In this document: piece after piece, positions 1-34,278 of the stretch
Position numbering within the stretch: position 1 is the first letter of the stretch
Layout: every line of letters begins with the position of its first letter
Virus record (IMG/VR): IMGVR_UViG_3300012942_000096
Coordinates: 1 to 34,278 of that record
Length of the DNA: 34,278 nt
From: a virus
Lineage: Duplodnaviria > Caudoviricetes
Reading direction: 5' to 3' (one strand)
Translations under genes and position numbers: made by a program
The notes under the pieces: generated by a model
The model's database searches: none
The model's input: the letters and a program-made list of their open reading frames with translations, nothing else
What the model was told of the DNA's origin: nothing

Positions 1-42
1 CCCAACAACATTCAAAAACTCACTCACAGTTAGGAAACTGAA

Positions 43-1281
43 ATGTCTTACCACACCAGCGAATACCTGAACTCCGGCAAGATTCTTGTTGGTTGCGGCA
101 AAACCTCATGGTGGTATGACCCGCGTTTAGAGGACCCGCAAAACCCGACTCACTTCAAGAAATTCATTCCGATTAGCACCGTGCAGGAAAAGCTTTTTGG
201 TTGGGAGACCTACGAATCGGTTGAATTGCTGGCGAAGTTCGTCATCGACGGAAAAGAGTACGTTGTCCCGGTCAATTCGTATAAAGCGCTGGGGCGCGGC
301 GACTGGATCATCGACGGGGTTCCCGATACAGAAGAATCGGGCGCGGACGCGATTCTGGCAATTCAAGGTGAGTCGTATTCGGTTCACCAGCTCAAGAAAA
401 TCTTTATCCAGAACACTGCCGAAATGCTCGGCGGCGCTGATTCGCTCGGCGTGATGAGCGCCGGTCTGCTCAAGTGGGGTCGGCGCGCATGGATCACCGT
501 TTCGATTGGCGAGGATTTGCATTCGGATGCTGCCAATTTCGATTACCGGCCTTGCCTGACCGTTTCGACCAGCTTTGACGGTTCGCTTCCTACGAGCTGG
601 ACGCGCACGTTCGATTTCCCGGTGTGTGACAACACTTTGGATTACCAGCTCATGAAAGCTGGCGAAACGGGCAAATTCGTTCTCAAGCACACCAAGAATT
701 CGCTTGGCCGAATCGGTGACGCGAAAATCGCGCTTGGTTTGTTGGAGGAACAAGCCGACGTGATGGATAAAGCGCTGGCCGAATTGGTGAATGTGGAAGT
801 TTCGGAAAAGCAGTTTTACCGCTGGTTGGATGAAATGGTCCCGATTCAAGATGTTAAGGTCTCGCAAAAGCCGGTTTCCATTCAGGGTCAGACGGTAATG
901 GCCGATTCCGTTTCGACTCGCGGGCAGACAATCTCGCTCAAGAAGCGCGATCGCCTGGCAGAAATGTGGGACTCGGACCCGCGCGTGGCTCCGTGGAAAA
1001 ATACGAAGTTTGGCGTGCTGCAATTGTGGAACACATTCCAGCATCACGAAACGACCGTTAAGGGTGCCACCGCTTTGGGCTCCAAGATGGCCGCTCGCGT
1101 CGAATCGAACATGATGCGGGTCATTCGTCCCCAGGATGCAAATTCATTCGCCAGCATGGACGCCAAGGCAATGGAAAAGTTGGACGTGATCCTGGCCGAA
1201 ACGGTTTCCGTCGCCGGGGCCGCGCCAGCGGCTACCGCAACCAAGAGCCGGACGCGCAAGCAAAACCCTGCCGCCAACTAG
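43..1281 (+). CDS. DUF932 / TIGR03299-like phage-plasmid protein
   Basis: 412 aa; motifs SAGLLKWGRRAWI, TSFDGS, VCDNTL, KHTKNS recognised as typical of DUF932; SD AGGA at 32-35. Confidence 0.8.
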   Translation: MSYHTSEYLNSGKILVGCGKTSWWYDPRLEDPQNPTHFKKFIPISTVQEKLFGWETYESVELLAKFVIDGKEYVVPVNSYKALGRGDWIIDGVPDTEESGADAILAIQGESYSVHQLKKIFIQNTAEMLGGADSLGVMSAGLLKWGRRAWITVSIGEDLHSDAANFDYRPCLTVSTSFDGSLPTSWTRTFDFPVCDNTLDYQLMKAGETGKFVLKHTKNSLGRIGDAKIALGLLEEQADVMDKALAELVNVEVSEKQFYRWLDEMVPIQDVKVSQKPVSIQGQTVMADSVSTRGQTISLKKRDRLAEMWDSDPRVAPWKNTKFGVLQLWNTFQHHETTVKGATALGSKMAARVESNMMRVIRPQDANSFASMDAKAMEKLDVILAETVSVAGAAPAATATKSRTRKQNPAAN

Positions 1282-1296
1282 TCACCAGGACGAAAT

Positions 1297-1321
1297 GCCC
1301 CCGGTTCGCCGGGGGTTTTTT
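1297..1321 (+). terminator. Rho-independent terminator
   Basis: GCCCCCGG-TTCG-CCGGGGGT followed by a T run, just after the DUF932 stop. Confidence 0.9.
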
Positions 1322-1384
1322 CGTGTCTCAATTCATTGTGATTCCAGATGGTTTCAAGAATGATTCTGGAGCGGTTCATCTTGC

Positions 1385-1471
1385 ATCGCTATCGCTGCTT
1401 ATTTGTTCGCGCATCATGAGTCACATCAATTACACGCATGAATCGCTATAGAATCTTAAATGTTCGCGCAT
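1385..1471. repeat. Degenerate direct repeat with 57-bp period
   Basis: ATCGCTAT-N5-CTTA-N2-TGTTCGCGCAT at 1385-1414 and 1442-1471. Confidence 0.7.
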
Positions 1472-1499
1472 GGATTTCAAACCGTTATGGAAAAACCTT

Positions 1500-1527
1500 T
1501 TGCATCCGCTGGCGGGTATGTTAGGGT
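1500..1527 (+). promoter_or_regulatory. SigA-like promoter
   Basis: TTGCAT-N16-TAGGGT with extended TGn; same pattern as 8218-8246. Confidence 0.65.
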
Positions 1528-1571
1528 AATGGTGTTAGCAAGTTCACCGAGCTAGAGAACGGAAAAGCCTA

Positions 1572-1781
1572 ATGTCTGATCGTACCGTCAAAGACTTCAA
1601 AGTTGGAGATGATATCGAAACTCATCCCGCCACCGACGCTTGGATGCAGGGGGATAGATTCGGGACAGTTTCAAAACTTGGTATGAAATACGTTTATGTT
1701 GACATGCATCGCAGCGGCAAGACGCGCAAGTTTCTGCCTGGAGACTTGATTGTCAAAACGGAAGTCGGAGACCATGATTAG
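1572..1781 (+). CDS. Small SH3/KOW-like hypothetical protein
   Basis: 69 aa with FKVGD...GTV...YVYV beta pattern; first gene after the promoter. Confidence 0.7.
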   Translation: MSDRTVKDFKVGDDIETHPATDAWMQGDRFGTVSKLGMKYVYVDMHRSGKTRKFLPGDLIVKTEVGDHD

Positions 1782-1923
1782 AGAAGCGATTAATGCCAAT
1801 CGACCGTGGGAAGCAATTCGGCATTTTCAAGACCTTGATGAATGGCAGAAAGGAGGTAACTTGAATCTTTTTCTTAACATCATCGTCGTCACGGTTGTTG
1901 CCGTGGTTCTTCTAAAAAACTAA
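1774..1923 (+). CDS. Small membrane peptide (49 aa, or 20 aa from TTG 1861)
   Basis: Read manually; ends ...LNLFLNIIVVTVVAVVLLKN*; AAAGGAGGT precedes the in-frame TTG at 1861. Confidence 0.5.
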   Translation: MIREAINANRPWEAIRHFQDLDEWQKGGNLNLFLNIIVVTVVAVVLLKN

Positions 1924-2016
1924 ATACAAGTAAAATTTGGTTCTGCCGTACTGGTGCGGTACACCAGTGACCAGCCCAAAAAGCTGTCCCTTTTCCTCAT
2001 GGAAAGAGAAACAACG

Positions 2017-2364
2017 ATGTTCGATCAGCCTAAGTCCCGCTCACTCGTTTACGGTACCAACACTGAATTGTTGGGAATGTATTCTGAACTTGTAGACGAT
2101 TCTACTTTTATTGTTCGCACTCGTCGCACATTAAATGGCGAAAAGATTTTGGTGGATATTGCTGAAATCTCCCAAAATGGTTCTTTCCAGAACGAAACCC
2201 TCAATCAGGCCCGCCAGGCTGCGCGACATTTTGGCGCGGCCAGCGTGGACGCGAGCATTCTCTACTACGGTCTCGCGTCCGACCGCAAAGTCTCGCATGG
2301 CGATGGTACGGTTAGCCTCGTGAAAGTTCGTCGCTCCGCATTCGCATTCGCCGGTGTAGCATAA
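2017..2364 (+). CDS. Hypothetical protein
   Basis: ORF track 1954..2364; ATG 2017 preferred because GAAAGAG lies upstream. Confidence 0.7.
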   Translation: MFDQPKSRSLVYGTNTELLGMYSELVDDSTFIVRTRRTLNGEKILVDIAEISQNGSFQNETLNQARQAARHFGAASVDASILYYGLASDRKVSHGDGTVSLVKVRRSAFAFAGVA

Positions 2365-2388
2365 CAACAGATAAGGAAAATCAAAATC

Positions 2389-2577
2389 ATGCCTGGTCCC
2401 CTTTCTGCTCCGAACGGTAACGGTCACCTGTGTAATCGTAGCCCGCAAGACAGCGCGCGAATCAATACCGGTAAAACTGCATTGAAGAAAAAGCAAATCG
2501 AACGCCATGAAATTATATCAATCCGAAAGCAACAAAAGATGAGTCGCGCCCGTCTTGAACGGGAGAACGAATCATGA
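2389..2577 (+). CDS. Small basic hypothetical protein
   Basis: SD AAGGA; ATGA overlap with the next gene. Confidence 0.65.
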   Translation: MPGPLSAPNGNGHLCNRSPQDSARINTGKTALKKKQIERHEIISIRKQQKMSRARLERENES

Positions 2578-2954
2578 CAACTGCGCGCAAAGTTCGACAG
2601 ATACTTGGTTCGATTTTCTTTGGTGGTTTAATTGGAGCTGGTTTAACAGCTATCGCAATCTGCCGTGGCGGGTTAGCTCACGCCGATGCTGATAATGACA
2701 AGGCGTTTCTTTATGAAGTGAGCCAGCTTCCCTATGTAACCATTATCGACGGTCCAGACGTAATCCGAAAAGCACGCGAGGGTTGCATGGCTGCAATGTA
2801 TGAACAAAATCCGAGTCGCGTTGCAGAAGTAATGTGGCCCTTTGCAAAAGCACTCACTGCTAAGCAAATTGGCGCGGTCGCATACATTGCCGCCGAGCAC
2901 TATTGTCCTGTCGTGCTGACATACGATAGCGTCAGGGGCGGGGCTGTCATATGA
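2574..2954 (+). CDS. DUF732-like secreted protein
   Basis: Signal/TM segment ending AHAD, then D..FL..V, C...AAEHYCP pattern of mycobacterial DUF732. Confidence 0.75.
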   Translation: MTTARKVRQILGSIFFGGLIGAGLTAIAICRGGLAHADADNDKAFLYEVSQLPYVTIIDGPDVIRKAREGCMAAMYEQNPSRVAEVMWPFAKALTAKQIGAVAYIAAEHYCPVVLTYDSVRGGAVI

Positions 2955-3124
2955 GCACTCCGGTATGGGAGCACCGCATTGCACAAGATGTAAAGGTCGG
3001 AGATGTAACTAAATACGGAAAGGTGAAAAAGAAGGAAAAAGGTACATTTACATTGTTGTTCACATTCACTGATGGAACAACATTGAACCGACACAAGTTC
3101 GCACCGATAGAAGTGGAGTCGTAA
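2951..3124 (+). CDS. Hypothetical protein (57 aa)
   Basis: Read manually: MSTPVWEHRIAQDVKVGDV...; ATGA-coupled and fills the gap. Confidence 0.7.
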   Translation: MSTPVWEHRIAQDVKVGDVTKYGKVKKKEKGTFTLLFTFTDGTTLNRHKFAPIEVES

Positions 3125-3127
3125 AAC

Positions 3128-3418
3128 ATGACAGTTACATATGAAACGAGATTCGATAATGGCAATGTTGTAAGCCTGGACTATCCGACCGCTCAGCCTG
3201 AAAGCGTGGTTAAACAAGAAGCGTGGGACACAGCGATAGAGCACGAAATTGCAGAACGAGGTAGAAACAAGATTGTTTCTGTTTCGCTTCTTTCCCCTGC
3301 CAAGTCGCTTCCGAAAAAGCGCCAGCCACGCCTGAAGGTAACCAAAGAAATAAACGATGCAGCGAAACGCGGTAAAAAAGAACCGACGTTCAATTCACTG
3401 CAAAGTTTGCTTCCGTAG
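3128..3418 (+). CDS. Hypothetical protein
   Basis: 96 aa; GGAGTCG upstream. Confidence 0.7.
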   Translation: MTVTYETRFDNGNVVSLDYPTAQPESVVKQEAWDTAIEHEIAERGRNKIVSVSLLSPAKSLPKKRQPRLKVTKEINDAAKRGKKEPTFNSLQSLLP

Positions 3419-3434
3419 GAATTAGGTGGAGTCG

Positions 3435-3860
3435 GTGAGCAAGCGCAAATATGAACCAGGATCATTTGTTCCATGTTCACCAAAACACAAGCATTGCTCA
3501 CCGGCTCATACTCAGCTCGTGGCGGGCTATCGAGAAGAACGAGCCCGCCAGGAGATTTTGTTAGAAAATGAAACCGGCAATTATGCGGGAGATTTGAAAT
3601 GGCACAAGGAGAACGGCAAGACCATAATCACGTTCAAAACGTGGTTGAAGTCGAACAAAAAGACAGAGGAATATATGATGGTTCGCCCTGTCAAAAATGT
3701 GGCTCCTACGGTTATTGTTATTTCCCCCACGCATGCGGAGGGTATCCAAAATGAGTACAAAAACGAAGAAGATTTTGACGATATTGGCATTGCTTTTGGC
3801 GATGGCTCTTGGCCTGTTTTTGGTCAGCCGCGCACCGGTCGCGATGGCCGATCCGCCTAG
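3435..3860 (+). CDS. Hypothetical protein
   Basis: GTG after AGGTGGAGTCG; 3' end overlaps the next gene by about 110 bp. Confidence 0.65.
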   Translation: MSKRKYEPGSFVPCSPKHKHCSPAHTQLVAGYREERARQEILLENETGNYAGDLKWHKENGKTIITFKTWLKSNKKTEEYMMVRPVKNVAPTVIVISPTHAEGIQNEYKNEEDFDDIGIAFGDGSWPVFGQPRTGRDGRSA

Positions 3861-4020
3861 CTATTGCCAAATCACGCCAGGAGTGCCGGTGTGGTCGAAC
3901 CCCTGCTATGCGGTCGCGCCACCCTGGAATGACCCGAACTGGTCGCCCACCAACGGCGTGCCGGGCAAATGGGGGCCGGGAGGATACACGCCATGCGACA
4001 AGCCCAGCGGCTTTTGCTGA
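3751..4020 (+). CDS. Secreted Pro/Gly/Cys-rich protein
   Basis: SD GGAGG; signal peptide ending AMA-DP; GC-rich coding. Confidence 0.75.
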   Translation: MSTKTKKILTILALLLAMALGLFLVSRAPVAMADPPSYCQITPGVPVWSNPCYAVAPPWNDPNWSPTNGVPGKWGPGGYTPCDKPSGFC

Positions 4021-4295
4021 GTGTCACGGTGGCCGCTTTGGTCGCCGGGTGCTCAGGCTACGAGGGACCACGACAAGGTTTAGTTACTGGAAAACATTTT
4101 GACGAGGGATATACAACACTTATTACTATGCCTTGTGGTAAAAGTACGTGCTTAGTTCCAGAGTATATCCCTCCCGCTTACTATTTACATATTAAAGGCG
4201 CTAAAAGTGAAGGTGAAATGCCTGTAGATGTAAGCGAATACAATGACTATAAAATAAATCACTGTTATCCTCATTCTTTTGAAGGTCGGTGTTAA
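3993..4295 (+). CDS. Putative lipoprotein
   Basis: SD GGGAGG; lipobox LVAG-C. Confidence 0.7.
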   Translation: MRQAQRLLLSVTVAALVAGCSGYEGPRQGLVTGKHFDEGYTTLITMPCGKSTCLVPEYIPPAYYLHIKGAKSEGEMPVDVSEYNDYKINHCYPHSFEGRC

Positions 4296-4447
4296 TAATG
4301 GATTATTTTGTTAAGGTAATGATTGTAGTAGTTACAGTTTGGGTTATGGTCGGTGCATAAATGGCCGGGGAAAGCCAGTGTTTTGCTTGCGGATCGTTTT
4401 ATTTCTGTCTAGAACCAAGTTCAAATAGATGCAGAACGAGGATAGAA

Positions 4448-4603
4448 ATGGATAAAGATAGGCCAAAAATTCACGGATTGTCATTTAGGTTCACGCATCC
4501 TACGGCCAGTGTGCTCGACACATTAGAACATGAAATAGAAGTATTTTGTAAGAACCATGGCATTGGGATTGAGTGGCAAGACAAGTACGAAATTCCGACT
4601 TGA
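4448..4603 (+). CDS. Hypothetical protein
   Basis: GAGGA SD before ATG 4448, within track ORF 4361..4603. Confidence 0.55.
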   Translation: MDKDRPKIHGLSFRFTHPTASVLDTLEHEIEVFCKNHGIGIEWQDKYEIPT

Positions 4604-4748
4604 CACTAAGCATGATGACAGGCCAATTAACCTTGCGTGGGGAACCCATAGAGATAACGCAAGAGATAGAGTTAAAAATAATCTGATGAAATTTCGTTCT
4701 TATGATATTAGAGGCGAATATGGCCGCGTGCTTGGAGAGGGCTCTTAG
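4599..4748 (+). pseudogene. C-terminal remnant of an HNH endonuclease
   Basis: ...DDRPINLAWGTHRDNARDRVKN resembles the NLxWGTxxxNxxD end of phage HNH domains; no credible start or N-terminal half. Confidence 0.55.
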
Positions 4749-4778
4749 CAAAAATTTATGAAATTTCACGCATTTGGC

Positions 4779-4787
4779 TGATATAAT
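4779..4787 (+). promoter_or_regulatory. Extended -10 promoter, leaderless transcript
   Basis: TGA-TATAAT, 6 nt, then ATG 4794; no SD. Confidence 0.65.
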
Positions 4788-4793
4788 TGACCT

Positions 4794-5054
4794 ATGACCC
4801 AACCCAGTATCCCCGAACCGATTGGCGCAGTCCACTACGAGCTACCGCGCGGCGGATTCGCCAGGGAAGACCCCATAGTCTACAATTCGCCGAAACATTC
4901 GGTCGTCCGAAGCTCAATTGTCGTTTACGTAGATAACATCACACAAGCGAATGCTCTCATGAGCCGGTGGGATGAAATCATGAAAGCCGCATCTGACAAG
5001 GTTGATGAAATCTTTTCTCAGTTGCAGCAAGATGTTGAAGTGCCCAGTGGGTAA
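4794..5054 (+). CDS. Hypothetical protein
   Basis: 86 aa ORF after the promoter. Confidence 0.7.
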   Translation: MTQPSIPEPIGAVHYELPRGGFAREDPIVYNSPKHSVVRSSIVVYVDNITQANALMSRWDEIMKAASDKVDEIFSQLQQDVEVPSG

Positions 5055-5346
5055 CGTAATTGGGTTTACGCCGGTACCTGACGATAAACCCCTAGAAGAA
5101 TTCATTAATGAACTCATCGAACGCGATGCTGAATTTTGGAAAGAAAAAATAGAAGAAATAGAAGACGTAATTAGCCAGTTTGAAGAAAATGGTGATCCAT
5201 TTACTTTTGCCTATGCTGGTCTACTCAATCATTTAAATAGCGCAACGCCAGATAGTGTAATAACTCAAAAGGAATTAGTTCATCTTTGTGCTTCTGCTCT
5301 TTGGAACACAATTCTAGAAAGAAAGTATAGGAAGAACGAATCATAA
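5047..5346 (+). CDS. Hypothetical protein (start uncertain)
   Basis: Track ORF 5002..5346; GTG 5047 minimises overlap; TAATG coupling downstream. Confidence 0.6.
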   Translation: MGNVIGFTPVPDDKPLEEFINELIERDAEFWKEKIEEIEDVISQFEENGDPFTFAYAGLLNHLNSATPDSVITQKELVHLCASALWNTILERKYRKNES

Positions 5347-5894
5347 TGGAACACAAGTCAGAGAAGATGGCAAACCTGGCAATCTCTGAGGGTTGGAAAG
5401 CGCAAGTTAAGCCAACCATTCCCGAAAGTAAAAGATACGACGAAATCATTTGGGATTTATTTTGTGTTCGTGGCGAAGAAACGCTTCAAGTTGTTTTTAT
5501 GGGCAATCGCCAGGTCGAAGCAACTCATACGTATATGGGGCGGTCTACACACCCGCCACACAAGGCCGCAGTTATTCGAGTGCTTACCGGCAAGCCTGAC
5601 TTAAAGAAGGTTTCAAAACAAGCACTAGAGAAAGTAATTGAAGTTAGAGATATTCCATTCGATATGGACTCTCCTGCGCTCGATATTCTCAAGTGCGTTA
5701 TCGGAAAAGATATAACTTGGGTGCGCAAGCTTGACGGTGAAGTAATTAACAGTTCGATTCCGCGTATTCAAGACACTAATCCGAAATATCTTAGAGTGCT
5801 CTCGTCAGTTACGACAGGACGACGCATTCTCGAATGGCAGGACCGCGAGGGATTTCACGCGGTGGGCCTTGACCAGATTGTGAATGTTGCATAA
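5346..5894 (+). CDS. Hypothetical protein
   Basis: 182 aa, tightly packed between neighbours. Confidence 0.8.
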   Translation: MEHKSEKMANLAISEGWKAQVKPTIPESKRYDEIIWDLFCVRGEETLQVVFMGNRQVEATHTYMGRSTHPPHKAAVIRVLTGKPDLKKVSKQALEKVIEVRDIPFDMDSPALDILKCVIGKDITWVRKLDGEVINSSIPRIQDTNPKYLRVLSSVTTGRRILEWQDREGFHAVGLDQIVNVA

Positions 5895-7832
5895 ATGACT
5901 GAAAAGTGGCGAATGGGCCTGCACTCAGTTAAACAACGTATTTGGTTAACGTTTCCCTATGATCCTAGTGGAAATGTACGCGATGCTTTAAAAGCAAAAA
6001 CCCAAGGTGCCCGTTGGGATAAAAAAGAAAAACTGTGGCACTTCCCGTTAGACCTAGAGGTTGGTCGTGACATTGTTGACATTGCGCGTAGGTTTGGTGC
6101 CGGGATTAGGGTAGAGCCAGAGCTTGTCTCATGGGTCAAAAAAGAAAAAGCTAGACAAAAACTTATTATACAACCAGATGATTTAACAGCTGATATGTCA
6201 GGGTTGCTACCACGACTTCGCAAGGTTCGACCGGATTTGATAGCTGCAATGGAAAAAAATCCATGGCAGATAAGTGGAGCTGCTTTCATAGCACAACAGA
6301 GATGTGTTCTTAATGCAGATGACCCAGGTTCGGGGAAAACGATCCAAACTCTTGCTGCATTAGAAGAAGTTAACGTACGCGGCGCAATACTTGTTATAGC
6401 TCCAAAGTCTGCTGTAGCTGTGACATGGCCCAATGAAATTGCCCAATGGTTAGGACCGCAAGAAGTTGTTATCAAAATTAATACTGAACTTAAGCCGAAA
6501 GAGCGATCAATTTTTATTACTGCTGTCAAAGATCGGTTACGGCAAAACCCCCAAGAACGAATTTGGGTGGTATGTGGGCCTAACTACCTTCGTATTCGTG
6601 CTGACCTGGATGACTATGGAAATTATATCTATGACGAACGGGGAAAGAAATGCATCTACTCTGTTAACGAGGCTGTCCCTGAGCTTTTTGATATTTCTTG
6701 GTCTGCAATTATTGTCGATGAGTCTCATCAAGCTTTGGCAATATCTCGGGGGGATAAAAAGAAATGGTCAGCACAACGATTAGGATTGTCTGCGCTCACC
6801 GCTGAACCTGGCGGGTTTCGCATTGCCATGAGTGGCACTCCATTTCGAGGTAAAACCGAAAATATGTGGGGAACGCTTCAATGGATAAATCCAGATAGAT
6901 ATACGTCTATTTGGAACTGGAACAAGCGTCACTATGGAGTGCTTGACCTTTCAAATATTGGTGGTTCTGGTTACGTAAAAGGCGATACCGTTCTTGACGA
7001 AAAGAAATTTTTTAGAGAGCTTCGACCTATTCTCATTCGACGCACCAAGGCTGAAATTGCCCCCTGGTTACCTCCTAAGCAGTACGAGGGTACCCACCTA
7101 GACCCGGCTGACGACTCATCACCTAAAGCGGTATGGCTGCCGATGACAACAAAACAGAAGAAACAATATCAAGATGTAGTTAGTGATGCCTGTCTTCATC
7201 TTGAACTTGATGAGATGAACGTCAATGGTGTTTTAGCAGAAATGATACGATTTAAGCAACTGGCGAACGGCTGTCTTAAGTCGGGCCACTGGGACAATGA
7301 ACCAGAGATGACCTTGCCGTCTAATAAATTTGATTGGATTGTTGATTTTATCTATGAACGACAAACCGCAGGAACAAAAGTTATTGTTGCATCACAATTC
7401 ACAAAGTTTTTAGACCTTGTCTCCGCAGAACTTACCAAAAAGCGTCTGGGACATTATTTGTTCACCGGTGGAACAGGATCGAAAGAACGAGCCAAGATTA
7501 AAAAAGAATTCCAATCAGACTCAGGAGAAATGTTAATTCTCTTGAATACCATTGCTGGTGGAACGTCTCTAACATTAGATGCTGCTGATGATGTAGTAAT
7601 TTGCGATCAAACGTGGATACCCGATGACCAAACACAGGTCGAAGATCGAGCACACAGAATTAGTCGTGTTCATAATGTAAAGATTTGGAACCTGGCAAGC
7701 CTCGGAACAATAGATGAAGATATAGCGATTCTTAATGCACAGCGTAAACAAGCTACCTCAATTATTGATACTCAACGCAATATCAATGTGAAACGTCTTC
7801 TTTCCATGACAAAACAAAGGGTAGCGGCATGA
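5895..7832 (+). CDS. SNF2-family (SF2) DNA helicase
   Basis: DDPGSGKT, IIVDESH, MSGTP, SLTLDAAD, QVEDRAHRI motifs. Confidence 0.95.
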   Translation: MTEKWRMGLHSVKQRIWLTFPYDPSGNVRDALKAKTQGARWDKKEKLWHFPLDLEVGRDIVDIARRFGAGIRVEPELVSWVKKEKARQKLIIQPDDLTADMSGLLPRLRKVRPDLIAAMEKNPWQISGAAFIAQQRCVLNADDPGSGKTIQTLAALEEVNVRGAILVIAPKSAVAVTWPNEIAQWLGPQEVVIKINTELKPKERSIFITAVKDRLRQNPQERIWVVCGPNYLRIRADLDDYGNYIYDERGKKCIYSVNEAVPELFDISWSAIIVDESHQALAISRGDKKKWSAQRLGLSALTAEPGGFRIAMSGTPFRGKTENMWGTLQWINPDRYTSIWNWNKRHYGVLDLSNIGGSGYVKGDTVLDEKKFFRELRPILIRRTKAEIAPWLPPKQYEGTHLDPADDSSPKAVWLPMTTKQKKQYQDVVSDACLHLELDEMNVNGVLAEMIRFKQLANGCLKSGHWDNEPEMTLPSNKFDWIVDFIYERQTAGTKVIVASQFTKFLDLVSAELTKKRLGHYLFTGGTGSKERAKIKKEFQSDSGEMLILLNTIAGGTSLTLDAADDVVICDQTWIPDDQTQVEDRAHRISRVHNVKIWNLASLGTIDEDIAILNAQRKQATSIIDTQRNINVKRLLSMTKQRVAA

Positions 7833-8215
7833 TAGATGGCATCTCCGTTTTAGATATTATCGTGGATTCATTTAGCCTTCTTCTTTGTATAAGTTTGACA
7901 ATTCTTCTTGTCAGAAGTATTCGCAAACTTGACCAACAAGGCGAATTACTTGGTATCGCGATAAATCTTTTACAAACTGCTGTTCCTTTGATTCGAGAGG
8001 AAACCAAGAGAAAAGTAGCTCATACGGAGGCTTTTGAGCGGCTGGCCGACCCCGAGACGATTGTGGAAGATATGGAGCGGGCCGCAGATATCCTAGAAGC
8101 CCGCCAGGCGAATCGTCTGACAATGCCTCGTGAGGATGCGGGACGACCGGCGCGAGTGTTCCGGCCAAAGTTTTCCGGCAAGCGTGCAAGTTTCTGGAAT
8201 CCACCGCGCCCATAG
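7829..8215 (+). CDS. Membrane-anchored hypothetical protein
   Basis: N-terminal hydrophobic helix; ATGA overlap. Confidence 0.7.
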   Translation: MIDGISVLDIIVDSFSLLLCISLTILLVRSIRKLDQQGELLGIAINLLQTAVPLIREETKRKVAHTEAFERLADPETIVEDMERAADILEARQANRLTMPREDAGRPARVFRPKFSGKRASFWNPPRP

Positions 8216-8217
8216 GC

Positions 8218-8246
8218 TTGCATTCGGTCATGGAATTCGGTAGGTT
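8218..8246 (+). promoter_or_regulatory. SigA-like promoter
   Basis: TTGCAT-N17-TAGGTT. Confidence 0.7.
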
Positions 8247-8311
8247 AATAAGTGAACCGGACAACAGAAGTCGTCCAGCACTAACGAAACAAACCGAGCA
8301 TAGGAGATACC

Positions 8312-8833
8312 ATGACTGACACTCTAGAAGCCCCGGCGAACGCCGCCGACGAGACCGAGACCGAGACCAAGGGTAAGCGCGGTCGCACTCGCGATTTCAC
8401 CAAGTCGAGTGAGTATTACGACAAGTTGGCCGAATTTGCGAATTCCAATTCGGATTGGCAGGCTGCGGGTCTTGGCACCGTGACTCCTCTTCAGATTAAG
8501 GCAGTTCTTGCACTGCGTACCGATTTCGCCAATTTGCCTGAGCAAAAGGCCGCGCGTGAGCGGGCCAAGGCTGAGCGTGAGGCGGAAGCCAAGAAGTACG
8601 AGGGCATGAGCGATGAGCAGATCAAGGCTGCAAAGGCTGCTGCTCGCGCCGAGAAGCAGGCCGCAAAGTTCAAGGCCAAGGCTGATGAGGCAATTGCCAA
8701 GGCTGAGCAGCTTAAGGCTGCCGCGTCTGGCTCTGCCGAGGATTTGGCTGCGGTAGTTGCTTCTGCCCAGGAAAATGCTGAGAGCACCGAAACCGAAAGT
8801 GAGCCCAAGCGGCGAGGGCTGCGCCGCAAGTAA
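8312..8833 (+). CDS. Ala/Lys/Glu-rich coiled-coil protein, possibly nucleic-acid binding
   Basis: SD AGGAG; host-like codons (AAG/GAG/GCC); KRGR motif and basic C-terminus. Confidence 0.85.
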   Translation: MTDTLEAPANAADETETETKGKRGRTRDFTKSSEYYDKLAEFANSNSDWQAAGLGTVTPLQIKAVLALRTDFANLPEQKAARERAKAEREAEAKKYEGMSDEQIKAAKAAARAEKQAAKFKAKADEAIAKAEQLKAAASGSAEDLAAVVASAQENAESTETESEPKRRGLRRK

Positions 8834-8839
8834 ATTCCA

Positions 8840-9001
8840 ATGTCAGACAGATAGCCATTACGCAAACAAAATCTGATAACGGAATGGGACGCAAACGAGT
8901 GAATCCGTATAATCGTTGTATCGCTCGTTTGCGCTCTCAAACCTACAGGGTCGTTCTACTCCGTTCTCCCCTGTAGGTCTGAGGGCAAAAAGCCCAGACA
9001 T
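8840..9001 (+). ncRNA. Candidate three-hairpin small RNA (RNA-1)
   Basis: Stems 8855-62/8880-87, 8890-8902/8921-33, 8934-50/8969-85 with 17-18 nt loops; G-U pairs favour the + strand. Confidence 0.6.
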
Positions 9002-9049
9002 AAAAAAGCAGTCCAAAACAGTTACAATTTCAAATTGGAGTCTCCGACC

Positions 9050-9784
9050 ATGGCAAAATGGTTCGTTCGCGCTGAGCGCGGAAACGCAACTCACGACCAA
9101 CAGTGTTTCGATCAGCGAGAAACTGTTATCAAAATAGGTGGTATTGAAAAACGCCTACCTTTTAAACCGGCATGGGAAGTTGCTGCCGGTGTCAAAAAGT
9201 CCCTTATCGCTCACGGTTGGAGCAACGTTCGCGTTGTGCGAGTCGATCCGGCTCCATCATGCATGACAATAACCAAAACCATCGAGCTTGAACGGGACCG
9301 CGCATTGATGCGGATCACCGTCGAACTGCGCGAGGGGCACCCCACACTGTCGGACGGTTTTTCTGTGACGGCAGACCTATACGAGCCGCGCAAAACGCAA
9401 ACCGGACGGCAGCGGTACGAAATAGGGCGCGATATCGACGCGGGTGGCGCGATGCACGAGAAGATACTGCGATGGGCACCGGAACTAGCGCCGCTCGTGG
9501 CAGTACACCTTGCCGACCCTGATGGCACGCCAATGCACGCGGTTGCGAACGGGTGGTATTTCTACAGCGGCAAAGCGCGGGAGTGGGAAGAGGCACGTAA
9601 CGAGTCCTGGCACAACCGAGAGGGCCTGACCGACCACGAGCGTGCAGCGCGCGCGTTGCATATTCCCCCGGCCGATCTACCCGAGGGGATGGATAAAGAA
9701 CAGTTTGAGGCATTTGCCGAATCGTTGAGGACACGCTGGGCAGAGCAGGCCAGGGCTGCACGCGAGCTGTTAGAAATGCTCTGA
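9050..9784 (+). CDS. Hypothetical protein, probable chimera
   Basis: GGAGTC SD; marked GC increase after about 9290. Confidence 0.75.
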   Translation: MAKWFVRAERGNATHDQQCFDQRETVIKIGGIEKRLPFKPAWEVAAGVKKSLIAHGWSNVRVVRVDPAPSCMTITKTIELERDRALMRITVELREGHPTLSDGFSVTADLYEPRKTQTGRQRYEIGRDIDAGGAMHEKILRWAPELAPLVAVHLADPDGTPMHAVANGWYFYSGKAREWEEARNESWHNREGLTDHERAARALHIPPADLPEGMDKEQFEAFAESLRTRWAEQARAARELLEML

Positions 9785-9787
9785 AGG

Positions 9788-9946
9788 ATGACGCATGAAG
9801 AACAGTATCAAAACTGGCTTCGATCCCAAGAGCTAAAGGGTCGCAGACCTTTGCTCGAAGGTGAAATTAAACCAATTCATAATGATTGCACCTGTATTTA
9901 TAATGACCCAGATTGCATAGTTCATGGGAGCGGTCGTGCCCATTGA
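9788..9946 (+). CDS. Small CxC..CxxH protein (52 aa)
   Basis: Read manually: MTHEEQYQNW...CTCIYNDPDCIVH. Confidence 0.55.
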   Translation: MTHEEQYQNWLRSQELKGRRPLLEGEIKPIHNDCTCIYNDPDCIVHGSGRAH

Positions 9947-10160
9947 GTCAACGACAATTAATACATTTACTTGTTCAATTGTCGATTGTGAAATGACCAA
10001 AAATATAGCCGGAACATTAGAGCAAGCTTTTGACGAAGCTAAAAGTTTGGGGTGGGCATTAGAAGAAGCTATATTTAATAAGGTTTATGATTTTTGTCCA
10101 GAACATGCAAAAGAGCTTAAGCTATGGCTGAGTGGCGATGATTTTAAGGATAATGAATGA
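9936..10160 (+). CDS. Small putative Zn-binding protein
   Basis: CSIVDC...GW...DFCPEH; GGAG before GTG 9936. Confidence 0.7.
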   Translation: MPIESTTINTFTCSIVDCEMTKNIAGTLEQAFDEAKSLGWALEEAIFNKVYDFCPEHAKELKLWLSGDDFKDNE

Positions 10161-11368
10161 TTGAACTTCCATTGTTGCGTAACTCTGAACGCGCATGTTT
10201 TAAGCAATGCCAGGCCAAATGGAATTGGGCGTGGAACCGAGGGCTCACCCTGAAAATGGGCGTAAAAAGCGCGGCCTGGTTTGGCTCAGGAGTGCATTTG
10301 GCCCTTGCTGAGTGGTATACCCCACCTGGCGGGACTAATGGTTTTGCTCGCGGTCGCGATCCAAGAGAAACTTTAGACGAATACTTTAAAAATGAGTTTA
10401 CGACTATTTCGGCTGGTCCCTATTTTGATGAAGTAGCCGAAAAAGAATATTGGGACGCAGCAGAACTAGGCCAAATCATGATGACTGCCTATTTGGCAGA
10501 ATATGGCACAGATGATTCTTGGGAAGTTCTAATGCCTGAGACTCGTTTTGCTATGAAAATAGCTTTCAATAAAAAACAAATTGAGCGCCACGCTCCATAT
10601 GCATTATTTGGTAATGAAAGTGCTTTCATTACGAAAATGGTCGGTACGTTTGATATGCCAATTCGCGATCATACAGACGGGCACGTAAAAGTTGTTGACC
10701 ACAAGACAACCAATAAAAAAGAAAATCCGGTTTGGCTTCAATTTGATGACCAGACAGGTACATATATTGCTGTTTCAACTGCAATGCTACGAAAGCTTGG
10801 TTTTATCTCCGACAAAGAGGAAGTTGTTGGAGCGATTTGGAATTATCTACGCAAGGGTAAGCCTGACAGTCGTCCTCGTGATGCTCTTGGGCGTTGCTGC
10901 AATAAGCCTACTAAAAATCATTATTTGGATCAGTTGTTATCAAAACTTATGGGTTATGATGAATACACCCTTAAGAAGATGAAGGTAGACGAACTTGAGT
11001 CGCTTGCAGAAAAGCATGGAATTGATGTATTCGGAGATGTCTCCGCAAATCAACCGAGCCCATTGTTTTGGAGAATTGATTTGCGACGCAATAAAGCCAA
11101 TCGGTTACGTCAGCTTTCACGCATTGCCGATGACGCTGAACTCATTAATTTGGCTAAAGCGGGCGTTATTCCCATTACCAAAAACCCCGACGAACACTGC
11201 GCCTGGTGTGAATTTAAAGAACTATGCGCTGTAGACGAGGATGGCGGGGATACTGAACAATTCATTAAAGATGTTTTTAAAGTACAGGATATGTATGCAG
11301 ATCATCGCCCTAATGCGATAAACTCAAAATCAAGCGTTAAATCTCAAAAAGAAACCGGGGTAAAATAA
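10157..11368 (+). CDS. Cas4/RecB-like PD-(D/E)XK exonuclease
   Basis: SER..FKQC, FGSGVH, GTFD...VVDHKT, CAWCEFKELC (4-Cys cluster). Confidence 0.9.
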   Translation: MIELPLLRNSERACFKQCQAKWNWAWNRGLTLKMGVKSAAWFGSGVHLALAEWYTPPGGTNGFARGRDPRETLDEYFKNEFTTISAGPYFDEVAEKEYWDAAELGQIMMTAYLAEYGTDDSWEVLMPETRFAMKIAFNKKQIERHAPYALFGNESAFITKMVGTFDMPIRDHTDGHVKVVDHKTTNKKENPVWLQFDDQTGTYIAVSTAMLRKLGFISDKEEVVGAIWNYLRKGKPDSRPRDALGRCCNKPTKNHYLDQLLSKLMGYDEYTLKKMKVDELESLAEKHGIDVFGDVSANQPSPLFWRIDLRRNKANRLRQLSRIADDAELINLAKAGVIPITKNPDEHCAWCEFKELCAVDEDGGDTEQFIKDVFKVQDMYADHRPNAINSKSSVKSQKETGVK

Positions 11369-11369
11369 A

Positions 11370-11561
11370 ATGGGAAATGGTCCTGGCCTTAGCAAAAGCG
11401 TTAGCGGTGCTTTGCGTAATGCATCGAAAAGGTTCTATCTTAACCGTATCGCTCGCGAAGCGCAGGATCACGGATATACTGTAATTCATGGCACTGACCA
11501 TTCAAAAGACAAACCACTTCATTATGTAACGATTGGTTATCACGAAGAAAAAGAAGATTGA
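11370..11561 (+). CDS. Hypothetical protein
   Basis: 63 aa, packed in the operon. Confidence 0.65.
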   Translation: MGNGPGLSKSVSGALRNASKRFYLNRIAREAQDHGYTVIHGTDHSKDKPLHYVTIGYHEEKED

Positions 11562-11728
11562 GCCCACCTAAACCGAATCCACAAAAAGTACTATGGTGCC
11601 CATTTTGCGATTGGCATATGCACGATAGCTACCCCACTAGGAGGCGATTACTGGTTCATATGCTCGTGAAACACTATAGCGAATTAGCTTTTTGGGCAGG
11701 TACTATGCCGCCAGACTTAAAGGATTAA
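11558..11728 (+). CDS. Small C2H2-like zinc-finger protein (56 aa)
   Basis: Read manually from a TTGA overlap: CPFC-x16-HMLVKH. Confidence 0.6.
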   Translation: MSPPKPNPQKVLWCPFCDWHMHDSYPTRRRLLVHMLVKHYSELAFWAGTMPPDLKD

Positions 11729-11730
11729 AA

Positions 11731-12003
11731 ATGGCACCAACTTCTGTACTATTTATTGATATTCAAGAAACCAGCTCGAATACAATTTTCAAGCGCGCCC
11801 GTAAGCAACCTTTCTATTGGGTCGCGAAAAATAGCGGCAATGGGCGAGTCATGGCGATCAGTTCTGAGCGTTATACCAATAGACAAGACTGTGTTGATGC
11901 TGCTAGGCTGATCTTTGGGTCGGAGGTCAACGTTTACCTTCGCCAGGAAAACCAACCGAACCAACTGCTCCGTTACGCAACAAACGACCAACCGACTCAA
12001 TAA
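11731..12003 (+). CDS. YegP/DUF1508-like protein
   Basis: FYWVAKNSGNGRVMAISSERYTNRQDC pattern; SD AAGGA. Confidence 0.7.
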   Translation: MAPTSVLFIDIQETSSNTIFKRARKQPFYWVAKNSGNGRVMAISSERYTNRQDCVDAARLIFGSEVNVYLRQENQPNQLLRYATNDQPTQ

Positions 12004-12042
12004 AATATATCTTTAAAACCAGCCGACACTAAAACGAAAGAG

Positions 12043-13014
12043 TTGAATACACTCATGGTTGAAATTACGTCAGTTAAAGCTGACCTCCCGGCGTTGAATG
12101 TTCTGATTTACGCCGATTCCGGAGCCGGTAAAACGGTTTTCGCTGGTAGTGCCAGAAGGGTTCTATTCGTTGCTCCCGAAGATTCGGGTTTGCTTTCTGC
12201 GGCAATGATGGGAACTACAGCAGATAAAATCAAGGTGTCTTCATGGCAGGATTTTGTTGACGCTTATGAATACTGCTATGACAATCGGTTTGAATTGCAA
12301 GAAAAATATGACTGGATTGTTATTGACTCCGCAACTGAGATGCAGGGTTTGTGTCTTCGAGGAATTATTGAAGAAGAACGCCAAAAGCGTGTTTCTAAGG
12401 ATCAAGACCCCGATGTTCCCCAGATTCAGGATTACCAGAAGCTTTATATCCTGATGGAAAAGATGGTGTTGGCATTCAATGATTTGCCAATCAACACCCT
12501 TTACACTGCTCTGACGCGAAACGCAGAAGATGCAGACGGTGAAGAATTCCTTTTGCCGATGCTTGGTTCAAACAAGCCGACCGATTACCGAATTGCAATG
12601 AAGATTGCGGCTCACATGACCAGCTATGGTCATTTCAAGGTCGAAGTTGTTTCCAAGCCCGTCGATCCCGCCAAGCCAGACGGCGAAAAGAAAAAGGTAA
12701 AGCAGCGTGTTATCTATTTTGAAGATACTGGCGTTTTTCGCGGTAAGGATCGTACGACCCGGCTTGCGCCGAAGGTGGTTTTGCCGAGCAAGATGGCATT
12801 GCAGCGCGTTACCGATATCGCTCAGGGTTTGTGCGACAAGGACGGCAAGCCAATCGGCCAGCCTGCCAAAAAGACACCGGCCAAAAAGACACCGGCTAAG
12901 GCTGCGCCAAAGCAAGAGGCCAAACCACTGCCGCAAAGCACCACAGAAAACGTTGGGCAGGATGCACCTGTAAACGGAGAGGAATCACTTGAACTAAGTT
13001 CTGTCGAGGCATAA
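12043..13014 (+). CDS. AAA_24 / Sak4-like recombination ATPase
   Basis: LIYADSGAGKT, WIVIDS; PAKK-repeat tail; lies between the exonuclease and SSB-like genes. Confidence 0.85.
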   Translation: MNTLMVEITSVKADLPALNVLIYADSGAGKTVFAGSARRVLFVAPEDSGLLSAAMMGTTADKIKVSSWQDFVDAYEYCYDNRFELQEKYDWIVIDSATEMQGLCLRGIIEEERQKRVSKDQDPDVPQIQDYQKLYILMEKMVLAFNDLPINTLYTALTRNAEDADGEEFLLPMLGSNKPTDYRIAMKIAAHMTSYGHFKVEVVSKPVDPAKPDGEKKKVKQRVIYFEDTGVFRGKDRTTRLAPKVVLPSKMALQRVTDIAQGLCDKDGKPIGQPAKKTPAKKTPAKAAPKQEAKPLPQSTTENVGQDAPVNGEESLELSSVEA

Positions 13015-13053
13015 TAAAAAACAAGATCATAACCAAGAGAAAAGAGTCATAAA

Positions 13054-13716
13054 ATGCCGAAGTTCAATCTCAACATTAACGGTGTTGATGTCGAAGCTGC
13101 CGAAGGTCGCGAGGAATGGAAGGGTCCGCTTCCGCCGAAGGGTTCGTATCCGGCCAAGCTGCGCCTTGTTCAGGTCAAGCAAATCAGCGGCAAGACCGAT
13201 AATCGACTTTCGATTATGGCTGTGGTCAATACCAAGGGCGATCCCGAACGCGAACAGTATGACGGTTGCCCTTGCTGGGGCGGCGTCAATCTGACCGAAC
13301 AGGGAATTCCCTACATTAACCAGTTCTTGCAGTCAATCTCTAAGGATGAGGCTGACTACGAGAAGACCAAGAAAGCGTTCTATTCTGGATTCGTTACCGA
13401 TGAAAAGAAGACAAACGTTACGAAGATCGGAACCAAGAAGATCAATTCGCCCGAAGGTGAACTTGATATTCTGATTTCGCTTGGACATAACACCTGGAAT
13501 GGAAAGACGACAGCCAAGATTGCGTCATTCCTTGCGCCAGGAACTTCGCTCGACGGTGACGACGACGGTGACGACGCGGAAGAAGAAGTCGTTGAAGAAG
13601 ATGAAGACGACACCGACGTTGACGAGGACGAAGACGAGGACGCTGACGAGGACGAAGACGCAGCAGACGAAGGCGTTTTCGATGATGAAGAAGAAAACGC
13701 AAACGCAAACGCCTAA
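13054..13716 (+). CDS. Putative single-stranded DNA-binding protein
   Basis: LPPKGSYPAKL N-terminal motif, very acidic C-terminal tail, position after the Sak4-like gene. Confidence 0.65.
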   Translation: MPKFNLNINGVDVEAAEGREEWKGPLPPKGSYPAKLRLVQVKQISGKTDNRLSIMAVVNTKGDPEREQYDGCPCWGGVNLTEQGIPYINQFLQSISKDEADYEKTKKAFYSGFVTDEKKTNVTKIGTKKINSPEGELDILISLGHNTWNGKTTAKIASFLAPGTSLDGDDDGDDAEEEVVEEDEDDTDVDEDEDEDADEDEDAADEGVFDDEEENANANA

Positions 13717-13726
13717 AAAGATGTAA

Positions 13727-13798
13727 TGCGGGTCTAGAACTGAGTTAGCAGGCCGCAACAGAACGGTGGTACAGCCCTAACTGGCCCAGGCCACCACC
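13727..13798 (+). ncRNA. Candidate two-hairpin / pseudoknot RNA (RNA-3)
   Basis: TGCGG/CCGCA and GGTGGT/ACCACC stems; the loops carry complementary AGTTAG and CTAACT. Confidence 0.35.
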
Positions 13799-13801
13799 TT
13801 A

Positions 13802-13885
13802 GCTCTCGTGGCGGAATCGGCATACGCGATCGGCTTAAAACCGATTAGTTGAAAAACTATGTGAGTTCAAGTCTCACCGAGAGCA
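13802..13885 (+). tRNA. tRNA-Leu(UAA)
   Basis: Acceptor GCTCTCG/CGAGAGC-A, anticodon arm ATCGG-CTTAAAA-CCGAT, long variable arm, T arm GTGAG-TTCAAGT-CTCAC; CCA not encoded. Confidence 0.95.
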
Positions 13886-13921
13886 CGTCTTAATAAAAAG
13901 AAACCGACAACAGGAGTCGCC

Positions 13922-14065
13922 GTGACAGTTGCCATTGTAGTTCTTCTCAGTTTGAGTCTATTTGTTAATTTTCTGCAAGTTAGTCAACTTGCCGATATCA
14001 GGACGCACATTATCAAAATGAGCGTAACGACGATTCCTCATATTCCGAGCAATGGCAGAAACTAA
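13922..14065 (+). CDS. Small membrane protein (47 aa)
   Basis: Read manually: AGGAGTCG then GTG; MTVAIVVLLSLSLFVNF. Confidence 0.6.
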   Translation: MTVAIVVLLSLSLFVNFLQVSQLADIRTHIIKMSVTTIPHIPSNGRN

Positions 14066-14267
14066 GCTATTTCTCGTTACTAAAGAAGACACGATAGTAC
14101 AGGTAAGCACCTACCTTGTTCGCGCTTATGATGAAGAAATGGCAAGATCGTTTGTTGACTCTGGCATGTTCATTGAAGAAAGCGCTCCTACAACATTAGA
14201 AACCCTAGAATCACATACGCGAAGCGTAGAAGAAATTACACCGGAAGGTAACGGTCAGCAACGATGA
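14052..14267 (+). CDS. Hypothetical protein
   Basis: 71 aa, coupled to neighbours. Confidence 0.7.
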   Translation: MAETKLFLVTKEDTIVQVSTYLVRAYDEEMARSFVDSGMFIEESAPTTLETLESHTRSVEEITPEGNGQQR

Positions 14268-14608
14268 AAGCTGAAAAAGGTAAAGAACTCCCCGCATTTG
14301 ATCTGACAAAAATTGATGAAAAAGCCGCGCAGGCTGACAACAAGATCATTACCAAAGTCTTTACCGTTACTGGTGCCGAATACGATATCATTCCGGGTTC
14401 GTTCAAGTTCAAAATCAGTGTCGGGGATCGTCCCCAACATTTCGTCCAGTTTAAAGCTGTGATGCCCCATGTTCTTAAAGAAACCATTGGCGCTAATGCA
14501 AGAGATAATGTGCGCAATATTGCTCTTAAGCTTCACACCATGGAATTCTTTCCTGCCCACATTGCCGGTGTCGCTTACCTGGCCGACGACGCGGAAGACG
14601 ACCAGTGA
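14264..14608 (+). CDS. Hypothetical protein
   Basis: 114 aa, ATGA overlap. Confidence 0.75.
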   Translation: MKAEKGKELPAFDLTKIDEKAAQADNKIITKVFTVTGAEYDIIPGSFKFKISVGDRPQHFVQFKAVMPHVLKETIGANARDNVRNIALKLHTMEFFPAHIAGVAYLADDAEDDQ

Positions 14609-14943
14609 CCAGTATTGATGGCATGATTGACCGTGAGGGAGTCGCGTATCTGGGTCGCATTGCCAAAGCCCTAGAGCGCCAGGCAGACGTGATGGAGCGC
14701 GACGTACCCGAAGAACCGGAAGACGCAGTAATCACTCCGGTTGAAATTTCAGTAACTAAAATGGTTGCGGAAAGATGGCAGAATCACGTTAATCACTTGG
14801 GAATGCAACTTGAAGATATAGTTGTATCTTATCCCCCAACAAGCGAAGGTCGTATTAAGGCAACACGTTCGTTAATTAATAAGATGAAGCAATTTACCCT
14901 TGATGTTGACGACGAGGGAACCATCACCGATAGACAATCTTGA
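14605..14943 (+). CDS. Hypothetical protein
   Basis: 112 aa, GTGA overlap. Confidence 0.75.
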   Translation: MTSIDGMIDREGVAYLGRIAKALERQADVMERDVPEEPEDAVITPVEISVTKMVAERWQNHVNHLGMQLEDIVVSYPPTSEGRIKATRSLINKMKQFTLDVDDEGTITDRQS

Positions 14944-14966
14944 TTTAAGTACCAACGGAGTAGCTT

Positions 14967-15350
14967 GTGCCTAAAAAGCTTATCATTCTAGAACACACTA
15001 ATGGTCACGTCGAAGAAATGCAGGATCACACCGACTGGTTTGTAGAGCAATTTGGTGAAACCGGCGCGGTAGGATATTACGACACAATAGTTAACCGAGC
15101 AATCACGCTCGCTGGCGGGATTAAGAAGATCAAGCGTCTTGCCCGCTGGAACGGAAATCTAATTACGCAAGACTTCGTGCTGTATGGATATAATATGCTT
15201 ACTTTAAAGCGAGAAGTTAAGCATATTGGTCCCGACAAGCTTGCCGAAGTTATTTGTGAATTTGTCAAAGAATTCATTGGTTTCAAACCCAGCGACGATC
15301 TTTGTGAATTATTTGGTAAAGCTGTTTACGGCGAAATGGTGGAAACATGA
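14967..15350 (+). CDS. Hypothetical protein
   Basis: 127 aa; SD GGAG. Confidence 0.75.
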   Translation: MPKKLIILEHTNGHVEEMQDHTDWFVEQFGETGAVGYYDTIVNRAITLAGGIKKIKRLARWNGNLITQDFVLYGYNMLTLKREVKHIGPDKLAEVICEFVKEFIGFKPSDDLCELFGKAVYGEMVET

Positions 15351-15363
15351 TTTGGGTGGTTAA

Positions 15364-18300
15364 ATGACACCAAAAATGCAATGGGTTTCATTTCATACCC
15401 ATACTACGCACTCTCACGCAGATGGGTTTGAATCACCAAAAATTCATATTCATCGAGTTGGCCCTGAGCTAGGGATGAGCGCGTGGTGTGTTACCGAGCA
15501 TGGTAATCCAAATTCGTGGCCCGAGGGTGAGCGCGAGTGTAAAGAAGTAGGCATTAAATTCATTCCTGGTGTTGAAGCCTATTTCGCCCCACCAGGACAA
15601 AAAAGAAAATTCCATATTACGCTTATTGCGATGGATGAAGAAGGCTTAAGGAATCTTAATGCCATTATCACACAAAGCTGGCTTGATTTTTACCAGTGGC
15701 CTACCGTCACTTGGGAAAACCTCAAGAAACACAGTAGAGGTATTGCTGCTACTTCTGGTTGTGCCGACAGCCTCATCTCGTGTTCGTTACTTGGTGGAAA
15801 ATCACTTGGCCCCAAAAGAGAAACTTATACCGAACAAGAATACCTTAAGACTCGTCGGAAAGTACAACGATTTTTGGATGTATTTGAAGACAGGTTCTAC
15901 CTTGAGGTTCAGCGATTTTCTGGCCTGCCTCGTACTCGCGTACTTAATCCGGCATTTTCCAGAATTGGAAAAGAATTGGGCGTACCCCTTCTTGCGACAG
16001 CTGACGTTCATTACCCTTACCCACACCAAAACAAAATGCAGCAAGTACTACATGCGGCTAAGCGTAAATCGACTGTTGCCGTCGCCGAAGCGGAGTGGGA
16101 ATACGACATACTCTTAACTTATCCAGAAAGTGATGAAGAAATTGAACAAGACCTTATGGGAACTGGATTATCGGTTGATGAGTCGAAACAGGCTGTACTC
16201 GAAACTGCGGCTCTGGCTAGTCGATGTGAAGTGGAGCTTCCTAAAGCTAGGCCGCTCCGATTCGCTATACCCGATGCGCCTAAAGCGATCATTTGTGAAC
16301 AAAAAGGGAAGAAAGCATCTCAAAAAGATTTAGATACGGTCGCCTCATTTGGGTCCGTACTGTACTTTAAGAAAGCGATTAAAGATGGCCTTGCGTACCG
16401 AATTCAGCAACGTCCTGAAATCCAAGATCGTATCAAAGAGTATAAACAAAGGATTAACCAAGAATTTAAAGTCATTGCTGATAAAGACTTTTCTGATTAC
16501 TTTCTCGTTCTCAATCATCTTATCTCTCGTGCTAAGGATCGGGGCACTGCTGTGGGCTGGGCGCGCGGTTCTGCTGCCGCTAGCCTTATTGCTTATTGCC
16601 TTCGTATAACCGAAATTGACCCTCTCCATCCTGCCTTTGACAAGATGGTATTTGAAAGATTTATTGACCCCACTAGATCGGATATGCCCGATGTCGATTT
16701 GGACTTTGACCCAGCGCACCGCAGGGAAATTGTTGCAGACGCAATCAGTATTTACGGTCAGCAAAACGTTGCAAATGTGGGGAACCACCAAAAGTTTAGA
16801 GGTAAATCTGCCCTACAAGGAGTCGCTCGCGCTTACGGTTTATCACAGAAAACCTTCGATGCGATTGGAAAGAGATGCACTGTTCGTACCGAAACGGACG
16901 ATAGAGTTGACGATTCAATCCTTGATGCGATTGAAGCGTATTCTGATAACCCTGAAATCGCCGAATTACTTGATACACATTTGGATAAAATTAAACAAGC
17001 CATCGACCTTGAAGGACAGCAATCCCTCTTAGGAATCCACGCTGGCGGGTTCGTGATTGCCTCCGATCCGATCCCTGATGTATGCCCCATTCTTACTCGT
17101 GAAAAAGGATCGGGACGAAAGAAAGAATTCGTTCAGGTAATTCCTTATGACAAACGTGATGCAGAGTATTTGGGTATGCTCAAGATGGATTTTCTTGGGC
17201 TTACTACTATGGGTGTATTTGGTAAGCTTATTGAGTGGGGCGTTATTACCCTTGAAGAAATGTATTCACTTTTCTACAAGCAGTATGCAGATTGGCAGAA
17301 GGTAGAAGAGCGTTTAAAAATATCTAAACGAAAGACTTTTACAGGATGCGAATACAAATTCATTCTACAGCGCTTTTGCGCAGATGATGTAGTTGGTATT
17401 TTCCAATATGAGGGCGGCGCACAGCGCCAGGTCTGCAAGAAACTCAAACCAGAAACCTTCGATCAGCTTGCCGCAATCAACGCGCTGAGCCGTCCAGGGC
17501 CTCTCTACGGTCGTGGAGCCGATGGTATGACCCAGACCGATGCCTATATTGCCATCAAAAATGGCGAAATGGACTGGGAACGTATTCACCCCAATTTCGA
17601 CAAACATGTGGAGTGGACCTATGGACAAATTGTCTACCAAGAACAAATTATGTTCATACTTCGAGACCTTGCAGGCTTTGATGTATCCGAAGTACTTCGT
17701 ATTAGAAAAATTATCGGTAAAAAACTGGGAGAACACCAGTTTGAGGCAATATGGGAATCTTTTCGTACTGGATGCGAACGTACAAGTGGAATATCAGAAG
17801 AATCTGCCAAAGCGATATTCAGTGCCATTAGGACTGCTGCGGGCTATGCATTCAATATCCCCCACGCTTACAGCTACACTATTATTGCATGGACCCAAAT
17901 GTGGGTCAAAATGCGTTACCCTTTGGAATTCTATGCGGCAACGCTTAACCGTAATGGAGATGATAAAGAAGCAATTAAGCGCAGGACTGCCCTTCTTCAA
18001 GATGCTCTAAAGAAGGGAATTAAAAGCGCCAAGTTTGATCCTAGCTATTGTCGAGAGAATTGGTACTACAGTTCTGTTCTTGATCTAGATTACCGGACTA
18101 AAGGCAAGCTCATCCCTGGTTTTCAGCAGATGCCGGGTATCGCAGAGGCGACCGCTTCTGATATTGTGAAGTGGAAGCATGAAAATTATTTAGATGGCCC
18201 GATGGATAGGATTACTTGGGATGACCTTTTGCGAGTTAAGGGAATCGGAAAAGTCACTATTGAAAAGCTTAAATCCATTTCCGCTTCGCCAGATCCTCTT

Positions 18301-18753
18301 GGTATTACGCGAACCTCGGATCAGCTTGAGTCGTTCCGAGAGCAGTTGGTTAGTGGAGAGTTTGACGATACCCCAATACCTAGCGCAGAAGAATTCGTCA
18401 CAAGTGACAGTGTGCCGCAAGAGGCTGATTACTGCGCATTTGTGGGCTTCGTTTCTGACTTCGTATTCAGGGATGAAGTGGAAACTATACGTAGTCGAAC
18501 AGGAAAATCTATTGAGCAGATTCGCTCTGAAATGGATGATCCTGAAAAAACTAAGAAATCCACACTCTTTGCATATGATGAATTCGGGGAAGTGGCTCTT
18601 AGAGTTTCCCGTTGGGTCTACCCAAATCTCGCTGCAAGAATTTCTTCTATCAAAAAAGATCACCACATTGTCGTAGCTTACGGTAGAACTTTCGACCGTG
18701 GTGGAAATGCGATTCAAGTAAGACAGATATGGATACTTGATCCAGATGAGTAA
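15364..18753 (+). CDS. dnaE: DNA polymerase III alpha subunit
   Basis: PHP HTHTTHS..DG, RGSAAASL, FERFIDP, MPDVDLDF, GIHAGG, KMDFLGL, YQEQ, GYAFN..H. Confidence 0.97.
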   Translation: MTPKMQWVSFHTHTTHSHADGFESPKIHIHRVGPELGMSAWCVTEHGNPNSWPEGERECKEVGIKFIPGVEAYFAPPGQKRKFHITLIAMDEEGLRNLNAIITQSWLDFYQWPTVTWENLKKHSRGIAATSGCADSLISCSLLGGKSLGPKRETYTEQEYLKTRRKVQRFLDVFEDRFYLEVQRFSGLPRTRVLNPAFSRIGKELGVPLLATADVHYPYPHQNKMQQVLHAAKRKSTVAVAEAEWEYDILLTYPESDEEIEQDLMGTGLSVDESKQAVLETAALASRCEVELPKARPLRFAIPDAPKAIICEQKGKKASQKDLDTVASFGSVLYFKKAIKDGLAYRIQQRPEIQDRIKEYKQRINQEFKVIADKDFSDYFLVLNHLISRAKDRGTAVGWARGSAAASLIAYCLRITEIDPLHPAFDKMVFERFIDPTRSDMPDVDLDFDPAHRREIVADAISIYGQQNVANVGNHQKFRGKSALQGVARAYGLSQKTFDAIGKRCTVRTETDDRVDDSILDAIEAYSDNPEIAELLDTHLDKIKQAIDLEGQQSLLGIHAGGFVIASDPIPDVCPILTREKGSGRKKEFVQVIPYDKRDAEYLGMLKMDFLGLTTMGVFGKLIEWGVITLEEMYSLFYKQYADWQKVEERLKISKRKTFTGCEYKFILQRFCADDVVGIFQYEGGAQRQVCKKLKPETFDQLAAINALSRPGPLYGRGADGMTQTDAYIAIKNGEMDWERIHPNFDKHVEWTYGQIVYQEQIMFILRDLAGFDVSEVLRIRKIIGKKLGEHQFEAIWESFRTGCERTSGISEESAKAIFSAIRTAAGYAFNIPHAYSYTIIAWTQMWVKMRYPLEFYAATLNRNGDDKEAIKRRTALLQDALKKGIKSAKFDPSYCRENWYYSSVLDLDYRTKGKLIPGFQQMPGIAEATASDIVKWKHENYLDGPMDRITWDDLLRVKGIGKVTIEKLKSISASPDPLGITRTSDQLESFREQLVSGEFDDTPIPSAEEFVTSDSVPQEADYCAFVGFVSDFVFRDEVETIRSRTGKSIEQIRSEMDDPEKTKKSTLFAYDEFGEVALRVSRWVYPNLAARISSIKKDHHIVVAYGRTFDRGGNAIQVRQIWILDPDE

Positions 18754-19006
18754 AAAGGTCTTTGAGATTAACCTTGAATTGGTTCATCTTGCTATGGAAA
18801 CTGCCTGTGCAAGCGCCATGGCCCGAGAAGTTGAGCGGCAATTCCATGAACAGTATCCAGATCAGTTTTTACATTTGGAGTTTCCTACCGCTTCGTTTCC
18901 CCATTTTGACAATGTTGACCTTGATCTTCATGATAAGAATTATGAAGTAAAAATTGTCGGTGGAAAAGCAGAATCCTTTAATGGAAGAAAATTAAATGGC
19001 GAATAG
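18746..19006 (+). CDS. Hypothetical protein
   Basis: Packed after dnaE. Confidence 0.65.
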   Translation: MSKKVFEINLELVHLAMETACASAMAREVERQFHEQYPDQFLHLEFPTASFPHFDNVDLDLHDKNYEVKIVGGKAESFNGRKLNGE

Positions 19007-19538
19007 AAAGCAGCGTAGAAAAATGGCTCAGCGACCCCCTCAAAATAATGGGCTTCAAGGTTTAAAAAACTTAGCCGAAGCAGCGCGCAAAGCCGCTGAA
19101 TCCCGCCAGGCGAAAGAAGCCGAGCCTCAGCCAGAAGAACCTAATCCGATGGCGATGACCATTTCTAAGCCAGATGAACAAGATATCGGTGACGTATGTA
19201 TCATGTGGCGATGGGTTTCTGGTCGATATGTTGTTTTGGCTTATTATGCACGTAAAGAGAATAATCTTGAGTCTATGCCTGCTGGTTCATATTGGGTCCG
19301 ATACGAGCCGACCGACGACTACCCTCTGAGTGCCGAAGAATCAAAATCTCTTGCTGAAATCTTGATGAGCGCGTATCGTTGGAAAGATATTTGGCAGAAT
19401 TATATGGGTGAATTCTTCCTGGCCGATGTTAAACCAAAGCTTGCAGTTGTCCATGATGATGATGTGCCACCTGTCGAAGAAGATCAAGAGCAAGAAGAAT
19501 TAAATGAAAATGAGGAAGAAAGCACCGACGATGCATAA
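18996..19538 (+). CDS. Hypothetical protein
   Basis: 180 aa; NRKQRR N-terminus, acidic tail. Confidence 0.8.
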   Translation: MANRKQRRKMAQRPPQNNGLQGLKNLAEAARKAAESRQAKEAEPQPEEPNPMAMTISKPDEQDIGDVCIMWRWVSGRYVVLAYYARKENNLESMPAGSYWVRYEPTDDYPLSAEESKSLAEILMSAYRWKDIWQNYMGEFFLADVKPKLAVVHDDDVPPVEEDQEQEELNENEEESTDDA

Positions 19539-19722
19539 GTGCCCTGCTATTGGTTGCCCCGACGAAACCGACAAGGCTTTTTGCCAGCGGCATTGGAGCA
19601 TGATTCCCCAATCTCTTGGCCGGGTTATTACTCGACATTTCCACAAAAGTGGTGTCGATTCAAAAGAATATAAGCAATGGGTGCAGCACGGCGTTACCCA
19701 CATTAAAACGATTGAGGGCTGA
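19531..19722 (+). CDS. Small Zn-finger-like protein
   Basis: CPAIGC-x8-CQRHW. Confidence 0.7.
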   Translation: MHKCPAIGCPDETDKAFCQRHWSMIPQSLGRVITRHFHKSGVDSKEYKQWVQHGVTHIKTIEG

Positions 19723-19973
19723 TGAGTCAAAGTAATGCGCCAGGAGAAACGAAAAAGAGAGAAAAGAACGAAGCTTCTCTTGTTATTCAAGTTGATTTTA
19801 AATTTAATCAGCAAGTAATGGCTCAGGCCCCCGAATGGGACAGAACTGGTATCGCATTGCTTCGTAAACTTCTTTACGATGATGGCTTGGCTGACGAACT
19901 TGCGCAAGAACTTAAACAAATACATCAGTTCATGGGTGAAGTTTCTGACGTAAACATTAGGGTGATGCAATGA
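19722..19973 (+). CDS. Hypothetical protein
   Basis: TGATG coupling. Confidence 0.7.
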   Translation: MSQSNAPGETKKREKNEASLVIQVDFKFNQQVMAQAPEWDRTGIALLRKLLYDDGLADELAQELKQIHQFMGEVSDVNIRVMQ

Positions 19974-20662
19974 CTGAGGTTTATGTCGTCGCATTCGACC
20001 CTGGCGAGACGACCGGCTGGTGCGTGATGGGAGTCGAGCAGGAGACCCTTAACGGCGCGCGTCACGTTGGGGACAAGCTTAGCGAAAACCTCACCGTGTT
20101 TAAATATGGGCAAATTGAATGCCTTGGACCTAAAAACGGTTGGGATTCACTTGGTGCAGCCATGGAAAACGAGGGTGTTGACCAGATGATCGCACTAGCA
20201 GATGAATTCAGAGATAGTGCTATCATCTTTGAAGATTTCATTGTGGATTTCAGTCAAATCACAATGAGCCGAAGCGCGCTATCTCCGGTTACTGTGATGG
20301 CAAAATTTGAATTTGGTCTTCAATATGAAGGCCAAGACGCAAAAGATGAATCTATTCTCGGTCGCATTTTCCGGCAAAACCGCTCTCCGGTTAAAACAAC
20401 CTGCACTGATTTAAGGCTTAAGAACTGGAAATTGTATGACCGGAATTCTGGACCTCATGCTAGGGATGCTGTTCGTCACGCTTATTATTTCCTACGTAAT
20501 TGCCGTGGTAATTCAATTAAAGCACGAGAACAACGTTGGCGGGCATGGCCTCATATTTTTTCTGATCCGATGGTTGAAGACTTTATTGGAAAAAGAGACA
20601 AACTTACAAAGGCTGCTGAAAAAGCAATCAATAAAGGTAGACGAATTGAATCACTAGGGTGA
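19970..20662 (+). CDS. RuvC-like Holliday junction resolvase
   Basis: VVAFDPGETTGW, IIFEDF, HARDAVRH. Confidence 0.85.
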   Translation: MTEVYVVAFDPGETTGWCVMGVEQETLNGARHVGDKLSENLTVFKYGQIECLGPKNGWDSLGAAMENEGVDQMIALADEFRDSAIIFEDFIVDFSQITMSRSALSPVTVMAKFEFGLQYEGQDAKDESILGRIFRQNRSPVKTTCTDLRLKNWKLYDRNSGPHARDAVRHAYYFLRNCRGNSIKAREQRWRAWPHIFSDPMVEDFIGKRDKLTKAAEKAINKGRRIESLG

Positions 20663-20686
20663 GCGCCGATCACCGGCGTGTCGGGT

Positions 20687-20716
20687 TTGGCGACCAGCAA
20701 ACTCATGGGCTAGCCT
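20687..20716 (+). promoter_or_regulatory. Promoter for the leaderless RHH gene
   Basis: TTGGCG-N18-TAGCCT, 6 nt, then ATG 20723; CGGCGTGTCG just upstream. Confidence 0.5.
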
Positions 20717-20722
20717 AAGAGG

Positions 20723-20887
20723 ATGGCCCAAGCCCCGCCTACCGAGCCACGCGACGCGCATTGCAAAGTGTATACGGAAAAGAGTTTAAAAGAGCAAATC
20801 CAAAAACTTGCAGATGATAATGATTTATCATTTTCCGAAATGGGAAGACTGCTATGGAAGCAAGCTTTAGCGTGCCAGACTCAGTAG
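20723..20887 (+). CDS. Ribbon-helix-helix DNA-binding protein (54 aa)
   Basis: Read manually: HCKVYT-EKSLKEQIQKLADDN-DLSFSEMGRLLWKQAL. Confidence 0.7.
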   Translation: MAQAPPTEPRDAHCKVYTEKSLKEQIQKLADDNDLSFSEMGRLLWKQALACQTQ

Positions 20888-21201
20888 CCGATGCTAAGCT
20901 TTACGATCCAGCGCCGGGTTACCGTCCTATTCCGGCTGTGTGTTTTGATTTAGAATTGTGTGAGCACAATGCACAATGTCCGGTCATTTATGTCCGACAA
21001 GAATTTCTTCTTGTACCAGAAGAATATTCCCCATACTGGTCTGTTACTAAAGACCAAAATGGCAGTTTCATTGTAAAATCTTCTCATCATTTTGGAGAAG
21101 AAAATGAATCCGGCGAAAAACAAGAACGAACCTTCATCTGGCGTGTCACGGATAAGTTTGACGCTGCACGTGGCTGCTGGGTTGCGGTGTTCGTAGATTA
21201 G
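20854..21201 (+). CDS. Hypothetical protein (start uncertain)
   Basis: 115 aa ORF filling the gap. Confidence 0.65.
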   Translation: MEASFSVPDSVADAKLYDPAPGYRPIPAVCFDLELCEHNAQCPVIYVRQEFLLVPEEYSPYWSVTKDQNGSFIVKSSHHFGEENESGEKQERTFIWRVTDKFDAARGCWVAVFVD

Positions 21202-21606
21202 GTGGGAGTTATGTTTCATGAGAGTGTTGCTGAAAACTGGGCGAAAGTCTTCATCGCCTTTTTATGCGTCTACTGCCTCGTTCAAATTGCGGAATACATA
21301 CGAGACAAGCGAAATGAAAATATCGTCCTCGCTTCGCGACAGGCTATCAATACGTATGTCCGAACTGGCGCTAAAACTAAGACATTTCATTCTCTTGGTA
21401 GCCCTCTTATTTCGACCGCTGAGAAACTACGCAGTGATTTCGTAGAAGAAGAAAGACGAGACGCTGAAATAAAAGCAGTAGAAAACGGTTTCCAACTTTA
21501 CTGCTATTGCCCGAAGTGTAAAAAATTTGATATGCACCATATGAGCGGCAACACCAGCGGGCGTGAATGCGTGTCTTGCGGCTATTTGTGGCACGTACCT
21601 TCATGA
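21202..21606 (+). CDS. Membrane protein with C-terminal Zn ribbon
   Basis: TM helix; CPKC...RECVSCG. Confidence 0.75.
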   Translation: MGVMFHESVAENWAKVFIAFLCVYCLVQIAEYIRDKRNENIVLASRQAINTYVRTGAKTKTFHSLGSPLISTAEKLRSDFVEEERRDAEIKAVENGFQLYCYCPKCKKFDMHHMSGNTSGRECVSCGYLWHVPS

Positions 21607-21615
21607 GGAAATTAG

Positions 21616-22200
21616 GTGACGAGACAAGCGCCAAAAACCTTACGATGGCGTTTATTCGTTCGTGATGGTTGGGTGACCGATGGGGTATATCCTGTCGGCC
21701 ACGTCCAAGCTGGAAATAAAGTAAGACTCGCACATTGTGCGTTTCTTTGTGGAACGGTTTTAACTTATGATGAAGCCACAGTGGATCATCACCCGTTGCC
21801 TTGGCGTCTTGGTGGTACTTGGGCTGAAAACAATACGCGCTTGGCTTGCGGTCCATGCAATCATCACGAAGCGCAAAAAGCCAGTAATCTTATAAATAAA
21901 GCCGGTATGCCACAAGGTTTGGAACCAAACCAACGTCGGCAATGGTGGATCAATTACGTTGTCGAACACAACATTAAGAGCGAACTCGATCTGATGATTG
22001 GCGCTATCGGAATCACTGTGCCATCGAAAGCAGTTCGTATGCCGATGAATTATGCCTACCATGTATCTAAACCAATAAAAGCCAACAAACCAAAGAAACG
22101 AGGTCAATTAACCAGAAGTATTGGGCAAGAAGTTATTTGGCACAACAGCAATGGTCGATTCCGTTATGATGTTAACGGTATTCCTAGAGATCGAATTTGA
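21616..22200 (+). CDS. HNH endonuclease
   Basis: CAFLCG...TVDH...GGT...N...ACGPCN. Confidence 0.85.
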   Translation: MTRQAPKTLRWRLFVRDGWVTDGVYPVGHVQAGNKVRLAHCAFLCGTVLTYDEATVDHHPLPWRLGGTWAENNTRLACGPCNHHEAQKASNLINKAGMPQGLEPNQRRQWWINYVVEHNIKSELDLMIGAIGITVPSKAVRMPMNYAYHVSKPIKANKPKKRGQLTRSIGQEVIWHNSNGRFRYDVNGIPRDRI

Positions 22201-22209
22201 AAGGTAGCA

Positions 22210-22959
22210 ATGACCCACACTATTGAAGTTCACCGCTTTGACCCGTCAGACCCTCGCTTGGGCCGTCACGTTCACCATGACAGCCGCTCGCTTGCGCACG
22301 CCTTTCTTCCCAAGGACGCAAAGCCCAAGGGAGTCAACACTTTTTGGGGATCAGGTACCGGACCTCTTAATCAGGGCCAAATCGGTTCTTGTACGGGAAA
22401 CGCTGCGGCACAATGGCTTAACACTGATTTTGCTAAGCAGGTGCGCAAGCTGGTAAACGAAAACCACTACTTTACCGAAGACGATGCACTTGATTTGTAT
22501 TCAATTGCAACGACTTTGGACACCGAGCCAGGCCAATACCCGCCAGACGATACCGGCTCTGATGGCGTTTCGGTGTCGAAAGCCGGTCACCAGCTTGGCT
22601 TTTTGGATAAGCAGTACTGTCTTCACACCTTTTCGTTCTCGTCGGCTCAGGCCGGTATCGAGCGTCGCCCGGCGATTCAGGGAACGATTTGGACAAATGA
22701 TATGTACTACCCCCGCAACGGTTTGGTGAAGGTCGGCAAGATCGTTGATTCCAATATCGTTGGGGGACATGAATATTTGTTCTGCGGTGTTGATTATACC
22801 GAAGAAGTTCATATCTTCCGTAACTCGTGGGGCGACGATGACGAGTGGGAAGGCTGCAAGCCTGGCGGGTACTTCGCTATCGGTTTCAAGGACGTGCAGA
22901 ACCTTCTTGCAAATCAGGGTGATGTTACCTTCTTGAATGGCAAGGGTGCTTCCGCGTAG
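22210..22959 (+). CDS. Papain-like (C1) cysteine peptidase
   Basis: NQGQIGSCTG, GGHEY, RNSWG catalytic motifs. Confidence 0.9.
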   Translation: MTHTIEVHRFDPSDPRLGRHVHHDSRSLAHAFLPKDAKPKGVNTFWGSGTGPLNQGQIGSCTGNAAAQWLNTDFAKQVRKLVNENHYFTEDDALDLYSIATTLDTEPGQYPPDDTGSDGVSVSKAGHQLGFLDKQYCLHTFSFSSAQAGIERRPAIQGTIWTNDMYYPRNGLVKVGKIVDSNIVGGHEYLFCGVDYTEEVHIFRNSWGDDDEWEGCKPGGYFAIGFKDVQNLLANQGDVTFLNGKGASA

Positions 22960-22971
22960 TATTAAAGATGC

Positions 22972-23005
22972 TGACAGCCCCGCCCGAAATGGGCGGGGTA
23001 TGTCA
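22972..23005 (+). terminator. GC-rich hairpin after the peptidase (no U tract)
   Basis: TGACA-GCCCCGCCC-GAAAT-GGGCGGGGT-A-TGTCA. Confidence 0.55.
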
Positions 23006-23022
23006 TAACAGAAAGGAAAATT

Positions 23023-23349
23023 GTGGATAAGGATATACCTATTCATGATGGTCTTCCAGTTATTCTAACGTTTCCCGTATGGAATGACTGCAACAAAGAC
23101 GAATCAGTTTCATTTATTGCTACCGATATCGTTTGTGTTGAAGCTGCTCATCTTCATGTTCCCAAAGAAAATGGCCCCGATGAAGCACCAACAGAAGAAA
23201 TTGTCGATGTTACGCGAATCTTTTCTAAGATTCGTTCTCCTATTTCTTCAACCATGAGTTATCAGAACATAATGGATATGTGGATGGAAGGTCTTAAACA
23301 ATCATTCGGTCATTATGGCATGAATGAACATATTGAAGAAATTAGGTAA
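23023..23349 (+). CDS. Hypothetical protein
   Basis: SD GAAAGGA. Confidence 0.75.
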   Translation: MDKDIPIHDGLPVILTFPVWNDCNKDESVSFIATDIVCVEAAHLHVPKENGPDEAPTEEIVDVTRIFSKIRSPISSTMSYQNIMDMWMEGLKQSFGHYGMNEHIEEIR

Positions 23350-23355
23350 ATTTGA

Positions 23356-23742
23356 ATGACCGGCATTCCAGAAATTAATGAAGATATTCCCCTTGGCATG
23401 GTAACTACTCCATTATTGGAGAATATGTGCCATGGTTTTGAACCAGATAATATCCATGCCCAAGCGCGCAATGCGTGGGAGCCCTGCATTCAGTGCGGAG
23501 AGCGACCGACGCACTGGCCGGGCCATGTCTCGCGGCAGCAATTAGCTGAGTACGCCCAAGCTCGTACGCGAGAATTAGCGCCAGAAGCCGATCAACTTTT
23601 GAAAGCAATGGAAGTTAAAGGTATATCTGACGAACAATATGAAACTCTGTTTAGCAGATATTATATGAATCTTGGCGAGCAACACGCGCTAAGAGCAGTC
23701 ACAGAATGGGCCAGGGAAAATGTCATCATCACAGGAGAATAA
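23356..23742 (+). CDS. Hypothetical protein
   Basis: 128 aa; C..F...CIQCG..H motif. Confidence 0.75.
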   Translation: MTGIPEINEDIPLGMVTTPLLENMCHGFEPDNIHAQARNAWEPCIQCGERPTHWPGHVSRQQLAEYAQARTRELAPEADQLLKAMEVKGISDEQYETLFSRYYMNLGEQHALRAVTEWARENVIITGE

Positions 23743-23743
23743 A

Positions 23744-24112
23744 ATGTCTGGTTATGGTATAGAATTTGAAAAAGAACTAACAAGTCTTATTAATAAATAT
23801 AATATTGATTCAAACCTTAACACGCCAGATTTTATTCTTGCCGCTGCAATGCGTCGAATTCTTCCGATGTTGAGTAGTTTTGTAGCTGAACGCGATCACT
23901 GGTGGGGCTTTGTTCCCGAAATAGGCAATCCCCATATTGCTAGTCATGGTCGCAGCTTTCCGCCTCTGAAAAATAGATTTGCTGATCTTAAAACTGCTGA
24001 TAAAGTCTTTGAAACTCTTAATTATCTTATGAATGATGGTGGGTGGACACCGGAAGCTATCAGAGAATTCCAAAATCAGGCAGTGAAAAGAATTTTTGAA
24101 CTATCTGTATGA
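23744..24112 (+). CDS. Hypothetical phage protein
   Basis: SD AGGAG; ELTSLINKY...NTPDFILA motif familiar from phage proteins. Confidence 0.75.
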   Translation: MSGYGIEFEKELTSLINKYNIDSNLNTPDFILAAAMRRILPMLSSFVAERDHWWGFVPEIGNPHIASHGRSFPPLKNRFADLKTADKVFETLNYLMNDGGWTPEAIREFQNQAVKRIFELSV

Positions 24113-24127
24113 CAATAGGGGTTAAGA

Positions 24128-24586
24128 ATGGGTAAGCGAAAGAGCGATATTCGTAAGGCAAAAGCTAGGGAAGCTCGCAAGACAACACGCAAAGATAACG
24201 TCAAAGTTAATCAGGGCGTTGCTGTCGGTAAGTGGACTGATGTCCGTAGAGGCCAGGTTGTCGCTGAGGGAACGTACATCGACGGTCAAGGTGTTTTGCG
24301 TGATGCAAAAGACGGATCGGTGGCGACTTGGCATGTCAACGAGAAAACTCGCAGGTCATTAGGGTTGACCGGCCCGTGTGTGCGCCGAGGAATCGCCCCG
24401 GCAGAGATCGCGTACGACCCCGAAACAGGTGCTCCCTGGTGCCCTGAGTGCTGGCCGGTGGAGCAAAAAAGGCGACAAAAGGAAAAGCTAGAACAAGAAT
24501 TCAATGATTTAGTTGAATCTTTTAATAGCATTCCTCTTATTGGAGATGAATTGGCCAAGGCGTTCAGAGGACTATTTGCAAAATGA
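24128..24586 (+). CDS. Hypothetical protein
   Basis: 152 aa; basic N-terminus, WCPEC. Confidence 0.75.
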   Translation: MGKRKSDIRKAKAREARKTTRKDNVKVNQGVAVGKWTDVRRGQVVAEGTYIDGQGVLRDAKDGSVATWHVNEKTRRSLGLTGPCVRRGIAPAEIAYDPETGAPWCPECWPVEQKRRQKEKLEQEFNDLVESFNSIPLIGDELAKAFRGLFAK

Positions 24587-24754
24587 GAAGGTCACAGAAG
24601 AAAAAGTTCAAGATGAAATTGGTTGAGAACAGTCGTTCAGATCAAATTTCATGGGAGTGCGTTTGAGGGACTAGGTTGGTGGCATGGTCAAGTAATCACG
24701 CCAGGAACACGCTTTACTATAAATCGCTGGTGGTTTTGGAATATGGGAGTTTAA

Positions 24755-25060
24755 ATGCAGCTTGAAAACAGCCATGGCGGGTATGCTGGTCGGTCGCTAG
24801 TCAATGTGATGCAAGAGACTTTGGACAAAACCTTAGTTGAGTTTGAAGAAATGAATGATAAAGAAGGTGTTGAATTTGATGAAGTAGTTTGTGATCGACT
24901 TCAAGGTATGGTTGCTGGTATGGCAAAAATGATCGGCATTATTCGCGGTACCAGCGTGCAAACCGAAATCCAAGAATCCCGCCAGCGGATTCGTGAGCGT
25001 CAGATGACAAATGAAGAATTAAGTGAAGATATCAACGCGGTAGGAGTCGAAAGAAGGTGA
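24755..25060 (+). CDS. Hypothetical protein
   Basis: SD GGGAG. Confidence 0.75.
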   Translation: MQLENSHGGYAGRSLVNVMQETLDKTLVEFEEMNDKEGVEFDEVVCDRLQGMVAGMAKMIGIIRGTSVQTEIQESRQRIRERQMTNEELSEDINAVGVERR

Positions 25061-25494
25061 CCAAAAGATCAAAAAAGCAAAGGATGCTCGAATCTAAAGC
25101 TTTAAAGTATCGTTCTCAATTAAACTATGAACCAGGACGTGTAAGTTTAGATAAAACTAGAAATGAAATTTGGCGTCCGGTTAAAGATTATGAAGACAGT
25201 TATTTAGTTTCAAATAAAGGTAGAACATATTCTTTACCAAGATGGGTTATTCGTAGACCCAATAAAAAAATGTTTCTGCGCGGCGGTGTTATGAGACCTT
25301 TATCAAATAATGTTGATAATGTTCTTCGTGTTCAATTGTATTGTAACGCAACGCCTGTCGTACGTGAGGTTCTGTCATTACAACGAGAAGTATTCTCGGA
25401 CAACGAAATTGACTTCACGATAAGACCGAGCGAGGTCAATATCGGCTGGTCGGTACCCGACGAGATACCGATTGACTTTGGGCCGAATATGTAG
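25057..25494 (+). CDS. NUMOD4-domain protein lacking an HNH domain
   Basis: EIWRPVKDYEDSYLVSNKGR. Confidence 0.75.
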   Translation: MTKRSKKQRMLESKALKYRSQLNYEPGRVSLDKTRNEIWRPVKDYEDSYLVSNKGRTYSLPRWVIRRPNKKMFLRGGVMRPLSNNVDNVLRVQLYCNATPVVREVLSLQREVFSDNEIDFTIRPSEVNIGWSVPDEIPIDFGPNM

Positions 25495-25528
25495 TGGTGC
25501 AGGGGGTTTGACGCGCCGCTATGTTGTG

Positions 25529-25554
25529 CCACAGGGGTTTTCGAGCCCCTGTGG
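25529..25554 (+). other. Strong hairpin / inverted repeat upstream of the primase gene
   Basis: CCACAGGGGTT-TTCG-AGCCCCTGTGG, followed by -10-like TAGTCT (25557-62). Confidence 0.6.
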
Positions 25555-25687
25555 GCTAGTCTGATAGGTCCACCGGCAGCCAATTTTGCCACATTTGCGT
25601 TATGCAAATGGTGATGGAGTCGTGGCTTAAGAGGGTTTTAATTGTGTTTTGAGTCGTCATTATTAGAGAACGGAGTTGTTTTAAACG

Positions 25688-28441
25688 ATGGGTTCTACAG
25701 TCCAACACATGAATCCCTATCGGGAAACGTCACTGAAATACAAAAAATCAGGTTGGCATGGACCGTTACCTATTCCACATAAGCAAAAGAATCCTCCGCC
25801 GACAGGGTATACCGGCCACCGTGCGCCGTATCCAGATGTTAAAAAGATAGAAGAATGGCGCGCGTCATCTAAAAGACAGAATATTTGCATTCGTCTTGCA
25901 GGTGTTGATGACGAACATGAGATTATTGGTATTGACGTTGACCACTATCAAAAAGCTGGTAAAGAAAAACGTGGTGGCGATCAGTTAAAAATTCTTGAAG
26001 CTCAGTACGGAAAACTTCCTGATACGTGGATCAGCTCAGCGAGAACTGATGGTATTTCGGGTATTCGGTACTTCCGTGTACCGCGAGGGATGGCCTTTCG
26101 TGGTCAGGTTGATAAAGATATCGAATGCATTTCTAAAGGATATCGTTTTGCGGTAGTTTGGCCGAGCTTGCATCCTGAAGGTAGTACATATTGGTGGTTT
26201 CCGCCAGGCATTACCCCTGATGAGCTAGGTCGTGGAATTTGGGATGGCTCAGACCTTCCTCAAGCAAAAGATTTACCAATTTTACCTGATGTTTGGCTTG
26301 AATATTTAAGTCAAAACAGGATGCGGGCCGATTTAGATGACCGCATCGACATGGATTCAACCCCAAATCAAATTTATGAGTGGGCTGATGCAACGTTTCA
26401 TGGCGAAGACGAAACCCCGATGTGCAGATTATATCGGGATAAGATCGCAAAGCACAAAAAACTTATTGTTGAAGAAGCTACATTTCACGATAAAATCGTA
26501 AACGGTCATTATAATCTCATTCGTCTTGCTGCTGAAGGCCATGTTGGTTGGAATGAAGCAATCAATGAGTTTGAACAAATTTGTTTAGACAAGGTTCAAT
26601 CTGGTCAAAAAGATCGCGGCCGACAAGAAATTATTGATGAAATTTGGCGCAGTCGTGTTAATGGGTTACGAAAAGTCAAAGCGCAGTGTGACGAGCAAGT
26701 GCGAATTGGCGCAAACCCTGTTTTGGCTCGCTGTGACGAGCCTGGGGGTATCTGCTACACCGGCTCAGATGCCAGCATGCCGACAAACGACGATGGCGAC
26801 GCCCCGCCACCGGATGACCCGCTTGAAGATATACCACGCGGTGCTGCTCTACCAGTTGACGAGTATCGCCTTAATGATGATGGTAATGCAGATCATCTTA
26901 TTGATATGTTTTCATCGTTAGAAACCGGTCCAGCTTTTCGTTATGCAGAAGGTTATGGCTGGATCATTTGGCATAAAGGCAAAGGCGATGAGCAGCCGCA
27001 TTGGCAACTTGATTCAGAAGGAAATCAAGAGATGCGGCGTATGTTTCAACGTATTCGTGATCGTCAAGAAGATTATGTTGAAACTGCTTTACTACCAGCA
27101 TGGAAAGCATTGCAGGCTCAGCTTGATGCTCAGTTAGCCAGCCCTGTTCCTGTTCCTAATGGTATTACTAAAGTTGATGTGCAGCAGGCAAAGGATAAGT
27201 ATTACGAATGGAAAAAATTCAGTGTAGCCAATGGGAACAATCGCAACGCCAACAATGCTATCGAGGCTGCCAAGTCGATAAGCGGGGTTTCTATCTCTGT
27301 GAACAATCTGGACAGAAACCCGTTGTTACTCGGTGTGGCTAACGGTGTTTTAGAGCTTGGTATTGACGATGTGCGACTTCGCGAGGCAAAACCAGATGAT
27401 TTGGTAACTCTTAATACTCATGTTTCCTATGAACAACCAAGCAAGTTAGCGCAATCAACGTGGGAAAGATATTTAGATACATTCTTGCCCGACCTTGAGC
27501 TAAGACGAATCGTACAAATTATTATGGGTCATTGTATTATTGGTGGCAATCCAGAGAAAATAATTATTGTTCTGAAAGGACAATCTGAGACCGGTAAATC
27601 AACAATGTTATCGGCGATTCAATCAGCTCTTGGTGATTATGCTGCACCGGTAAATGAAGGCATGTTTCAATCTGGGCATTTTAATGAAGTACTGGCTAAT
27701 GCTCTCGACAAACGTGTTGTGGTGTGTTCTGAGTTTGATTCATCTATTAAAATGAGTGCTTCGATGGTGAAACGTTTAACAGGAAATGATACTATTTCAG
27801 TTCCTATTAAACATAGTAATGCTGTCAAAGAGGGCGAAGTTCAATTTGTGACAATATTGGCAACGAATGCAACACCACACATTGAGGGTGCCGATAGAGC
27901 GTTGCTTAACAGATTAAAGGTTATTCCATTTGAGACAAAACCACAACATATTGATAGATCGCTGTCTAATGTTGTAATTCAAACGTGCGCACCGGCTGTT
28001 TTATGGTGGTTGATCGAAGGCTATAGACAATATACAACGATTGGATCGTTGCCAACAAGTAAGATTATTGATGATACAACAGAAAGTTTTATGGATGAAC
28101 TTGATCCTGTGGCTATGTTTTTATCTGAAACTACGATCAAACATAGTCATTTCGGTAGAAATATTGAGTGGAAAAATGAGCCAGAATGGTGTGTAAAACG
28201 TGATGATGTCTTTCGTCACTATGAGCAATGGTGCGAAAATAACAAAATTCCTAATCGTGAGCGAATTAGTCCTCACATGCTTACAAGACGCTTGCGTTCA
28301 CTCGGGGTGATCGACAGCGGCAACCGTCTTGTGTCGGTCGGGGGCAACGCTGGCCGGTATTGGTTCGGGATCAAGCTGCGCAAGCTGCGCCGGGGAGGCA
28401 ACGTGTTCCCGATGAGGACCGAATCGGAGGATCAGCAGTGA
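25688..28441 (+). CDS. Bifunctional primase-polymerase fused to a D5/P4-like SF3 helicase
   Basis: K.PP.TG, IIGIDVD, VVWPSLHP; LLGVANGVL, GQSETGKST, VKRLTGND, ATN, NRLKVIPF. Confidence 0.93.
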   Translation: MGSTVQHMNPYRETSLKYKKSGWHGPLPIPHKQKNPPPTGYTGHRAPYPDVKKIEEWRASSKRQNICIRLAGVDDEHEIIGIDVDHYQKAGKEKRGGDQLKILEAQYGKLPDTWISSARTDGISGIRYFRVPRGMAFRGQVDKDIECISKGYRFAVVWPSLHPEGSTYWWFPPGITPDELGRGIWDGSDLPQAKDLPILPDVWLEYLSQNRMRADLDDRIDMDSTPNQIYEWADATFHGEDETPMCRLYRDKIAKHKKLIVEEATFHDKIVNGHYNLIRLAAEGHVGWNEAINEFEQICLDKVQSGQKDRGRQEIIDEIWRSRVNGLRKVKAQCDEQVRIGANPVLARCDEPGGICYTGSDASMPTNDDGDAPPPDDPLEDIPRGAALPVDEYRLNDDGNADHLIDMFSSLETGPAFRYAEGYGWIIWHKGKGDEQPHWQLDSEGNQEMRRMFQRIRDRQEDYVETALLPAWKALQAQLDAQLASPVPVPNGITKVDVQQAKDKYYEWKKFSVANGNNRNANNAIEAAKSISGVSISVNNLDRNPLLLGVANGVLELGIDDVRLREAKPDDLVTLNTHVSYEQPSKLAQSTWERYLDTFLPDLELRRIVQIIMGHCIIGGNPEKIIIVLKGQSETGKSTMLSAIQSALGDYAAPVNEGMFQSGHFNEVLANALDKRVVVCSEFDSSIKMSASMVKRLTGNDTISVPIKHSNAVKEGEVQFVTILATNATPHIEGADRALLNRLKVIPFETKPQHIDRSLSNVVIQTCAPAVLWWLIEGYRQYTTIGSLPTSKIIDDTTESFMDELDPVAMFLSETTIKHSHFGRNIEWKNEPEWCVKRDDVFRHYEQWCENNKIPNRERISPHMLTRRLRSLGVIDSGNRLVSVGGNAGRYWFGIKLRKLRRGGNVFPMRTESEDQQ

Positions 28442-28444
28442 AGA

Positions 28445-28756
28445 TTTACACTTCTGGGCCGAAAAAGTGTAAAAAAAATCAAGAAGTGTAAATAAGTGTA
28501 AATGCCTCTGACCAGCAGTTATATAGCACTTTTTACTAGATTTACACTTATTTACACTTTTTGGTCAAAACTTCTCTATACGCGCGAGGGGAGATGATGG
28601 GTGGTCGTGTCGTGCGTCTCGCGCCTCGCGTTCCTATTACGAAACTTTGCGGGACAAAAGTGTAAATCGACCAAAAGTGTAAAAACCGCAGGTCAGAGCT
28701 GTTTTAGAACGCTAAAAAGTGTAAATGGGCAGGTCAAAGCCTAAAAAAAGTGTAAA
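28445..28756. repeat. Iteron cluster, putative replication origin
   Basis: Ten copies of AAGTGTAAA (7 forward, 3 reverse) plus CTCTGACCAGC / GCAGGTCAGAG. Confidence 0.8.
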
Positions 28757-28774
28757 TGACTGTAGGATGGGGCC

Positions 28775-29107
28775 ATGGGACACCTGAAGCCGAATAGCAC
28801 GCCGGGTCGCTCGGAGATGAGCCATGGCCGTGGGCGCTACCCCGATCCGAGAAGTGATTTCCAAAGTAATAGGAATCTGGTTTTTCCCCAGGGCGATGAT
28901 GAAAATGACTTGGTGATGGCATACCAGGCGAGTCTGCGAACGGACGCTACCGTTCCAGATGATGTAATTATGCCTGATATGCTTTATGTCAAAGGTAATC
29001 CTGATGCATTTGGTCCTGGGCCGGAATTAGTTCAGGAAAAGCCGAATCTTCCTCGTGGCGGGTATCCTCAACCGTTCTTGCGCTATGGCGTCATTCGTGA
29101 CGATTAA
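28775..29107 (+). CDS. Hypothetical protein, probably leaderless
   Basis: TAGGAT (28763-68), 6 nt, then ATG. Confidence 0.7.
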   Translation: MGHLKPNSTPGRSEMSHGRGRYPDPRSDFQSNRNLVFPQGDDENDLVMAYQASLRTDATVPDDVIMPDMLYVKGNPDAFGPGPELVQEKPNLPRGGYPQPFLRYGVIRDD

Positions 29108-29124
29108 TTAAATTAGGTGGAGTC

Positions 29125-30522
29125 GTGTCGATTCTAGATGATCTTAATCCCCAAGTTGGTCATTCCAACGATCAGGTTAAGATGTGCGCAAGATGTCGTG
29201 AGCAAAAACCTATCGGTTGTTTTAACCGTAATAAAACCACAAAAGATGGTTTGTATGCGTATTGCCGTTCGTGCCAACGTGAAATCCGTAAGGGATATCG
29301 CGAGTCTAAAAAAGATATGTACTTAGTCAGCAATCGTTTTGACGCAATGATTAAGGGTCAACTCGATCTGAATGTTTTAACTATTCAAGAACTTACCGGT
29401 GGTTTCATTGTCTTAGAAGATGGCACAAAACAGGACGTTTCAGTTGCAGGAAAGGCATTTCAAAACAAGTTTGGTCTTGAATTAACTCGTCGTTTAAACA
29501 AGGTTCTACGCAAGGGCTCTAGTCGTGCTCTTGAGGTTATCTATGAAATTATGGATAGCGACCTTGTTGAACCAGCGGACAGATTCAAAGCTGCCCAATG
29601 GTGGACCGAAAGAGTTATGGGCAAAACTCCTGATATCTTGCATATTGGAACGGAGACGCAACCTCATGAATCTATTTTTGAAACTCTTGTCGGCGGTTCT
29701 CGTGAGGATCATCGAGCGAAGCAACTTGGCCAAGCGATTGATGCAGAAGTTGTCGATATTCAAGACGCAAATGTGGTTGAAGACGAAACCGGTTCGCGCA
29801 GTGATAACGAATCCGATCGTTTCGTGGGCGAACAAGTATTGCAACGAAGCGGGCAAGACGTGGATAGCGAAGCATTCGATGGGATGGATGCAGATAATCG
29901 AACAGCCAACGAAACCGATTCGGATACCAGGAACGGATTACGCGGTGGCAGACGTGAAGATCACCGAATTCGTGTCGGAACCGATGTCGTCCAAAACGTT
30001 GGAGGATTGGCAGGAAATCGAACGACAGATAATCGAGCAGAATCTTCCCATTCCGACGTTGGGAGAAACGTTGGAACAGTTTTCGGAGAGGATGAAGCAA
30101 CGGGGTCTGCTCAACAGCAAGGCATCTCTGTACGAGAGCCAATCAATGATGGAAATGCAGGAAAATCAAGCCAAGCAGAACAAGCTGCGAATGCAATCGT
30201 ACTAAAACAACAAGAGAAAAAGGCTCTCCGCAAGCGTTTAAATGATGCAAAAAAGCGCCGTTTTGCTGCGAGAGCGGTCGGGGCCACATCTCTGGACGCA
30301 GCACCGTGGTTGATCGACTGGCGGGTCACTGAGGATGGGCTACGGGCGTGTCTGGTACCGCCGAGCGCGCAAACACCGGCTAAGCTGTCGGTGATCGCAG
30401 CGAATGCACAAGCAACTGATGATGAACAGTTCGTTGCAACGCAAAGAGCTAATATTTTGCAAATGAAAGCTCAAAAGTTGCAAGAAAAAGCACAAAAAGC
30501 GTTAGGAAAAGCAAATGCTTGA
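29125..30522 (+). CDS. Terminase small subunit-like protein with N-terminal Zn finger
   Basis: VEPADRFKAAQWWTERVMGKTP and IDAEVVD motifs reminiscent of actinophage TerS; upstream of TerL. Confidence 0.55.
   Translation: MSILDDLNPQVGHSNDQVKMCARCREQKPIGCFNRNKTTKDGLYAYCRSCQREIRKGYRESKKDMYLVSNRFDAMIKGQLDLNVLTIQELTGGFIVLEDGTKQDVSVAGKAFQNKFGLELTRRLNKVLRKGSSRALEVIYEIMDSDLVEPADRFKAAQWWTERVMGKTPDILHIGTETQPHESIFETLVGGSREDHRAKQLGQAIDAEVVDIQDANVVEDETGSRSDNESDRFVGEQVLQRSGQDVDSEAFDGMDADNRTANETDSDTRNGLRGGRREDHRIRVGTDVVQNVGGLAGNRTTDNRAESSHSDVGRNVGTVFGEDEATGSAQQQGISVREPINDGNAGKSSQAEQAANAIVLKQQEKKALRKRLNDAKKRRFAARAVGATSLDAAPWLIDWRVTEDGLRACLVPPSAQTPAKLSVIAANAQATDDEQFVATQRANILQMKAQKLQEKAQKALGKANA
29771..30205 (+). 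CDS. Nested out-of-frame ORF (144 aa) inside the TerS-like gene
   Basis: MWLKTKPVR...; protein-like composition where the TerS frame looks disordered. Confidence 0.45.
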   Translation: MWLKTKPVRAVITNPIVSWANKYCNEAGKTWIAKHSMGWMQIIEQPTKPIRIPGTDYAVADVKITEFVSEPMSSKTLEDWQEIERQIIEQNLPIPTLGETLEQFSERMKQRGLLNSKASLYESQSMMEMQENQAKQNKLRMQSY

Positions 30523-30760
30523 GGCGAAAACCTTCACGGCAGTGACTACGCCGACGCTTTTGTCTTTGCCTAATGCGGCTCTGATTAGAAATAACGGTAC
30601 TGATACTGTCTATTTCGGTGGGCCAAATGTTACTGCGGACACTACCGCCACTGGTGGATTTCAGTTAGCTTCGGGCGAAAAACTTCAAGTTAACGATGCA
30701 GAAGACGTATATTTCGTTATTGCCTCTGGAAAATCCGCAACAATCACTGTTTTGAGCTAG
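30515..30760 (+). CDS. Small beta-rich protein, possibly virion-associated
   Basis: IRNNGTDTVYFGGPNVT...GFQLASGE; SD AGGA. Confidence 0.75.
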   Translation: MLEAKTFTAVTTPTLLSLPNAALIRNNGTDTVYFGGPNVTADTTATGGFQLASGEKLQVNDAEDVYFVIASGKSATITVLS

Positions 30761-30769
30761 GAGATTCAA

Positions 30770-31027
30770 ATGGCTAAGCGCATGAAGAAGATGTACGACG
30801 GTCGCAATGTTGCGACTCGTCCGATTCCGGTGATTGTGGATGAATCTGAACGTCGTGCAATTGCAGCAGCAGCGAGCGATTCCAAGCCTTTGGGCGATGT
30901 TGTGCAAATGCCTTCTGGGCCGCGTGCCAAGGCTGCTGGATCGGGCGTTTTGGGCAAGCCTGTTCGTGGCGGTGCTCGCATTAAGGCCGGTAACTATAAC
31001 CCAATTGGCGTTGACGGCAACCGCTAA
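30770..31027 (+). CDS. Hypothetical protein
   Basis: SD AGGAG. Confidence 0.75.
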   Translation: MAKRMKKMYDGRNVATRPIPVIVDESERRAIAAAASDSKPLGDVVQMPSGPRAKAAGSGVLGKPVRGGARIKAGNYNPIGVDGNR

Positions 31028-31065
31028 ATAAAAATTTAAATAGAGTTGTTATGATGATCTCGGTG
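31016..31065 (+). repeat. 50-bp perfect direct repeat, copy 1 (contains a promoter)
   Basis: GGCAACCGCTAAATAAAAATTTAAATAGAGTTGTTATGATGATCTCGGTG. Confidence 0.97.
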
Positions 31066-31091
31066 AATCATGGGAACTGCGGGAATGAACG

Positions 31092-31394
31092 GTGATGGAT
31101 GACGACGAAGACGGCCAGGGATATGACCTGGTGATGCCGTTCCTGCCGGTGCAGTCGAACGGCGGTCCACACAGCGACGATGCGTACGTTGCTGGGTACG
31201 AGATGGGGCTGCTTGACGCGCAGTTGGGCAAGAGTGAGTTCGAGCAGGGGCGCTCGATACACGCCGAGAATCGGGAGCAAGCCGACCTGATCGCCATGCG
31301 CCACGGCTATATATCTGAGTTCACCAGCGACGACGGCACCGGCTGGGTCTGCATGAAGGTGCGCCCACTCACGTCGAATATCAGGTTTACGTAA
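31092..31394 (+). CDS. GC-rich acquired hypothetical protein
   Basis: 100 aa with high-GC codons, between the direct repeats. Confidence 0.75.
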   Translation: MMDDDEDGQGYDLVMPFLPVQSNGGPHSDDAYVAGYEMGLLDAQLGKSEFEQGRSIHAENREQADLIAMRHGYISEFTSDDGTGWVCMKVRPLTSNIRFT

Positions 31395-31494
31395 GAGCAA
31401 AAGAATATCGGCATGGGAGAGATGACCTTGTGGGATCACGTCTGGCCGTGGCTGCGTCACCCGCTCAGCACGGGCCGGGCCGATAAGTGCCCCT

Positions 31495-31544
31495 GGCAAC
31501 CGCTAAATAAAAATTTAAATAGAGTTGTTATGATGATCTCGGTG
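31495..31544 (+). repeat. 50-bp perfect direct repeat, copy 2 (extended -10 TGT-TATGAT at 31526-34)
   Basis: Identical to 31016-31065. Confidence 0.97.
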
Positions 31545-31625
31545 TCGCCGGTCACACGGTCTCATAACGACACCATTCCCCGCGCACGGTACTGACGACT
31601 CCCCGTTGCTGCGGGGATTTGGTGT
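31541..31625 (+). ncRNA. Candidate two-hairpin small RNA (RNA-2)
   Basis: Predicted +1 at G31541 coincides with stem GGTGTCG/CGACACC; second stem TCCCCGC..ACGG/CCGT..GCGGGGA. Confidence 0.6.
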
Positions 31626-31660
31626 AAAAGAAGACAAATAACATGAAATGAGAAGGTTTC

Positions 31661-31819
31661 ATGCCAGTACGTGTCACGATTCTTCTAGAAGACAATATTG
31701 AAGACCTGTCAGCTGTTGACATTGCCGAAGATGTACGAGAGCATTTCCACTTGAAACCAGCTTCGGTTAAAGTATCGAAATTGACAATGCGGCAATACAA
31801 AAAGCTTATGGAGTCCTAA
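31661..31819 (+). CDS. Hypothetical protein (52 aa)
   Basis: Read manually: MPVRVTILLED...; GAAGGT SD. Confidence 0.6.
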   Translation: MPVRVTILLEDNIEDLSAVDIAEDVREHFHLKPASVKVSKLTMRQYKKLMES

Positions 31820-31971
31820 TGCCTCGGCATATGTGTCCTCGTTGTAAGCAACCGTCAAACATGATTTGGGATGGCAAAAAGTGGATTTGCCCTAATCCTG
31901 ATTGCAGCTATAAAGGAGTCGATCAACTTGCCCAGCATGAACCAGATAATCAGGGGCAACCGAATGCCTAA
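31819..31971 (+). CDS. Small Zn-ribbon protein (50 aa)
   Basis: Read manually: CPRC...WICPNPDC; TAATG coupling. Confidence 0.65.
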   Translation: MPRHMCPRCKQPSNMIWDGKKWICPNPDCSYKGVDQLAQHEPDNQGQPNA

Positions 31972-32308
31972 AATCGACGGTATCGACAAAGCGGATATGT
32001 TTTACGATGAAACTCCGCGTGTTCGCTTTGAATATCAGATGAAAGTGAACTGCTATCAAGCACCTTTCGTTTTTCATTACTCAACTGTGCTTGATGGCGT
32101 TGATGATGATATGAAAATCAAGACGCTACATACCGAAGCACAAGTTGGAATGTATAACGCATTGCAGCGCATTTGGCAAAATAATGAAGATGCTGAATTC
32201 GTCGCGTGGCGTTGTTATGACGATAAAGGCGCATTGCTCGAAGAATCCGATGTGCTCTCGATTTATGTCAAAGATACAGGCGAGGTTCGCGCAATTACGC
32301 CCGCATGA
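31964..32308 (+). CDS. Hypothetical protein
   Basis: Track ORF 31871..32308; ATG 31964 preferred. Confidence 0.7.
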   Translation: MPKIDGIDKADMFYDETPRVRFEYQMKVNCYQAPFVFHYSTVLDGVDDDMKIKTLHTEAQVGMYNALQRIWQNNEDAEFVAWRCYDDKGALLEESDVLSIYVKDTGEVRAITPA

Positions 32309-32349
32309 GTAGACAGCACATCATAAGTCGTATATCATCTGATGTATGA
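32305..32349 (+). other. 14-codon mini-ORF, possible original 5' end of terL
   Basis: MSRQHIISRISSDV*; ATGA-coupled at both ends; same frame as terL. Confidence 0.45.
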
Positions 32350-32813
32350 ATACTGAGCAAACAATAAAATGTACTCAGTGTAAACAATTTAAACTGATTT
32401 CTGAATTTTATCCAGATAAGCGCCGTGTTCGGAATTATGGTGTTTCTTCTGTCTGTAAGGCATGTCATAAGATAAATAATAAGAAGTATTATGAAAATAA
32501 TCGCGATCGTATTAAAGAGCAACAGCGTGAACGGCATAAGTTATATTCAGAGCCGGGAAAAATTGTTGTTCGTACTATTCTAGAGGGAAATTATTGTGTC
32601 GATTGTAAAACCACCGATTGGCGTGTATTAGAATTCGATCATGTTCGTGGTGAAAAATTAGGCAACATATGTCAACTAATGTATTTGCCTGATCTTGATA
32701 AATTAATAGAAGAAATTAAAAAGTGTGATATTGTTTGTGCTAACTGTCATAAATTAAGAACCTTCGAGCGCGCTCAGTCGTGGAGATTCGTGCAAGTAGG
32801 TGATTTAAATTAA
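32346..32813 (+). CDS. HNH endonuclease with N-terminal Zn finger
   Basis: CTQC..CKAC; CVDC...LEFDH...CDIVCANCH; AT-rich. Confidence 0.9.
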   Translation: MNTEQTIKCTQCKQFKLISEFYPDKRRVRNYGVSSVCKACHKINNKKYYENNRDRIKEQQRERHKLYSEPGKIVVRTILEGNYCVDCKTTDWRVLEFDHVRGEKLGNICQLMYLPDLDKLIEEIKKCDIVCANCHKLRTFERAQSWRFVQVGDLN

Positions 32814-34278
32814 TAAATGGGACGTCTTAGATGCGAATTATCATGATTCGCAAGGAAAAGTACGTAAGGTTTTTGATCCCCATTCTGTTCAATTAAAACT
32901 TGCTGAATGTATGGCACGCTTTCTTATTGCGTGTTGTGGTCGTCGTCTCGGAAAATCCTATTGGATCGCGCATGAATTCATGCCATATGTCTTCTTGTCG
33001 CGCAAAATGGCAACGTGGTTAAAAGATGAACAAAAACGTATGGAGTTTTGGTCGGTGGGTCCGACCTACTCAGACTCCGAAAAGCCTTTCCGTGTTTTTT
33101 ACAATAAATGCGTCGCATTGGGTATACCATTTGACAAACCAGGAACATATTATTCTCAAGAATCGGGAAACATGACCGTTTCGCTATGGGATGGTGCGTT
33201 CATCTATAGCGCTAAATCGGCTCAATATCCCGAACGCCTCGTTGGGGAAGGTTTGTGGGGCGTGCATCTTGAAGAAGCTGCAAAACTAAAAGAAATTGTC
33301 TGGAAACAGATGATTCAGCCTACATTGGGTGACTTCGACGGTTTTGCTAAGTTTTCCACTACGCCAGAAGGCAAAAACTGGCTGTATCGTGAATTTCGCA
33401 ATGCTCAAACCGCACCAAACTGGGCGGCATTTCGTTTTCCTTCGTGGCACAACCCATGGGTTTATAAAACAGAAACTAATGATGCGCATGTTCGCGCAAT
33501 GATAAAAATTATGGCAGAACATCCCGGTGAAACACCGTTTGATATTGCTAAAAAACTGAATTTGGTGATTGATGAACAAGTCTTGCAGATGGCTAATGAC
33601 AATACGATTCCACTTTTTCAGCAAGAGTATGGAGCTGAGTTTACCGATTTCGTCGGAAAAGTGTTTAAAGATTTTGATGAAGACGTTCACACACGCCCAC
33701 TTTCATTCAATCCGAAATGGGAGACTGTGGCTGCGGTTGACTATGGTTATCGTAACCCCAACGTGTGGTTGCTCATCCAAATCGGACCCTGGGGAGAAAT
33801 AAATGTCATTGATGAGTTCTACCAAAGGGACCTCACTCCCTCCGAATTTGCCAACGAGATTTTGCGACGGGACTTGTGTCCCGATTCTTGTTCAGAATTC
33901 TTCCCCGACCCTGCATCTCCTGGGAGCACTGCGGAAATCGAAAATATATTCCGTAAAGCTGGGAAGCGCGTTCGTTCTAGAGGCCACACCGGCGGCGAAA
34001 TTAATGATCGGCTCAACCTCATTAGACTTGCCTTGCGAGACAGAATCACCGATAACGATAAAAGCCAACCGCTGTGGGTAGCTAAATATCCTAATGCTGC
34101 ACGAGGCGATAGACCGTTGGATATGCGTCGTCCTCGTTTGATGATTAATACAAAATGCGTTAACACGATTTACGAATTTTCTGAATACCGTTATCCAGAA
34201 AAGAAAGATGAAGAAGCAGAAACCAGTACGAAAAACTACGAAACACCGATGAAAAAAGACGACCACACGCCAGAAGCG
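32809..34278 (+). CDS. terL: Terminase large subunit (3'-truncated by the window; start non-canonical)
   Basis: Read manually: PHSVQ, CGRRLGKS, VHLEEAAK, STTPEG, AVDYGY, KDDH; frame open from 32809. Confidence 0.93.
   Translation, partial: MNKWDVLDANYHDSQGKVRKVFDPHSVQLKLAECMARFLIACCGRRLGKSYWIAHEFMPYVFLSRKMATWLKDEQKRMEFWSVGPTYSDSEKPFRVFYNKCVALGIPFDKPGTYYSQESGNMTVSLWDGAFIYSAKSAQYPERLVGEGLWGVHLEEAAKLKEIVWKQMIQPTLGDFDGFAKFSTTPEGKNWLYREFRNAQTAPNWAAFRFPSWHNPWVYKTETNDAHVRAMIKIMAEHPGETPFDIAKKLNLVIDEQVLQMANDNTIPLFQQEYGAEFTDFVGKVFKDFDEDVHTRPLSFNPKWETVAAVDYGYRNPNVWLLIQIGPWGEINVIDEFYQRDLTPSEFANEILRRDLCPDSCSEFFPDPASPGSTAEIENIFRKAGKRVRSRGHTGGEINDRLNLIRLALRDRITDNDKSQPLWVAKYPNAARGDRPLDMRRPRLMINTKCVNTIYEFSEYRYPEKKDEEAETSTKNYETPMKKDDHTPEA

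Follow-up and report, generated by a model that had tools for sequence, protein, structure and literature searches.

The window analysed here, the whole 34,278-nt stretch of IMG/VR record IMGVR_UViG_3300012942_000096 (positions 1-34,278; Duplodnaviria, Caudoviricetes), comes from a phage whose relatives are the cluster H/U mycobacteriophages, and it contains a two-hairpin element (element 1) that is probably, judging from sequence comparison, the 3'-end RNA of an abundant transcript, which would pair in trans with private tags at the starts of non-structural phage genes and thereby block ribosome loading. A second element (element 2) is probably another RNA of the same design that uses a different tag. 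A trans code between hairpin loops and gene starts had been proposed in a preliminary description for both loops of each element; what stands of it is a predicted code for the 3' loops, which is well supported for element 1 by the conserved fold, the start enrichment and the matched changes, and moderately supported for element 2, while the part assigned to the 5' loops does not stand. The + strand carries all called genes, and the features are listed in Table 1.

Table 1. Positions of the elements, tags and neighbouring genes in the window
Feature	Position	Strand	Remark
Tag, 9-nt complement of element-1 loop	1555..1563	+	before gene at 1572
Weak 7-nt match to element-1 loop	2563..2570	+	before gene at 2574
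GGAGTCG tag	3115..3122	+	SD position, before gene at 3128
GGAGTCG tag	3428..3434	+	directly before GTG at 3435
Weak 7-nt match, 5' half of element-1 loop	5333..5339	+	before gene at 5346
Host gene of element 1	8312..8833	+	homolog of Patience gp79 / Oaker gp64; all-helical; no known family
Element 1, first hairpin	8890..8933	+	loop not conserved; terminator-like hairpin at same site in Patience, G008
Element 1, second hairpin	8934..8985	+	conserved stem; putative tag-reading loop 8951-8968
Element 1, short closing hairpin	8983..8995	+	without U-tract
GGAGTCG tag	13913..13919	+	before small gene at 13922
Tag, 10-nt complement of element-1 loop	14954..14963	+	before gene at 14967, which precedes DNA polymerase
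GGAGTCG tag	25043..25049	+	SD position, before HNH gene at 25057
Best element-2 loop match, 9 nt	25651..25659	+	primase leader; second match, 8 nt, at 25616
Tag, 11-nt complement of element-1 loop	25666..25676	+	primase-helicase leader; best in window
Primase-helicase gene	25688..28441	+	sole gene with leader matching both 3' loops
GGAGTCG tag	29119..29126	+	overlaps GTG at 29125, small terminase-like gene
Gene upstream of element-2 site	30770..31027	+	homolog of Patience gp4, abundant particle protein
50-nt direct repeat, copy 1	31016..31065	+	end of 30770 gene and AT-rich spacer
50-nt direct repeat, copy 2	31495..31544	+	
Element 2, two hairpins	31541..31625	+	3' loop 31590-31602, complementary to GGAGTCG

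Element 1 and its start tag in the window

The fold described earlier for positions 8840-9001 proved to be real (-58.9 kcal/mol, z -5.88, equalled by 0 of 200 shuffles), and within it element 1 occupies 8890-8995, with two firm stems that carry 18-nt loops at 8903-8920 and 8951-8968 and a start at most about 60 nt past the stop codon of a gp79-like gene. A two-hairpin element was found 3' of the gp79-like gene in Oaker, Predator, Barnyard, DrLupo, G003, G004, and G005, and a model built from these seven and the window detected two more copies, in G001 and G002, and none else in 1.0 Mb, giving homologs in 9 relatives; the G002 copy is shifted to the 3' side of an inserted gene. The second stem showed two-sided changes at 13 of its 15 pairs (7 sequences), with UCCGUU constant, and the seed of the 3' loop is predicted to be accessible (unpaired 0.83).

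This 3' loop was indeed complementary to a gene-start motif, as had been noticed: all three window matches of at least 9 nt, a cut-off picked after a first inspection of the loop matches, lie at starts (p 0.002 from loop shuffles, and the same value with UCC kept). Shorter matches gave weaker values (7 of 25 at starts for 7 nt, p 0.08; 3 of 5 for 8 nt, p 0.065), and under a looser start definition the 7-8 nt matches reached p 0.03-0.07 in the window and gave no signal in Barnyard and DrLupo. The full GAGAACGGAG has one copy in the window, at 25666. The claim that both RNAs match the primase leader was borne out for the 3' loops, with 11 nt for element 1 and 9 nt for element 2. Tags also recur at corresponding genes of relatives: Oaker gp76 and Predator gp75 are tagged directly before polymerase, as is the gene at 14967, and orthologs of the 5346 gene carry a tag in Oaker, Predator, Barnyard, and G004, where the best match (11 nt) lies at the start of that ortholog, and lack one in DrLupo. 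The AACGGA tag corresponds to AAAGGA, the common SD hexamer of these phages, with one inserted C, and the loop has the matching G.

The 5' loops behaved differently from what had been proposed. Complementarity of the element-1 5' loop to start codons was at chance level (p 0.27-0.74), its three best matches (10 nt) lay inside genes, and its sequence was unconserved across the 9 homologs; the element-2 5' loop gave p 0.14-0.23. A clamp in which two loops hold the SD and the AUG is thus unsupported, since the 5' loops are unconserved and match starts no better than shuffles. The primase leader is the sole site that combines a 3'-loop match with a 5'-loop match (6 nt), and in Predator the pairing that reaches the AUG is made by the same 3' loop.

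Tag and loop in related phages

Start association in the relatives was scored with each phage's own loop, for complements of at least 9 nt, under a single annotation-free rule with a background of 7-10%. Five of the seven phages that were shuffle-tested showed enrichment for the element-1 loop, among them Oaker (8 of 16 at starts, p 0.0004), Predator (7 of 11, p 0.0005), Barnyard (4 of 6, p 0.004), and G005 (5 of 11, p 0.018). Oaker is related to Predator, as Barnyard is to DrLupo, and several of the Oaker tags lie within copies of one repeated leader. No significant enrichment was seen for DrLupo (2 of 5, p 0.09) or G004 (1 of 2, p 0.21), the own loops of G001 and G007 had 0 of 6 and 0 of 1 matches at starts, G003 had no loop match in 7.8 kb, and G002 had no convincing start match in 11.9 kb. 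When large-loop hairpin candidates were ranked blind at 9 nt, the element-1 loop ranked first of 121 in the window, first of 680 in Oaker, first of 647 in Predator, and second of 558 in Barnyard, and fell outside the top 4 of 591 in DrLupo. In Oaker and Predator the tag is confined to one part of the genome: AACGGA precedes the annotated starts of 0 of 38 structural/lysis genes vs 16 of 53 later genes in Oaker, and of 0 of 40 vs 9 of 51 in Predator. The corresponding counts are 1/46 and 1/63 in Patience, which is without the element, and the Barnyard tag is not early-specific (3/45 vs 2/63). Antisense copies of the 8-nt core number 2 per cluster H genome, one of which is the loop.

Loop and target were also found to change together, between Barnyard and DrLupo and between the window and cluster H1, although these are few independent events. 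One loop base differs between Barnyard and DrLupo, and the complementary base differs in the leader of the same gene, where the perfect matches (12 nt in Barnyard, 14 nt in DrLupo) are the best of each genome. For the window targets, the own loop had 3 of 3 matches at starts, compared with 0 of 1 to 1 of 4 for the other loops of the AACGGA type. Between Oaker, Predator, G003, and G004 the loops can be exchanged for one another, and another loop often has a better duplex energy than the own one. Tag loss was seen at single orthologs, DrLupo gp64 and window gene 43.

The cluster D phage PBI1, examined after the rule had been fixed, has the same layout with a different tag. Leaving aside the tag of a leftward gene, this tag has a single antisense copy, which forms the loop of a 14-bp hairpin located between the second gene and the terminase region; this loop had 5 of 12 matches at starts (p 0.0012) and ranked first of 530 in a blind scan.

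Matched changes would also be expected if one protein read all copies, the tag being a protein site (for a translational repressor on mRNA, or as oriented DNA) and the hairpin a minus-strand RNA decoy or a reversed operator, with both drifting together with the specificity of the protein. We consider this rather unlikely, although the strand comparison is compatible with it (in 5 of 10 homologs the + strand gives the better fold, and the G-U pairs speak for either strand), the variants ATCGGA and ACCGGA found before starts would not pair fully with the loop, and for the SAS motif of cluster K phages Pope et al. left 'RNA or protein' open in the available part of their paper (PMC3203893), while a phage protein is proposed for the SAS genes in the available part of PMC11373665. 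Against it, all called genes are on the + strand with the element close behind the gp79-like stop codon, no conserved leftward promoter was seen in the window, and no RNA-binding fold was found in the neighbouring protein. Furthermore, the variable 5' part of the loops matches single leaders past the shared core (12 nt at Oaker gp76, 14 nt at DrLupo gp57, 15 nt at PBI1 gp53), which a consensus binder does not need.

Alternatively, the hairpins could have a purely cis role, terminating abundant messages or stabilising their 3' ends, with pyrimidine-rich loops matching purine-rich SDs by composition. The hairpins do lie 3' of genes whose Patience proteins are of top abundance, gp79 having the highest peptide number among all proteins at 2.5 h (PMC4324244 Table S1), a plain terminator-like hairpin occupies the element-1 site in Patience and G008, and several homologs are without a start signal. 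However, the shuffles preserve composition and UCC, the loop core persists despite the turnover of the stem, Patience has few tags, and the prediction made for PBI1 came out, so that we give the cis-only reading a low probability.

Plain anti-SD loops are found in G002 and G005, and G001 has a C-rich loop without a phage tag. The plain loop is probably the older state, but it could also point to an anti-SD mimic directed mainly against host messages (host shut-off), with the phage tags secondary; overexpression of B11 is described as slowing mycobacterial growth in the accessible part of PMC10470900. We regard host shut-off as very improbable, as the additional G of the loops in the window and in cluster H weakens the match to AAAGGA and fits the phage tags.

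A second element with a different tag

The fold reported for 31541-31625 is real (-37.6 kcal/mol, z -2.62, 1 of 200 shuffles), but its 5' hairpin differs in the MFE structure. The 3' loop (13 nt, mean unpaired 0.92) is the sole antisense copy of GGAGTCG in the window. The association of GGAGTCG with starts was confirmed for 6 of 10 window copies under a uniform rule, of which one overlaps a GTG and one is doubtful, and the motif is private to the window phage, as only 2 of 45 copies in 11 relatives were start-associated. The loop test gave p 0.005 by shuffling and 0.03 with CUCC kept. A terminator scan found one weak site, in an alternative fold, vs a chance expectation of 1.2.

No sequence homolog of element 2 was found. 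At its site relatives have a two-hairpin motif with loops GUCCGG and YCCACG, the YCCAC loop (on a purine-then-pyrimidine stem) following the gene at 14 of 18 loci; element 2 did not align with this motif and was not assigned to it, the place being the same and the sequence different. The 429 nt between the two 50-nt repeats may have been inserted, moving element 2 farther from the 30770 gene. Loops at the element-2 site match the phage's own primase leader over 7-9 nt, with differing sequences, in the window, G001, G006, PBI1, L084/L090, and L091, and gave no such match in 5 of 9 phages of one set and 2 of 5 contigs of another. In relatives these loops are weakly start-enriched (6-11 of 37-57), which is partly circular because the loops contain the complement of GTG.

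Predicted mode of action and comparison with known systems

The element-1 RNA would be a + strand product of transcription that reads through from the gp79-like gene. Read-through is suggested by the first hairpin, which has lost the U-tract present in Patience and G008 (8 of the 12 nt that follow the hairpin are T in these two, vs 2-4 of 12 in 7 element-bearing relatives); no intrinsic terminator (short-loop hairpin with U-tract) was found in 8100-9200 and no promoter match around element 1, and in Patience no strong SigA-like promoters were found (PMC4324244). The hairpin RNA would then accumulate in the course of infection, and its loop would seed a 9-14 bp duplex across the SD-to-AUG spacer, resulting in repression of early and replication genes, primase among them. 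Owing to the inserted C of the tag and the matching G of the loop, the RNA could distinguish tagged phage messages from those with ordinary SDs.

Repression fits better than activation as the effect of the predicted pairing, because several genes have a normal SD that is separated from the AUG by the tag: in Oaker gp50 and gp53 and in Predator gp49, gp50, gp52, and gp58 a normal AAGGA immediately precedes the tag, which takes up the spacer, a place at which pairing should impede the ribosome, and the predicted duplex covers both the SD position and the spacer. An RNA that pairs with the tags and activates, by opening leader structure or by aiding starts at poor-SD tags, is a quite unlikely alternative, even though roughly half of the tagged Oaker genes have the tag in place of a normal SD and local folds leave some tags partly paired (unpaired probability 0.15-0.5).

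If the repression reading is true, a single loop that recognises such a private tag would turn off a whole gene set without a protein, and mycobacterial genetics would gain a compact and orthogonal translation switch from a working tag-loop pair. Element 1 is present in the cultured M. smegmatis phages Oaker, Predator, Konstantine, Barnyard, and DrLupo, with analogs in PBI1 and Anaya. As a tentative generalization, to which we give less than even credence, actinophages may possess a translational clock in which private SD dialects are read by mirror RNAs ending each abundant mid/late transcript, the anti-SD loops having become private by matched changes, so that each RNA silences its own gene set and spares host and virion genes; two such RNAs would meet on the primase leader here, and the same logic would cover the cluster D tag and the cluster K SAS. 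No paper describing a layout of start tag and mirror-loop hairpin was found.

Host RNAs with C-rich loops that pair with SDs are represented by RNAIII and RsaE of S. aureus. An Rfam scan of the window returned one tRNA and two sub-threshold mir-279 matches only; no family fits the elements, and identity with c4, RNAIII, or RsaE was rejected, there being no Rfam match in the window. The mycobacterial 6C/B11 RNA, which according to the accessible part of PMC10470900 represses through loop-RBS pairing without a known chaperone (reporter and loop-mutant evidence), likewise presents open hairpin loops to ribosome-binding sites. However, as described there it is host-encoded and directs two C-rich loops to generic G-rich SDs, whereas here one loop would read a phage-private tag; its Rfam model had no match in the window, the Oaker/Patience loci, or 12 related loci, so that this assignment, which would also call for two C-rich loops, was rejected. 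The c4 antisense RNA of P1/P7 is also a phage RNA that acts in trans on its own mRNA, with loop complements blocking the RBS, but in the available part of PMC12197685 it has one target (ant) and serves temperate-phage immunity, whereas here 3 to 16 starts are tagged. SviR of the Vibrio satellite PLE similarly is a trans small RNA of a mobile element that lowers phage translation in lytic infection; it is a satellite RNA against its helper, and the available part of that report (bioRxiv 10.1101/2022.04.08.487710) mentions no shared private start tag.

The closest likeness is to the SAS of cluster K mycobacteriophages (Pope 2011, PMC3203893), whose role is still called unknown in the available text of PMC11373665 (2024). 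As far as these sources were available, SAS is likewise an asymmetric phage-private motif a few bases before non-structural starts with a lone reverse copy, and the private-tag logic, if true, would account for a motif without a function since 2011. The oriented motif, the non-structural arm, and the lone reverse copy are found in Oaker and Predator, and not in Barnyard. The tag sequence and the hairpin, in contrast, are unrelated: by eye, the consensus GGGATAGGAGCCC given in the available part of PMC3203893 did not match the AACGGA or GGAGTCG types, and the tags were not classed as SAS. No paper was found that ties the SAS reverse copy to an RNA, and an intact loop copy is absent at the Anaya place in TM4 (47.8 of 52.8 kb examined), Yuna, Hurricane, and Pixie. 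In Anaya, with 16 sense SAS copies in the 35.8 kb examined, the reverse copy (about 59870 of the record) is intergenic and forms the apical loop of a long hairpin; LilPharaoh keeps this loop copy, and Hammy has a one-base variant.

Conservation and setting of element 1

Element 1, the two-hairpin structure at 8890-8995 behind the 8312-8833 gene, is a real, conserved and uncatalogued phage RNA structure, and its loop mirrors a private tag of the AACGGA type found at the starts of phage genes. Both intergenic elements of the window had been described as structured, and both fold better than shuffles, with z of -5.88 for element 1 and -2.62 for element 2 (31541-31625); no Rfam family was found for either. 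In Oaker, Predator, Barnyard, and DrLupo, the 8312-8833 homolog is followed by two hairpins as in the window, with different stems but with UCCGUU kept in the loop, the Konstantine sequence is identical to that of Oaker at this site, and the IMG/VR contigs G003, G004, and G005 hold three more copies. A covariance model built from eight element-1 sequences recovered two contigs from outside its building set, G001 and G002, with no further copies in 61 sources, and RNAalifold, applied to seven sequences, gave 15 pairs, 13 of them with two-sided changes. A pattern scan for the loop returned 38 loci, two of which were homologs already known, the remainder being chance-like. In Patience, Labelle, and contig G008 the element-1 site has only one hairpin, ending in a U-rich tail. 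Two hairpins of a different kind occur there in G006, and G007 has two that are unscored by the covariance model; PBI1 has hairpins there and no start matches. The G006 loop at this site, GUGACUGACCUCC (L071, behind 12077), resembles the element-2 loop of the window, and both of its nine-base matches are at candidate starts, one being the primase leader.

The first hairpin of element 1 resembles the Patience terminator, and of the 12 bases in the tail after it, 2-4 are T in seven element-bearing relatives, versus 8 in both Patience and G008. This T-poor tail fits transcription that would read through from the first into the second hairpin. Because gp79 of Patience, the homolog of the element-1 host gene, ranked first among all proteins in peptide number at 2.5 h (682, versus 145 at 30 min; PMC4324244 Table S1), the 3' end of element 1 should be plentiful late, as judged from a relative without the element. 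Scans for sigma-70 promoters and terminators gave nothing exceeding chance, and none matched around element 1. A TATAAT in the first loop lacks conservation among homologs. Among the sequencing runs listed there was none of RNA, and one DNA run may be the source of the window. The host-gene protein had no consistent Pfam family among 30 homologs and no PDB fold match, so that it is not put forward as an RNA-binding partner. The closest environmental homolog of the host gene, among 30, is 76% identical and lies on a 70-kb contig. In the leader of this gp79-like gene, a small GGAC...GTCC hairpin after AACC or CAAC is conserved in Patience, Oaker, Predator, and G002; it is possibly a promoter or an autoregulatory site.

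All called genes of the window are on the + strand, and their order (helicase, exonuclease, Sak4, DnaE, primase-helicase, terminase) is that of cluster H and U mycobacteriophages, the helicase being 54-57% identical to those of Predator, Patience, Oaker, Barnyard, and DrLupo. These relatives suggest an actinobacterial host. Among the matches listed in a metagenome scan, the window's own contig alone appeared, a genome-contig search found no relatives, and the first viral scan gave four weak loci (31% over 59 aa). In the stretch after the primase listed in the table, AAGTGTAAA occurs 10 times, in both orientations, and the stretch has the look of an origin or a packaging/end region. The loop of the window hairpin that precedes tRNA-Leu(UAA) contains ACUGGC; Patience has tRNA-Gln at that place, and the loop of its hairpin ahead of the tRNA and the first element-1 loop of Oaker both contain GACUGGCAUCU.

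Coordinates of the tags, repeats, and structured features (window positions unless an L-numbered record is named)
Feature	Coordinates	Description
Element-1 tag	25666	11 nt; primase leader
Element-1 tag	14954	10 nt; at gene start
Element-1 tag	1555	9 nt; at gene start
AATTAGGTG, three copies	3420, 21610, 29111	at gene starts
GGAC...GTCC hairpin	8255-8280	leader of gp79-like gene
Hairpin	13755-13798; L013:26804-26850	between SSB-like gene and tRNA
tRNA-Leu(UAA)	13802-13886	
Non-coding stretch	28443-28757	after primase
24-bp inverted repeat	28480-28563	inside the non-coding stretch
50-nt direct repeat, perfect	31016 and 31495 (31016-31544)	flanks 429-nt insertion
GUCCGG/YCCACG motif	L081:2350-2430, L093:3564-3650, L079, L078, L080, L087, L091, L094-L098	behind 30770-31027 homologs
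GOLLD RNA	L074:6796-7236	related phage contig G005; Rfam RF02032, 226 bits
PBI1 hairpin	L150:1565-1613	
Anaya hairpin	L142:34830-34905	intergenic

Loops and start tags

The preliminary description held that element 1 has a 3' loop complementary to a motif recurring at gene starts, and this was borne out, as the loop (8951-8968) has three perfect complements of at least 9 nt in the window, all at starts. This association (3/3) gave p 0.002 against 20,000 shuffles and holds with UCC fixed in place; starts were defined by one annotation-free gene-calling rule, under which 8% of window positions qualify, and the 9-nt cut-off was picked after the loop matches had been seen. Shorter matches give a weak signal (p 0.08 at 7 nt and 0.065 at 8 nt), and a looser definition of starts blurs it. 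The 5' loops of both elements had been thought to read start codons, so that the two loops together would clamp SD and AUG. However, the 5' loops match start codons no better than shuffles do (p 0.14-0.74) and lack conservation, and the two-loop clamp was therefore dropped. AATTAGGTG also recurs at window gene starts, two of its three copies being extended to AATTAGGTGGAGTCG.

In Oaker and Predator, leaders carry AGAAACGGACA or AGAACGGACA a few bases upstream of ATG. When annotated starts were counted, with gene 1 excluded and some starts misannotated, AACGGA preceded 16/53 later genes and 0/38 structural and lysis genes in Oaker, 9/51 and 0/40 in Predator, 2/63 and 3/45 in Barnyard, 1/62 and 1/47 in DrLupo, and 1/63 and 1/46 in Patience. 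Nine of the tagged Oaker genes (gp40-gp53) belong to the early region, most of which falls outside the window, since the first gene in view is the Oaker gp53 homolog. Matches of at least 9 nt to a phage's own loop were at starts in 8/16 cases in Oaker, 7/11 in Predator, 4/6 in Barnyard, 5/11 in G005, 2/5 in DrLupo (p 0.09), 1/2 in G004 (p 0.21), 0/6 in G001, and 0/1 in G007, and G003 had no match. In a blind ranking of large-loop hairpin candidates, with overlapping candidates counted separately, the element-1 loop came first of 121 in the window, of 680 in Oaker, and of 647 in Predator, second of 558 in Barnyard, and fourth listed in G005, and was not within the top four in DrLupo.

On covariation of loops and tags, which had been put forward as a check, the observations are mixed. 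Between Barnyard and DrLupo one loop base differs and the complementary base differs in the same gene's leader, and the loop-leader matches of 12 nt (Barnyard) and 14 nt (DrLupo) are each the best in their genome. The H-type loops, however, are largely interchangeable, another loop often outranks a phage's own in pairing energy, and the tag is lost at single orthologs. In Predator, pairing of the loop can extend, through one bulge, as far as the AUG of gp53 and of gp57. The hexamer that usually serves as SD in these phages is AAAGGA (at starts in 11/18 copies in Oaker and 17/31 in Predator), and the element-1 tag is AAAGGA with an inserted C, for which the loop has the matching G. The loops of G005 and G002 are without this G, and that of G002, ACCUCCUUU, contains CCUCCU, which is given as the anti-SD for mycobacteria (PMC12274833); the G-less loops of both contigs are probably the older state.

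The simplest account of the matches is steric repression, in which the loop would form a 9-14 bp duplex over the SD and spacer of tagged genes, with a predicted energy of about -12 to -23 kcal/mol for the loop alone. As the main rival explanation, a tag-binding protein would have the hairpin as its decoy, and the folding energies and G-U counts of element 1, which single out no strand, are in line with it. We regard repression in trans by the predicted element-1 RNA as the likely function, with fair confidence. It would resemble B11/6C, for which loop pairing with the RBS is reported to repress in mycobacterial cells (PMC10470900). Activation, which had been entertained as well, is argued against because several tagged genes have a normal SD immediately upstream of the tag.

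Element 2 and the primase leader

The complementarity of the element-2 3' loop to GGAGTCG and the association of this motif with starts were both upheld, and the tag is private to this phage, 6/10 window copies being at starts versus 2/45 in 11 relatives; the motif makes up 5/23 GGAG-type SDs of the window and has one antisense copy. As had been noted, both RNAs match the primase leader, the 3' loops doing so over 11 nt for element 1 and 9 nt for element 2, the latter being the best window match of its loop and one reached by 0.2% of random windows. Loops at the element-2 site matched their own primase leader over 7-9 nt in 4/9 phages (the window, G001, G006, and PBI1) and in 3/5 further contigs (L091, and L084 and L090 with one loop in common), and no such match was found in Oaker, Predator, Barnyard, DrLupo, L080, or L099; the Patience loop has an 8-nt match to the leader of the gene immediately preceding the primase.

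Because the 30770-31027 gene ends within the 50-nt repeat, element 2 probably lay directly behind that gene before the insertion. The insertion carries a gene of 100 aa, a short part of which matches a gene found in phages D12, Taptic, and kin. In Patience, the 30770-31027 homolog is gp4, whose product is abundant in particles (PMC4324244 Table S1). Relatives have long hairpins at this site, with YCCAC behind the gene in 14/18 loci, and element 2 could not be aligned with them; a pattern scan for its loop gave three loci, all without this hairpin, and no homolog. A second tag-mirroring RNA is thus plausible in element 2, and the odds that it is of the tag-reading type are roughly even. In at least 12 relatives, homologs of the 30770-31027 gene are followed by a conserved pair of hairpins, whose loops are GUCCGG and YCCACG, with freely changing stems, a terminator-like tail, and no Rfam match; by a weak and partly circular test, the loop of this motif may read GTG-containing leaders.

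Loops and tags in other clusters

No description of these hairpin RNAs was found in the literature searched, which covered few subscription papers, and the supplementary candidate lists to the approximately ten thousand viral structured RNAs of PMC10690425 may include these motifs. The interest lies mainly in the fact that cultured phages make both the tag-loop system and the question of the start-associated sequence (SAS) of cluster K mycobacteriophages directly testable. Anaya, a phage of that cluster, has its single reverse SAS copy, noted by Pope et al. (PMC3203893), in an intergenic hairpin loop. This stretch was found in 150 records, and in six aligned records the loop is intact in two, one base off in one, and absent in three; it was not found in the 47.8 of 52.8 kb of TM4 that were covered.

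The cluster D phage PBI1 has a distinct tag, AGAAGGGAAT, at several starts. A search for its complement, done after the tag was seen, gave seven sense and two antisense copies. One antisense copy marks the start of gp41, a leftward gene; the other, at record 1589, follows gp2 and forms part of the loop of a 14-bp hairpin, with 15 nt complementary to the gp53 leader. Start-associated matches of this loop were 5/12 (p 0.0012). The loop of the PBI1 hairpin mirrors the start tag AGAAGGGAATC, and the hairpin overlaps gp3, a small annotated gene.

Follow-up and report, generated by a model that had tools for sequence, protein, structure and literature searches.

The window analysed here is the whole of a 34,278-base virus record and carries the non-structural arm of a phage. 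Its plus-strand genes include a DUF932 gene, a helicase, a Cas4-like exonuclease, Sak4, DnaE and a primase-polymerase, and the gene order agrees with that of Konstantine, Predator, Barnyard and Patience. The gene at 8312-8833 matches 21 records among 50,697 phage records, all mycobacteriophages of what we take to be clusters H and U only. Judged from its sequence, the window comes from a phage akin to those of mycobacteriophage clusters H/U, and the host of this phage would be an actinobacterium. An Rfam search of the window returned a tRNA-Leu and a spurious mir-279 score and nothing else; the tRNA-Leu(TAA) lies at 13802-13886, a position that in Patience holds a tRNA-Gln. Right after the primase gene, direct and inverted repeats of the AAGTGTAAAT type form an intergenic array (28443-28770) that includes a 24-bp near-perfect inverted repeat and is a candidate replication origin or packaging region. 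A perfect 50-nt direct repeat occurs at 31016-31065 and 31495-31544, 479 nt apart.

Carrier gene and tandem hairpins

The plus-strand gene at 8312-8833, termed here the carrier gene, belongs to phrog_12020 and encodes a helical protein of 173 aa with homologues in Konstantine (gp68), Predator (gp65), Barnyard (gp70) and Patience (gp79), the last of which is reported as detected in particles (PMC4324244). The GC3 of the gene, 0.63 against 0.34-0.39 for four replication genes, suggests high expression. The model of the protein (pLDDT 79.8) gave no informative fold match, and a chaperone role was dropped for want of support, as there was no Foldseek match and the best Z, 6.4, fell on a coiled coil. 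A SigA-type promoter is predicted upstream on the plus strand at 8218-8246 (TTGCAT, 17 nt, TAGGTT); it was not called by a consensus scan and the pattern is unmatched in Barnyard, and the same 17-nt-spaced pattern precedes the homologous gene in Konstantine, Predator and Patience. The 5' leader holds a conserved plus-strand hairpin (GGAC...GTCC, 8257-8276), which is present as a single copy in the window and recurs in the leaders of most relatives.

Behind the carrier gene, the long stem of hairpin B (8890-8933, plus strand) directly abuts hairpin C (8934-8985, plus strand). In hairpin C, a lower stem (8934-8939/8980-8985) and a core 10-bp stem (8941-8950/8969-8978) close an open pyrimidine loop at 8951-8968, TCGTTCTACTCCGTTCTC; both hairpin and loop lie exactly where the preliminary description had placed them. 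The region 8834-9050 folds with a z-score of -5.7 (0 of 200 shuffles were as good), and opening the loop costs 1.6 kcal/mol in the window. A free-standing gene of three hairpins is less likely, as no promoter-like site was found between 8833 and 8934, and relatives do not retain the first hairpin (8834-8889). Given the conserved promoter pattern, the location behind the carrier gene and the high GC3 of that gene, the hairpin RNA is most likely the 3' end, or 3' UTR, of the transcript of gene 8312-8833. An ORF running across the hairpin (8916-9137) was rejected as a gene because relatives do not share it. Pairing between the loop and its own 5' leader was likewise set aside as a conserved function; it reaches 7 nt in Konstantine and Predator and is not conserved in the window or in Barnyard. 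A further stem of 13 bp, closing a pyrimidine-rich loop of 23 nt, was noted at 32050-32100, inside ORF 31871-32308.

Hairpin B followed by hairpin C was found behind the homologous gene in 10 of 14 loci of relatives; the loci with hairpin C are the window, Konstantine, Predator, Barnyard, DrLupo, L013, G003 (L015), L031, G001 (L018) and L010, and in L010 the pair (4760-4850) is displaced behind an inserted ORF. Patience, L011 and G002 lack hairpin C, and their hairpin B ends in a U-tract; nor was hairpin C found in L038 or more distant loci. The loop-closing stem measures 10 bp in 9 of the 10 homologues. In the 10-sequence alignment, 95.5% of 157 cells are paired and 14 of 16 pairs have changed on both sides in a compensatory manner; the covariation score, for a structure read from the same 10 sequences, is 0.765, compared with 0.294 after shuffling (0 of 500) and at most 0.142 with slid partners. 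A UCCGUU core, which forms the predicted seed in the 3' half of the loop, is kept in the loop of 8 of the 10 homologues. The element recurs at 100% identity in 11 records under 8 H1 phage names.

Searches for more members yielded little. A loop pattern scan gave 113 loci, from which model R1 retained only the known copy in G003; a metagenome scan, with 19 of 64 parts covered, returned only the window's own record, and a genome scan and two further viral scans found no additional members. Four weak loci from a single-sequence scan were unrelated and were dropped. An Rfam search on the hairpins of seven related loci gave no match. The one run checked for expression gave seven short relative-like contigs, none over 8808-9479, and carries no weight either way.

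Loop complements at translation starts

To locate candidate targets, both strands of the window were searched exhaustively for complements of the loop plus two stem bases. Complements of at least 8 nt number seven on the plus strand and two, of 8 nt each, on the minus strand. The preliminary description had proposed that the loop is antisense to the ribosome-binding sites of several genes and that its longest matches stand at starts; the four complements that it gave in full are all correct and all precede starts. The longest, 11 nt at 25666-25676, lies at -22 to -12 of the primase-polymerase gene (25688-28441) and forms the best duplex of 56 window starts (-20.8 kcal/mol). Further predicted targets on the plus strand are the gene at 14967-15350, directly before DnaE (10 nt at 14954-14963, -13 to -4), the phrog_5546 gene at 1572-1781 (9 nt at 1555-1563, -17 to -9) and the DUF732 gene at 2574-2954 (site 2561-2570 with a 9-nt match at 2561-2569), the last with the second-best duplex of the 56 starts. 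The 7-mer AGAACGA is present at 4433 and 5333 as had been noted, but of its 10 copies only three, those at 5333, 4433 and 2564, stand at starts, which makes it weak as evidence. Accordingly, the phrog_5307 gene at 5346-5894 (7 nt at 5333-5339, plus strand, pairing with the 5' half of the loop) is listed as a weak predicted target, and the site at 4433-4439 (7 nt, plus strand), whose start at 4448 was chosen by hand, as a weak and uncertain one. Within genes we found 9 nt at 3608-3616, a match also anticipated in the preliminary description, and 8 nt each at 29648 and 17727. The six target sites are only mildly structured, with opening costs of 1.0-5.3 kcal/mol.

The preliminary description had suggested a test for positional enrichment. 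Of loop-only complements of at least 9 nt, 3 of 3 end within -14 to +2 of a start (p 3e-5), such start windows covering 2.9% of the window sequence; the 56 starts were picked by hand, but for each of the three top targets the start used is the first start codon that its ORF offers. In view of the likeness of the loop to an anti-SD, SD-aware nulls were used, for which decoys were taken from genuine start regions in two hairpin-less relatives. Three genes at 9 nt were reached by 2 of 3000 shuffled loops, 0 of 2366 SD-aware decoys and 6 of 392 decoys from starts of the same genome. At the 8-nt threshold the signal is weaker (3 of 5 at starts; shuffled loops 103 of 3000, SD-aware decoys 32 of 2366).

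Several features were noted beside these sites. The primase leader (25494-25690) holds four successive hairpins just before the 11-nt site. The product of gene 1572-1781 resembles Pfam Phage_ProQ_C_like below the cut-off (E 1e-4); an RNA-binding role, if true, would add feedback. Between a terminator at about 1297-1318 and this same gene, a 33-nt imperfect direct repeat with strong folding lies at 1382-1471.

In Konstantine, GAAACGGAC or a close form of it precedes genes 45, 46, 47, 49, 53, 54, 57, 58, 64, 66, 78 and 79. With the phage's own loop, 11 of 14 matches of at least 9 nt are at deposited starts, all of non-structural genes, although the sites of genes 46, 49 and 51 are not independent, owing to duplicated leaders; shuffled loops (0 of 3000) and SD-aware decoys (0 of 2912) did not reach this number. 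The tag precedes 13 of the 51 genes from 45 to 95 compared to none of the 44 genes from 1 to 44 (p 1.5e-4). At the same length, own-loop matches are at starts in 6 of 11 cases in the right 40 kb of Predator (SD-aware decoys 4 of 2730), in 3 of 6 in Barnyard, or 4 of 6 with tolerant starts (SD-aware decoys 21 of 1820), in 1 of 2 in the 20 kb of G003, and in the right 40 kb of DrLupo in 0 of 3 with annotated starts, or 2 of 3 when starts are called tolerantly; the numbers are small for the window and the H2 phages. Two of the 10 homologues are without own targets: G001, whose loop is C-rich, has one start site among 29 matches at 8 nt and none among 6 at 9 nt, and L010, whose loop is a plain anti-SD, has none among 3 on a contig of 11.9 kb. 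In G001 (L018:10500-10600) both hairpins carry pyrimidine loops, and the loop of hairpin B has an 8-nt complement before the DUF932 gene. As for controls that lack hairpin C, H-type loops show no 9-nt enrichment in G002, and Patience shows none except with the Predator loop (2 of 5).

The phrog_5307 gene has sites of 9-11 nt in Konstantine, Predator, Barnyard and G003, one of 7 nt in the window and none in DrLupo; G003 has its best match, of 12 nt, 2 nt ahead of this gene. The target set is labile, since the DUF932 gene of the window is without a site (3 nt) and the primase is a clear target in the window only.

Joint change of loop and target

Loops and sites differ among the phages in a matched fashion. 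The window loop is one U shorter than the H-type loops, and the window sites read GAGAACGG. When five H-type loops were tried in the window, 0/1, 0/3, 0/1, 1/4 and 0/1 of their matches were start sites, and the window loop in Konstantine gave 0/1 at 9 nt and 3/12 at 8 nt. Immediately before UCCGUU, the loop carries C in the window, G in Konstantine, Predator and G003, U in Barnyard and A in DrLupo. On the target side, start-proximal AACGGA is followed by G in 2 of 4 cases in the window, by C in 12 of 14 in Konstantine (versus 8 of 27 elsewhere), 7 of 9 in Predator and 1 of 2 in G003, by A in 3 of 5 in Barnyard and by T in 2 of 4 in DrLupo, which gives four different base pairs at one loop-target position. 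The best Barnyard match (12 nt, against 8-10 with other loops) lies 4 nt before the DUF932 gene, and that of DrLupo (14 nt, against 8-10) lies 2 nt before the same gene; both starts were reassigned downstream of the deposited ones, in line with the N-termini of orthologues. The proposed complementarity of the loop to the start regions of several genes thus exceeds chance, and the relatives add covariation of loop and target. Deposited starts also seem too far upstream for Barnyard gene 56 and DrLupo genes 57, 72, 73 and 85 (L023, L025), and DrLupo 73, which overlaps the hairpin RNA, is probably not a gene.

The tag might instead be a protein site, recognised by an RNA-binding repressor or used as a DNA operator, with the hairpin acting as a decoy that displays the tag on minus-strand RNA or extruded DNA. 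The tag has an ANGGA-like core, and the minus strand folds as stably or more so in 7 of the 10 homologues, its folding energy being favoured there. CsrB/RsmY-type sponges display protein-binding tags as decoys in several GGA-bearing hairpin loops on the transcribed strand; the element described here has one loop, with GGA only on the minus strand. We consider a decoy highly improbable, since G-U pairs fit the plus strand (8 compared with 3 C-A; 4 compared with 0 in the core stem), no minus-strand promoter-like site was found in 8000-10500, and the plus strand carries every gene as well as the conserved promoter. In addition, four base pairs at one position arise more easily by pairing than by a drift in protein specificity.

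The window loop is a one-base variant of the 16S anti-SD, being identical at 8 of 9 positions to the 16S rRNA 3' tail of actinobacterial genomes; the loop of L010 is identical at 9 of 9, and its plain anti-SD sequence is possibly an ancestral state or a host-directed variant. This likeness raises the question of whether the RNA is a general anti-SD RNA directed at the host or at all SD-led mRNAs, or whether the tandem hairpins are a terminator and 3'-end protector, the matches at phage starts being a by-product. The lack of own targets in G001 and L010, the retention of UCCGUUUC in H2 phages with few tagged genes, and the ending of the gene by hairpin B alone with its U-tract in Patience, L011 and G002 all fit such a role. 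No intrinsic terminator (a short-loop GC stem with a U-tract) was called in 8000-10500, and hairpin C combines a loop of 18 nt with an A-rich tail; it could still be a mycobacterial terminator of the kind that lacks a U-tract. A conserved 15-25-nt loop on a 10-bp stem would be unneeded in a terminator. A general anti-SD function is countered by the SD-aware decoys, which do not reproduce the enrichment, and by the loop-target covariation at bases outside the SD. Moreover, the loop has no advantage in binding over the 16S tail at canonical-SD genes (-7.5 vs. -8.6 kcal/mol in the window, -8.7 vs. -10.0 kcal/mol in Konstantine). On this evidence we doubt that either general role accounts for the element.

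Among tagged genes, which were chosen by the tag, the loop binds about twice as strongly as the tail (-15 vs. -7 kcal/mol). The spacing from site to start ranges from -1 to 15 nt: the tag either serves as the SD, at a distance of 6-9 nt, or occupies the space that separates a canonical SD from the start codon (-1 to 3 nt), several genes keep a separate canonical SD, and in DnaE of Barnyard and DrLupo the site takes in the first start-codon bases. We propose, with a probability of a little under 60%, that the RNA acts in trans from a 3' UTR as an antisense RNA, covering a private RBS tag and so repressing a set of non-structural genes. The proposal builds on features established by comparison of the sequences, namely a conserved covarying structure, complementarity to starts, covariation of loop and target, and the restriction to non-structural genes in Konstantine. 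A transcript with hairpins B and C would be made from the putative SigA-type promoter at 8218-8246 as the 3' UTR of the carrier message, from which the RNA would perhaps be released as a stable fragment. The loop would pair in trans with the private Shine-Dalgarno variant on the phage's own mRNAs, where its extra G would pair with the C of the tag (AACGGA), and canonical SD genes would be spared. Such a duplex may form without a chaperone, as for 6C/B11, and would block ribosome entry, so that the target set would be damped as the carrier transcript accumulates. The RNA could thus act as an early-to-late timer or as a feedback damper. Pairing of a loop with a ribosome-binding site, with compensatory rescue, has been reported for B11 (PMC10470900).

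Pairing at the same sites could also raise expression, if it stabilised the mRNA, opened an inhibitory fold or let the loop act in place of the 16S anti-SD. Pairing of tagged starts with the 16S tail is weak (means of -7.2 to -8.2 kcal/mol, against -8.5 to -10.0 kcal/mol for canonical-SD genes), sites without a separate SD are mostly 6-9 nt from the start, and a translation-enhancing phage sRNA is known in LPR1/PreS (10.1101/2024.10.31.621285). We judge activation unlikely, because the target regions, at 1.0-5.3 kcal/mol, offer little structure to open, and sites at -1 to 3 nt behind a canonical SD, or with start-codon bases, would be blocked. Repression in trans is preferred since pairing at such sites would block 30S entry and a stand-in anti-SD would need a fixed spacing. 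If repression is correct, the phage would possess an RNA-only regulon switch, in a genome in whose visible part no repressor was found, and anti-SD and SD would have been edited together into a private address. The proposal is testable at once, because the element is unchanged in cultured M. smegmatis phages (the H1 names, and also Predator, Barnyard and DrLupo).

Comparison with known regulatory RNAs and start-associated motifs

No description of this RNA or its tag was found in the open-access literature searched. Six supplement files of a phage structured-RNA catalogue (PMC10690425) gave no match to the loop terms, and the structure may be present, unnamed, in files 1, 2 and 4 of that catalogue.

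Antisense RNAs of the P1 C4 and P4 CI type act by short base-pairing on mRNA within one operon of a temperate phage. The first is represented in Rfam as c4 (RF01695; PMC2864571), and the c4 model had no match in the window. The RNA described here resembles C4/CI and the lambda RNA LPR1/PreS (10.1101/2024.10.31.621285) as a phage-encoded structured RNA with short mRNA pairing; LPR1 is described as acting on host genes with Hfq, whereas this RNA would address scattered genes of its own lytic-type phage through one shared tag.

The RNA also resembles the 6C/B11 sRNA of Actinobacteria, for which adjacent hairpins with single-stranded pyrimidine loops are reported to face the ribosome-binding regions of many mRNAs (PMC6486639, PMC10470900); the window, too, has two adjacent hairpins and an accessible loop complementary to RBS regions. 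6C/B11 is reported to need no Hfq, and its repression was demonstrated by compensatory mutation (PMC6486639, PMC10470900). However, 6C/B11 is described as a conserved host gene whose C-run loops bind G-tracts, with six conserved cytosines in its stem-loops (PMC6486639), while the phage RNA is phage-borne, probably lies in a 3' UTR and would read a private A-rich tag, and the window loop has at most two consecutive C; the loops of G001 are C-rich, with runs of four C. The 6C Rfam model had no match in the window (E up to 1) or in the seven related loci (E up to 10). The phage RNA would work like 6C/B11 but is not a member of that family.

On the target side, the tag resembles the start-associated sequence (SAS) of cluster K mycobacteriophages (PMC3203893, PMC11373665) and of cluster EF Microbacterium phages (PMC7302621), reported as a one-orientation motif at the RBS position of non-structural genes. 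The same arrangement, a repeated asymmetric motif in one orientation before non-structural starts, is found in Konstantine, and in the window at 3-4 of the 56 starts. The SAS is said in these reports to be conserved beyond the needs of 16S pairing, with a partner RNA or protein left open (PMC3203893, PMC11373665, PMC7302621). The H-type tag differs from it in being shorter (7-11 nt), in sequence, in its variable spacing and in having a covarying complementary loop; the listed upstream regions of the phages studied here show GAAACGGAC or GAGAACGGA, not the 13-bp cluster K consensus. The cluster K type also has inverted repeats linked to it on the upstream side (ESAS); in Konstantine, duplicated leaders were seen at genes 46, 49 and 51.

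A single reversed SAS copy was reported in four K1 phages (Pope et al., PMC3203893). In the right 34.6 kb of Adephagia we found 16 forward copies and one reversed copy, and the latter makes up the second loop of a tandem hairpin pair (z -6.3; L078:33600-33730, record about 58600-58730) in the space that separates genes 92 and 93, the apparent starting point of late transcription (PMC11373665). This stretch matches 181 phage records, 135 of them over at least 80%, and the tandem hairpin is conserved among K1 phages. The anti-SAS loop sequence is present in three of seven cluster K phages examined, Adephagia, Validus and Enkosi; the Validus region folds otherwise in a wider window, and in Hammy the loop is of a plain, anti-SD-like type. 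Some of the 'hypothetical' calls made over the cluster K hairpins look spurious. A universal SAS/anti-SAS rule was rejected, as Hurricane, Omnicron and TM4 have 15, 5 and 8 SAS copies and no anti-SAS in the right 20 kb, and the whole genome of AnnaSerena has 10 SAS copies and no anti-SAS loop. Model R1 does not match the cluster K hairpins, and we treat the anti-SAS hairpin as a putative analogue and a lead, not as a general rule. A wider proposal would be that a surrogate anti-SD, one base away from the 16S tail, recognises a private SD and gates, and possibly licenses, translation of a phage regulon, that this design arose more than once and explains the actinophage SAS, and that the K1 anti-SAS hairpin, placed at the head of the late transcript, is an early-to-late switch; in this full form we hold it to be improbable.

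If the main reading is correct, a 10-bp stem with an open loop would offer a retargetable, compact and chaperone-free repressor scaffold for mycobacterial genetics. It would also offer a concrete partner for the SAS, whose role was left open in 2011 (PMC3203893) and was described as ill-defined in 2024 (PMC11373665). To the known systems, the present case contributes cultured, tractable phages and loop-target covariation at the level of single bases.

What the first reader, a model, noticed from the sequence alone, without database searches (positions are those of the whole stretch)
31526..31625. RNA-2: dedicated promoter, initiator-anticodon-like loop and anti-GGAGTCG loop
An extended -10 (TGT-TATGAT) puts +1 on the first base of the stem GGTGTCG/CGACACC. 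Its loop ends in CTCATAA, the sequence of the tRNA-fMet anticodon loop. GGTCTCATAAC also complements 25288-98, across an internal in-frame ATG of the NUMOD4 gene. The second loop TACTGACGACTCC (31590-602) complements GAGTCGTCA 25651-59, GGAGTCGT at 3115, 25616 and 29119, and GGAGTCG at 3428, 13913 and 25043. ACACCA (31570-75) can alternatively pair with TGGTGT (31620-25), a potential conformational switch.
Basis: partly seen in the sequence, partly recalled or inferred. Interest (0 to 1): 0.78.

Follow-up and report, generated by a model that had tools for sequence, protein, structure and literature searches.

The report
Phage hairpin RNA against start sites
In a soil phage related to mycobacteriophages Patience and Barnyard, a predicted two-hairpin RNA behind the capsid-accessory gene carries a loop complementary to a word that this phage over-uses, partly at gene starts, so it would likely damp the translation of some of the phage's own genes, a possible partner for the unexplained start-associated sequences of mycobacteriophages.

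Summary
Wrong or chance: the 11-nt HNH-gene match (195 of 342 windows do as well), the initiator-tRNA loop, and the GGTGTCG/CGACACC stem as main fold (P 0.0007 in read-through RNA; 31570 reads C in both covering runs). The promoter is not unique: it lies in a perfect 50-bp repeat flanking a freshly captured foreign 429-bp piece. Right: a structured RNA ending in a terminator-like hairpin (31577-617, then UUUGGUGU) whose loop holds the contig's only CGACTCC, while GGAGTCG occurs 10 times on the coding strand (1.5 expected), 3-5 of them at starts. Relatives carry a covarying two-hairpin RNA at the same place (16 of 17 loci), but its models do not score this element. Loop-versus-own-start complementarity recurs in Konstantine/Predator, weakly in Patience, not in four others. 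In cluster K phages the single reversed start-associated sequence sits exactly in a hairpin loop (3 of 5 hairpins examined), without covariation in the other two. Best reading: a terminator-ended RNA with an anti-RBS loop (0.45), against a purely cis 3' hairpin (0.33). No expression data.

The parts
30770..31027 (+). capsid-accessory gene, homolog of Patience gp4; its stop is repeated at 31504-06 inside repeat copy 2
   Evidence: tblastn to Patience/Barnyard/DrLupo/Konstantine capsid accessory proteins, 41-58%; phrog_12672
31016..31065 (+). 50-bp direct repeat, copy 1 (end of gp4, AT-rich tract, extended -10)
   Evidence: 100% identical to 31495-544
31066..31494 (+). recently captured foreign piece (60% GC against 46%), one 100-aa gene plus a truncated gene start
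   Evidence: 31073-473 differs at 1 of 401 letters from a 45.9-kb contig of run X4, 31475-94 matches that contig on the other strand; GC; homologs in other actinophages and prophages
31495..31544 (+). 50-bp direct repeat, copy 2
31526..31534 (+). candidate extended -10 promoter TGT-TATGAT, predicted +1 near 31541; in read-through RNA also the 5' arm of hairpin 1
   Evidence: sequence; similar words in other gaps; pairing P 0.71-0.98; no -35, not listed by the sigma-70 scan
31570..31625 (+). hairpin 2: core stem 31577-83/31611-17 followed directly by UUUGGUGU (31618-25), terminator-like; ACACCA can pair back with the tail
   Evidence: pair probabilities 0.92-1.0; tail 5 of 8 U, relatives 3-7 of 8; shorter version listed by the terminator scan
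31590..31602 (+). apical loop UACUGACGACUCC; seed CGACUCC 31596-602 is the only reverse copy of GGAGTCG
3115..3121 (+). GGAGTCG, 9 nt before ATG 3128 (candidate target)
3428..3434 (+). GGAGTCG abutting GTG 3435 (start chosen by me after seeing the word); shares 15 nt with the 29119 site
13913..13919 (+). GGAGTCG before GTG 13922 of a 47-codon ORF (start chosen by me; gene uncertain)
25043..25049 (+). GGAGTCG, 10 nt before GTG 25057 of the HNH-family gene
29119..29125 (+). GGAGTCG overlapping the GTG start of the small terminase gene, upstream in the same operon
31642..31663 (+). weak third hairpin that would bury the ATG of ORF 31661, SD-like AGAAGG in its loop

Best explanation
The element is a predicted two-hairpin RNA at the 3' end of the phage's capsid-accessory transcript, likely also made as an ~85-nt RNA from the extended -10, that would end at a terminator-type hairpin and likely uses its open loop (CGACUCC) to pair with GGAGUCG at ribosome-binding sites of several of the phage's own genes, lowering their translation. 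Shown: position, repeat, fold prediction, uniqueness of the reverse copy, enrichment of the word. Inferred: transcription, termination at ~31625 with some read-through, pairing in trans (7-8 bp, about -13 kcal/mol), repression, and late timing.
For: Word 10 vs 1.5 expected, rank 5; 6 inside genes vs 1.4 under codon shuffling, P 0.0025 (includes copies that are also SDs); 5 of 12 GGAG-type SDs continue with TCG on my start list, 3 of 58 starts with automatic calls; given a UCC loop end, a random flank reaches 5 starts in 0.4% of trials. Stem followed directly by a U-rich tail like the relatives'. Konstantine's loop 1 is the complement of CGGACA at 16 of 69 starts (rank 3), Predator 8 of 62; own-loop enrichment x4.6 and x2.8, Patience x2.2 p 0.02; this window's loops are not enriched at starts of the five named relatives. 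In Anaya the single reversed SAS is the apical loop of a two-hairpin intergenic element, likewise Nutello and OkiRoe; 1 of 200 random 8-mers is as unpaired. C-rich loops of 6C sRNA bind mRNAs without chaperones in mycobacteria (PMC6486639, abstract).
Against: No RNA data. Two of the five starts were picked after seeing the word; with automatic starts the loop enrichment is 4 of 58, p 0.3. At least 4 of 10 copies lie mid-gene in the Gly-Val frame with no new start (14638, 16819, 20030) or before no ORF (25616). No loop-start match in G001 (7/107) or G002 (5/97), weak in DrLupo (7/81) and Barnyard (8/80) although their loops are conserved. Family loop 2 has no conserved target at terS, gp4, next-gene or terL starts. 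In Hammy and Amgine the loop drifted while the SAS stayed GGGATAGGAG, so no covariation; no reversed SAS in the TM4 and Pixie stretches read. None of 16 relatives has an extended -10 just upstream of its element. The seed is short and its CUCC is generic anti-SD.
Confidence: 0.45

Rival explanations
1. A purely cis 3' structure: terminator and 3'-protecting hairpins that uncouple the abundant capsid-accessory message from the terminase, the lineage's own version of the family element; the GGAGTCG match is coincidence and GGAGTCG is simply a shared RBS word.
For: 16 of 17 relatives' loci carry a two-hairpin element right behind gp4, hairpin 2 covaries (10 of 13 pairs changed on both sides, 98% paired; alignment fitted to the model), with U-rich tails and extended -10s downstream in 6 of 16. 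In read-through RNA the promoter and the anticodon-like word pair with each other. Four relatives show no clear loop-start match.
Against: Does not explain why the only reverse copy of an over-used word is in the loop, nor the Konstantine and cluster K parallels; does not explain conserved loop sequences. Mycobacterial RNA polymerase needs a U-tract (PMC3993855, abstract) and this tail is imperfect.
Confidence: 0.33
2. A 5' leader or attenuator of the lineage-specific operon 31661-32308, transcribed from the extended -10; hairpin 2 limits read-through and hairpin 3 buries the first ATG.
For: Promoter precedes the hairpins here, unlike relatives; weak hairpin over ATG 31661; family models do not score the element, so it may have arrived with these genes.
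Against: The proposed switch leaves the terminator core unchanged; the one homolog of ORF 31661 (P0002) has an unrelated upstream frame and no context could be fetched.
Confidence: 0.11
3. GGAGTCG is a binding site for a phage protein (on DNA or RNA); the loop copy is one more site in reverse, or a decoy on an antisense transcript.
For: Hairpin 2 has only Watson-Crick pairs and folds on both strands (-44.9 vs -42.1 kcal/mol); copies inside genes; Pope et al. leave RNA or protein open for SAS (PMC3203893, passages).
Against: 10:1 orientation bias; the family element is clearly plus-strand (G-U pairs on + in most); no candidate protein identified.
Confidence: 0.09
4. Initiator-tRNA anticodon mimic, or antisense to the internal ATG of the HNH gene.
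For: CTCATAA occurs once on + and equals the tRNA-fMet anticodon loop (recalled).
Against: Not a 7-nt loop on a 5-bp stem in any fold; paired in read-through RNA; no tRNA-like hit; 11-nt match is chance; enclosing stem broken by C31570; absent in relatives.
Confidence: 0.02

Closest known systems
6C sRNA of Actinobacteria (PMC6486639, abstract read)
   Same: hairpins whose pyrimidine-rich loops would pair directly with G-rich mRNA sites, in a mycobacterial-type host
   Different: phage-encoded, own genes as targets, one CGACUCC loop instead of C-runs, no Rfam match
Start-associated sequences (SAS) of cluster K mycobacteriophages (PMC3203893, passages read)
   Same: a short word repeated at starts in one orientation, with a single reversed copy away from starts; partner (RNA or protein) left open there
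   Different: 7-nt word, only 3-5 starts, no ESAS repeats seen; different phage family
Unnamed two-hairpin element behind gp4 in Patience/Barnyard/Konstantine-like phages (found here)
   Same: same place once the 479-bp insert is discounted, two hairpins, GC stem with U-rich tail, UCC in a loop; host phage nests inside this clade
   Different: loops GUCYGG and YCCRC not kept, arm polarity reversed, promoter upstream; models score -0.4 bits
Intrinsic terminators
   Same: GC-rich stem directly followed by a U-rich 8-mer
   Different: tail 5 of 8 U, long 13-nt loop, tail can pair back
P1/P7 C4 and P4 CI RNAs; LhrC and RsaE UCCC-loop sRNAs (all recalled, no call)
   Same: loop-mediated pairing in trans, for C4/CI with phage's own transcripts
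   Different: no sequence or Rfam match; lytic late context instead of immunity

Membership tests
Any Rfam family (6C, C4, tRNA-like included) | covariance-model match | tested here: not met
   no hit at 31526-625 at E<=1; none at the relatives' elements in 10 loci at E<=5
6C sRNA | two loops with runs of six or more C | tested here: not met
   loops GUCACA or CGCCGGUC, and UACUGACGACUCC
6C-like anti-RBS sRNA (works like) | open loop complementary to RBS words | tested here: met
6C-like anti-RBS sRNA (works like) | expressed RNA that represses targets by pairing | not testable with these tools
   no RNA holder listed; needs bench work
gp4-downstream two-hairpin element of Patience-like phages | position directly behind the capsid-accessory stop | tested here: met
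   20 nt behind the stop repeated at 31504-06; relatives 6-90 nt, two with an inserted gene
gp4-downstream two-hairpin element of Patience-like phages | loops GUCYGG and YCCRC, model score | tested here: not met
   R1 and R2 give no hit; best -0.4 bits
gp4-downstream two-hairpin element of Patience-like phages | sequence homology by pairwise alignment | tested here: inconclusive
   z 4.1 to L047, about 2 to L035 and L043, under 1.1 for the other 12 of 15; relatives among themselves median 2.75
Intrinsic terminator | GC stem followed at once by a U-rich 8-mer | tested here: inconclusive
   UUUGGUGU, 5 of 8 U, within relatives' range 3-7; 3' end not mapped
tRNA-fMet mimic | 7-nt anticodon loop on a 5-bp stem, cloverleaf | tested here: not met
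SAS-type word | one orientation, at starts, single reversed copy | tested here: inconclusive
   10:1 orientation and one reversed copy met; only 3-5 of 10 at starts

The most novel reading that the evidence does not exclude
Actinophages encode anti-start RNAs: a hairpin loop complementary to each phage's own start-associated word (CGACUCC here, UUGUCCG in Konstantine/Predator, CCUCCUAUCC in cluster K) that shuts down a regulon of early genes in trans, the missing partner of mycobacteriophage start-associated sequences.
Probability: 0.3. Interest if true: 0.85.

Novelty: new variant of a known kind. Interest (0 to 1): 0.62.

Why it matters
The function of mycobacteriophage start-associated sequences was left open when they were described (PMC3203893). 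This finding names a candidate partner RNA and its loop in three phage groups, two of them culturable on M. smegmatis, so a loop mutant and a compensatory mutant would settle it. It also exposes a covarying two-hairpin RNA in Patience-like phages that Rfam lacks, and a gene capture caught with a duplicated promoter and two coexisting left junctions.

Tried and rejected
No RNA holder listed for 29000-34278: nothing on expression. No DNA homolog of 31480-700 among phage records; 12 exact hits of the 15-nt loop pattern in viral contigs do not extend. A 25/28 antisense match to L003's portal gene was dropped: the same codons in Patience differ and the window's own portal is not on the contig. Kissing of loop 1 with loop 2 (GU..GG with CCAC in relatives) was considered; two different registers fit the window and L055 and L135 break it, so undecided. 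Loop 2 against terminase starts is explained by the fixed Lys-Trp codons. Hammerhead reading of CUGACGA rejected by eye (no GAAA after stem II) and by Rfam. No relatives for ORF 31871-32308; the insert is not in plasmids. R2 found no clear element in 75 more distant terminase loci L057-L131 with default filters. Earlier findings: none. Literature: searches listed no paper describing this RNA; Fremin 2023 supplements gave no hit in 6 files, files 1, 2 and 4 were not searched, so prior listing there is not excluded. Preprint 10.64898/2026.07.01.735769 (abstract) was not relevant.

Full report
Context. The window is a 34-kb fragment of an actinophage related to Patience, Barnyard and Konstantine: gp1-like gene, small terminase, capsid-accessory gene (30770-31027), then the finding, three short unknown ORFs, an HNH gene and the large terminase. 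By terminase tree it nests (99/98) among L052, DrLupo, Barnyard, L028, L032, Konstantine and Predator. Patience gp4 is a structural protein bridging capsid hexamers (PMC11965321, passages); the Patience paper notes no strongly predicted SigA promoters and its main text has no hit for noncoding or terminator (PMC4324244, passages).

The observation. The region folds better than shuffles (z -2.6 for 31526-660; -4.0 for 31526-626). Both public runs that cover 31570 read C there (X1 may be the source, X2 is one shallow contig), which breaks the stem. Neither form touches the core stem 31577-83/31611-17, so it is no on/off switch.

The promoter and the repeat. TGTTATGAT lies in a perfect 50-bp repeat around 429 bp of 60% GC DNA. 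31073-473 differs at 1 of 401 letters from a 45.9-kb contig of run X4, and 31475-94 matches that contig on the other strand 73 nt further on. X1 holds a second left junction that joins 31038 to the insert by another path; its 7 changed and 11 missing letters fit, by my hand comparison, the donor's own upstream letters. X2's contig stops matching exactly at 31495 with 6 unlaid letters, a hint, not proof, of an empty allele. Repeat copy 2 contains gp4's last codons and stop, so before the capture the hairpins began 20 nt behind gp4. The -10 is plausible: TGTTAGGGT and TGTTAAGGT sit in two other gaps, but TGNTANNNT occurs 28 times on + and there is no -35.

Relatives. Behind gp4, relatives carry two hairpins with loops GUCYGG and YCCRC and a U-rich tail. 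A model from 4 sequences found it in 16 of 17 loci (4 of them training; L047 only at E 0.11; L003 has no gap), a second model in L135 and three L052-like loci of 7 more searched. Hairpin 2 covaries: 10 of 13 pairs change on both sides, 98% of cells pair (alignment fitted to the model), and G-U pairs point to the + strand. Rfam has no such family. Neither model scores the window's element (best -0.4 bits) and pairwise similarity is inconclusive. It is a positional analogue, perhaps a far-diverged member. Its core stem is followed at once by UUUGGUGU, 5 of 8 U against 3-7 in 17 relatives; mycobacterial polymerase needs a U-tract but tolerates imperfect ones (PMC3993855, abstract).

The loop. GGAGTCG occurs 10 times on + and once on -, that copy being the open loop; 1.5 expected, rank 5 among 7-mers. 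On my list of 57 starts, 5 of 12 GGAG-type SDs continue with TCG, but two of those starts (3435, 13922) I chose after seeing the word; automatic calls give 3 of 58 and a non-significant loop enrichment (4 of 58). Three copies are mid-gene in a Gly-Val frame and one precedes no ORF. Hybrids are about -13 kcal/mol. In relatives, the complement of loop 2 is not enriched, but loop 1 of Konstantine is the complement of CGGACA at 16 of 69 starts and of Predator at 8 of 62. In the cross-table of 8 RNAs against 8 genomes, own-start enrichment is x2.8 (window, hand starts), x4.6, x2.8 (Konstantine, Predator: one lineage), x2.2 (Patience, p 0.02), x1.8 and x1.6 (DrLupo, Barnyard, not significant), x1.1 and x0.9 (G001, G002, automatic starts); conditioned on a UCC core the window and Konstantine matches each have about 0.4% chance. 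Named genomes other than Patience were read in part (50-54 kb of about 70).

An outside parallel. Pope et al. describe cluster K SAS as one-directional, with a single reversed copy in four K1 phages and an unknown RNA or protein partner (PMC3203893, passages). In Anaya that copy is exactly the apical loop of the second of two intergenic hairpins; the stretch is matched in 170 records, 135 over most of its length. Nutello and OkiRoe (the latter before the small terminase gene) show the same loop; 1 of 200 random 8-mers is as unpaired. Against: in Hammy and Amgine the loop drifted to other C-rich sequences while the SAS did not change, and the TM4 and Pixie stretches read hold no reversed copy.

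Mechanism. Most likely the late gp1-terS-gp4 message, and perhaps an 85-nt RNA from the -10, ends at hairpin 2; the stable 3' piece presents CGACUCC and would pair with GGAGUCG at a few RBSs, small terminase included, as 6C loops do (PMC6486639, abstract). Every functional step is inferred. I give this 0.45, a cis-only 3' structure 0.33, a leader of the 31661 operon 0.11, a protein site 0.09, tRNA mimicry 0.02; the first two share the terminator, which I hold at about 0.75.

Novelty. It fails membership in Rfam families and in the relatives' element by model, but works like C-rich-loop anti-RBS RNAs. My ten paper searches listed no description of it; Weinberg 2017 was seen as passages only and three Fremin 2023 supplement files could not be searched. 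New variant of a known kind, interest 0.62; the general anti-SAS reading has about 0.3 probability and would deserve 0.85.

Noticed in passing
window 31016-31544: Very recent gene capture: 429-bp foreign piece (400 of 401 letters as in a contig of run X4) with a fold-back 20-mer, a 50-bp target duplication that copies the promoter in front of the captured gene, and a second left junction in run X1; looks like polymerase template switching.
   Followed up: partly
L001:2356-2432, L004, L005, L006, L038, L028, L030, L032, L035, L040, L043, L045, L046, L047, L052, L055, L135: Covarying two-hairpin RNA with conserved loops GUCYGG and YCCRC behind the capsid-accessory gene of Patience-like phages; not in Rfam.
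   Followed up: yes
L157:19800-19930 (Anaya), L160, L161, L162, L163: Conserved two-hairpin intergenic element of cluster K phages whose loop is the reversed SAS, or a C-rich variant; Rfam not run on it.
   Followed up: partly
L045:3274-3761; L047, L052, L055 between gp4 and terminase: The gap is an insertion hot spot; in L045 an ORF plus the RNA element is flanked by a perfect 15-bp direct repeat 473 bp apart.
   Followed up: partly
window 32806-32820: Large terminase frame opens after an in-frame stop with ATT-AAT-AAA-TGG where relatives have ATG or GTG, suggesting an ATT start; a sigma-70-like promoter at 32310-38 would make the HNH gene leaderless.
   Followed up: no
window, Patience, DrLupo, Konstantine genome-wide: TGGCGGG/CCCGCCA is strongly over-represented on both strands (13+10 here, 32+18 in Patience, 23+14 in DrLupo).
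   Followed up: no
window 28443-28757: Origin-like region: AGTGTAA repeats and a 24-bp inverted repeat after the primase gene.
   Followed up: no
window 3420-3434 and 29111-29125: ATTAGGT occurs 5 times, all near starts; two starts share the 15-mer AATTAGGTGGAGTCG.
   Followed up: partly
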